Shown here in pieces: positions 1-64,000 of a DNA stretch of 64,000 nucleotides. The notes beneath the pieces were generated by a model. It searched no databases and was not told the origin of the DNA. It was given only the letters and a program-made list of their open reading frames with translations. The position numbers and the translations under genes were made by a program. The stretch spans positions 1 to 64,000 of the forward strand of contig KZ538086.1 of NCBI GenBank assembly GCA_000934665.2, given 5' to 3'. Within the stretch, counting starts at the first letter, position 1; each line of letters opens with the position of its first letter. The stretch comes from Catajapyx aquilonaris (lineage: Eukaryota).

Positions 1-121
1 AGATAATCTTAATGGAAACTTTTTATCACATCCTGTGTATAACCCCACCACTCCATTTTTTGGGGGTGTCCCAATATTTTCAGATCAGAGCAAGTATATG
101 CCACAAAATGTATGTAGCCTA

Positions 122-214
122 CACACTGAAAAATGGTTTAGTTGACTCTCGAAGATGGTCAGTTGATCATATCCAGTGTGACTACCCAAGGTAGTCACTC
201 AATTTTTCTGTGTG
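122..214. mobile_element. Small non-autonomous DNA transposon (MITE), ~93 bp, flanked by TA
   Basis: Left end CACACTGAAAAAT (122-134) and right end ATTTTTCTGTGTG (202-214) are inverted repeats with one mismatch. TA lies on both sides (120-121, 215-216). There is an internal perfect 9-bp palindrome GTGACTACC-caa-GGTAGTCAC (178-198). Superfamily not determined. Confidence 0.65.
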
Positions 215-2384
215 TATTGAAACTTCATACGTCATACCAGTGAAAGACAAATTATACAGGATCCTGCGCAGTTGCGAAAAATTGGGAGTGTGGGTGATGC
301 AGAAAATCTTTGCATATTAAAACAACGGAGAATATACATTTTCCGATCGTCGTTTCCCTTGGCAACCATCCTGCTCTCATAATCAGCACTCTGCAGTCAG
401 GGTAGACGTCAGATCTGTCGACGTGCGAGTCAGTTCTAGGGAGCACCCTGGTTCAGGTTTGTTGCATTAAAACACAGTGTAACTTTTCGAATTATTTACA
501 GGACTTGCTTGGCAAATCGAGTTTACATTTTTGCCGGGTCTGCATTATAACAGTGGAACGTAAACATATTTTCCTCCACATGACGAAACGCGCATTTTTA
601 ATGCTAATTTAATAGACCTGCCTATCCGCAGTTGGCTGTATATTTTTCAAACAAATTATCCAGCGACCTTTACTACCGCGTCTAGCAGCACCTATGTAGT
701 GCAGCAACAATCCTGCTAATAAGGGTGGTGGTGGGGAATTTATTTTTCATGCAGTGACGCCACTCGAATCCCCACCTGAGCCCTTTTGCATCGAAATAAT
801 GACTGATGGTGCTTTGGGCGCATGGAATCCGGGGGCTTTGGTGATGCTGACCACACAAGCCACATTTCCGACCTCCCGATAGTGTTTGGCAGTAATCGGT
901 TTCCCGGCATTGCGGCAAGGGCACTTCCCCATGTGTAGTGGTGTAATTTGCGCACTTGCGCCATCCCGCAAGTTTTGTTCGGGTGGACGTCACGTTATTC
1001 CCTTTTGTAACCCACCTATATGCAGAGACCCCCTTATTCAGGCGCCGAAAAGACGCAGGTGCGGCCAACTTTGCAAATGTCACGAGTGGCCCCGGCAGAT
1101 TTTGATGTAGGGCTCAGATAAATGAATAGTCAGAGGAGGGAGGGGCGAGAGTGGAAGGGGGTGTTCAAATTGGACGCCAGAATTCCATGGGAATTTTCCT
1201 AATGCCTCGCATCGCATTTTGAGCTTCGGAGCGACATGGCTGCTAAGGTTTAATGGAGGCCTGGCTTTATGGAATAATCCGGGGTGGGGGCTGGAGAAGG
1301 CCAAGGGATGGTGGTGGTGGTAGAAGGGGAAGAAGGGTGAGATGTTTGATTTACAGCCGATGCATACCAGGCCTAAACAAGAAGGGGTTTGAAACGGATC
1401 CTCATTTATTTTAGTGTTCTCTGTACACGGGAGGGTAGGAGGGCAGAAGCACAGCTATTTTCTTCCCCGCCGAGGAAAAGGGGTTGTGCGGTTTTGGGAT
1501 GGTATCGGAAGTGGAAGCGATAATGCCGACTAATGGTTCGGAGGTTGGCGGAGCTCGCCGCCCTATTTCTCACGGGATAAGACATTGTTCAGGCCGCGAT
1601 GCTGAATAGTGCATGATGACAGGTATCCTGCGGGACGGGGGTCAATGATTTTCGGCTTTCTCTTGACTGGGAGGAGGTCTGGAAGGGAGGGGAAACCTAC
1701 TGTACGTGCCGTGCAGACTGTTTTAAGTCCACAAATGACATTTGCAAGTCTGCGAGAACATTCTCTGCTGGCAGATTAATCAACTTAACGTTACTTTTTA
1801 AAAATTCTACTCGGTCGGTGTTGAAAAATGACCCGTTAATTGGACCCATTAGGGTGTCTGGAGAAACGCAACAAGTTACGAATTTTCCGTTAATTTGCTC
1901 TCAACTAACTGCCTTACACTTATTTGATGCCTGTCTGATAGCGTGTAGTTTTTTACTTGCTTCTCCGGCAGGTCATCACATAACGCAGTTGCGAATCCGT
2001 GACGAGGCAAAGTGAACTGTTGGCAAAGCGCAATTTTCTCATGGAGGCCTGGCTGGCAACTGGTGAATTTAATGCTATTTGAGGATACTGGAGTAACCAA
2101 ACGATGTAGACATTGCAGAGTATGAGTAAATTCTGCTAAACGCAATATTTAGCTTACGTGTTTTGTTGGTACCAATAATTTAATTAGATGAACACAGAAA
2201 TGATTTCCGGGTAATATGTACTGTAATCAATTTAATAGTATCACGAAGTGTATGTTTGTGAATAATTTTATATAATTTGATGACGAGTATTAAATTAATA
2301 TTGGATGGCTTTATTCGAACTTTGGCATTTACTGCCTGGTTGTGTATTTCGTTTCAATGTGAAATTGAAGTGTAGCTGTCTTTA

Positions 2385-2417
2385 CTAATGATCATTTTTG
2401 TTTCATTGCAGGTAAGT
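2385..2417 (+). other. Recursive splice site (ratchet point) 1: branch point, pyrimidine tract, CAG|GTAAGT, junction 2411/2412
   Basis: Sequence reads tttaCTAATgatcatttttgtttcattgCAG|GTAAGT. CTAAT branch motif is at 2385-2389, with no AG between it and the acceptor AG (2410-2411). A perfect donor hexamer GTAAGT follows at 2412-2417. This juxtaposition is the established consensus of Drosophila-type recursive splice sites. Confidence 0.8.
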
Positions 2418-2479
2418 TCAAGTCCCGAATGCATAGCGATACCTTCATGCGCTGGTAACCGAAGGTATTAAAGGAGACC
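2412..2479 (+). other. Cryptic RP exon downstream of ratchet point 1 (68 nt to ACC|GTAAGT at 2480; alternative 53-nt end at AAG|GTATTA, 2465)
   Basis: Second GTAAGT at 2480-2485, with weaker donors at 2455 (CTG|GTAACC) and 2465 (AAG|GTATTA). The 68-nt version has stops in all three frames. Neither 53 nor 68 is a multiple of 3. Confidence 0.5.
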
Positions 2480-3910
2480 GTAAGTAGACAAATGACTGGG
2501 CTGAATTACGACGAGAGTATCATCCTGTCGCCATACCTCCCGCGAGATTTTCACTTATCAAGGCTCGCAGAGTTGGAGTCGATGCTGACAGATGCCCCCC
2601 TCCGACACTTTCCTTTTCTGCTGGTTGCGGGAGAGCTCCAGCGAGGGAAGAAGACGGGGGAAAAAAACACCCTCGACTGTGGCTCCCCCTTTCCTCCTTT
2701 TTGCCTCTTTCTCTTCTTTGAAGCCCACAGTATCGCCTGGAAGCGTCGGTAGCGTCGAGGCTTTATCCGTAACGCGACCTTTGATTTATGTGCCCATTTG
2801 ATATATCCTTTGGCTGCACCCCCATGATGAAATACTTCCGAAGGATTGGGAAAAAGACGTGATTTTGCTTCCAAATCAAGTCAAATTTTCCTTTTTCGAG
2901 CACCCTCATTTATTATTATTGGATGGTCGGTGGAGGGAGGGCAACCATCTTTAAAGAGAGGATTAAGTCAGCATATAGACACGAGTAGTTGTTGGCATTT
3001 GAAATCTGAAGTACCTGGTATGCGGCACGTGTAAATGCAACTCGGGAAAGTTTCCGTTTTTCGTATGTGAAAGAATGATAGGACAAGATTGACGAGTGTC
3101 AACACATTTAGAGCAATCAGTTCAGCCTTGCATTCGCAATCAAAACGCAATGAGTCGGGAGGTTTCTACCTTTGTGCCTGGCTCTTAGCGTGTATCATAT
3201 TCTCAGGCAACATCAGGAAACCATTCCTTTTGTATAGGTTAAGGTGTGCTTCTCATTGTCGCAGCCGTAATGAAGCCGTACAGTAACGCGTTTGTGAACG
3301 TGCCCACTACAGCATATCATGTTGAGAGATTCTCATTTCAGGCGACTGCTTTGCATATTGTTTCTGAACGCTCCCAGCCTTATCTAAATTAGCAGGTGCG
3401 CCATTCACCATCGGATTATTTCAGTGAACGAAAAGCAGCCGACTCGGCAAATTCTGCTGGCGGCAATTAGGATTTTTTATTTTCGACAGGTCTCGACGAC
3501 ACACACTTTCACACTCGAAGGTAGTGAAAGTGCGTGCTTTCTGAACTGCTTGTAAAGGGAGTCTGGCAGGAGTTTCACAGAGAACAATGCAAGACCCGTG
3601 TTATGCATCAAATAGGTTAGTAGCAATCTTGGCAGTGGAGGGGGTAAGAGGGACCCTTATGACGGTTATGGGCTCCTTATTCTTGCCGACTGTCTCTTGC
3701 CAGCCTCCTCTAACTTCTCCTTGGTCCGGGTCTCAAGGGAGTCAAGACGCTCCACCAACTCCGAGTGGATGTTATAGCCGACTGGTAATGAAACAGAAAC
3801 ATAAAGGCAAATGAAAGCAAATCATAAAATCCCCGAATGGCCCGGTTTGGCGGGTCAAACTGACTTTTAAAATTCCAGAGTCGTCCCAGCCGGCGCAGTT
3901 AGTATGGGGT

Positions 3911-3937
3911 GGGGGGGGGGGGGGGGGGGGGNGGGGG
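3911..3937 (+). repeat. Poly-G tract (contains one N)
   Basis: G run 3911-3937 with N at 3932, flanked by further G tracts. Confidence 0.9.
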
Positions 3938-6900
3938 TGGGGGAGTTGGGTCGCAGTGGAGGCCGGTATATATAATATGTATAAGCGAAGTGATTTGAGT
4001 TCCTCTTCCCGGAGGGCACGGTTACTAAAATTTATACGCCATCTACGGCCCGTCCGGCGGCGTCACTTGATTATTATTCTTTGGAGGATGCACTGGCACC
4101 GCGACGTGAAATCGCCTTTGATTTAGCTGTACCAAATCGGGCTTGAATCCCGGCGCATTAGTTGTCTGGTGGCAGGGGAGTTGGCTTGGAGTAGTAGTTG
4201 CTGGTGCCGGAGTCTTCTGCCGCTTGCCTGCCTCCAACATGGCCTCAAAGAAAAAGACAGGGAGTAATTGCGCGGAACATCCAGGGAACTCCACCCCACT
4301 GCCTTCCCCACCCTCCTCTCCCCACTTACCGACTTCAGGACTCTTGTTGGCGGACGACAGCATATTAAAATTCATACGTGTTAGCATCTCTTTTCTCTCT
4401 CGGGGTGTGCAGCCGAGTAATCGATTGGAAACAATAGCGGTTGACAGTGATTTCCCCATTTATCAGCACCTCTTGGGGTGACGTAGAGAGGGCCCATTTG
4501 TACCCGTCCGGGGGAAGGAGTGGGTCAGGACTTTCACATGGCGAGCATCCTGCGGCTGCTCTACTTCTACTGCAATGCGCAGGCATCGCCTGGATCCTAT
4601 CCAGCCACTGAAGGAAGGCTCTGAAGACTATGAATATCTTGTTCTTGCTATCGGGGTGGTGGTGTGCTTTGCTATAGGTGAGGGAGGGAGGAAGGGAGGC
4701 TTGCGTGGTCGGTGGCGCTGGTGGAGGTGGCAGCTGGAACCATCCCAATTGCCATCATTGCAGGACGCTCCTCTGCCACTCGACTCTACTACAGGGTACT
4801 CTAACAAGGGCGCTGCAATTAGCTGACACAGAGGGGAGAGGGGGAGGGGGCAAAAGCGCGTAGTTGTTTTAGCGCGTACAGTGAGAGCACTGGAATTGAA
4901 ACTGCATTGGATGCCTGGTATTGGAGCACCCCTTCCGTACGAGGCGGAATTCCCCAACTATTTGCCAGTATTTCAAGCAGTTGTGTGCGATAAGCAATTT
5001 ATGTAGCTAATATCTGGTCGTGTGATGGGGAGGGATCGCAAGGCCAATGTATAGGAGAGATCAGAACAGGTCACCAATTATCTAGACACGAGTCTGAGAT
5101 ATTCATGAAAGTGTGATACCAGCTCAATCAATCTTCCCGCCTAAAAAACACATCACACAGCGACGCCATTGATCTAAAAATAAATAAAAGTACAGATATA
5201 AACTTATACAGATGCCATTAAATATGGCAGGTATTCGACTGGCGCGTGCCCTATAAATATGAACACCGAAAATTAAAATATGTACTCAAACAGGAAATTT
5301 ACTAACTTAAAGGCAAGTTTAACTTGTGAAATATTCAGGCCGCATTTACATGCTCACAGTAACCATCCGACATAGGTGGATTATTTCGCGTGATGCACAG
5401 CTGTTTTTTTAAATAAAATTTATTGCTGTTTGTGAGGATTTGCTCAGATTCTTCGCAGATATTCGCCTCGAAGCTGTGGCGGACACAAGTGTGTTGCCAA
5501 TCAGCAGTGTGTGAAGCTTAATCCGTTAATTTGATATAAAGTGACTCTGCTGACCATTTTTCTTACAATGTTATTTTGAACCACCACTGCACTGGCGCTT
5601 CTCCTCGCTGCCTCGACCCAGCTCGTCTCAGGCCTCGACACACCCGGAGCATATTTTTGTTTTTCATCCGACTCACTCAGTCCCAGGTGATGGCAAAAGA
5701 GGTTCTTTTTTTTCCACTTGGGAGAAAACTTGGCTTTCTATATCCCTGCACATTCCGCCCCTCCCTCCCCGCTCCCTGGCAGGCAAAAGAGGAGGAGGGG
5801 GCGCAATATGGCGTAAGAGGGGGATTCTCCAGGAATGAGTATGGGTCTCGAGGGAGTTGTGTGAACGCCATTGCACTTTCTACTATTGCTTCGGCAGGTG
5901 GGGGTTTATGGAGATGTTTGTATTTTGAGGGGTTGGCGGGTGGCGGGGAGAAACCGAAACCTGGCTTTTTGTGTACGAGTATGTCTCGATATTAGGGATG
6001 CAATGCGTTTGTGGATGGAGAAGTCTCTTTTTTATGGAGGGTTCGGGCGATGACTTTTGATTTGTGGTAATCTGTGGATGTAGAGGTAGGAGGACTTCAG
6101 ATTGGAAATATCGTATCAATTCAATGAGTAAATTGGAGCATAACATACACACCCACGTCACTTGCGTGATTGCTATTTTTTTTTGGGTGCACCAGTTTGT
6201 AGTACACAAACAATAAGAAATAATTTAGCGATTCAGGGACATGGTTAGCTTGATGCGCATGTTACATTACAAATGACGTGACGGCCAAAAACGAACCGAA
6301 AATGGGAACCACAGGTGCGGTAAGAAATAAGGTCGCAGTTTTCAGACCACTTTCAGACTGTATCTATCCCAGAGATAATAAGCGTTTGTGTTTATTTGGA
6401 AGTGGAAGGGATTGACTGCTTCGTGGATTTCAGAACTGAGTGATCTCGTAATATACAGCAGAAGAAATTGTTCAAGTGTCACCCCCGAAATGATATCTCC
6501 TACAGAAATAACTCAGATATCTTGTTTTTATGTCAATTTTAGGCCAACTTAATAGAAATTGACATGCATCACTTCTGATATTTGCAGGGATAGTGTGCTT
6601 TTTCCGTTTTTTTGTTGCGGCTTGTGGCCCTTTAAAGTTATATGTTTTTTTTTTGGGGGGGGGGGGTTGATGAAAATCGCCATAGGGATGTTTTGATGTC
6701 ATGTTGTTGACTATGAACAGCTAAAGATCCGTTCCCTGTAACGTGAGTAAAAAATCAACTTTAATTTTAACGGAGAAATATTTGAGTGCTCTTTTTCATG
6801 CCCGTATCGCCTTGGGCTTCCCTTGGTGCTTTGTTATTCCTACATACACGTATTTTATCTGCACAATTTTTTTACTGCCTTGGTAATGCCTGCTAGTACG

Positions 6901-9900
6901 CGTGTATGACATGGATAGTAATGCAAAACTAACACGGCTGTTTTGAATTGTACTGGCCATTTATTAAGCTATAGATCATACGCGCGTATTAATAATGGTC
7001 ATAATGCATAATATGTGTTTATTTACAATTATGAGGCTTCTATGTAAAGTTAATGCATTGAATTAACTCGTTCCAGTTATCAAAACATATCGCTTAGCCC
7101 AGGAAATGATGGTCGCGCGTGTACTCACTCTGATTGCAGCCAGTGGCAGGCAAAATGGATCGGTGTTGCTTGCTTACCATCTCTCCAGCCGGTGGCAAGA
7201 GATTTCCCTCACGTTTGGAAGCAATAAGAGGCGTTGGATTTGTATCGTAAAAAGCGGGCGTGTCGGATTTTCTACTAATGAAACTCAGGACGGAGAAAGT
7301 TGGATGTTTTACGCAGCGTCCCTTGTTGCATGTCAACCCTGGCCGTTAACGGGCTTGATCGCCATTGGGAACACCCACACGTGTGCGTCGTCATTACTAG
7401 CAAATGTTTAGGGTTTCATTTGCGCTGACAATCGCTAAATTCGGATTCAAAGCGTTGGTTAGTACGAGTAATGAGGTGGGCCCACCTGACAATTGAGTGC
7501 GAACAGGACTTGGGGACGACGATGCCTCCACTCTCTTCTCTCTCATGTTATTCCGCATGCGACCCCAACCAAAGTCGAGATTTTTATTCGCCCTCTCTCT
7601 CTGTTTTTTTTGTGCATTACTCCGGGACTTGCCCCTATGGGATAACGTCGAAGAGAAGTCCGCCCGTTCCGGGTCTGTTATTATTACTAGTCGCATAAAG
7701 AAGCAGCCGAGTTAAATTGGTTCTTTTGGGGATGCGTGTGTCTGTGTGTGGGAAGGAATTTTACTGTGCAATTTTCGGGGGGAAATCTGCTCTTCCCATT
7801 CTGCTGCTTTCCTCCATCGTAATTACGCGACTTCCGGACATCCATTACCTTTATTTCGGGGGCTCGGTTTGGAAGGGAAAGTAAGGTCTTATATATATTT
7901 TCTCTTTCTCCTATCCCCCTCTCCTTCCTCCTTGTAGCTTTAGGATAGTGCAATTTTTCTCTCTCCTTTTTTCTTGGGAGCCTGGATTTGGCTGTGTGCC
8001 TTCTTCAATCGGGGGTTCACACTGAAAAAACTCGGGACTGTGGAGTGTTTGGGGGGCACCTGACAAAAAATCATCTCGGGCCAGGTTGTCGGCGAGGAGC
8101 TCTTTTTTTTACAAGGGTTTTCATGCTGTGTCGGACACGTCATTGTTGTGGCAGTTTGGGGGGTATCCAATGGGGACCAAAGTGTAATGGACTGCCTGCA
8201 CGTCGATCGCTTGGAATGCGGACGAAATAGTCTGGTTGGAATTCCTCCTGCTGAGAAGCTTGGAAGGAACTCCCTAGTGCTGTATACATCACGTTCATGA
8301 AGGCAAGAGATCCCTATCGGTAACAAGTTGGCTTTCGGGAGTGGGTTGGGGAAGAAAAGCAGCGATACTCTATATGTACAGAGGACGGAGTGGAGACAAG
8401 GAAAAAAGAAATACGCAAAAAGTCCGAAGGTTTAGGTTGTTGCAGGCCTTGGGGGTGGGGGAGGGTTTTCTTGTGTGGTCGGAAGCTGAATCGATGTGGG
8501 TTCTTCTGTTCTGGGAAGGACCGTTACTCCCCAAATGCAAACATATACCAATCGAGAGGGGGGCAGGGGTGGTGGGAGGAGGAAAAAATGGTGATTTGAT
8601 TTCTGAATTTGTCGGTCCGGAGTCGCCTCCAGTCCTTCTTTTCCTTCCCTCTTTTGCCTTCTCGGTGATGTATGCAGTTCAAGCCAGCCATTTCAAGTCA
8701 CGATGCCGCCCATCTGGCCTGAAAAAGTATATAGGGGAGGAGGAGGGGATTTTTCTCCATTATGTTTGTCTAACAATATGATTTTCCAGGGACCCTAGAT
8801 TTACCCCAGAGGGCAAACTGTAAACCCGAAATGTCGAACCATCAAGGATATACACAGTAATGGGGCCCCTGTGTCACCCGCGCAACTGTGTGCCCCCCTT
8901 TAAAAGTGTCGCTGACGCAAAACTGCAGCACATAAGGCTGGCAGGCGCTCCCAACGTCAGGGGTGATTATTTTTCAACAGCAGTGTATATTACAATAAAT
9001 GAAAACGTAAATGCCTGGCAGGTCCAATATATGGCGGGACATGTTGACCCTTCCATATTTTATATTCTTGTTAAAAGCGGAGCAAAAAAGGCCAATTTGC
9101 GGTCACGTTTTGCGGCAGGGGAAGGCAGTTACAATGTATTAACTTGGTTCCATCCGCACATGACGCTGATGGGATTACACAAAGAAACAAATATTAAGCG
9201 TGAGTGATGGGCGCAAACAAGGCCACTACATGCCGTGTTAGGTGTCGCATTATTTTATCTCTTGCTCTGGATGCAGCGAACTAGGATTTATGCCCCGTAT
9301 ACATTACGAGGGTGCGTGTGTCCAGCCCTGCTGACCTGGATGGAGGATGGGTTAAATTTTTTTATTGTTATTAATTTGAAAGAAAAAAAAATCAAATAAT
9401 GGGCCAGGTGAGAATAAAAGGGCGCGGTGCAGCTGACGGCAGGGTCTTCGAGCCTGAACGCTTCTGTTGCAAAGGATTTACAATTGATGCTGAAGCGTTT
9501 CCGGAGTCTTAGTCCGCTGCGTTGAGTTCACGCTCGGAATTGGCGGCGGGCTCCAAAGTTTCCACTTCGTGTCGGGAACAATGAGCAATTAATTTACGCA
9601 CGTCTTCAGGAAGCGTGTTGACGTGGAAGACCCCGGAATGGAAGCCAGAGTTTGGGAAACCTCCCCTGGCCTAATAATGGGAGAGGGAGAGAAAGAGCAG
9701 GGGGGGGGGGGGGAACTCAGGGCTAATAGGCTTTGTAAGTGGGCCGTGATAAATATACAGTAGGATTGGGAAAGGTGGCGAGGATTTGGCCCACCTTCTG
9801 TATCGACTTGCGGTGCTGTTGGGTGGGGGGGAGGAAAATATTGGCGGATAACATGACGCCTAGGTATAGGGCTGGGATTTGCTTGCAAAATCATACGTTT

Positions 9901-12900
9901 TATCTTTGACCAGTTGCTTTTGATCGGCCGGCACAAGGATGTTTTTAAATATTTTGATACACAGAGAAGCCTCATTGAGTGCGAGCTGCATGGGCTGGCC
10001 GCCAATCCCACTAATTGCTAGGGCTGATGAAATCTGATGCGCAAGGTTAACGCTCGCTCCAATTCAAGCATGAAGTCATGAACTAAACAGAAGCTGCTCT
10101 GGATGTGTGTGGGGGAGGGAGGAGGGGCTGGAAAAAAAAATCCTCCACTTACACGCTTTATTTGATGACGAATTGAAGGGACTGTTTTCATTGCATGCTA
10201 ATTACACGGCCGCAGGTTTTCATGTGTTCCCAATCATACATGATTACGTTAGTTGGTTTTAAAAAGTGGTTTCCGGGTTTCATCGTGCGGTGTCGGTGTG
10301 TGAGCCTTCCAGGGAAGGTATAATTACGTAATCCTGCATAAGCTACTCGCCAGATATTTATAGTTTCAGGACGTGTGATGGCGATTTGTGAAGTCTGAAT
10401 TTTGAGTTGCTGAGAGCATAATAAGATGGCATAGTGGAGCGTTTTCTCCATCGTAGGGCCGAATTAATGTGTGCCAACAGTTGAGCTACAGCTATACCCA
10501 TGCTGAGAAAGTAATTTTGTGCCAGTAAATTATTTATAGACGATATTAATTTTCTTTCGGCTGCGCAAACATGTATTTCCCAAGAAATATATTATTTCTA
10601 CGAGAAATCCCTTTTACAAAACGCTGCAAATCGATAATGCACTTATAACAAAGAACTTTGTTGTTCATATAAGTTACATATTGTATCATTTCCTTAAAAA
10701 TTCTTACCGGATACCTATTGCAAGCATCTCGAATGCCATCTGCTTGGATTTGAAAAAGGATGGCATCACTTGTCTAGGCCCAAATAAACTGTGCCTTCTG
10801 GGTAAAGCAGCATATGCTAGTAATCAATGTGCATCCATAGGTGTATACAACACCCATGTATGGATTCGCCGATAAAATAGCGTAATCGTGTCAGCATGTG
10901 CACGCTTGACTTACTGCCACTTTTTTGTTGTTGAAAAAAAAAATCTCTTCTCATAGATCTGCACCGCTCTTGTTTGAACACCCTGTACCACCTGCTATAG
11001 AATTGGGAGGGTTCCCATGGGGGTACATCATATGGATTAGAGATAGCAGTGGGATATAGGTGAGGTTTTTTGTGTGGATGTTATTATTAGAGTGGGTTTT
11101 TGCAAACATGACCTACATTTTCCACTCATTATACCCACCTGTTCTGCGAGTATGTAATTGAATGTCGGTCAAGGGGGAAACAAAGTTGTTTCAGCGTACA
11201 CCCGATTAAATCCGTGTTGCATTATGCATGCTTGTTTAACTCGCTCTTCAAACGGGATTTTCAATCCGGAATTTTGCCGCAAGTGTTTGTGGCATGAATG
11301 ATTTACAATCGCGCTGGAAAAGATGGCGTCATGGTTACCCAACCCTCAGCAAACATGCTGTGTGGTGTGGAGCCCAAAGGTGTGCGCCACATTTGCCATT
11401 GATCGCCGCAGGTTTCCGCTGCCAGGCTTCAGGTGAAGGGCTTATCTTTTGTCATTCGCGCGTCGAAATCTCCAAATGTAGAGGCCAAGTAGAGCACTCA
11501 AGTGGACTCTCATCTGCGCGGGTGATCATTGACGCTGACGAAGAGACTTGAAGTGGTCGCCCGGTGCATGCCTTTGGAGGGAATGGATTTCGCTTGCTCT
11601 TGCATCACAAAGCAGGCCCGAAAACAGAGACTTTGGTAATGGCTGGGTCGGGTAAAGGGTGGGTGGGTGGTAGAGTGGAGGGGGGGGGGGTTTTGATGTG
11701 GCGGCTGGCCGGCTTTTGTTTGTGGGTGGGTGGCTGCCTTGCTTCTGGGGGTGCACTTCGAACTGGGAAAAGTGCCCGCGACGTCCTGTCTGCGATGCAG
11801 TTGGTCCAGCCCATGGAAATGAGTGCAAACACAGGCGGGGTTTGTGCTTTTGTGGGAGGAAGGGAGGGAGAAAGTAGTTGCCAAGATGCAGGCCCCCCCG
11901 GTTTTCTGGCCTTTGCCAAAATGTGCTTTTCGGGGGGAGGAGGAGAGATCCCTTAAATGTATCGCATCTTCCAGACCGAATTTTGCGTCTGTTGCCAAAC
12001 GCTTGATGATGTTGGGATTAATTTTTTTTTTTCCTGCCCTTCTGATGACCCAGGCAGCTGAGCACTGGTCGTTCAATAGAGCATAATCCATGCCTGTACG
12101 TAATTATTGATGATTGATCTCCATGTGAATTGACCGGAAAAAGGCAAACATGTGATCGTATGTGCATAATTTAGCGAGTTTGCGCTCGTGTTTTTTTATT
12201 GATACAGATCAACTTCAAACAGTCATTTTTCGTCACTATGTGATGCTGATTCATTATTAATGGACGCACAGCGTCATGCACTGCCAGTTTGTTAGCTGCA
12301 AAAAGCAAAGCAACAACATTAAAAAAAAATCCGAGGCCATTTATTTTTATACTGTACACTCTGTGATCCTGTTGAATTTGGTGTACTTTATGGCATTTCG
12401 AGGGAGAGTCTGTCAGACCATTATTGAGAATAGTCTAGGCTGGGCTATCCAATTTTGAATTTATTCCACGATCCATAATGTTATTGTATCATACGGCCTG
12501 ATGTAACGCCGTTTTTTAAAAATTGAACACCTCTTTTTGGAGGTTTTGCCACAGCACTGTGAGCACTATTTGCGCGATTTATAGCCTATATTTGTTGCTA
12601 ATCATTAGATCAGTCTTTCATTCGAGTGACGTGCATTCCAGGTATAGTGTAATGATTAGTGGTGATCTGATTTTGGAGTTCCTTGGTACAGGGAGCTAGC
12701 TCACTTTGGATGGAGTTTGTATTGGCACCAAAACTTCATTCCCCTGCTAGATTAAACCCCAACATCCTGAGAAGGAAGGCGGACTGATTAATATTGCATG
12801 CGTGGATGTTGTAAATCCTCCATGGACGTCTCAGGAAGTTGGCGAAAGTCAGCCCCATCTCTACCAGGCCCGAAAGTATTAATGGCAAGAAGGTAAACTT

Positions 12901-15153
12901 ATTTCAAAAGACTGTGCTAAATTGCTTGCTGCGGTTTTCTTGGCTTTCCATAAATGTAATTAACGTGGTGCTGTAAGTTACCGTGGCCCGCAAGGATTAC
13001 TCCCAAGGTGGGGGGAGGGGGGGGGGCACCTCGAAGCTCTCGAGACGAACACCTTGATTTGTATGCCTCAGTGTGTGCTTGGCCCGGTGTTGACTTTTCG
13101 CCGGTCGCATCAACCAAGGGAAACTTCATTGTGCTTTTCTTCTGACTTTTGGATCACGCCCTGGCAGGCCAAGGCTCATGATAGATGTAGAAAATGGCCA
13201 TTGTTGGGCTAATTATTGGTACACTCTAAAGTCACTCGAGTATAATGCCAGCTAATTATTGATACCATACCGTACCGCCTTATTATAGTTTGGAATCCAG
13301 ATGGCACAAATTAATTTTGCGTTTGTTTACAAGTAAGGGGAGGGTGACAAATTGCGACAAGTCAGACTTGAGTAGAGCAGCAATGACGAGCAGGTGGGAC
13401 GTGTCACATGTTAGGAGCGTCAAACGGTGATGTAAACGGCGACAACTTAAACACTTACTATCGTGTACAGGCGCACTCGACTTGGAGCGTGAGTGGGTTG
13501 CGGCAGGTTTTTGATCCCCGGCGCTGAACAAGCTCTCTGGGCGCGTTGGAAATTTTTGAAGAGTAATCAGGAATGGGAAGGGTTGCAGCCCCCCTTCCCT
13601 TCCACCAATCCCCCACAGTTTTGCCAGGAGTTTTCGGTATGCTCAGCCTCCCCTTCCACCATGCTCACACTGGCAAGCCTTGAGAGCCAGCTCCCTATGA
13701 GCTTAATTGGGCGTATTTCACCAAACACGTCCCAAGTGCTGTTGGCAGCAGTACTCATCATGAAGAGCTTATCAAGACCGGGGCAAAATGTCCCACTCCA
13801 GGCCTCTCTCCCCGTTGGACTCGAGGTCTCACTGTTGATGGGATAGACCTCATTTGAACCGGAATGTTATTATTAAGTGGACATATTGCGCGTTATTTAT
13901 TCCGCGGGTGGAAGAATTAGGCTAATGAAGCATAGAGTTGACTCGTGGCGATAAGAAGCATTCTTCCTCGATACAGGGAGAATCTTCACCCTCCTCCTCC
14001 TGCCTTTGCTGTTGTGCAAACAGATCATCGGCTGGGTTGATGGGCGGCTGGGACGTTGCAGGCTCATTTGGAGGAAAACGCGGGCCCGCAGCACTGGATC
14101 TTGTTTACATCTATGCTTTGGGCTTGTTTCGTGGCAGCGCATATAAGCCGGGGTCATAAACGGGGGGGGTATTAGCATGGGAATTTTACTGTTTCAAATG
14201 CGAGGGTTATCCCGGTTCCGATTAAACGCGCGATAGCTTTGTCCATCGCTCCGTTTCGTTTGCAGCCAGGACTGTTTATTACCCTGGGAGAGAAGGCTGG
14301 GGTTGCAACTCTGATGGTGGAAAAAGGGGAGGGAGGTTGGGGGAATGGGAGAGGGAGTTGTGTGTGTGGCCATGGGAGGGGGAGAAACCACCGAACGTGA
14401 CGTTGCAAAGAAGATGTAGTGTACCTTTGTCGTCGGCTCTTTTCTCTATGCTAATCTGGAGATCATGCGCGAGATTTGAGCTAATAACTGGACGGGATGC
14501 GCTTTTGTGCATCGGATGTGATCCTGACCGTTGCACTTGAACAGAGGGGGCTATCATATTTCAGTCAGCCTAAAGTGGGGTGTGAACATATTGGCATGGC
14601 GACACAGGGGTTGGTAAAACAACACCAAGTGGTCGTTGAGTAGTGCGGCTCATAACACGCAGTGGCGGAGCTTGTCGACAGGCTTGTTACGGTATTCAGA
14701 GAGAGATGCCGAATATTTCTCCCCAACCGATGAAATTCAACTGTGCTTTATTGCAGTTGGCTGTGATTGTGCAGAAATTTCGATGCAGGGATGGACAATG
14801 CTATTCACCAATATGTTTTATTGCGGCGTAATGAATGGCCCACAATTTTGAAATTGCCGACGAGATAGCTGTTAATTATCTGGAAATGGAGAGAAAAAAA
14901 TTGCACAGGTGGAAGCCTACCGGAACCATCTGCGTGTGTGGAACATTATCAAAAATTGATGTGTACTATGCTAGGAATGTATAGGTCGCCACTTTTAACG
15001 TGAACTGTTGCCTACAATGGGATAAGAGGCATTTTTGTTATACTGTTGGATTTTAGGGCGTTTAATGAGTTCATCGTAAAATCTCGTCGAGATTGAGTGT
15101 GTTCGTTATTGACGGTCTTCAGTGATCAGAATTCCAGTTAGTAGTCTAATATT

Positions 15154-16613
15154 CAGGGTTGGCTGGTTTAAACCACGTTGATTTACACCATGGTTTAAAT
15201 CAAGTAGTTTTTTTAAATAAATCATCGTGGTTATTTAAAGAAAATTAATCCCAATTACTGCTAAAATTGACTTATTTATGTTACTGTTAAAATTAGCGAA
15301 ATTAAATCATTCAATAATATATTTAAGTTAACCTAATGTAGGGCCAGGTGGGGTAAAATGGGTAGTTTTAATACAGGGAGTACTTCCTTTGTTACTGACA
15401 CTACAGAGATGAAAAAAAGGGTCCTAAAATAATATTTTTATCCAGTTACATGCTTTGTGAATACACGAAATATTCTCAAATTTTATTTACATTTATTAGA
15501 TTGGTATAAATATTTTTTCACTAAGCTATAGGGAAAGGATTCATGAAGGGATATTATTATATAGGTATGAAATCGCTATTTTAATTTTCTTACTCGAGAT
15601 TTTTAAGGAAATATGGGTACAATGTGAATTTTATCCCATGGCATGAGTGCAATATTTTTGTTAAGAGCGTTTAATTTTTCATAAAATATTGAAAAGAGCA
15701 AGGCATTCTTCTTTCAATAAGCACATTGTATGAAGTAAAAAATTAATTATAATAAGGATATACATACATCCACTTAATTGAAATTGAACAACAAATAATA
15801 ATAAAATATGTTTCAATTGTCACGTTTCAATCAAAAAGTTCCCCTTGTCAAGAGTTACTTTTTGAGAATGAAGTCACGTCACAGGTTTCAACCTATGAGT
15901 TGCGGAAAAGTCAAAAGAATGATATTGATAAAATTTTAATGACAAGGTTTTTCTCATTATTGAAAAGTTGCTTACAGCCCAGGCTTCTTCAGAAAGTGTT
16001 GAAAGAACTTTTTGAATATAACATTTGGGTTAGTGATTCAAAAAATCGATTGGGCCCAGAGAAAGCATCTAAACTTGTGTTTAGTTTAGTTTAAAGATCA
16101 ATAGTGATGTGAAAACGTAAACATAAAATACAAACAGAAAAATGTTTATCACAAGATAAATAGTGTTTATACTTATTTTATCTTTTAATGTTGTAGGCAT
16201 AGAAGATAGAATGTTAGTGCTTTTTGAACTCAAGTTAAAAGTTTAGTTAATTAGTTTTAATATTTTACAGTATTATGCAATGCCACTATTTTGTTCTTTG
16301 TTTACTTATATTGTAACATTTAAGCAACATATCTGTATGAAATCTCTACATTGTAGTTCTCAAAATAATAGACTACCATATTTTGTGATACAGCTTTCAA
16401 TTTGCCAAATAATTATAATTTTGAGCAAGATACATTTTCTTAATCAATAGTATAACTTATTATTTAACGATATGCACTATGAGTTGAGAATGGGCATATG
16501 TATATGTCACAACTTGTTTAAATTAATTTAAACAAAATTTAAAATTTAACCTGGTTAAAAAACTGGTCTTTCGGTAAAGACAAAAAAAAAAAAAAAAAAA
16601 CTTTCCAACCCTG
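15154..16613 (+). mobile_element. Non-autonomous (internally deleted) hAT-superfamily DNA transposon, 1460 bp
   Basis: TIRs are CAGGGTTGG (15154-15162) and CCAACCCTG (16605-16613). A perfect 8-bp target-site duplication CTAATATT lies at 15146-15153 and 16614-16621. Subterminal GGTTTAAA-type repeats are present, there is a sharp shift to AT-rich composition, and a transposase remnant lies inside. An 8-bp TSD with CAG termini is typical of hAT. Confidence 0.92.
15962..16082 (+). pseudogene. Decayed hAT transposase C-terminal dimerisation domain fragment
   Basis: Translation across frameshifts and stops gives EKLLTAQASSESVERTF* / TFGLV / DSKNRLGPEKASKLVF. This matches the hAT C-terminal pattern 'ASSAxVERxFS..G......RNRL..EK..KLVF' (recognised by eye). 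Confidence 0.8.
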
Positions 16614-19600
16614 CTAATATTACATTTAGCATCACTGTTGAATCTGGATAATACATACCGGTATGATGGTGGGGTTTATGCACGATAAAAGTATTTTTGA
16701 ATTGTGTATCAATATGTTACTGGACTAACTGTGTGCCGACATTTTCCATTCGTTATCATCTGGAGTTTTTAGAATGACAAATTATGCAATCTGTCACCGT
16801 ATTAGGCCTATGCTGGTTTCACAATCAGGGATATCCCGCCCTAGGCTGTTAACTATTTAATGCGCGGTAAACTAGTAGTTTCCATGTCTCCCAGTCCCAC
16901 AATTATTTTTTATTATGAGTGTACATTATGCAGTGTGTATCAACTAATTTCAGACTCGCATATACAGGTACGTGTATATATGTTACTGAAATACCTTTCG
17001 CTCTAATTAATATTTCTTTCACCCCAGTCAAACATTTCCATATGTATCGTGTAGTGTTATTAACGCGATACATAAAAATGTCGGTCGCACTCGCCTTGAT
17101 GCAAGAAAAATTGATGATTGCGTTATTGGGGTCCACTTTTGGCAATTCCATTCGACGAACAGTGGTCATCAGTTGCGGAAATGTAGCAACTCGTTCTTAA
17201 AGGCGAGAAGAGGAATCCTTTGGCGCATTTGGTGCTCGCGGTCCATTTCCTTCAGGCAGCTCCGCCATAATATTTCACGCGGAATCCAATTTCTGACCAT
17301 TAGGGGTTACAACAGCCGGTCCGAGTTGTGACCATCGCCTGGTCGTTTTCTTGCTCACGGGATCTATTCACAGTTTGTCATGCAAGTCGTGAAAGCCATT
17401 TTTTGGGGGGTGGGGGTGGGGGAGAGAGACCAACCCCCTTCTCATTTTTCCTCTCTCCGCCCTCTCCTGCGGGCTCGTTTTCGTCGCTGGCCGAAAAATA
17501 ATTATCGAGGTCAGTAGCGGAAGATGGGAAATTGCGTGGATTTTTCGGCGCACGTAGGATCGTTGGGAAATATTGGCCTGACAGTTGATTCCAATTACAG
17601 CTCCGAGTCGTTAAAGGCCAAGATGATTGAGAAGTTGGAGGGTGTTTTTTTTCTTTCTTTCTTTCTTTCTTTTACTTCTTCCTGCTGTTGTGGATGGGAT
17701 GGTCCACGTATAGGTAGGTGTGCTGCAGGAGGAAGCGCCCTCTCATCAGATTTTTCCAGTGACAAATGTTTCGAATTTTCAAGAAGGCGAGAGGGAGGAA
17801 GAAGAAAGGTTAAGGAAGCTATAGTCGAGGATTTTGCCGACTTATCGAAATTTTCTTCCTCCGTTGTCTTTCATTCCCGACATGTTTCCACCGTCTGAGG
17901 CTTGCATACCATCCTGGGTCTGGTTTTTGCTGACTCTGATCTCCGCGTTCTGCTTTTCGGGTTGCCGCTTTGAGCTGCTCTTTTTCCGCCCGAACGCTGT
18001 CGATGCTTGTTGTGAGGGAGGGAGGGAGGGAGGGAGGGGTATCCAGTTTCCTTCAAATCAGAAGCTGCTTGGGTACGTGGCAAAAGGGTGTGGGTGGGGG
18101 GACGGAGAAGATTATCGTTTGAAGCAATCCGGAAGTTTAGACAGCACGAATTATTACGTAATTCGGGCGCCTAGCACATAATGGCTGGTCATTACATGTG
18201 TCTCGGTGACGTTTCTCGGCATTAACGCGGTCCTTTTATAGAAGCACGCACCTGCTTGTTATCAGCTATATGGCAAGAGATTAAGTGGGAGGAAAAAGTG
18301 AGCTTTGATAACCACTCTGTCTTGTGCATAGCAACTGTCATCCTTTTCCTCACGCTAACGTCGAGGCACATGCGTCCGGGCTGGTAACAGCGTTCTCGAA
18401 TGCAAACAGAAAGCCCGGGAGGTGGTGGTGGAAGGAGGAGAGGGGAGGGTGGAGAGTGGGGAAAAGCCTTAGGAAGTTGTTTGGTGGTTTCCGCGTGGTT
18501 TTAACCCAGCAGGCGTTGACCTCTTAATGACTTGTCCAAAGTCGAGGCAAGTTGTCTCAATGAAAGCGACTTGACTCCCTCCTTCTGTTTCTGTGGCAGT
18601 TTGCATAATAGAAATCGGAGGCCGACTGCGCTTCTTGCCTTTGTCTTGGCTCAAGCGACGTCAATACCCCCTACCCCCAAGTCACCCTCTCTCTCAGGAG
18701 AAGAGAAGAGCCGCCGTTTCATTTCCTGCTCTCGTTTACGCCAAACTCTCACTTTATAGTCGTGCCCAACTTCATTTTTTTATCGTGTTTCGTTACGGAG
18801 AATTCGCAGTTAAAGGTGCTTACGATCCCAGGGGGATGCTGCAGACGTCAGCCCATAATCATTATTCATGCACGATGCTCAGTTTTCTCGGTCACAGCAG
18901 CAGCTTCAAACGCCGGAGGAGGGACCCGAGTCAGACCCGGGTGCGCTTCTGTCCTCGGGCTGCAGGAAATATTTAGAGGAATAAGGATAGGGGGTGGAGG
19001 AGGGGGAGGAGAGGAAAATGTATTTTGGTCCGAACCTCTGGAAACATGTCAGCTACACATCTGGCGTCAGGAGCAATGCGATTCCTGGCAGTTAAACTGG
19101 AATGAAACAACCGAGATTGCGGAGAGGGGGTTTGTAGGCACAATGCGAAAGGGGAGGGGGGATGAGGCAGCTGCTTGGTTTCCAGGCAGGTGGGTAAGCC
19201 TTGGGTCGGGATATGTGGGGAGAAAAAGAGCAAGAGGGGCATAAGAAACACTCATCGTCGTCAGAATTTCAAGTCTTTCCTGTCGTGGATAGCGTTGACC
19301 GAAGGCACTGCATTAAGACAAGTGCTTGGCGGGACAACTACTTTGCAGGAGGATTATTTCCTCTCATATTTGGTTTTTTTTGTTGTTGTGGGGGATACTA
19401 GGTATTTAAAGAGTGAGCCAGGGTGATCCTCGTAGCTCATCCGAATTGATGCAGGCCAATAAGTTTTGCTGAAAATATCAGGAAACTGGAATATGGTAAT
19501 CGAGACCATCGAGGGGCCAGTCAGGATGCTAAAGCTAAATAACTCATATAATGTATTCTAAGTACAGTACCGGTATACGTGGCATATGCAAATAAGCCAG

Positions 19601-19685
19601 GAATATTACGACAATCCCACATAATTATCACAAAGAGCAAAAATTCTTACGCGCACTTTTTCAACTGTACTATGAACTACATTTA

Positions 19686-19720
19686 TCAGTTTGCATATGA
19701 CTTCGTACGCTGGAGGTTGT
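19686..19720 (+). promoter_or_regulatory. Candidate Inr + DPE core promoter (putative TSS at A 19688)
   Basis: TCAGTT (Inr consensus TCAKTY) at 19686-19691. GGTTGT (DPE consensus RGWYVT) at 19715-19720, exactly +28 to +33 from the Inr A. It lies 280 nt upstream of the candidate coding exon. Confidence 0.35.
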
Positions 19721-19967
19721 TTGTCCACACATGGCTATTCCTGTACCATATGGAATTCCCATCCACATATCAGCACCTGGCTTCCCAAAGCAGTAGGCGT
19801 GGCGAAAACGAGTTTTCTTTGTACAGTGTTGTACTCCCGAGCGCACAGGAGCCTGCCTTGGGGGCTAAGATTCACGTAACGACTCACTCTCGATTCGGCC
19901 GTCGCGGTTACCCGTTCGGAGTGCCCCAACACACAACACCTGGAGGAGCATGGAAGTTACGAGTTAA

Positions 19968-20112
19968 ATGGGAGGAAGCAGAGGAAAGTCCGCCAAGAAC
20001 TCGGGAGGAAAAAAGAAGCGCCCTGGTCAGAGCGGAAGCCAGGGCTGCTCTTCCAAGAAGGCCCGTAAGAACGCAGAGGTCCAAATGGACCCAGTTGAAG
20101 CGGAAGGAGGTG
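19968..20112 (+). CDS. Candidate alternative first coding exon: MGGSRGKSAKNSGGKKKRPGQSGSQGCSSKKARKNAEVQMDPVEAEGG (48 codons + 1 nt, phase-1 donor)
   Basis: ATG in a ttAAATGG context with an in-frame TAA immediately before it. The frame stays open to a donor GTG|GTAAGT at 20113-20118. The sequence is purine-rich and exon-like, without the long G/C runs seen elsewhere. A possible upstream acceptor ttttctttgtacAG ends at 19826. No homologue recognised. Confidence 0.4.
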
Positions 20113-23100
20113 GTAAGTAGCCTTTACAGCTCTTACGTCATAAGTGGAGACTATTTCCACTGCATGCAAAGAGCATAAAACGGGGCAACTGCCATCTAAA
20201 GTAATGCAATATGAAACTGCCCCCCGTCCTTATAAAAAAAGGAGGGGAAAAAACCTCGGACGGAATGGTTGGTTTAATAGAATGACAGGAATAGTAATGC
20301 ATTTCTATTCGCTTGTTCCGGGGCCCCCCAGTCGTAACTTTCAGGACTAGCTCTTGGGACTCACAGACAAAAGATAAACACTAAAGCCAATTTATTTATG
20401 AAGTATAAAAAGAGGACGAACAAAGATCATGAATTTCAACTGGAGAAGAAAAACGGCAGGCTGTAAGAAGGCTCGGCAGATTTGTGCATCTTTCACGAGT
20501 GGAAATAACTTTAAACCGACGAGACCATGGGATCTGGCAAGGCTGACTTGGGGAGCGTTTAGGGATGGGCTCGAGACGCTATCAGTTAGGATTTTCTTGT
20601 CCGGGACTTTTCACTTCTGGGAGGGGGGCCAGGGAGGGGGGAGGGGGTCACTTGTTGACTGCAGTCTCTAGAGCCGTGTACTTGCACATTTGGTACGGAG
20701 CTGCAAGAGATGGAGGTTTTAAAAAAAGAAAGAGGGAAAAAATCGGACAAGGTGGAGCAGGAGCAGCAAATGGAGGCCATCTCGTAACATGGCGGGCCCA
20801 CCTTGTTTGCAATGACGGGTTCCATCATCGCCGGACTCCTGGAGCCAATTTGACTGAATGGCGATTGGCGGCCATCACGTTTTTGGGAGATGTGCAAGAT
20901 AGGACTGCTCTTGGCGGCTGGTGCTCTCATCCTTTGGAACCCCAGCCCGCCCACTTTCGTTCAAGCACGGGCTTTCAAAAATGGTCGGAAGGTGGGACCC
21001 AAGTTTTCGCGGACGTAATATTGTCGTTTTGCGCTTAGTGCAGATGTGCGCATACCGAGCTCATAATTAACCTCTGAATTGTTTGGAGAAATAGAGAGGG
21101 GAAGAAAGTTTTTATATAAGACGAGAGATTGTGAGATTTCAGAGGGGTTTATTTGGCATTGAAGCTACCACAAGCGTGAGGGAAATTGCCTGTAATATGC
21201 CCGTATGTTTCTCCTTTCATTCATTATGCCCCCTCTTGAAGCTGAGAGCCATGAGGAGACACCCCCCTTATTTTTGTGTAATGAGGTCAGATGTTCTGGT
21301 CAAGCCAATAGTAAACATTCTCTTTAGTTTACTGTCGAATGTTTGGCAATGTTACCGTATAAATTAATTATGTATATCATAATTATCTAAACTGGTTATG
21401 TGGACTCCGCCAGCTATTCAGGAATTGAGGCCTATTGTGGAAATTGCGGCATTGTTTGCACAAGAGCTTGAGCTAGGGGCATGTGGAACAAAATTAATAC
21501 TTAACATCTGTGAAGGAGCAGGCTGTGGTGGTATTATCATCATACAAAATTTGATAGGAGAAAGCACAGAGCTTAGGTAAATACCTTTTACTAAATTATT
21601 GGTTCAAGACCATGAACTCATTTTGTTCAGTGCTTTTAGGATGAGGATTACAGGTGCATACATTTACTGAAAATGTTAGGTGTTGCCTTTAATGGGACTA
21701 GCCGAGGATGGGGCAATGAGCGTGAGTATATTCCACATAGGAGGTCTTAATGTACTGCCCTTGGCTATTGTGAAATGAGAGAATTTATAATTTTTTAAAG
21801 TAATGCGAACCCTGGTTGAGCAATTTGCCGTGCGTATAACTTAATGCACGCTTCACTTCACCATGAACATGATTTGCACTATGGGGAATTCAGGCATTTA
21901 AGGTCACGAATAGTAATGAAACAGATATTCGCATGTGTGTGTTTCAAGCAAGTCGCAATACCATGACGGATATTCATTTCTTAAACGGCGAAGAAGAGGG
22001 AACACGAGAAACTTTTTTTTTTCCACCCCTCTTCCCTTCCCTTCACGTTGAGGTAGATGGAGAGTTGTTATTGGCAAAATGAGATTGCGGCTCCTTCCAA
22101 TATCTTCCGGGTGCAGGAAACGACACATCACTGGGACACGCCGTTAGACAAACTGCTTCTGGAGACGAGGCAAGATGTCCCCGGTGCACCGCTCGTCGTG
22201 ACGACAAGAGTGGAAGGGAAACATAATATCACAAAAAAAACGGGGTCCAGACTCAACCACTTTTTCTAGGTGCAGAATACACTGCTACATTTGTCCATGA
22301 TAAAAATGGCACGCTTACTTCTATTTCTCCCTTAATTTGTTTAGTTCTGTCTTCTGGTGTCATCGCTTGTTATTTGTGCGAACCGGTTGAAAGGTCTATA
22401 ATTGGGTGATGGTGAACACGGGGCGTTATAGTTGTGCCGAGGCACAGCTCTAATTTATAATCACGCGGGGCGTATGTTTTATCAGGGGTAATATTTGGGC
22501 CGGAAAATATGTGTACATCAGTGGGCCTATAACCCCTTTGGGGATGTATGAAATTCATGAATTCCGCATAGTAGCCCGGGAGTGAACATCTGTAGTCCAT
22601 TGAGCGAAGGTCGTAACCGCGGGCAAATCACTTTAATATCTGTCATCGAAACATTTAGTATTGTCATTCGCGCGTTATGTGTCTGGTTACATCTATCTGG
22701 CACCCCTCTGGTTATGCAGGTCCGCTGGTGCAGCTAACAGCCATTAACCTGTGCAAGTGCGGCGTGTCGCCAGGAGTAGGCCACCGCTGATGCCTGTACT
22801 GTATACGTATACGCAGAGCACAACGGGAGAGGGGAGGTGTGGAGATAGGCGGTTTAGTAATGTCCGTGAGAGTGGTCGTCTGGCGAATCTTAGGGGTGGT
22901 CCCTCACCCATCCAGCCGGCTATGGATCATTTAGGGCCCAGCATTTATTTAGGCAAGGATGTGCAACACAACAACGGGGTGTTGTAAGGCTCTCAGGCCC
23001 AGAGGCCTTTCCATCACAGTAGGGGGGAATGGGCCCATTGCTGTATTGCGGACCGGGGCGTTATGGTGAGTTATTAGCGAATAAAATGGGTGGGTAATGG

Positions 23101-26100
23101 CCCGCCATGCATGTTCACTTGGCCAATATGCAGATGCCATGTACCTGGACTGCGAGGTAAGTTGCCCCAGGAGGCACGTATTTTTCCCTTTTTTTTGTTG
23201 CACCCTGCCGGACCCCCTTCCCCGCCCGCCCCCACGCTCGTCATTGTGGCCAAGGTGGTCGGCGACCGATGGGCCCCGGAATGGCGCATAAACCGAACGC
23301 TGGTGGCCTGACTTCTGGCTGTTATGATGCCAAGTGCACCGTCCCGGAGGTAATTGAATCGGAATATGATGCTCCGTCGGCGGCCAGCACGTTTGTATCC
23401 CCAAAACTCCCACTGCATGTTTTTTGGTGTGTGGGGGCAGGCCGCCCCCTCGCTAATGGCTGCGGAATGGTCGATTATTCTTCGGAAATGCATCTGTAAC
23501 TTGATGCCGCTGGCAAGCATTAATTGCCCCCGTCCGGTTATGTCTAGCTCTGCCCGCCCGATTTATTCCGGGGCGCTGACACCCACCGGTTGTTGCGGAT
23601 TACACTGCCCACCATCACAGGCACTGCTGGTTCGCGCTAGCCAGCAGGCAGAAGAATGGTATAGGGCCCCCACATTCAGTCTTTGCGGGTATGGATAAAA
23701 TCGGGCGAAAAAGTAAGCCGAGTGTGAATGGAAAAGGGCCCTTTTTTTTCGTGGACGGCCAGGCAAGCCAGCTAGGCAGGCAGGCAGCATGTGACTAGTG
23801 GGGGTGAAGAACTCTTAATTACGCAGCTCCCACGATGGAAGCCATCCGTCATGGCCTCCATGACAGCTCCATGATGAGCCGTCAGGCCAGGAACGGCAAT
23901 ATTGGAACCTCTTCAAGCCCCGGAGCCGCCACCTTTGGAAAATTAGCCTTCTGCTGCCAGACTGCTGAGGCCTGAGGCTTACGCTCCGAGGTCAGGTTGC
24001 AAAGGAAGACCGCTTGTGATGGACTACAACTGCAACCGACGTCTCCATTTTGAAGTACTTCTGACGGCTTGCGTGGAATGTTGCGTTTTAGCAGGGCTCG
24101 CTCCTGCTGCTGTCTTGCGGCCGCCACAACGAGGAAGCACCGGGCCCTTCCTACACACTCCTTCACACCCGCCAGGTGGAAATCTGACAGCGAAACACTC
24201 TATCGCGTGATCATTGCACAATGGCGTCGCATCCACTTCCCCCTTTACACTTGTCTTTCGCTCAAGTGCGAGCCTTCGCAGATAGGCCTGGCCTTCCCTC
24301 TGTCTTGTCTACCAGCCCCTGATGTGGCGTCGCAGCTCTCCGCCTTGGCCATTTTCAGTTATTAATGGCTATTGTATTTACATAGACCCAGTTTCTGGCA
24401 AAATCCCACGAGAGAAACATTTCCGCCTCCTGGGAGGGAAAAAAGTTGCGTGTAGTGAATATTCATAAGGGGTCGTTTAGATGTCTTTTCTAGAAATTAA
24501 GAAAAGTGAAGTTACATCACCAAAGCAAAGGACTGGGGGAAAAAAGAGGCTTGGTTTCTGCATTGTGTAAACCAGTTGTCTGGGATTTTTGTAAAGTTTG
24601 TAGGTTACGAGAAAAAGCAATGCAAACACATACTGGTGTGAAAATTGGAAATTGCAATGACGCCAAGTGTGCATTATTGCAAACTCACTGTTATCTTATC
24701 ATCACCATAATCATCATACATAACACATTATACCCTGTAAGGAGCAGTCAGTGAATATGAAAAAGACGCAAATTAACCACAAAGACGTACATTCAGGAAC
24801 GGCTGTTCCCTCGCTATGATAATATTGTATTGAAAATGACTATTACTTGCTCAGCCGTTATTTTTGGCACACATACGTGACTGACCGTTAGCCTTGCTTA
24901 AGTTTTAGTTACACTTTTCTCAATTGATATTATGGCACCAGCCGTGAATTTAATAATATTGTTTAACGGTGCCTGTAGTGTTTTAACGTGTTAATCTGGA
25001 AGCGCCGAGGAAATGCAGGAGCAATGTAAAAACCTACTTTTGCGATGTAAGTGACGCCACAAAGCCATAATTTAAACGTCGATTATTTATACCTGTACGC
25101 TCTTTAGGACCCAAATACGGTTTTACGATTCCAAACCGTGCATTTTTGATACAGTAGATGGAGCGAACTACCCAGTTAACATTAACGTAAAATTTCAAAG
25201 CCCGGGCCATAAAAATGTGCGGTAATTTTACGACAGGATTTGCTCTCCCATGCATGATAATACATGCGCACACACATACTTGCCATCGTTATCTCAAAGT
25301 CACGCCAGTTTGAAATCGCTCATTTCCATGAACGGTCGCGACTTCCCCTCCCTACCCCCGCCCCTCTCCCCTTGCGAGGTTTGAAAGTGACGTTTCGTCT
25401 TTTATCTGTGTGGGCAGGGGTCCTGTTGCCGCCCGAGCACTCTAATGTAATGTGAGCCGTAATGTTCCGTGTTGACAATAACTAGTGGCGAAGAGGTCGG
25501 TACAGAAATCCTCGGGAGCTGGAGAGGATCGCGTTTTACAGAACTCAATCAGCCTGCACTCATTTTGCGCCGGGGAAACAAACACACATCCTTGTTTCTG
25601 CGAATTGTGAACCAGCCTTGATCATCTGGTTTTCACATTTTTGGTCATCTCTCTCTCTCTCTTCTTATAGAAAAGGGTTTCTTGCCACCCAGCCTGATGC
25701 ATTTTTCGATATTACCTGAGCTCCTCGTCTCCCCTTCTATACCCAGCGCAGCTCTGTACAGCGCATTAAATAATTGTGCATATTTAAATAAATTTACTTC
25801 GACGACGTTTCATGAGAGAGATGCTGCAGTGATTGGTTTTACCGAGCTGCCCAGGGTGTGCCTTGGGTGCAGCCACCCATGCACATAGTCTTGCACTGTG
25901 GATATGTTCATAATGTTGCAGACCCTTGAATTGATGACTGATGCAAATGCAGGGTTTCCATTGGCAACCGTCGTGGTTGGCATACACTGCCAATTGGTTG
26001 CAGGTTGTGTGGGTGTGTAGTACACCTTGCCATGTTATTCCGGACGCACAGTTTTGCAAACTGTGTAGTTTCCGATAACGTTGCATGGCGGTCGTTCCGC

Positions 26101-26775
26101 CGGGTTTGGAAGTGCGTCGAAGCAGACATAACTCTTGGTCGGGCGTCAGCCTCGACGGTTTCAGTCGCATTTGACTAAGTCGATAGTAGGAGAAAAGGGC
26201 TGAATCATAGCAATTGGGTGCGGATGGCCGAAGATTGAAGAAGTAGGGGGGTTGCCCCTGAGAGCCATCCTGAAGGGTCCGTAACCCCTAGCGCCCCCAC
26301 ATCCCCCCCCCCCCACATCCCCCCCCCCCTCCTCTCCACCTCGCAACCTTCGAACTGGGGAGAGGTAGAGAGAGAGGGGGGCGGGGAGAGGGGACTGCTC
26401 GAATAAGGTCATTATGAAACCCCGCACGAATTGGCCATAAAGGCGAAATTGTTAGGTAGTGCGCGAGAGGCTGTATCGCTTTTGTAGAAATGGGCAAGCC
26501 CGGAGCCCGTCCTGATGATGAATTATGTACCACTTCATCTGCGTGCCTTCTCCCAGTCACCCCTGCCTCCCCCTCCCTCCCCCTCCCTCCCGTGCCTTAC
26601 GACTCAGCCTCCGGGGTCCTTGCCAGTTGCCAGTTTTATCTCACGCGAGCCCCTCCGCCTGTCAAAGATAGCGCGAGACTAGAGGACGAGGAATTTGCCA
26701 GCACCAGACCCCAAAACCCCCCGAGGGAGGCTTAGCTCCATTCTTGGGCGTGGTCCGGACCAATCACTCAAATCA

Positions 26776-26829
26776 CCGACTCCCCCCCCCCCCCNNNNNN
26801 NNNNNNNNNCCGACTCCCCCCCCCCCCCC
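26776..26829. other. Assembly gap (15 N) flanked by duplicated CCGACT-poly(C)
   Basis: N at 26795-26809. The same CCGACT plus C run occurs on both sides (26776-26794 and 26810-26829), which suggests unmerged overlapping contig ends. Confidence 0.85.
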
Positions 26830-29800
26830 GCTCTCTCTTTCTCTCCCGTTCCCATCTCAAAATGCGGGAACGAGTACTGTTGGAGTGGGAATGACGTGTA
26901 CAGGTTCACCTAGAGGTGAGGTGGCAAGTGCTGCTGGCCTTATGGTTTCAACTGATAGGGGACCGTCCTGGCTTCTTAATAGCTCGGCTTGTTTGAACTC
27001 TCCGGGTGATCTAGAGGAAAACCAATGTACACTGTCGCGCCTCACCGACGAAATTAGTTGATGATGGTGTACGTGAGCTCGCTTCACTGACTGCAGCCCC
27101 ACGAGGGAGCCTCACGGGAGCGTAACTGGGCCCCTCGACTGTCTCTACACTAATATTGCATTGATTTATTTCTGGAGATGTAGGCACGCTTTATTGACTG
27201 CCTCCTAAGTCCTTAACTGCTTTCAAACTTTGGGGCGTTAAAAATGCAGCGCATTTTAAGAGCACGTATTTGGAACAATACCCTCGAAATGTAATATTTA
27301 GTACGTGTACTACGTTGTTGGAGAGTATAAGAGATAACTTGGTTACATGTCGCAAGTTTCTACTCCATTATACTGCGTATAACACTTTTTGGATTATGCG
27401 TCCGTTTTTTGCGCTATAATTCTGTTGATGTGGTTATTTTTGTCATTGTGTTGTGAAGGGCCTGAGGTCCTGTGAAAGAGGCACTGTATCATCAAAGCGT
27501 GGGCCTGTTGTAAATAACAAAAAAAGGCAAGTTCTGGGGAATAGGTGCACAAATTGAACTATAGCAGCCATTCATGCAGTAGCCGTAAGCTGGTGCACTT
27601 TTCCACATTTAATGCTAACAAAAATAATTGATTAATTGACCACCACGACCTTTGGTATTACACTGGAACGTGGGTGCTAAAGCAGCAGGCGTTATTCCTA
27701 CAGTTGACCCAAGTTTCCATTAGGTTGTAGGAGGCATGGATGCGTTTGAGTCAAGGCCACTCGTATCCTGGCCATGTACGCGACCGCAGAGCTTGGTTGT
27801 CGTGCGGGCCAGACGGAATGTCAGGATGCAAGTCGAAAATCTGGTGTGGTGGACTCGGAGCTAAGCGCCAATTTGACAACAGGGCCTTTTCCCGTTGGGG
27901 TCTCTCTCCCAGGGCAGGAATTCCAGTAAGCAATACTGGAGGCGGGGGAGGAGGAGGAAGAGGGAGGGTGGGCTAATTTCCGGGCTTCATGGCTGTTTCA
28001 TAAGGTGTGTGCTGGTTCCATTTGGGCTTGCAGTTGAGAGAGCCAGACTCTCTCTGCCAACCCCCCCCCCCCCTCCCACCCACCCACCCAGTACTCTGGA
28101 GGTGGGAATGGGGGGGTGTGTGAGAGTAGGGAGGGAGATTGCCTTCCGAGAGCCCAAGGTATGCGAAGGCCCATGAATGCGACAGGGAATTCGAAGTGCC
28201 CCGAGTGTTAAAACCCAACCGGAGGGACGATTTGGATGGGTGGTCAGCCGGCCGCAAGCAAGGCCTGGAAATGGTTTTGCACCGTGTTTTATAGCGTCGC
28301 CGCTTTCCTATGAAATGTTAATTTCTATCGCTGGCTCCCAGGAATTCGCTGCACTCAAGTCTGAAAACCGGACTCTACCCCGATCGCGTAATTATGGCGG
28401 ATGGAGATGGTGCAGAAACTATTTAAATTTATTGATACGCGCATTGCGCAAGTTTGCTAAGTAATATGAGTAGTGAAAGTTGGAGGAGGCTCTCTCTCCC
28501 TCCCTCCCTGGTGAGGCATTCACTTAGCTGCACCTAAATGGAGCTTAAGTGAGTTGTGACGATTTCTCCCGCTCGTGGTCCCTGCTGCTGGAAGGGAAGG
28601 GTTTTGGACAAGTCCCCAGCACGCGATGTGCTTCCTTGCTCTTCCTCACCCGACTTAATCTAGTGATGCCTGGTGTGTGTGGGAGGGTGTGTGTCCTGGA
28701 AAGGAGAAGGGGGGGGGNGGGGGGGGGGTTAATTTACCCAGTGAGTTAGACCGGCGTTTTTGCGAGTCCATTGGCAAGGGCTGCAAGTCGCGCTAGATTG
28801 GTGCTGGGGGCGGCCCTCGGAGCCAGTCGTGGGGGCCATCGACATACCTCTCCAAGTCGGCCGTATAGGAGCTCCCGAGAAGGTCGTAGGGGGGCCGCCG
28901 AGTAATTATCCGGGTCGGGGGAGCCTAAATGCAGGAGAAGTTGGGTAAATAGGCCGGGCCACTTGTATCGTAAAGTCGGCGGGGCCATCAAGTGCAAATG
29001 AAATAGCGGGAGGGGGTGGTGGGGGTGGAAGGAAGGCAAGGGAGGGAGGGAGGGAGAGACAAACTATACGTCCAAAAGCTACCCACCCTCCATCCCCACC
29101 CTCCTCTGCCACACTGCTTATTGCGCCTTGTTGCTATCTTAGGGGGGAAGGGATGGTAATTGAAAGGTTGCTTCCTGGAGTGGATGAGAAAGACCGTTTG
29201 GTGCCCGGACTGATTAGGGCCTAGCCGGAGTTTGCGACATTCTTATTGGAGCGCAACGTCTGGTCGTATTTACCTACCTTGGGGCCATGGGCTGAGGGAA
29301 GGAGAAGGGAGAGGGCAGTGTTTATTTCCCGACATTAGGTCTAAGTGCTAATATACTCTGCGAAATGATTCACTGACGTAATCAACATATTAAATCATCT
29401 CGTCGGACGTGATGCACGCTGTCTTATCATCATTTTGGCAGGAAATTAATTACTGCAGTCTCGCCATATTGTGTCGAGCACAGGGTATTTCAACGAGCTT
29501 CTCCTAAATAATTTTCGGATTGCTTTGTTTGGACACCTTGCATATTACCACTGCGGGGTGGAGCAGTATATGGATGGTAACCTATCCCTAGACAGATTTA
29601 GTCCCAAAAAGGCCGAAAATGAGTTGCGTCCACCTGGTGGGCAGGCTATCATTGTTCGGTTTATCGTGTCGCTAACGGCCAAAACCGCCATATTTAAAAC
29701 ACGTAAATGCCAAAAGGCACAAAAATGGAATTTTTATGATCAATACTTGCGCCAATTTTTAGGGCCTCCCTAAAAGTTGAAAAAAGGATGTACCGAACTT

Positions 29801-32800
29801 GGCTGGCCGACTAGCTAAGTTCCGTTCAGTCATTACCAGTCCGCCATTCAAATGTAAAAGGTCAGCTCGGCAGTAAAACCATCCAAAGCAGCAACATAGC
29901 TCAAGGCCAGCAACCAGCGACGCACTGAGAGAAGCTACCCCTCATCTCTGTATGTGCCATCATATAGGGCGACAAATTGTGATGGAGGTTTTGCAAGGAT
30001 GTATAGCGCACCTCGCCATGCTCGGAGACATGCAGTGCCGTGTGTGGGCCCCTGGGCGGCACTCTCCTTATTGCCCTGTTTCCTATATAACGTCGGCATA
30101 TTCCCACCTCACTGACTTACATAACTGCCCTGCTTAGCTTTCTATGCGTAACTTGCGACAAGTGCTTTCACAGACCAAGAAATGCAATCATGTAAATGGT
30201 GGTGTCTTTCTAGGGGCTATGAAGTAATGATATCAAGGAGCTCCCAGTTCCAAAGGAAGAGCATTCACAGGTTGTGGCGGTTTCCATAGGCCGTGATTGG
30301 AGCCCAGCAGCAATTTAAGGTGCTCCACGGATTAGTTTGGGGTTGCCGATGCTTGGTGTGTGCACGTGCATACATGCGGTGTGTATACAGACGCGGCTGC
30401 GTTTTCTCCTGGCCTAACGATCTTCGCAGCAGCAGCAGGGGCAAGCAGGATGGGAGGGGGGTGAGGGAAGGGAAAGGCAGCTGAGCAGCAGTGGACTTGG
30501 GACTGGCGTTAATACTTCCTGTTTTCCATTTTGTGGGTTGGCGCAAATTAGCTTGTTCCATTAGCAGCAGGTGGATCTGATCCCTCGACCCCTGCACCTC
30601 AGGGTGGGGTTTGGTTGGGTGGAGGATTCATACCCGCGGCAGGAACTTAGTCCGGGGCGAGGCGACAGGCACTGTTTGCTCTGAAAATCGCTGCAATACA
30701 CTAATTAACGAATACACGCAGCGTCGTCCTAATTAACCCGAGTGAATGACTGCTGTCATCCCGCGCATGGCGAACCTTCCAACCCAGCTCCGATCCTCAC
30801 ACACACACCTCGCCGCCATTGGACTGCAGGCAGGCATGGCACTAGCTTGCACCGGAAAATAGCTTGAGCAGCGTCTCACCACCCAGGGTATATTCAATAG
30901 CCTCGGGAGGGGAGGGGGGGGGGGGGAGAGAGAAAAAACTGCTGATTGCCTGCGTTCACTTGGCGGATGCTAATTAGTCCTTTCATCACTAGGGCTGGCA
31001 AAGCTGCAGCCACTTGAGAATAGTTACAGTTTATTTTTTGCAAAGGCCCGGGAATTTAATACGGTCGTGACATGGCAAACGGGCGGATATCGCATGGGCA
31101 GTGCAGCATTTATTGGTGTTGTTTTGGGTGAGTCGGGGCCCAGGGGAATGGGCCTCATTAGCTGCAGCGACCTGTAATTGTCTTCTTGATGCCGGGCTGT
31201 CCCCTGCATCTTGGCTTTATTCCTCTCCTCAAGTGCTGCGGTGGAGATGAAGGATTTAATAAAATATAATCCCCGGTAGCGATTCTTGCCTGGCCTAAGT
31301 ATGGAACGAGTAGATAACCCAAATTCCTGTGCCGAATTACCTATGCGCCCGGGCCGACAACTAATGGTGGGAATTAACACGGGGAGGTAAATGAAAAGCG
31401 GTCCAATTTGTACATTTGGCTGTAAACGGACCCGGTTTTATTCCTTTTTTTTGTGTGTGAATAACTTATGACTATAAATGCGCCCCATCTTGGGTCCGTG
31501 ATGGCCGGGTTTACACATTCTAATTCGCTGTCCCGTGCAGAATAACACTGACGCCGGAGACAATTCTGGTGACACGGACCGGGCTAACGGCGTGAGATAT
31601 TTTTTGCAATTAGTCCCACTAAATCCGGGTTCTCCCCCCTTCCCTCCCCAAAAAAGGTTAATCAGAGCGCATTTAGACGGGCACCGAAAAAAGGAATACA
31701 AAAAAAACGAGAGAGAGCGGCGTGTACAATCGCTTCCGTAGCAGCGATCAATGGGTAGAAGCACCGGGGCTAATATCGCAAGAAAGGAGCAATTACAACA
31801 AACTGCAGGGCTTTAATGAAAATGAAGCGGGCGGTCTAACTTGATTGTGGGGCGCAGCGAGTTGGTGCTTCGTTGGAATTGACAGATGGATTAATTAGCC
31901 GTGTTTCCCACATTGGCTCCCTCAATAGAGGTTGTCTGCCTTTACTGGGAGCAATTGTAAATGCGCTTGTGGATTTGGACGTGTGCGCGCTTGTGTGCGT
32001 TGGTGGGTGCCTGCCATGTTGGCCAGAGACACATCGGGGCCCAGGGTTTTGTCACAAACACAGCCGGCTATGATGGGGATAATCGCCAGCCGCCCTTATC
32101 TATGTATTACACGTCATTTGCGGTCAGGTCCGCAGGTGTCACCTCAGCATCAGTGTAATTGACTCCCACGCGTTTCCTTGTTATTAAAATATTCGACGTC
32201 ACGCATGCAAGAAAACACGGGGGACGGTTGATGGCTCGTGTTGCGGGGAAGGGGGAACGGGCTACACACATGAACCCCGCACCGTTTTTTTTTTTTTAAA
32301 TTAATTACAATTGTCATCTCCGGTTGAAGGGAACAAATGCAACGCAGGTTTTGGAAAAGCTGCTTGAGGCCACTCCGGGCATACACACTTTGAGCCGAGC
32401 TGGCCGAGAGGTAGCATCATCAGAGGTAGCAGTTGGTGGCCCTGGTTGCCGAATTTGTTCGCTCATCCCAAGTGGAAACTAATCAAGAACAAACGACGGG
32501 GCGATGTGTTAGCCTGGTGCGGGAGAGGGAAAGAGAAGTGAATGACACGGTACGAAACAATCCCGGCTTCATGTCCCCCCGAGGATCTGCTGACCTAAAT
32601 GAAGCGGAGATAGAATGAGATGGGGGATACACTCGGATATACAGTATATAGGAAATTGAAGCAGTGTTTTAGCATGCTGGACTAGACGTGGTGTGGCAGG
32701 CTGCTATTGGCATTTGAGCGACTAAGTAGTGCCCTAATGTCTGCTTGCGACGTGGAAAGGGACAAATCACAGCAGTCATAGGGTTGAAGGGAGCTGTTTG

Positions 32801-34384
32801 GAAATGTGGATGTCACATGTTTACTGCTTACGAGCGGAAACAGTCGATTCTATTGTATTGTTGCACGCGACGGTGTACTGCTGGTGGAACGCAGTTTGAA
32901 GGAACTCTTGCATTTTAGAAAAACCCTGTATAAATGACCACTGCACGAACAACCCTGCGGCGATGGAGGTGTTACGAAAAATACCCCTGCACCGTTTTAC
33001 GATTCTGAAGGGACTTCATTTACACACACACACACACAATATACAGAACACTGTGTGTGCGTGTAATTTTCCTCTCCCCGCCAGTTCATACACGGGCTTG
33101 TAAATGCATTACTTAAATTTTTCTCTTTTGTTCTGCAACCTCTCTCAGCATCCGTAATGTTTATCACTTTTTCCCGCATCAGTCCCACCAAAAAAACCAA
33201 CTTTTTTTATTAATAAATTCCGGGGACCATACAAAGAGCGGCGTAACTTTATTTTCGTTCTGTGGATTACATACTAATATTCAATAAACTGTCCCGGACA
33301 GCTGTTCGAGGTCCTGCATTAAACAGGCGGAATCGAAACCTAATTTTTAGTTCTCTTTGAACTTTTTTTTTTATCTTGGTCATCATCTGACCTGGGGGAG
33401 GGGGAGCGGGGGAATTGGAAGTGGGGAATATAAAAAAAAGGACCTGGAGCGAAAATAGGCATCGATTCAGTTATGGCATTTTTCGTCTTTGTGTATAGGG
33501 GCGGAGAGATCAGTCCAATTTCATGCCCGATGCTTCAGGTTTAGTCTGCAAGTTTTTTCTCTCTCTCTCCGTATCTCTTTTTATGTCCTAAACGATCGTT
33601 TTGTAGTCTCTAAACTTTGCTCTTGATGTTATGAGTTTTAAGATACAGCGCGATATGGAAGTTGGATTTTTACCCCTGCATTTGAGCATTCAACGTGTGT
33701 GTGTTTTGTGTCTACAACTACCTTGTGAAGCCATGGTGCACCAACAGCCGATATGTGTGAAATGGGCTAATTGAATTTCTGTGCTGTGCAATACAGCAGA
33801 GCGCCAGAATTGAAGGTGTTGTGCTAGGCATGCACTTCGTGCGGTTGAATGGTCCTCGTAATTCTTTCCCCCCTCCAAAAGTTACAAGGGTGCTGATTCT
33901 TGCAGTCAGAATTGAATGCTCTAATCGCAGCGCAGCATTTAATCGCGCGACTTAAGTGAAGGGTATGGCGACAGTTACACGTATTTAGTGTTACGAGTGA
34001 GCTGGTACTTGGCGAGCAGAGGCGCGAAATATCACGTGTATCTAAATTGATCTCGGCGAGTGTGACGGGACGTGAGAAGCAAAGGGAGCTAGAAGCCACC
34101 CCACCACCAACGTCAGAGTTATGGCAGTTTTTAAGGGGGTCCGCAGCGTAATGTGGTTATCCGAGCAGATAATGGCACCTACCCAATCAGAGGAAGGAGG
34201 ACCGTCCTTTGGCAAGAGAAGCCAAGCCACCATTCCTTGTTGTGTGTTCTGTTGTCTCCAAGGCATAAATCCGGGCCGGAATTTATCCTGGCATCGAGTC
34301 GGCCGGTTTCTATATGCGCGGCCATCTATCTGGCTTGTCTTGCGGCTCCGGGTCTAAGCATTTTGGGTTGGTTTTGGTGGAATA

Positions 34385-34429
34385 GGGTGGGGTGGTTGGA
34401 GAGGGGTGGGGTGGTTGGAGAGGGGTGGG
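34385..34429 (+). repeat. 19-bp G-rich tandem duplication (GGGTGGGGTGGTTGGAGAG x2 plus a partial copy)
   Basis: Identical units at 34385-34403 and 34404-34422, followed by a partial third copy. Confidence 0.85.
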
Positions 34430-34984
34430 AGGGGGAGAGAAAGAGAGAGACCTCTTTCCAAGTCGGGCATTTTACTGCGGACTTTGCCTGGAAATATATG
34501 GGTCTTGCCTTCGTACCTGAAAAGCGTGTAACTTTTATGATTACTGTCTTAGAGCAAATGGGATGGCATTAATTTTTCAGCCGTATCGGGAAGGATGGGT
34601 TTTATTTGCGTATCTTATTTCGGTAATGTGTTTCGGTATGCTGCAAAATGCTGGGAGAGGTATAAGTAAATGGGGAGCAATTTGGCCTACTCGAACTTTA
34701 CGAGGAGCCGCAGCAGGAGACGTATAAGACCAGGAAGGGGTCGGGGATTTGGGGAGAGGATGAGGGAGAGGGAGGGGTGGGGGGAGAGAGAAAATGTTTC
34801 AGTGGTGCCCTGGTGGTTTGGACTTTGAAAATTTATCATTTTCATTAGAATTTTCCTCTGCTGCGGTCAGAGCAGAAGAAAAAGACATAAAAATCTGGCA
34901 TAAATCATTGCCAATAAGCGTTAAGGGGGTCCAATTATGCGGATTAGGATCAGGTTTAAAAAAATGCTGGTATATTTTTGCAAA

Positions 34985-35016
34985 CTAACTCGATTTTTCT
35001 TTCCTTCTAGGTAAGC
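34985..35016 (+). other. Recursive splice site (ratchet point) 2: branch point, pyrimidine tract, TAG|GTAAGC, junction 35010/35011
   Basis: Sequence reads aaaCTAACtcgatttttctttccttcTAG|GTAAGC. Consensus branch point CTAAC is at 34985-34989, followed by a pure pyrimidine tract. There is no AG from 34954 to the acceptor AG (35009-35010). Donor GTAAGC follows immediately. Confidence 0.82.
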
Positions 35017-35063
35017 AATTTGCTGATCCACGTCAAATGGCATGGCATCTGCTCTCCTTGTCG
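35011..35063 (+). other. Cryptic 53-nt RP exon downstream of ratchet point 2
   Basis: Strong donor TCG|GTGAGT at 35064-35069, 53 nt after the acceptor. Length is not a multiple of 3. Confidence 0.6.
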
Positions 35064-35481
35064 GTGAGTCTGTGATATTGTTATTTCGCCTCGCGTGACT
35101 GCCGAGATGGACGTGTTGACAACGTAGTGTGTGCGATCTGAGAGTACATTGATGTATCATGTGCCCCCGCATGTGGGTTAGTAAAGCAAGTGCGTGGATA
35201 TGTCTGAAAAATCGATTTCACGCGTCGTGCTACAGCTGTGGTCTGCTTTGAAGGCTACATTCACGGTCACTTTTAAAGAATAAACGTGTTGCGTGTTTTT
35301 TTCACCCCGGTAATGGTCTTGACCTTATTGTCACATCAGGTAGGCCACCACTCTATCACGAGAGGTTTTAAAAATTAACCTGGTATATGCGTTTTGCGCA
35401 AATTAGGACTAATTTAATTACGGAATCATGTACGCGCCAAATATAGTTTGGACTTCAACTTGATTAAAAAATTAGTAGTGG

Positions 35482-35526
35482 TGACGTCATTACGTACTCA
35501 TGTTTTCGGGATTAATTTTGACGTCA
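35482..35526. promoter_or_regulatory. Pair of full palindromic CRE/ATF sites (TGACGTCA x2)
   Basis: TGACGTCA at 35482-35489 and 35519-35526, embedded among TAAT/ATTA motifs (35401-35420, 35511-35517). Confidence 0.4.
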
Positions 35527-38500
35527 CGTTGGCCTGATTTAACAATAATACGATGATTTCTGCTCATTTCCTTCCGCGAGTACTGCGAATGTACTGTACT
35601 GTGCATATAATCTCACGGGCGCCGTTGGTTGTTTGGTGTCCACCCTTCAGTTTATTTATTTATATATATTTTCCCCCTCTCCCCTCCCTCTTCCTCCAGT
35701 TTTGAACCTATTCCCCTTTGCCCTGCTAACTCCAGCCCCATTTTTGAGCTCGGAGTTTGGTGGCGGGCTCGGGTTCATAACGCCGCGGGTATTGTTTATC
35801 ATAGGAAGGGAGAGCGGGAACATAAGAAGCCTTTTAGCGTAATGAGAAGAACTCCTTGGGAAGAGAAGGCGTGGATTATCGCTCCTGTCTTGCAACCCTC
35901 CCCCCCCCTCTTCCCTCCCCCGTCTCACTCCCCCAGCCCTCCCTCCACACTCCCTTCTTTCTAATTACATGTAGACTCCGGGCGCTGCCAAGATCGCCTT
36001 TTTATGGCGCCTGACACAAATGGATAGACGCAGAGAGTAACAGACATCTTGGGGAATTTTTCCTCCTTTCTCCTGGTTTCCGGTGACATGTCGCGCCGTC
36101 TCATTTTTGCCGGGAAACACTACATTTTCGCATGGCGGGAAGTCGGCGCCCGCTTTCTCAATTACATTTGTCGCCAAGGTGCCTCGGATTACGCCGCGAT
36201 TAAAAGGACCTGGTGTAAACATATCTCGGAATCTCCGGAACGGATATTCCGGGTTCATTATTGGGGCGCCGCCTCCAATCATGCCTCGCAATTATTGTTC
36301 CAACAAGTGGAATATTTTTCTTTTTACCGCCCAGATCATTTGGAAATGTGTGCTTTCAGACGCCGTTTTCTAATATTCTCTGCCAGATGGTTCTATACCT
36401 CTCCCACCCCCCGTTTTTTCTCATACCTCACCCTACCCTCCACCTCTCCCTCGCAACAAGACGAGCGCATTATTGTAGGGGCCCAGTGCAAGGGCCCTGC
36501 GAAATGTTTTATTGAAGACCGGAGCAAATCTGGAACAGCGTTTGTGGGTTTGTAAATAAAATAACTGTCACAGGGAATGGTAACTTCAAAGTTTGGGTTT
36601 CGGCTAGCGGAAAGGCAACGTTTTATGTGGCTCATAAAACTCCCCGATGTCAGGTCTAAGTCGGGCTTCTTAAATTATAGGGGGTTTGCTGAGGTGAAGT
36701 AGAATAGTGGGAGCAGGTGTTGAGGGTGACAGAATATTTCGCCTCAATGCAATGGTCGCACACATGTCACCTACGTGTGAGGTGAGGTCCGCGTCACGCG
36801 GTGGTGGTAGGTCAAAGCAAGGGTAACGTCTTGTTTGAAAGAGAAGTTTGTGCTTTTTGAAAATTCAGCATTGTAGGCAGCTTTGCTAGATTATTATTTG
36901 AGCCAAAGTAGCCAACCACGCCGCTACCCAGTTCATTTTGTGATCCTGGCTGAAGTTTGATCACTTGATAACGCAGTGTGGTCTGCGAGCACAAGTTCCC
37001 CTGCACTTTTGCGCGTCGGTATGCATTATGCAGTTGTGATAGTGGAGATTTAAAATTTACTGCTCGATTAATTGTACTATTTGGCGGTTTGATTTGGACA
37101 GGTATCCCCCGATTGAGCGCCGAAGCCTGAGCCCCGTGCGCTGCGTTATACCCCCCGAATAATGCGATATTTTGTTTAACAATGAGCTCCAGACCTGTAA
37201 AAAGCCAAAAATTCCCAGTAAACCTGCGCAGAAAGCCTATTACCGCCCTTGTATCTCTATGCTAGAGCCACCTGTACACCATTATTCAATCTACCGTTGC
37301 GCATAAATCAAGTGGCAGTGGCAATCCGGTTGAGCTTATATGTTCCAATACTAGAACGGCTGCAATAATAAATCCCTGTCAACGTAGCGAGTCCATAACA
37401 AGCCGGGACTAGGAATTAATTGTTGCTTTCGTAATCAGAGGGAGGTCATGCAGGGCGGCCAAGTACTTTCAGCACTAACCTGAGGTCAGCAGTGCACTCT
37501 CTTCCCCCAGGTTATAAATCGCGGTGATGGGAACCTCCAATCAGAATGGAAGCCTCCGAAACCCCATCAAAGGTAGCCGAGAGACTTAGCTCGAGTCGTG
37601 AGATAGCCTTCCCGAGTAGCGCCCAGAAACCTAAAGGGCCTGATTTGGACTTTTCATTACCCGCTTGCACTGGCCTTTTGTCATGGGCCTCGTTCTCATC
37701 CCCACACCCCCTGGCAGTGCCTGGTGTACAGGGTGAAACGGAAACTACTCTCAGTGTCAACTTGATAGCAGCCATGAAGCCCAGTGTCATTTGTGCATCG
37801 GACTTTTATGTAGAATCCACAGCTCTCTGGGAAAATATCGCAGCCGGACACGCTGTAAAGATTCTACATTATATTCATTTTATGTCCTCACACTGCATAC
37901 TGCTTATGAAACACCTAACAGCTTAGCAGGTTGTGCTTTGATCCCGGTTGTATACTAGATGTACTCCAGTGATGTTGGTTTGGTGCAGCAAGTACAGCCG
38001 TGTGCGGAAGTTCACTGAACATTCTCCACTGTTTTGTGTACGCACAATGCACCAAGTCTCGGCGGAATTGTGCAACTTGCGGGGGCATATTTTATTCACT
38101 TTTTTAAAAAGTTGTCAGGGTGGAAAGCAGTGTGGAAGGCTGATGCACAAAGTATTTCTTGGCGTAATTCTCCTTTAATGAATCGACTTGTTCAGCTCGG
38201 TTGTGGTGTACTGAGGCGGCCTTTGTGCGGGACTACAATGCCATTGTAATTGCCGTGCCCACTCTTTTGGCCTTGTATAACCTTCTTTTCATATTTTTTC
38301 CCTCCAACTGTTGCTGCCGATTCTCTCAAGTTCTGACTCCCCCCCCCCTCCCTTCCCCCTCCCACACGCTTGCTGCCTTCCCTCCCCAGTCTCCGGCTCA
38401 TAATATGATGAATGATCATTAGTATGCTTGTAATATTTTGCTCATAATTCAGTTCTTTATTTTGGTGGTGACGGGAGTGGCTTGATCGATGGCCCGAAAG

Positions 38501-41500
38501 TAATTTTAAGCCCAAATGGGCTTTGCCTGCGATCGCTTTGCTAAAGAAGACCTATTGTCTCTCCCTGGAGGATGAAAACGCTACCTTACCATATTAAAGA
38601 TGGCGTGAGAAAGTGCAGTGGGCGGGGGAATGACGAATTGTCACCTGTCGTTTTCTTTTTTTCTCGGAATATGAAAAAAGGGGGACCAGAGCTGCGGGCT
38701 TATTGCTGTCACATGTGAGGTGAAAATAATTTTCGTGTAGAGAGCCATAATTACGGAACGTTTAAGGTTGGGACGTGACTGTAGAGGAATGAATCACAGA
38801 AGGAGTGGCCATAGAAAAGAAATTGATCTGGGTGCCACACGGTTTTTTCTTCTTCTTTTTTTTTACCCTGTGAATCTCCTCCGATGATCTGGGGCTCTCA
38901 GTTGCAGCTGCCGCTTCGTAATTTTCTTCCTTTTCGTGCCGCTACGCGACATTATCATCTTATGGCTTCATTTTTTTTCGCTTGCTGGAAAGCTTGTTAT
39001 GGCCCATGTCCTGGGAGGTACGGGCTTGAAGGGGGTAAAAAGTGGGCGGGGTGTGCCTTTTTAACACTTTTGTCACATCAATCTTGAGACATGTGAGGCC
39101 GACATTTCTTTGGTGCCCGCTGAGGTCGGATTTGCCAGTGCTGCTGCTGCGAACTATACCGGGCAGCAGACGCCAGAAGTTTCCTCCGTGGCACACACGT
39201 CTATTGCAGGCCCTGTTAATTAGTTGTGGAGGCTCCGGCGGCAAAGTTGCAAACGGAGCAATAGTTCGGGAATAAACTTTTGGCTTCGTTGCTTGAAGGT
39301 ATCGCCCGAAGGAAGACAATGCCTGTGTCATCCGGTCCGTTAAGCTGAACTTTGGGGTTTGGAAGGAAGGGGGTTGGAGATTCAAAGGGAGGCAGAAGAA
39401 ATGCGGCAAGAATCTTCCGAGCGGCGCGTTTCATGCCTTCTCAACGGAATTCCGGTTGTGTTTCCCAAAAGCTCCAAGAGGAGGAAAACCTCTCTCCACC
39501 CATCCCCCTCCCCTCACCCAAAGGAAGGTGGGAAGGTAAAGGAAGCTATGTGGGGAATCGCATAACCTACGAGTACTGACTTGTGCACGACTTTGTCACT
39601 GCGGATCTTAGCCAGGGTGGTGGCGGCGGGGGATAGTGGCACGAAGGAAGGAGAGGGTGGGGAGGAAGGAAGGGGGCAGAGAGGCGTGGGCATTCCGACC
39701 ACTTCTTGGGAGCCAATTTTGCAGTGTTTGCCCAGGAGGGAAAAGAAAAGCGGACAAGCGTGCCAAGTATTTCGCGAATACTGCCTTGCCAGGGAAACTT
39801 TGGCAGGAAGAACCCGGTTGGGGGAGGGCGAGAGAGGGGTACCTGAAACGTCGTCAGCGTTATCGCCCTCTTGCACTTTCATTGCCACCGCACAGCTCCT
39901 TTTAATTATTTGGCGATAAGAGAGCCCCGGCAAGTGCCTGATAGAAGTGGATGTGGAAGGGCATCAAAATGAGAAGCGCTTCTCTTTTCTGTGCAGGGTC
40001 CCTCGTTTGATAACTAGAGCGTGTCTCCGCAGGTGGCTTAAAACGAGTAAACAAAGCGAAACGAGTGCCTCCATATATTATGGCTTGCAACACAGAGGAG
40101 AGGAGGAGAAGGGTACAAAAAATAAAGAGAAGAATCAGCGCACTTGTGTTGGCACCTTCTTCCTGGGGCATATTCCCATTGTGTCTGGTTGACGGCGCTT
40201 GTGTCGTGAGTAAGTGGTCCATTCCGGTGGCCGAGGGTATAATGTCTGCAAGTCCCCCGTGTGGTCGCATTATGAAGACTGACTTAGCAGGAAGACTGAA
40301 AGTCTCCATCGAGGCCGCCGCCGCCTCTCTTCTGAGGGGGGAGTGAAAAAAAGAGAGGGAGAGAAGGGAAGTCTCTTTTAGCAGAAAAGTGGGTGGGAGG
40401 TGGGGGTGTATAAGTCGGAAGAGCATCTCTTCTCCAGGGCTGGCCATTAGTGGCGCGGCCGGAAACAAGGCCCCGGGCCTCGCTAATGAAAACATGGGGG
40501 CCGAGCAAGCAGCCAGCGCAATAACAGCCCCGGCTGCATACGAGACCGACCGCCTGTACGAAGCGGGGAAATAAGGAGCCGTTGGGAATGGCCGAATCCA
40601 ACCGGGGTCCTACTACTGTGCTGCTACTACTATACTGGGGAAGAGGAAGAGAGGGAGGGAGGGAGGTGGCGGGGGTTATTAAGGAGCTCTTGCATTAAGG
40701 CGACCATTTCCACTTGTTTCCTGGAGTGCATAGGATGTTTCCTCCCAGGTCTCCCGCAGACTAATTGACGAGTGGAGCGTAAAAGGGTCTTCGGTGTCCT
40801 TCTTTTTTGCCGGGTCGCACTCTACAGGGTGCGCAGGGATCCGACCCAAAAACGCTACTCGAACTCTCAGTTAGTTTACTGTGGCAACCCTCTTGATCGC
40901 ACTTTGCAAAGCAGCAAATCCTAGACTCTGTATAAGTTGGATGGCCATCGTTTTGTTTAGAGCCTGTGACCAACAGACTAGACAAAAGCGATATCCTATA
41001 GGCCCAATGCCTTTTTGTGACGTGAAACTTGCTGTACATCCGTGACTTTACTTTATTAAAATATATTAGGCCGTTATCTGGATTTATGGGGTGCTCTATA
41101 AAATATCGAATGGTTTTTCACTTCGCAGTGTTTCCTGTTGTAATTTCTATTTCGGTTACTCGACGTAATTCCTAGAGCAATTTAAAGTCAATTTGATTTT
41201 TTTAAAACTGAAATTGACGGAAAGAATGGAATTAGTCGACATTAAATTTTTCACGCGTACACTAAATGGGCGCGAATAATAATAATAATAATCATTTTCA
41301 ATTAATCTAGTGAGTCCTTGCCTATAATTGCCAAATCAATGAGTTCCGACCTAGAAAAAAAAAGATTGATGAGACATTTCAAACAGCAAGAGTAATAATT
41401 AAAATAATTAATATTGGAATGCAACTGTAGCGCACGTGACAACTCCAAATGACTACTGCATCTGTACGAAGCGGTTATAGGCAACCCCACGCTTGGTGAA

Positions 41501-43925
41501 TAGCCGAGTACAACATTTTAACCTGGAGCAACTGGCAGAAAACTATTATGATCTGTTTTGCGGTTTTGCACATTACAATGCTGCCTCACCCTGTACGCCG
41601 CACAGTGTTCGCCCCGATGATTCGTGCAGTTTTTGGGCGCGGCCGCTTGTTGCCTGCACATGTTAACCCGCGTTTAAGCTATGTTTTTCATGCTGCGGAA
41701 GGACAGTTAATTACGTGCATAGTTGAGGGATGCGCCTGCGAGCGAAATTATGACTTATGGCTTACCCCTAGCTGGAGCACCAGAGCGGAAGGCCTGTCAG
41801 CGGTGACCCCCCTGGAGGCTTCCATCGGGTCACATTTCACGGGCCACCCGTGATACCCCCACACGAGAGGGGTGAGAGAGGCAACAAAAAGAGAGGGAGG
41901 GAGAGAGAGGGAAAAAAATCGGGAAAAGGTGATAATTAATAGCGGTTGCGGCTGGGCTGACCACGCGGACAACAAAGCGATCTCTGTTCACAGTGAAGAA
42001 CGACACATCAATCCTTCAACGGCCTCCCAAGAACAAACAAGAGTGACAGCTGTGGTGCATCACTGTCACGCCGCACCAGACTCCTAATGCATAGCGCTGC
42101 ATCACCCCCTAATTTTATTCCGCAGTGTAATCAGGGCTTAATTACGCGGGCCTGTGCCCTGTTCTCCCATTATAAAACAGGATGGTTGTTAGCGTGCTGC
42201 TGCTCCTGCCTGCCTGTGCCGCCGCTCTCAAGGTCCTCTCGGATGACGCGCATTTTTGGACGCTTTCAGACACCTCGGTTCAGACACTGCCTGACAACTA
42301 ATTGGCAGCACAAGCCGGGGACCTATTCGGACAGGTGTACGGCTGAATGTTTCACCTGCCGGGGATCATATTCGCGGCTCAAGTACTGCGTTGCATGTAG
42401 ATTTGATGCGCCTCCTGTAATAGGCTCGCATCAGACTAGAAGTGGACTCCATTTGGGATTCTTGGGGTAACACGCCATAGCCTCTGACCTCCCTCATGTT
42501 GGCGGTTCGTTGATGCTTTGGTGCGAACCACATCCTCTCCAGCCTGGATTTAGTGCTGAACAACAACTGCAAGCCACAATCTCTAAATGCCGCATTACCA
42601 TGTGTACACAAAGACGGTAGTTTGCTGGTGTAACATGCGCTTTATTAGGCACAGACGAATGCTTATGGGGTGACACGAAAAAGCGGCCAGAATTAGGCCA
42701 AGGAATGGCTGAAGTAGCCATATCTTTGCATGGTAAGGGCGTAGTTGGTTAGTTGGGTTTAAAAGGCAGCTGGAAGGCCAACTCCAATGTAAGTCATTAC
42801 TGAGATTAATTCTCTGTTATGTCATTTCCTCTACTGGGATTTTAAAACCTGAAGTAGGCCTACTGATGCGTAACAGTATGAGGAGGATTTTTCAGAAATA
42901 CATGACGTATGCATTATACATTCTTTCACCCAGATTCTCTATTAAATAGAGGCTCGCTTTCCCCAGGGTGAACTCTGGTTTCCAGCCCTAAATCTAATAT
43001 TATACTGTAGCTGACTAGACATAGACAGGTACCGGCCAATATTTAGCTCATGCAGACTACAATAATGCTGCATAACGATATTAATTAGAGTGTTTAGTCC
43101 TGAAAACAAGTTAATTGAGCAGGGAGATAACAAGTGCGCAATCCCTCGTTAGATGCACTGGGTAACCTTCAAATTCGCAGGAAGTTGCAATTCTCCATAG
43201 AATGGTTTCTCAAAAAGGGTGGTAGGGCATTACAAGTAATTTATTAGTTAAGTGCAGTTTCTATGACCACACCTTGGGACTTCTTAGGTTCTGACTTAGT
43301 ATTTTGTCATGTAGGAAGACTTTTTTGTAGGTTTTCTCTGGATTCCCCCGTTTCAATACCCAGAATAAACCATCACTGCATTTCACTCATCTTGCCTTCT
43401 GCTGATTGAAGAAACTTGTAGCGTTAGTCGTGCATGTGACGCAGCATGATGTGCCGACGACACTACATTTAGCCTACTAGAGAGGCGAGTGTTGGTTCGT
43501 TTCGGGTGTGATACTGAATTAAAGTTGTCACATTGCTCAGTGTTGGGTAAACCCGCAACAGACACCCACTAAGAGTGCGCGTGCAAAACCACGTCACATG
43601 AGCATTACTGTTCTCACGCCGGTAGATATGTGGAGAGGGGTGGGGGGATGAGGATGGACCCCCCTCCAAAAAAGTGGTTCGATGGAGCGGGGAAACTGCA
43701 GGCGCCGGTGTGGCGCCGGCAGCCAACCAACTGTGGTGGCCGCCAACGGCGCCAACCCCCGCTCGCCCCAGCCCCCGCCCCCACACACCCGCAGCCCCAT
43801 ATCTCCCCAAAGACCGGCCCGGGCATTGTTTTCTCTAATTGAGTGTAACTAAGCAGGGAGTAACAGAGAGGGCGCCAAATTCGGTCGGCGATGGCACAGC
43901 CAGTCATGGCCCCACCCCACCCACT

Positions 43926-43943
43926 AGCAGCAGCAGCAGCAGC
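43926..43943 (+). repeat. (AGC)6 trinucleotide microsatellite
   Basis: agcagcagcagcagcagc read directly from the sequence. Confidence 0.85.
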
Positions 43944-46900
43944 AACCAAACCATGGGCGCCCCCGCCTCCCTGCCTGCCTGCCAGCATCGCGACGCCATC
44001 CCCAAACACTCTTTGTCCGAAGCCGCCGTCGAGTTTTCCGGTGGTTTGCTTACGCTGTATGCGCGTTATGTTGTGTATGACACACATGGATGCTGGGTGG
44101 TGGGGAGGTGTCATTGTCTCTCCGGACCCATATTGTTCCGCTTATTACGCCATTCCGCACCGTGTGTGGCGTGCATGCGACGAGGCAAATGTAGCGTGGA
44201 TGTCATAGAGCGGCAGTTAGCAGTCGGTGCTGCTGGAAGGGCGGGAGGGCGGGCAAAAGGGACCTACTCTACTACTACTACCCCTCCCTCCCTCTCTATC
44301 CTCTTCCCACTCTCCCACCCCTCCATTGCCCTCCACCAACCAACCAACACTCTTCACCACCAGGGGGATACAGTATCGCATAACCTAGGATGCACGTACT
44401 CGACATCAAATGAATTCCCACGGCGCCTCTAGACCTGTTGCGTGCGGTGCGTGCACGTGCGGAAATATTCGCGGTCGGCGTATTTTGTCGGCCAAGAGCC
44501 GCTTAGGCGGTACAGATAATGCGTGGCTTGGGGCTGTAAAAAAAAAGGAGGCAACTTGGTGTGTATGTGTGGGTGGGTGGGCGGGTGGGGGGCCTGGAAA
44601 ATGTTGGCTTCCCCAGAAGATGTCAGCCGGCACTAAATCAGGCTGGGTGGTTATGTCCACCACTTGCAGTAAATTCTTTCGGTTAAATGGCCGCCCTAAA
44701 GTCAGATAATTTTACCGGATGAGAATAGTTGCGATGAAAATGTCCGCTTTATTGTTTAATAGTGGTCATGACGCAGTAGGAATTCGTGAAGCGCACGGCC
44801 ATCACGGCACTAAAGTCTGACGTGATTCCTATACACCTGAATATCATGTGAATGGCAGGTGCAGTAAAATGCGTGTATGGAATTGTGCAGGGGAGCTGTG
44901 GTGTGCTGGGCTCGAAAGCACCATATAGCCCATCGCCACCAATATTAGGGCCTAGCCATATAAAAAAATTATAATAACATAATTACTTGGGCCGAGAATT
45001 TAACTATGAAAAAAACCAGAGGCGCACATGTCCGGCATCATTGCATTCCCGTCGAGAGAAGAGAGTGCTTAAATTGCGCCGGATATCCTGATTTGAGAAC
45101 TTTTTAGCGGCTAATTTTTTTGCAATTAAAAAATGTTTGTTGAGCCTCGCTTTTGTGAAGCCGCTTGGAATTGTTCATAATTTAGGCCAACCTTTTAAGT
45201 GGGTGCCAACAGTTGTTACGGCGATTTTATTGTGGCACGTCGATTACCTCGCTGAAATGTTTGACGGGCCTAAAAGTATTTTTATTTTATTTATTTTATT
45301 TTTTTGAAAGTGGCGAAGCAGCTATAGTAGCAAGGGAGAGCTATAGAGAAGGAAGTAGGAAAAAGTGAGTATTCCCATTCGAGACAACGTTGAGCGAAGT
45401 AAACTCACTCAGATCTCTCTGGAGATGTTGTTCCCTTACCCAAGTCATGAATAACGGTGGAAGTTGATGGATTTTTGAATGAACCTAGGGGCTTTCTACA
45501 TCAACCTACTGATTTCTGTAGTGGTCTTTGTGAAGCAGTCTTGGCTAACCCTCTTAGCCGAGGCGGAAAAAAAAGCAAAATAGGTCGGGCGAGGTGAAAA
45601 GTGGTAAATCACAGATTTCCTCCGACGTAAATGATTTCATTATTTTTCATGTTCGGCCTTGTTGCGTTACGATGCAAATGCGACTCGCATTTAAAAAAAA
45701 ATGTAATGTATATATCGGTGTTTGTGAAAGGGTACCATATAAACATTCCGATAAAAAGAAACGGAGTGGTGATGTAGATTCTGGGAGTAGTCAGGTCCAT
45801 GGAGACTGAGTAATTGATATTTTGTGATTCAGACGGCATGATACCCGCCGTGTGAGATAGGAATGTTATCGGCGGCAGATTAGAGGGATGTGGGTGGGCG
45901 TGGAAAAGGTTTCATTTTCGCGGGCGCCTCACGTGTGGTTTGCGGAGAAATGAGGAGACCAGGGTGCTGATGAGGGTTTTTGACTCTAGAGAGTAGGCGC
46001 CGAGGCCCTTTCATCTCTGCCTGGCCCAGGCTGCCTGGTCTGATTGGAAACCGACACACGGAATGGCTCAATCGGATCACTTGGAGCCTGCTGAGAAAGG
46101 AACGGGAAGTGGATTATTTGTCAGCAACGGGAGGTGCACGGGCCCTCATACCTTTATAAGGATTCGTTACTCTTGTTTCCGTCTTGAATCCTGGACTGAT
46201 TATCAGGGTTAAGTATCGAGCAGCATCACCGGACTGGCCACATCCGCCCAAGCAATCGTGAGCACCAGACAGTGGTGTTTGCAACCACTGCTGATTTTTT
46301 TGGCGTTTTGTTGAGGGCAATAATACCATTTTTAGTCGTTCATGGTGTACGGGAGAGCAGGAGTCATTTGGCAGGAGAAGCATGTGCAGCACATTTGGAT
46401 TCAATCTGGGGCGTCTTGTGATGTAGGTGTACCCAAATACCTCGCCTTGCTTCCCCCCCNCCCCCCCCCCAAACCCCCCTTTTTCTGCGCAATTTGCATC
46501 GCGCAGGTCAATTTTGAAGCCTGTGCTTTGACCTGATCAGTCAGGAAGGAAACTTCAGCAGGTAAAAATGCTGTGGGCTACTCGATTGCAAGCGACGTGG
46601 ACTTACAGACTTGATGTAAACTGTAGGCACCATTTATCAGTATCGCAGTATCCCCTCCGGCCACGTCCCGTTAAATAAATACTCTGTTCCTGATGCTGAA
46701 TGGCGTATGCACCGCGTTATAGACAGCGTTCCTAGCCCGAAGGCCTTTCCCTCCAGCAAAAGAGCGGCCGTTTAGCCCCTGAGATGGCGGCAATACGTGA
46801 TGCAAGAGAGGCGCTTAGGTTAGCGGACTTCCAGGATGAAGCTTGGCCGCATTTTATAAACACAGATTGTCAAGCGAGCGTTTTCCCGGGCGCGATGCTG

Positions 46901-49900
46901 TCAGCATCCGCATCAACGCTTCTGCGTGGAAATGCACAGTCACTTAATCATGTTACGGACTTTTTTGCCGCCTTTTTTTTTTTGTTTCGGAGCGAACTGT
47001 CAATATAGGCACTATAATGCGCATTATGTGCGGTTTGTTTTTTGGGGGAGAGCTGAACCATTTTGGTCCACATGGGATTAAGGAACAGTGTGGATGTCGC
47101 AGGAAGTTGGGCAGAAGTGTGCTGCAGGGCTCGTTTCCTGTAAGCAAGTTTATATTGTTCACTTTTGTGCACTCCCTCTCGCCGTTAGCAGCCGGACAAA
47201 AGGCCTGTCCTGCGACGTCCTAATGTCTCTGTGCCCATGGGTTGATTACGGCGCATGTAGGGCGGCACTAAATGTGGAGGACGGAAAGCCAAAATAAAAG
47301 AGGGGGTCACGTGCAGATATAAAAGTCCAATCTTGCCTTCATCCCGGGTCCCCATTAAAAGAAAATCGGAAGGTCGCTGCCATATAATGTCAGCTCATCA
47401 TCCGCCGCTTCTCCCGAGTCCCTCAGACCTTGTGCCCTTGAACGTTATCGCCATAACTTTTGGTATCGCTCTAATGCTGAAGTATACCAAAGTATACTGG
47501 TTGTTGTACCCTCGATGCATGGGGGGGGAAGCGAGGAGGGGACGGTGGGGAATGGGGGAGGGGTGCGAAGGAGGACTGCGAAACTACCCACTTTGGGAAA
47601 GTGGAAAAGTTGGTAAAAGCCTGCACATATATATGTAGTCCGTGGAAGTCTATTGCCGGAGAAATAGGTTGGCTAATGAGTACGTACGGGCTAAATCCTC
47701 ATTTAGCCAGGGAAGATATCAGAAGGACTTTGGATCATAAAGAAGGGGAGGATATGGGCGAGTCATGGCAGCAGAGCAGGGCTGGCCTGGCTCCCCAGGA
47801 AAGTTGAGAGCCAGGTTCTTGTAAGTGGCAAGTAAACTGATGCGCGACTCTGCCGTTGTTATGTAGGCATTGGATGAGCTGGGGTGTGGGGAGAGTGGGA
47901 TGGAGGGCTAGATGCAACATGTCCTCCCTGAGACCATTCAGTCGGCTGGATTGCTCCGGGAGCAAAAGGGCTCCGGTTTCAGGTGAAAGCTGCAAACTCC
48001 CGTCTGGGGTGGACCTGCGGTTTCATCCTAGCAGAGTGCGAAAATTAACTCCGGGAGGCTCCAGTGCAAACGGTGTGCACTAGGTACACGGCCACATTCT
48101 GCACTCATCCCTCCCCCTCTCCCTTCCATTCCCCGAGCCCCCATGCCTAGTGCAGTAATTAGCCCGCTCGTGTGAACGATGTATCCGGAGAGGGGGGGAA
48201 ATTTCCCAGTCCGGTCCGAGTTCTATTAGCCCGTAACCCGCATCGTTTTTCATTTTTCATCTGGTCATCTTTTACCGCCTTTTCCTTGCCAGTCTGGGAA
48301 TTCCCATGACCATTGCTGGTGTGGTGGCCAGCAGGGTGGTGGGATGGATGGATGGGATAAAACCATGCTGATCCAATCCAACGCTTCGTACCCATACGTG
48401 CGCTTCTTCCTAATTTCTAATCTATATTAATTTGGGCTCCAACACTCCATGAAAGTTCATAACTTCATTATCGAGCTGTCCTGTGTGTGCTTTATGAATG
48501 CGTCAGTTTTGCCTGGGCCCATATAGCCAGGGTCCTCCCTTATGTATTAGGTGCTAAATCTTTGACACCCCTCCTACCATCCCACCCTACCTACTACCCC
48601 CTTTTCCCGAACCGGGCTCCCAACTTTACAAATTGGTTTTTGTTTCCCCGACCAGGAAGTGTGTCCGAGATTGGATTACAATATTTATGCAAGCATGTGA
48701 GGTGGCCCGTGTGGAAATGGAATTTTAAAATGTCGGAAAACTTGCGCGCAAGTAGGACTAAGGTATCGGGGACGCTAGGTTTTTGGCGGTCTGGGGCCAA
48801 AAGTGGCCGCGAACGTGATGAATAAAATGAAAAGGGGGACAGTAAATGTAGTGAGGGTGTCGGTCTGAGTATATAGGCGGCCATAAGGCGGTGGTTGTGA
48901 TGCGGATGGTCTTCCGGGCAGCCTTGGGGCAGGGCCACTCGGAGACAATAGGGTTTCTGGCGGAGACGGAATGGCCGGCCTACAATGCCGGGGAGGGGGT
49001 CATCCTAGAAGCTCGCCTTTTCCTAAATGGAGTGGCGCAATATAAAAGGGTGGTGGGGATGGGGAGGGAGGGGGACGGGGTGGGACGATGAGACTGCTTG
49101 GCAAAAAGAGGATTGTTAGGGGGAGACTGGAAAGAGGAGGGGGAGGGAGGAGAATTGAGCCTGGCTGGAATGGGCTACTGCATTATGGAGCCACAGCATA
49201 CGTTTAAAACCTTCAAAAATGGACCTTTCTCCACTGTGCTGGCCATCTCGCAGTTGTGTCATCAAAGTGGCTCCATTATCAGGGCTGTAGTTTTCTCCTT
49301 GCCCATGGAGGAGGGTGGGGGGGGGGGAGTCAAATGGTGTTGGGAGCCCATTCTTTCTGCTCTCTAACTTCTAGTTTCAAGCTGCCGGATGAAATTGTTC
49401 TGCTACGTGGTGGACCTGACTTGCGACGCACTTGGAAAAAAAGGGAGTTGCAACCAGTTTACTTCTACTTTATACATATCACTCCTTTAACATTAGGAGC
49501 CGCTTTTATGACTCTGAGTTAACTACTGTCTACAAACCTGCACGCTCCTCTCTTCTTTTGCCCCCAACTTCTTGAGCTCTTGACTGAGCTTTCTAAGTCT
49601 GGTGGGGCCTTGGACTTAATTGTACCTGAGTAGGCCGCGTGCCTATTTTGATCCATCAGCTTATCATCCTAAGCGTCATCTCGCCCACGGTGCACCTCTG
49701 GAGTTCTCCCCCCCCCCCCACCCCCCCNCCCCCCTCTCTTTTTTTCGTGTTACGCTACAGCACCGACAGGCATCGATCCAATTATGGCTCGCTCCACATT
49801 CCATTAATTGGGGAGTCGGAAAGAAAATTCATAATGCACAGGGACATCCCTACATAATGCAGTTGTGCATTACGTGCGGGCTTCACTTGGCGCGTTGACC

Positions 49901-50016
49901 ATTTGCAGTGCGGGCAATAAAAACAGACGATATTCCCAGCTCATCCCACCCCACTGGGCCTCGCGTCTGGCTCTGCGTAAATGGAGCACAGGAACAGCAG
50001 ACAGCCAGCCAGCCAA

Positions 50017-50047
50017 AGAGAGAGAGAGAGAGAGAGTGTGTGTGTGT
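50017..50047 (+). repeat. Compound (AG)n(TG)n microsatellite
   Basis: (AG)10 followed directly by a TG run. Confidence 0.85.
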
Positions 50048-53000
50048 ATGCTGTATTTTTATTTTTTTTATACTTTAACTCGCGAGAAGGAATTGGCAGC
50101 ATCTCCGGAGTGTATCGCCATTTTGTTTTTACTCGTACTTGAGCTTTATCTTTTCAGGCATTGTCATTCATAATTTTGCCGCGGCATAAAACTGACGTGG
50201 AGGTTTGCGCTTATCTATCGGCCATTTTTGAGCTCTCATATCGAGGCCTATGCGTTGCGAATCTCAGTGTCTACTTCGTAAATGTTGAGTTGGTTGGGAG
50301 GGAGGGAGGGAGGGTGGGGGAGATGGGTGGGTGGGTGGAACGGGGGGGATGGGTGGCGTTGGAATTTGCCCAGAATCCTCTTCCTTATCTCTCCGACATG
50401 TAAACTAGTGCGTTTTCGGGGAGGCTGCAACTTAGACCAATTTGTCGTTGGCTCTTTTCCATAGCCACACCCGAGAGCGAGGCGTTAATTTATTATTTTG
50501 CCACGTAGGAGACGGGACACACACCGTCGGCGTCAAACTGTGTCAAAATGGTAAATTTGTGATGTTAACTCCATTTAGGAAAACACGCACTAAAAAACCC
50601 TTAATGGATGGAGAGTGCCCAACAGACGTATATGCTTGCCACAAATTGAGGCTAAATTATTAATGCAGGACGAAATGACTAGAGAGGAGGAGAGACTGAA
50701 AAGCAGCAGCCAGGGAAGCTGCATTTACAGACCAACAAGGAATTCGGATTTGATCTCCGCTTCCCCTGCAACCTTTTCCAGAATAATAAAAAATAGCGGG
50801 TAAATTTTTAATTCCGCCTATCTCCGCTTCTTTTGGCAAATGCGATATACGTATGTGTTCACTTACAACCCCAATATGTGCGCGGGACAGCTTGAAAGTT
50901 TGTGCATTTTGAGTCCCCTCCGGCTCAGTGCAATTAACTGCCTTGCCCATGTCAGACATTCGTGTGCGAGCATATATACTGTTTCGCTTTTGCGGAAACA
51001 AAAGTGTTTCAACATTCATCAGCATTGGAACTAGAATTGGTTTTTTTCCGGGAGAGGGATTGGGGGGAAAGGGAACCCCCCACCCCACCCGCCAGGTTCC
51101 GCTGGCCACACACCTTGAGGGAGTTTACCGGCAAATTGTGTGGTGGTAATTTAATTAAAAATTTCTGGACACTCGTTTGTTCCCGCGTTCCTTTTTATTC
51201 CCCCCGAATAAAGTAAATTCCTGGTCCCGGCCCCCTCAAATATTTATGTTGTTTCTACATGCGCTCTGTAATTCAATAATAACCGCGCGGAATTATTAAT
51301 TTGCAAGGGCTATCGACTTGAAGCCGCTCCGGGATTTGGATGCGGGGACTTGCTGGTCAGCAGGTGTGGGCATAAAGGACTGAGCTTTTGGTTCCCCTCC
51401 TCTCCCTCTCTCTGTGTGTGTGTCTCCCCCATCCTAAAAGCAGCGTGGGGGCAAAGGCCTTTCTTTCTTGAGCCTTCCCAACCTGGTCGGAAGTGGTCCC
51501 GCGGCGGCCGTAAGTCGCCATAAACAGCGAATTTAGGGCGAGGATAAGGCCAGCGCGTGGAGTCATTCCAAGCATCCCTCTTTTTTGACTGGCCGGACAT
51601 GGCAGGCGGGATTTCTATCACGGCCATCTCCTAAGAAAAACCCTGGGACTAACTTGTGGGGCGGTTTTTTGATGGGGTGGGTAGGGAGGGAGGGAGATGG
51701 GGGTGGGTATACTGGGCCATGCTGCACTGCGACTGCCATTTGGAATCAACGTAGGGGATGCAAACAGAGCGAGATGTACCGCACCCAGGATAATAGTTTG
51801 GAGCAGCCCGCTCGTGCTTAGGGAAAACCACTGGACTTGCCAGGAGGGAGTCCGGCTCTGCCATCATTCAGTTTTCTTTTCCCCCCCTTTTTTTGTATGC
51901 GTTGTAGGGGGAGCAGACTACATGGCAATTAAGCTGCAACTTCCCGCATTATGTGCCTCTTTTTGCGAAACGAGGGGGCAAAAAGCAGGGAGGAACGAAT
52001 GACTCCAAGATTCTTGCCTGCATACTTGAGGGTGGTTTATGACTCCTGATGCTTAATGGTGTTTACTCTGAATCCTAATTATCCGTAGCAGCTTTTAATT
52101 GATGGCCTCCTCGAAGGCGGAGAGGGCCTCCTTCCAAAAAAAAATAAGGAGAGGGTACGGAGGAGGGGGTCCCGTTGCCTCCCACTTCCTTCTCTTCCTC
52201 TCCCTTGATTATGAATTAGACGGCCGTGTTTGTTCAAGAGAGTCTCTTGAAGGAGCCTATTTTCCTTCATATTTGCATGGTTGTGCATACAAGTGACAAT
52301 ATTTGCATTAATTAGCAATAATTGCAAATTAGGACGGTGGCTGAATATTTAAATTGTCGTCGTGCTCTTTTCGTGTGGGAGGTTGGGTAGGGGTGGGAGG
52401 GAAGGGGGAGTATAGTAGGAGATGTAAAAGCAGATTGCCGGCGGTTCTTCTGGATTTTCCCTCCTCCTCGGGACTCTCCTTTTTTCACTTTTTTGTCCCT
52501 CCTTTTCCAACCCTGAGCCGGATTAAGGCTTGCACTGGAGCATAATCGCCCTGCGCTTTCCCGGAGAGAAATTGAAACAGGCCCGCGCCTTGTAAGTTTG
52601 GACGGCGTTTAGTCAGGCGAGGCCATCAAGGAACGATTTCTTGGCGGGCCTCTTAGGCTTCTTGGCTGGAGTTTTATCAAAACGACTTGGTCACCGAGAG
52701 GGTGATGTTGAATAACTGAGTTACTGCGCGCTCTACCAGGCGAAACACTGTGTCGTGCAAGTCGCTCTCTGATTTTTTTGTTTAATTTTAAATCCCCAGG
52801 AGAGTTGGGGAAAAAATGCTACGAGGGATTACAACGTGTACTCTATAGGTCGCAGGAGAGAAAGAAAAAAAAATGTAGAGAACAATCACGGTCATAATTA
52901 CACCTCGGTGGCTGATACCGTCATGAAATATTAATGCGATTTTTTTGGAGGCTTCCCCGTCGGTTGTGTTTCTTTAATCATCCCTGATGTGTTGGAAAAA

Positions 53001-56000
53001 AAGGGGAGGGGGGGGGGAGTCTGTGGTGCCTTTCCTGCAGGCACTTCCATACATAATGTATTCGTGTGTAAACGGCGCGCTGAGTGTAGGGGTTGGGGAG
53101 CATTTGTAGAGAAGTAAAGTGTCTCTTTGTTTGCACTGGGTGGGAATGGTTGAGTTGCTGGAATGGGCGTAGTTTCGAAAAAAGCTTAGGACTAGTGCGG
53201 AGCTAATGTGTGATCGCTGATAGACAAGCGGTAGGTAGTAGCATTATTTCCCCCCGTAAACGTAGAGATCCGAGTCAGATAAAAAGAAGCAAACTCGCAT
53301 GCAGAACAGTGAACTTGAGGCGTATATCTTGGTTGCTTTTTTGCACCAGTTCAATCAACCCCTCCCATCTCATTCCATATCATGCAAACTACCTATTAAG
53401 TCCCATTCGTTATTGAAAGGTGCATGCCCGATGCAGGCTTTTCCATCAAGGGTGCCTCCTCCTAATGCTTGTCCTCCGCCGGCCGAATTTCGTGCCGGTG
53501 GCAGCCAATGGGAGGGACGCTTGCAGATGCATTTCAGACATGTGTTGTAGTGGGTTCCTGTCTGAATCACGCTATGCATGACTCGCAACTGGGTCACATC
53601 TAACTCACCAGCCAGCCACCGGGATATATTTCCCCCGTTGATATTATAGGTTGTGCTGGCTGTCCGCACAGGATTAATATTACAAAAGTTGTAACTACGG
53701 CCCGGTGTACCGTGACGGGGGGGAAGGCCTCCGAGTTTGGCCTAGTCGGCGAGCGCTCTCTGGCTCATAAGTTATGCCTCATATCTTAAGGCAAGTGCCT
53801 CCGAAGATTGAATTTCGTGCGTCATCAAGCTCCGGAAGCTGAATATTGTATCAACGAGGGTAACTGGAGGAAGTGTCTCAACCAGGTTCTGGTACAACTT
53901 TGATGATGCTCTGGACTTGCAGCGAGCCCTTTGGGAACCCTCTTCCTATATACAACTAGACTTGTTTGGTTTTAGCCCGGTTTGCTTTGGTTTCCGAGGG
54001 GTGGGTGGGTGGGGGACAGTGGAGTTGGAGGGAAAAACTTGTGCATGGCTTTCTGTGAGTTGCGCTGTTTCAACTTTCAGGCCCTTTTTGGGGAGGGGCA
54101 CGGGTTTTGCCGGGGCTGTTTTGTCGAAGGTACAGGAATATGCGCTTAACCTGCTCAGGAGTATCCTAATCTCTTTACAGGGTAATTTTATTGGCCGGTT
54201 TGCGAGTCCCAAATTAGTTGAGGCAAGTTAGCGAGGCTTACATTGCTGTAATAATGTTGGAAGAGGAATTGCCTCAATTGGATACACAGCTTTTTAACAA
54301 AATTACCGCCCTGCCGATGTCATTATGGAGAAATATGATTGGATTTTTTCTGTGGATATCTGAGGCTTCGGTGACCAGAGAGGGTTTGGACAGAGGGGGA
54401 TTGAAGTCTGTTGTTTGAGTATGGCGATGAGGTGCCCTTACACATCGACCGCGGCGGATACGAGTGTGGAGTTCTGGCACATAAGAGAGATTCACGTGCC
54501 AGTTTGGTCCTCGATGGGGTCTAGCAAAATTTGTCATCATAATACTTGCACTGTGCTGGTGTGCCAATTGAGGTTGGTGTGATTTTTACAAAGTGACTCT
54601 CACTTTATCGCCAGTCAATTATTGAATGCGCTCTAAGTGAAAATTATTCCTGTGCTTATGTGCCGAAACATGCGGAACGATTGTAGCTCGCTTATTGGCT
54701 TTCGCTCGGGAAATATTTAACGTCGTTGTCGTTTGAAAAAACTCTGTAGCCTTGTTGCGGATCCACTGACTCGGAATAAAGTTGTACCCTTTCCAAGTTT
54801 TCTTTCTTGTGCAGCTTCGCGGCCGATGTAGACAAAAATCTAGGGCAAGCCATAACTGATTTAATGAAGGGAGGGCCATTCCGGAGGACAAAAATGTCCC
54901 CGGTTTTAAATTTTAGTCTAGCCAATTTCCTTCCACTCGGTACATCGGGACGAACCTTCCCGAATGTTGGCGAGGAAATGGACTTGGAAGATGGGCCTGA
55001 ATCTTTTGCGTGCGAATGAACTAGAAAGGGACCCTTTTTTTTCGGGGACTCCCTAGATGCATTGGCACATTTGAAGCATATGGCCTGATATTTCCGAGTG
55101 GAAGTGCAGGCAAGGCACTTTAAAGAACTAGGTGTGTCAAATATATTTACCCTGCCACTCTTGTGGCCCTGGGATGCAGCCCCCTCTTACCCCCTTCTTC
55201 CCTATAGACTCTTGGAGGGAGGAGGTATGGGGGAGGGGGAAGGCTATAAACTCCTTTAGACACGTTCCCGGACTGGCGGCTATCCGGGCAGAGTTTGGCT
55301 TACGTGTAACGGCGTGATTGGTGGCGCCGCCAACGGGTTCCCGTCAAGTCCCGCCCCATCCTCCGGATCCCGCCCGCCCGATCCCGGAACCCAAGAACAA
55401 AAGGGGGCGGACCTCTCCGGATAAATTCTCTAACCCGTGCCCTCCCACGTCCCCGTCATTTAACTCGGGACCGAAACTTTCATGCAAATCTAGGTTATAT
55501 CAGAATAGGCCATTTTTATACCCGAATATATTGCCAGATTTTTTTTCTCTCTCTCTATCTCTCTCTTCACGAGCCAGCCGTTCCATTCGACGTCTCTTGA
55601 GAATTCACGTCACTCGAACTCAAAGTCAACCTTGAGTCAGACGTCACCGGAACAAAACCACGGCGGAAGACGTGCTTGACGTGAATGCAAACCTGCACTG
55701 TCTGACTGATTGGATTATTCAGCTGTTAACTTTAGTGCGGAGTAAATGAGTCGTGCGTGTTCGACTAGCCTACATAATTCCGTGGCGTTAAGCTCTTTAA
55801 GGGTGTCAGGCAGAGTCTTTAAGATGTAGTCAGCCACACTTGAACTGCAATGAAAGCATACACTCGCGACGTACTATGCCTCTGGAGACAATGGAGTCGT
55901 TTGAAAGGGAAACTGTACGGCCCAGTTTTTAAGCAAGTCTGACTCGGGGAAAGTAGGGAGGGTGAGGGTAATCTGTTTTAACTGCGTCAAGTGTTGCCGC

Positions 56001-56137
56001 GCATTCACCCGGCTGTAGGAAACGCTTAACACCTGCACTACGCGGTAAGCAAGAGTCATTTCAGCCGTAGGATAATCCATTGGGAAGCGTGACTCCGTGC
56101 TAAATACCTATTCAATTCGAAAGGGTTTGGGAGCGCA

Positions 56138-56140
<3 letters not shown>

Positions 56141-56186
<46 letters not shown>
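56141..56186 (+). repeat. (CT)23 microsatellite
   Basis: Perfect CT dinucleotide run. Confidence 0.95.
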
Positions 56187-56189
<3 letters not shown>

Positions 56190-59100
56190 CCCGAGAAAAA
56201 AACATCAAGATGTATAACCATGGCATGAAAAGCCTATATATGCCTACTGGATGCATGTTTTGAGCTGCAACACGGTTCCTATCCCCCCAACTTTTTCAAC
56301 GCGATACAAAAGCTACCTGGTTCTGGCGAATTCTGTACTGTATGTGTATTTTTTTGTACCGCACAAAATTGAATGAAGTCTGTGTCCATGTGTCTACATG
56401 GTGCGCATAAAAAAGGGCAGCACCGCATTGTTTTGACTGGAACTCTTGGGCACATGGTTGCAACGCGTTGTGCAGTTGGAGGTTGAGAGGCCTTGTCCAG
56501 GACAAACGAAAAGGTGAGGGGCGACCCAGAGGGAACAACATGACCCACACAAGAATCGATTGGAGAGCAACTCTGGCACCGGTTTTGCATCGGTAGTGCT
56601 AAACAAGTAGAGGCTAACGAAGCGGCGGGAGGAGGAAGGAAAGGGTGCTGGGAGGGGGGCATGGCTAGTATCGTGGGTTTTTGAGAGAACGGGGGAGGAC
56701 CCTGGCGAGGCTTTGGCATGCGCCCCACAAAGAGATGGAAGTCATTCCGGCGACATGGAGCGGAACGTCATTTAGGACCTTGCGAGGAAGCTACTAGGCG
56801 CGAGCCCAAATGCCTCCTAAATCGACGCGGGGCCTGCGTCACGGCGTAATTGAGTTAGTGAAGCGCCAGGTCACTCCCTAACCCTCGACATTTTCTGCAG
56901 CTTCTTGCAATTCCTGGCCGTCATTTCCTCCTGAGAGACGAGGCTCACCCATTTGGACAAAACTACGTCGCGGCCTTGAGTCTCTGTGTCGTCTTGGTCA
57001 CTCGGGCTATACATGTTCAGGCATATACTTTACAAATGGGCAATGTTGCCCACATGTCAGGATGGAGGTAGTAGTTCTTGGTGACGAGGGCAGGCTGGGT
57101 AACTGGGGCGGAACTTCACATCTCAGCTCAGGCTGTAATATTTTTGTCGGCGCCCTGCATCACCCCCGTAATGGCCGGGCTTCAACCCTGTAAGCTTCCA
57201 TTACCTTATTACTCGCGGCCTCTCTGACTGGATCGGACCTGACAGGGCCAGACAAGGAAAAATTATGGTGCCATCTCCCGTCATCACCTGCTAGGCCACC
57301 GACTGCTTTCCATCACTGGCTGGATCGGTGAGCAGAGGATGCAGGTGGCCTGTGTCGTTCATGCCATCATCACACCACAGCCAGACTCTTCACCCAGCCA
57401 GACTACCCTCTCCCTCTCTCCCTCTCGCCTCCCATATTCCTCCCTCCCACTCCGGCTTGTGCTTTAATGCCATATTTTTCCATTTGCAGCCCCCTCTCCC
57501 TTCCTCTCTCATCGCTTTCAATGAACAGCGCCGGAGCTCATAGATCAACATTACAGAGGCATTAGACCTGCGAGTCATATTCCAGGTGGATAAGCGGAAG
57601 CCGGTAATTGCTTTCAGGCCTTCCGGATTTTGCTCTCTCCCTCTCTTTTTTTGACCGAAACACCCCACCTTTTGTTGTTGTCGGTTGCTAATACAACGGC
57701 TAAGGTGCTGCGGTGGGATTTCTCAGACGAAATATTTCTTACGTGGCAATGTTTCTTACTCTAGGCCTTGTTCCTAGTGACGTTTTATATCCTGATTTGG
57801 AAATTTCCATGTCGGGAGTGAATTATGTTAAGCATTTGATTGCTTGGAATGTGATCTCTCCTATAGGTGCCGAAGGAAACTATGTTGCAGCAAGTATTGG
57901 GTACGAACACCGCGATTTTAATAGGCCAATAGAGTACTTTCAGCCTTTAAGGCAGGGAAGAGGGAGAGAGGAGGGGGAAGAAGAAGAAGGGAGGGGGAAA
58001 AAATCTTTTTAAATTTGGTGGTGGACTGCATGAGAAGAAGTAAGCGTTGGCACCAAGGGGCTCAGGGGCTTCCTAAGAGGCTTCTGGATATGAAATCCTT
58101 CTCGACTCCTCAGCGGCGGCTTTCCTTTTCCTGCGCTAGCACTTTTTCCATTCCGCTTACAATGAGATTCCTCCTGAGAAATCACCAGAGCTGTTAATGG
58201 AGTTGCCTGTCGATATGATTGACTCCAGTTCGTGGTCCACTGAAGACTTCCCCTAGACTTCCAAAAGTTCAGGCGGTTAAAGGACGACCATCCAACGCTT
58301 AGCTTACAACAACCATTAGGAGAATTTTTTATGTGCGTGGTTGCCCGTGCTCTTTTCAACTTTTTTTTTTCCTGACCTATTACCAACTAATCCTGCAGTA
58401 AGCGGGATCGGTTAAGTTAGTATAAAGCATCGATCAGCAAATGACGGAAATTGGGTGCGGATAAAATCTTATAAAATTGCTTTTGGCTGCTCGTAGATGA
58501 GCGTCAGCGTTTTTATTCCCTCGCGATCCCTCCCAGTGAAAAACCTTAATAAAGGTATACACTTCAGCCAGCCCATAAAACCATAAAAAGGTAGTGAACT
58601 GTCATTCCACGAAATGTCACATGCAGGCCGCCGCGTATGGGTTTTTAGCTTCCAGCGCATGATTTCAGCTGGCCTTTAACTTTTCTTTGTAACGACTTGG
58701 TGGCAATGCACATTATGATTTGGGGGGAGGGAGGGACAGGGGGAGATATATTTGAAAAGCTCAGGCTGGCTTCTAATGGAGATTAATCCCGGGGATCGAA
58801 CGGCAAATTCAGTACTGTTTGGTGTGATCCATATACAGGTGAATTACATGCATTCAAAAAGCTATATTCGCAATTTCGCTGCTGGGCACAGACTTCTCCC
58901 CACGCCCCCACCACCACCACATCACCTCCCACCCTCCCACGTCTGATGAGTGATGACCGGACGTCGCCGATGCAACTGACGCCATCATTAATAACCGAAG
59001 CCATCCCATTTAAAGCCGTCGCCGCAAAGGTTTTCACAAATAACCATCACCGCAATATGCGAAACGTCGATCAATGCTGATGATCGAGGAGGTGAAAATA

Positions 59101-62100
59101 AAATGAAGCGCCGGAAAAGAGGATGGTGATACAATAGCGCTCCCGGTCCCATTATGCTAACGCAGTCTTTCCCTCCTGGTTTCGTATATGGAGAAGAAAG
59201 AAAAAAAAAAGTGCAGGAGACTTTGGTCATCGTGCCAACAGGAACCAACTTTTCGGAATATCGGGAATCAATGGGCAGTCCGCAGTCGGAAAATACTCAT
59301 TATCAGTTTACTCGGAGACCAATAACAAAAATGATAGCCGGGGGTATTAAGCAGACGTATCATTTTGTCGCTAGCCTTCCACCCCCACCCCCTTCCTCCC
59401 ACTCCTCAGTTCCTCCATCGCCATGGGCTAGATGGCGTCAAGGGTTCATTTGGTATTCTTGGCCAGTCAAATGGGAAAATTCAGTATTTTTGGAAGCCGG
59501 CCTATCCGGGCAGAATTAGACAAGTGAGGAACGTTTTCTCTAGATAGAACCGACTCTTTTTTTCCAACTTCTTCTTCTGCTAGCCCCCTCGTCGGCAGGG
59601 AAATGAGATTGTCCCGTGTATAGAATTTTTGCAAATAGGCTCCTTCTTTGGCTTCATTTTGCCTCCGTATCTGCCTTTTTGCCAGAGCAGAACCAACCAC
59701 CCATCCACCCTGCTGCCTCCTACCCCCTACGCAACTGCATTTTAATTCTGCATGGAGAACATGGACCCTTGGAGTATAATTTGTGTTGAGTGCACACAGT
59801 TTGGCAGCTCTTTTTCCCCTTCTCCTCCTCCCTCTTCTCTCTCCTCTTTCTCTCTCTCTCTCCCTTTTCGCTTTCTCTCTTTTTGCTTTGCTCTTCTCTG
59901 TACGAATGGAATTGTGCTTCTCAGTGCGTCTTTTTGGAAGATTAGCTGAGTGCATAGGCGCCGCCACTCTATTTCGGAAAAAGGGGGGGATTTCATCCCT
60001 AGTTCCTGGTTTCACTGAAAAAATTATAATAAAAATAAAAATCCGCTCCCTCCCCATCCCATCCCTGGCTCCACTATACTATCCAATGTGAAGCCGGCCG
60101 AGGGCGGGGATTTTGCCGCGATGGAAAGCGAAACAGAAGTTTCGTGATTTCCATGTTATTAACTTTTTCTTCCGGATTAGGTGGTGCAGATGTAGCTCTC
60201 ATTAGATTACATGCCTGGAACTAGTTTCAGTAATGTGTAATAGGACGCGAAATTATTCCTGCTGGAAACAGGGTCATGTTTGACCGAAGGAGGAACTTTG
60301 GGACCTATTTAAAACTTGGAAGCTACTAACGCGGGGTATTAAATGTGCGGAACTGTGCCCTACGTGTCAGTTGAAAGTACAGTGCAGCCTAGAGTACTGG
60401 CCATTATTCATACCATTTTCACACCTATTTTTTTGTGCATAACGTGGAAGTTGTACCACCGTGTTTCAAAAGGTTGCTCTCGAATAATTCGCCGGGGTCG
60501 AAAAGCGATGGAAATATTTAATGAAAGCACAATTCCCAGCCGTACGTGTCACATTAACGTCACCCGATGGGCAGGGTCGCCGGTTTTCGATTTTTTTTTC
60601 TCCAAATATATATTTTGCGACGCATGATTTACGATATAGTGGATGGCGCTTGGCTTTTGCCTCTTAAACGAAATGCGTCGCGATGCCTTACGTGCCAATA
60701 ACAAGTCTGGCGTAGGCGGTGGAAACTGCCTGCCATAAATACTGCTGCGGTCTTCCCCCGCTTTCCCCAGGGCGGTGTCGGAGGAGCGCCCCGGGGCGTA
60801 CCCCGGGCCACGCGATGACTCTTGTGGGAGACGTTGGTGTGCACATCCGGTGACCCACCTATTTTTTCCACCGTCCGTCTCAGTTCGGATGCTGCGAAAG
60901 ACGTGACTAGGAGACCCGTACCGCCTATCCCCCTGCCCCTCCCTCCCTTCCCTCCCCCTGCTATATATTCCAGGCCCCGTGTCGGCTGGTCTATGCACAG
61001 GGCTCTTTGGGCTTGGTTTACGTGGGTGTGAAGTAGTTGTGGGGCCCTGGGAAACGGGGCTTGTAGTTTTCGTATGGGGGAGGGGGGGGGGAGTCGAGGG
61101 GGTGCCGTGGAGATTAAAGTCTGCAACTTGGTGGCCCCAACAGAGACAACTCGTCCAGACAAAAGCTGGAGTTATGTGGACCTCCCTCCACCCCACTTGT
61201 TTCGGGGTCCAGACCAAATATGTATGGTTAGGAGTCGGTTGGAAAGTTTGCCTGCTGACACCGAATCCGGAGTTTACCTTAATGCGAATGGTACACTGGC
61301 GGATTTCAAGTAGCTAACTTTTTGCAGGGGAACAAAAATTTTCAATTAGCCTGTACAGCCCCAGCCTATTTGCTTCATCGGGTAGCTGCGAGGCACAGAA
61401 GTATTTTAAGTAATGCGTCCAGCCAACCCCAAATTTTGAAAGTGTACTTGTTTACCGCATCATGCATAATATATACAGTGTATACTGTACAGTGGCCACG
61501 AACAAGGACTAGTCTCTTATCGGTTTAAAGTTGCGAAATGTAATAACTCAGAATTATCAGCAATGGCAGATCATTGCAGTTTCCTTTCATATAAAATGGT
61601 TTAATTTTTTAACACTTTTCTCTCTCTACTATATAGTCTCTCGTTTGTGCGTGATATGCAATGTTGAAATTAATTTGCAGAAACTAACAAGGGACTGAAT
61701 TATTAAAAACAATTCGGATGGATGAAACAAATAAAGTAATAAATTATTGTGGTCGGGTACATATGAATTTGCTGCGGGGTAATGAGAAAGCGACTTTTAT
61801 GCAGTGTTGTTTTGGGCCTGCGCGTGTACCCATAGTATTATTATTGGAAACCAATTTTCTGCTCGGGGAATTTCATGAAGGTGCACTATGATTTGATAAA
61901 CAAAGTTAGGCTTCAAGAGGCTGTAAAAATTGGAACTTGTGTGATTTGGTGCATGATAGTGAGCTACCAATAAATATATTTAAAATGTTTTATCGAGGCC
62001 CAACCAGCAACCCATGATTCTGCTGACTAAATATCCCTATAGTTTGGCATTCCCCGAGTGTATAGCACAAACATGGCCTGGCGACTGGGAGAGGGGCGAT

Positions 62101-64000
62101 CCAAATGGTAGTTTCTGTTTATCAAATTGGTCAGTTATATTACACAAGCATCCCGCGTCCCTTAATCCCCACTGGCATTATTAGGGGGAGTATCTTGGAC
62201 GCTGATAAGTGTTAATGCCTGGCAAACGAGTGGGCGAGCCCATCCCCGGGAACAAATTTACAAGTGCGCCTTTAGCAATAAAACCGTTTTTGACCGACTG
62301 CGTGGCAGATAATCGCTTTATCCGCACTGGAACAAATCCACGCTAAGTCTCCACACCAATCCGGAAGATATTTGCAGCAAATCTACGCCAATCATGCGTG
62401 CTTGTGTGTAAACGAGGAGGCGAAATCCCCTCGTATAAATCTTATCAATCCCACCGCTTGCGTGATTGGGGATAAAAAATTAGCCAGCGTCACTTTTTTG
62501 TGTGTGTGTGTCCCTAGTTACATGCCCAGCACTAACTTGTGCTTGCCCCCGTCCTGGTTCTTCTACTTTTCCCCCCCTTCTTCGAGATGCATATTCCTAA
62601 TGACGGAGACTTTTCCCAAGACCGCACCGTAGCCAACTCGTTATCCCAAAGTCTCCGCCGCTAAATGGCTTCCAATTTTCGTGGCGGTGGGTAGCGTCGG
62701 AGGATTACACTGTAAATAAGGTGATGGTCGGTCCCAACCCCCTTCTACCCCTTGCTGGCTTTAAGCGAAAAACTTAAGCAGTGTTTACGAAAGCCGGCAG
62801 CCGATGCAATAGGGAAATGCCGTTTCCTCTAATGGCTTCGGAGGAGGAATTTCAGGTCTAAGATAACTTTGTGGTTGGTCGCGGATGTAGAAAGTTTTGG
62901 GGGGAGGGATTTCGGACCAGGGGGAGATGGGAAGGGTGGGGGTTTGGAGGTTATACAGAAAAAAAATTATAATAACTTGTCGTTTATTAGTCCCGCATAT
63001 GCGGCAGCGTTGGGTCGTTTTGCGGCTAGGACGAATGCCCCACCCTAAGGCTATAGCGTTGCGCATTTGTATTAGTGTGTCTTAAATGCGGGGAATTTAT
63101 TTTTGGAATGGGTGCACTGTAGTGTGTGCGTATAGCTGTGGTTGTTCAATGCGCTACTTTCAACGGGCAACGAAACTATCATTGAACATTCATTAGCATT
63201 TCAGGGGGGTAGCAATATTCTCCACCACGATATGCTAGATTACGCTTGAGCATAGGCCCTGCGGCTGCGAGGCCAATACATAATTATTGCAAAGTTACCC
63301 GGGTGTAACGGTAAATTTTGCATAATTATTTCAGTTGCAATTTTGACTCCAAGTATAATAATATTGTGTTAGAGCTGTATGTGCTACAGCAAGCTAATTT
63401 TAGGTCCAAGTGGAGCTCACAGTGGAAAGCAAAATTATTGTCAAATTCTTCGAGTTACCAAACAGTAACATTATGTGGGACTTTCTAATCCGGACGAGGC
63501 GGAATGTGGAATCTTAATAAATATCCCGAAACATATCCTGCGCGCATACAGCGAGGACTTTTCACATTTTCAGGCTCTATTATTTATACTGAATAGAATA
63601 TGGCTTAGTCCTCGGGCATGTCTTTATTTGAGTCTCTTTTAGGAACAAAGACTTCCTCTATACTTTCTATAGCAACAGAGAAATATGAGGATAAGGAGTA
63701 ATTTCAATTAAGCCTTTGCCATGCGCACTCTTTGTTCATTCCTAAAAATGCATATACGCAATATAAGTCGCTTCAGAGTAATCTTGTTAGCTGCTTGACC
63801 TGGTAATACCGATTCAGAAAATTAATGCTCATATAGCCCCATGAATTGGAATTCACTACCAACATTTTGTAATTAGTTACTATTGAATGTCTTCGCATCT
63901 GAGACGACACCCAGCATTGTAAAGACATTTATCAAACATGATGGATTCATTATCGTCGCCACATTCATCATTCCCATCATTGTTGTTGGTGCTGGTGTTG

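Follow-up and report, generated by a model that had tools for sequence, protein, structure and literature searches.

The question raised by this locus is whether two AG|GT junctions, located far apart on the same strand of the window (the whole stretch of DNA that was analysed, 64,000 nucleotides in length), are ratchet points, i.e. sites at which a very long intron would be removed by recursive splicing. The initial annotation had placed them at CAG|GTAAGT (2411/2412) and TAG|GTAAGC (35010/35011), both on the + strand and 32,599 nt apart, and had put the branch-point A 22–23 nt upstream of each junction. These coordinates and the spacing were reproduced, and the predicted branch A was found at 2388 (23 nt) and 34988 (22 nt), respectively. 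Recursive splicing itself is established, with more than 500 sites in flies (PMC8605326, available part), and the two junctions, referred to below as sites 1 and 2, are probably further members of this group.

Site 1 (2385..2485, + strand) reads ...ctttactaatgatcatttttgtttcattgcag|gtaagt across the junction, as taken directly from the sequence. Its branch motif CTAAT (2385..2389), within TACTAAT, contains the predicted branch A at 2388, 23 nt upstream of the final intron base, or at -24 if the G of the AG is counted as -1. The motif is followed by an AG-free pyrimidine tract and a CAG acceptor (together 2390..2411, with the AG at 2410-2411), in which 14 of the 20 positions scored are pyrimidines and positions -6/-5 are TT. 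The candidate ratchet-point 5' splice site, i.e. the regenerated donor GTAAGT, occupies 2412..2417, and its U1 duplex energy is -5.4 kcal/mol when just the intronic part is paired, or -12.1 kcal/mol with a CAG exon end included. A second donor, acc|GTAAGT (2480..2485, -7.3 kcal/mol), delimits a predicted cryptic RS-exon of 68 nt (2412..2479), with a length of 2 modulo 3 and a stop codon in each of its three frames, so that this segment cannot serve as a coding cassette exon. Assuming that the upstream exon ends in CAG, the ratchet-point donor shows the better U1 pairing of the two (-12.1 versus -7.3 kcal/mol).

Site 2 (34985..35069, + strand) has the same architecture, and reads ...caaactaactcgatttttctttccttctag|gtaagc across the junction, again taken directly from the sequence. 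The branch motif CTAAC (34985..34989) puts the predicted branch A on nucleotide 34988, which is position -23 or 22 nt ahead of the last intron base, and the AG-free pyrimidine tract with its TAG acceptor (34989..35010, AG at 35009-35010) has pyrimidines at 18 of 20 positions and TT at -6/-5. The candidate regenerated donor is GTAAGC (35011..35016), a donor type that is present among experimentally supported recursive sites of D. melanogaster (Pai et al., available S1 table, PMC6110457), with a U1 duplex energy of -4.3 kcal/mol for the intronic part only and -9.4 kcal/mol with a TAG exon end. The downstream donor, tcg|GTGAGT (35064..35069), delimits a predicted cryptic RS-exon of 53 nt (35011..35063), with a length of 2 modulo 3 and two open frames. 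Here the U1 pairing is a tie, at -9.4 kcal/mol for the ratchet-point donor (assuming a TAG exon end) versus -9.4 kcal/mol for the RS-exon donor, and since two frames are also open, the 53-nt exon might enter some mRNAs. The term zero-length exon, as used in the initial annotation, is outdated for such sites: current work describes a short cryptic RS-exon (PMC6224609 and the available part of PMC8605326), for which the 68-nt and 53-nt segments are the candidates here.

A total of 378 AG|GT sites occur in the window, 220 on the + strand and 158 on the - strand. AG|GTAAG was found three times on the + strand (2411, 23156 and 35010) and AG|GTRAG nine times, and neither occurs on the - strand of the 64-kb window, in agreement with the earlier statement that there is no equivalent on that strand. 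The claim that only two junctions are complete also holds, because the sole other + strand AG|GTAAG, at 23156, is a GAG with pyrimidines at just 11 of 20 positions. The bare heptamer AGGTAAG is at chance level, with three observed versus 1.7–3.8 expected. For the composite motif, an acceptor-like site was defined as a YAG with an AG-free tract and at least 14 pyrimidines in 20 positions. Such sites represent 131 of the 3,828 AG dinucleotides on the + strand, and six of these 131 also have a CTAAY branch motif. GTAAG directly follows two of these six, versus 0.0047 expected, the probability of GTAAG after an AG being 0.00078; if the branch motif is not required, the expectation for the + strand acceptor-like sites is 0.10. 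On the - strand 159 acceptor-like sites were counted, again with six CTAAY motifs, and none of these is followed by GTAAG. Markov simulations of orders 3 and 5 (400 each) yielded at least two sites without the branch requirement in one of 400 runs per order, and in none of 400 with CTAAY required. The composite motif at sites 1 and 2 is beyond chance occurrence.

Two additional features were drawn from papers once the sites had already been fixed, namely TT at -5/-6 and a second donor downstream. TT at -5/-6 is present at both sites, compared to a background of 16/131 (12.2%) of the + strand acceptor-like sites. A second GTRAGT donor lies 68 nt (site 1) and 53 nt (site 2) downstream of the junction, whereas such a donor follows at 25–120 nt after 3.6% of all + strand positions. 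Of the remaining acceptor-like AG|GT sites listed, 0/11 on the + strand and 1/14 on the - strand have one. The joint background of the two features is about 0.122 x 0.036 per site. When all 378 AG|GT sites on both strands were ranked by six features, only 2411 and 35010 scored 6/6 and all others scored at most 3/6; the number of sites expected at 6/6 by the product of marginal frequencies is 2.1e-5. The limit of 14/20 pyrimidines and the branch window were chosen after the sites had been seen, and with such post hoc thresholds the significance of the anatomy, count, literature-feature and ranking evidence is inflated. In addition, every null model is derived from this single 64-kb window.

The interpretation as recursive splice sites is favoured by every sequence-level test that was run, including TT at -5/-6 and the downstream donor. 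We consider it probable that sites 1 and 2 are genuine + strand recursive splice sites in one or more very long introns of a + strand transcription unit in a compact, repeat-poor animal genome, and we assume that both lie within the same intron. The predicted recursive segment (2412..35010, + strand) is 32,599 nt long, and no coding exon was detected inside it by Pfam or 3-periodicity. Published recursive segments in flies range from 2,596 to 63,580 bp (Duff et al., 10.1101/006163), and the predicted segment of 32.6 kb falls inside this range. Branch points of fly ratchet points, usually an A, are at -36 to -21, and TT at -5/-6 is found in 196 of 197 fly ratchet points versus 43.76% of all introns (both from Duff et al., 10.1101/006163). 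The cryptic RS-exon, generally out of frame and about 50 nt long, ends at a second donor that follows in less than 100 nt (PMC6224609; PMC8605326, available part). The ratchet-point donor is expected to surpass this RS-exon donor in strength, with constant skipping of the cryptic exon as the result. According to Pai et al. (PMC6110457, available part), most fly introns above 40 kb contain recursive sites.

We propose that splicing would begin with exon definition: acceptor 2411 and donor 2480 would delimit the RS-exon of site 1 (68 nt), and acceptor 35010 and donor 35064 that of site 2 (53 nt). Joining of the upstream exon to 2412 would then rebuild a 5' splice site, exon-end|GTAAGT. This rebuilt donor would win over the donor at 2480, and would be joined to the acceptor at 35010 via branch A 34988, whereby 2412-35010 would leave as a single 32.6-kb lariat with the cryptic 68-nt exon included. 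The cycle would repeat from 35011 (GTAAGC) to a downstream acceptor late in or beyond the window, and the mRNA would retain nothing of either site. Transcription of the region, the order of the steps and the outcome of the donor competition are presumed in this scheme. Fly introns with ratchet points are 11–133 kb long.

In sequence, sites 1 and 2 resemble the ratchet points of Drosophila. Named examples in flies are kuzbanian intron 3, Ubx-RP, Bx and chinmo (10.1101/006163; available parts of PMC8605326 and PMC6110457). Shared properties are the YnYAG|GTAAG motif, a prominent pyrimidine tract, TT at -5/-6, a branch-motif A within -36 to -21, and a setting in tens of kb of DNA in which no coding exon was detected. 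The downstream donor, at 53–68 nt here, is found at 53 nt in Ubx-RP and at 56 nt in chinmo (PMC8605326, available part). The roughly 50 kb of kuzbanian intron 3 hold two ratchet points at even spacing, and the window likewise has two co-oriented sites. Differences are that the putative sense strand is G>C here, versus C>G in fly introns, and that the GC content of the window is about 47%.

Among the other explanations, the one that survives best is that one or both of the segments of 68 and 53 nt are RS-exons that are expressed in some mature transcripts, as alternative, poison or UTR exons, with the donor at their 5' end regulating skipping, and not traceless ratchet points. Each segment is flanked by a complete acceptor and a strong downstream donor, and at site 2 the tie in U1 pairing and the two open frames fit such a role. 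Moreover, annotated RS-exons far outnumber cryptic ones in deuterostomes (PMC6224609), and the strand skew of the window is vertebrate-like. Nevertheless we regard expressed RS-exons as unlikely, since inclusion would break the coding frame, both lengths being 2 modulo 3 and no frame of the 68-nt segment being free of stops, and since 3-periodicity gave no coding signal near either site. In flies, moreover, cryptic ratchet points (more than 500) greatly exceed expressed RS-exons (fewer than 50), according to the available part of PMC8605326.

Two known systems with RS-exons were compared in this respect. The Ubx microexons mI and mII resemble the segments in the window in being short exons with a donor sequence right after the acceptor, and in the stepwise removal of a 73-kb intron; they are 51 nt long, frame-preserving, coding and deeply conserved, and start with GTAAGA (Hatton et al. 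1998, as cited in the available literature). In contrast, the segments of 68 and 53 nt are out of frame, neither length being a multiple of 3, and start with GTAAGT and GTAAGC, the 68-nt segment having stops throughout its frames. With the vertebrate recursive sites of long genes the candidates would share RS-exon definition, reconstitution of a 5' splice site and competition between the RS-5'ss and a downstream donor (PMC6224609, available part), and with vertebrate introns they share the G>C plus T>A skew of the putative sense strand (PMC5786239). About ten recursive sites with cryptic RS-exons are known in human (Sibley et al. 2015, via the available part of PMC6224609), and TT at -5/-6 is a rule described from flies, with no statement on vertebrates found in the available parts of the literature consulted. 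Unlike vertebrate sequences, the window has a CpG o/e of 0.78 and no interspersed-repeat ORFs in 64 kb. A CpG o/e of 0.78 is well above that of typical vertebrate DNA.

A second explanation is that these are ordinary splice sites, donor-only or acceptor-only with the other half coincidental, or that the two sites belong to different introns or genes. CAG|GTAAGT is indeed also a perfect consensus for an ordinary donor, and the Pfam and periodicity tests are blind to non-coding exons. However, a branch motif and an AG-free pyrimidine tract make up the 25 nt preceding each GT, an arrangement unexpected at the 3' end of an exon; only about 0.08% of true acceptors should be followed by an exon starting with GTAAG, and here this would occur twice; and no exon-like signal was observed between 2412 and 35010 by Pfam or 3-periodicity. 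Ordinary splice sites are on this evidence quite improbable, and the interpretation of sites 1 and 2 as ratchet points with cryptic RS-exons remains the preferred one. Finally, chance motifs or non-functional relics in T-rich non-coding DNA, not used by the spliceosome, are the least credible possibility and a very improbable one, for although the bare heptamer is at its expectation, several feature thresholds are post hoc, and rare coincidences must be expected to surface when very many windows are read, the composite expectations are 0.005 and 2e-5 per window versus two observed, the two literature-fixed features (TT at -5/-6 and downstream GTRAGT) hold at both sites, and all remaining AG|GT sites stay at or below 3/6.

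The initial annotation had further placed the entire window within one long + strand intron, for which the support is indirect: no coding exon was found in 64 kb, and the strand skew is just half consistent with the sense-strand pattern of flies. In a Pfam search of 413 stop-to-stop frames of at least 62 aa across the window, no family scored above its curated cut-off; the matches to Inovirus_G7P_2 (18.6 bits versus a cut-off of 27) and BRCA-2_helical (16.2 bits versus 25) were dismissed as sub-threshold chance matches. The maximum 3-periodicity in a scan of the window was 3.63, versus 3.95 in the shuffle control, with no coding signal around either site, and no tRNA or Rfam matches were found in the 64 kb. 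Both site regions are unique within the window, and a repeat origin of sites 1 and 2 was rejected. On the + strand T exceeds A in 29 of 32 and G exceeds C in 27 of 32 bins of 2 kb. Introns of flies and other invertebrates have C>G on the coding strand, G>C being the vertebrate pattern (PMC5786239). The skew is thus an ambiguous sign of + strand transcription, as T>A fits a sense strand and G>C is contrary to the fly pattern. AATAAA occurs 35 times on the + strand versus 61 times on the - strand, an imbalance which was set aside as evidence, being largely explained by the A<T skew. A depletion of donor-like motifs was also considered as a sign of the sense strand, and was rejected, as both strands carry GGTRAG and GTRAGT in close to the expected numbers.

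The gain from sites 1 and 2 would be incremental unless the organism lies outside Drosophila. Hints in that direction are the absence of both junction sequences from the catalogue of recursive sites in D. melanogaster S2 cells (S1 table of Pai et al.), in which only shorter cores match, the GC content of about 47%, and the sense-strand G>C, unlike that of fly introns; the shorter-core matches come from other fly sites, whose flanking sequence differs. Neither junction core was recovered in metagenome scans, and a full-text literature search for the exact junction strings gave no matches. It is a tentative and rather doubtful possibility that the organism is non-drosophilid, and that the complete fly-type ratchet-point grammar, i.e. 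TT at -5/-6, a CTAAY branch at about -23, GTAAG, and an out-of-frame cryptic RS-exon of 50–70 nt, is used outside Drosophila. If so, traceless constitutive recursive splicing would be older and more widespread than the fly sites and the few vertebrate cases imply, and the six-feature sequence test could find such sites without RNA data. A non-drosophilid parallel is the 230-kb intron 2 of the locust NPF1 gene, in which a ratchet-type motif with branch point and pyrimidine tract was likewise predicted from sequence (PMC8892266, available part). The locust site differs in being supported by U2AF65 RNA immunoprecipitation (same source, available part), and the test of sequence features is more complete here. 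No report of recursive splicing in mosquitoes (Anopheles, Aedes) was found in the available parts of the literature searched.

Since ratchet points leave no trace in mRNA, they are missing from ordinary annotation. In this window, once TT at -5/-6 and a downstream donor less than 100 nt away were considered together with the classical motif, two sites stood apart from the remaining 376 and no intermediates were left, a separation implying that ratchet points may be callable from sequence with high specificity. If real, sites 1 and 2 would mark a long + strand gene, probably developmental or neuronal, and 2412-2417 and 35011-35016 would be precise targets for studying how the long intron of this gene is removed. 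In flies, damage to the donor of a ratchet point can force in the frame-shifting cryptic exon and lead to strong loss of function, as in kuz and Ubx (PMC8605326, available part). With respect to the assembled sequence itself, a sequencing run of unspecified type compared to 25001-45000 matched only low-complexity pieces of about 20 nt, and a DNA read contig spans 29069-41366 with no differences to the assembly.

Two AG|GT junctions on the + strand of the window are very probably recursive splice sites (ratchet points), judging from their sequence. Read directly, site 1 consists of ctttactaatgatcatttttgtttcattgcag followed by gtaagt, with the junction at 2411/2412, and site 2 of caaactaactcgatttttctttccttctag followed by gtaagc, with the junction at 35010/35011. 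This agrees exactly with the CAG|GTAAGT and TAG|GTAAGC junctions of the initial annotation, both on the + strand and 32,599 nt apart, and with its placement of a branch A 22–23 nt before the junction: the A of CTAAT lies at 2388 in site 1 (position −24) and that of CTAAC at 34988 in site 2 (position −23), both on the + strand and at distances of 23 and 22 nt, respectively, from the last base of the intron. Both sites have TT at −6/−5, and each site region is unique within the window. A strong second donor follows on the + strand in each case. At site 1 it is acc|GTAAGT at 2480, which gives a predicted cryptic exon of 68 nt; at site 2 it is tcg|GTGAGT at 35064, and the predicted exon is 53 nt long. 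Both lengths are 2 mod 3, and the 68-nt exon contains stops in all frames. The reading as recursive splice sites is very probably right, and the proposed zero-length exons are better described as predicted cryptic RS-exons (short exons between the ratchet-point acceptor and a downstream donor).

A symmetrical scan of both strands of the window identified 378 AG|GT sequences, 220 on the + strand and 158 on the − strand. AG|GTAAG was found three times on the + strand and AG|GTRAG nine times, and neither occurred on the − strand, in agreement with the claim that the latter has no equivalent. The statement that only two full junctions exist is correct, because the third AG|GTAAG on the + strand, at 23156, is preceded by G (GAG) and has pyrimidines at only 11/20 positions. 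On neither strand do the counts of donor-like hexamers depart much from expectation. The lack of AG|GTRAG on the − strand (0 observed versus 3.9–5.7 expected; post-hoc P of about 0.005, uncorrected) arises because A precedes none of the 16 GGTRAG sequences found there (16–21 expected), and is probably a chance, post-hoc oddity; it would also be compatible with weakly selected avoidance of sequences resembling donors, were the − strand transcribed as well. Near 19940 on the − strand, an acceptor-like CAG|GT (15/20 pyrimidines, with a branch-like TTAAC motif) is followed 52 nt on by aga|GTGAGT. The pair resembles a possible 52-nt exon, and the GT at the start of this exon would make a poor donor; by chance alone, roughly three pairs of this kind should occur on the − strand (159 acceptors × 0.021), and it is probably nothing.

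Could the two sites have arisen by chance? Bare AGGTAAG shows no excess on the + strand (3 observed versus 1.7–3.8 expected). Acceptor-like sequences were defined as YAG with an AG-free last 20 nt and at least 14/20 pyrimidines; the + strand has 131, six of them with a CTAAY branch motif, and GTAAG directly follows two of these six versus 0.0047 expected (0.10 without the branch-motif requirement). On the − strand, six of 159 have CTAAY and none is followed by GTAAG. In Markov simulations (400 at order 3 and 400 at order 5), the mean was 0.055–0.065 sites per strand without CTAAY, with two or more in 1/400 at each order, and 0.0025–0.005 with CTAAY required, with two or more in 0/400. Part of the thresholds was fixed once the sites were already known, and therefore features free of that choice were sought in the literature.

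In fly ratchet points, TT occurs at −5/−6 in 196/197 cases versus 43.76% of all introns, and branch points lie at −36 to −21 (Duff et al., 10.1101/006163). According to Joseph et al. (2021, PMC8605326), a downstream donor at each ratchet point bounds a cryptic RS-exon that is short, about 50 nt (53 nt for Ubx-RP, 56 nt for chinmo), and in general does not preserve the frame. Independently, Blazquez et al. (2018, PMC6224609) found that most Duff sites are followed within 100 nt by another 5' splice site. Sites 1 and 2 pass every such test: TT at −6/−5, position of the branch A predicted from the motif, second donor and out-of-frame exon. The background of these features is low, as TT at −6/−5 occurs in 16/131 (12.2%) of + strand acceptor-like sites, and GTRAGT 25–120 nt downstream of just 3.6% of + strand positions; among the sites listed, a second donor accompanies 0/11 other acceptor-like AG|GT on the + strand and 1/14 on the − strand. 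When six hallmarks of ratchet points were scored at every AG|GT, the numbers of sites with scores 0 to 6 were 91, 96, 26, 5, 0, 0 and 2 on the + strand and 67, 69, 20, 2, 0, 0 and 0 on the − strand. Sites 1 and 2 alone exceed 3/6, both with 6/6, versus 2.1e-5 such sites predicted by the product of marginal frequencies. On these sequence statistics, a chance origin appears effectively excluded.

The architecture is that of classical ratchet points. Its nearest analogue is intron 3 of kuzbanian, in which two ratchet points are evenly spaced over about 50 kb (PMC8605326). The same paper gives more than 500 ratchet points in flies; most fly introns >40 kb contain recursive sites (Pai et al.), and vertebrates use the same recursive logic at about 10 sites (PMC6224609). 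The mechanism is already known and these sites would be a further example, of greater significance if the host proves to lie outside Drosophila. An expressed RS-exon of the Ubx mI/mII type (51 nt, in frame, coding) was rejected, because lengths of 68 and 53 nt are not multiples of three and one segment is stopped in every frame. In the S1 table of Pai et al., a D. melanogaster S2-cell catalogue, neither junction sequence is present, and supported sites with GTAAGC donors are. A motif-based prediction with U2AF65 support is described for a locust intron (PMC8892266); no report of recursive splicing in mosquitoes was found in the literature searched.

From fly and vertebrate work (PMC8605326 and PMC6224609), we infer the following mechanism. 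Each site would be defined as a short exon by its acceptor and downstream donor; joining of the upstream exon would rebuild a donor (exon-end|GTAAGT or exon-end|GTAAGC), which would be preferred over the downstream one, so that the cryptic exon would be removed along with the next intron segment. Segment 2412–35010 would be released as a single 32.6-kb lariat with its branch at 34988, a predicted size inside the published range of 2,596–63,580 bp (Duff et al., 10.1101/006163). The U1-pairing energies calculated for site 1 (−12.1 kcal/mol, assuming an AG-ending exon, versus −7.3 for the downstream donor) fit preferential use of the rebuilt donor. At site 2 the donors are equal (−9.4 versus −9.4 kcal/mol), and therefore the 53-nt exon might at times be included.

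The window (GC about 47%, CpG o/e 0.78) contains no tRNA or Rfam family, no Pfam family above cut-off in 413 stop-to-stop frames of at least 62 aa (79 + 150 + 150 + 34; two sub-threshold matches, both from the set of 79, are at chance level), and no 3-base periodicity beyond the shuffled control (maximum 3.63 versus 3.95). DNA contigs, probably of the source sample, have an even depth of about 30, bar a few short low-complexity spots. A further sequencing run, of unspecified type, matched 25001–45000 in low-complexity pieces of about 20 nt only. Together with the unique site regions, the scans and the DNA depth indicate that all 64 kb are unique, non-coding sequence from a repeat-poor animal-type genome. 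The single giant intron of the initial annotation is predicted from the absence of detectable exons, which supports it indirectly, and the interpretation as a whole is partly supported.

The + strand is strongly and persistently skewed. G exceeds C in 27/32 of the 2-kb bins (about 7.9% overall) and T exceeds A in 29/32 (about 5.3% overall), several-fold above reported D. melanogaster intron averages. Strand skew was dropped as support for a + strand sense reading, because Bergman et al. (PMC5786239) report that introns of flies and other invertebrates have C>G and T>A on their coding strand, with G>C confined to vertebrates; the sign pair is of the vertebrate sense-strand type, unlike that of invertebrates. 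Transcription, replication and motif content are candidate causes of the skew.

By eye, the approximately 200 nt before each junction (2200–2411, 34840–35010) appear distinctly richer in AT than the window as a whole (47% GC), and the sequence looks GC-rich again 3' of each cryptic exon. The junction cores had 0 metagenome matches. Single Ns occur at 3932 (within a G run of about 38 residues, 3906–3943), 28718, 46460 and 49728; they and a gap of 15 Ns (26795–26809) look like assembly ambiguities. Seven letters at 28712, adjoining the N at 28718, are absent from one source-sample DNA contig, likely an indel polymorphism or assembly uncertainty. Word depth in the DNA run jumps from about 30 to 879, 280 and 136 in bins 25668–26334, 27669–28335 and 30337–31003, coinciding with C-rich low-complexity tracts (for example, CCCCCACATCCCCCCC ×2.2 at 26294–26329, CCCCTCCCTC ×3.2 at 26560–26591); these short motifs are repeated genome-wide. 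A perfect (TC)24 microsatellite occupies 56140–56187.
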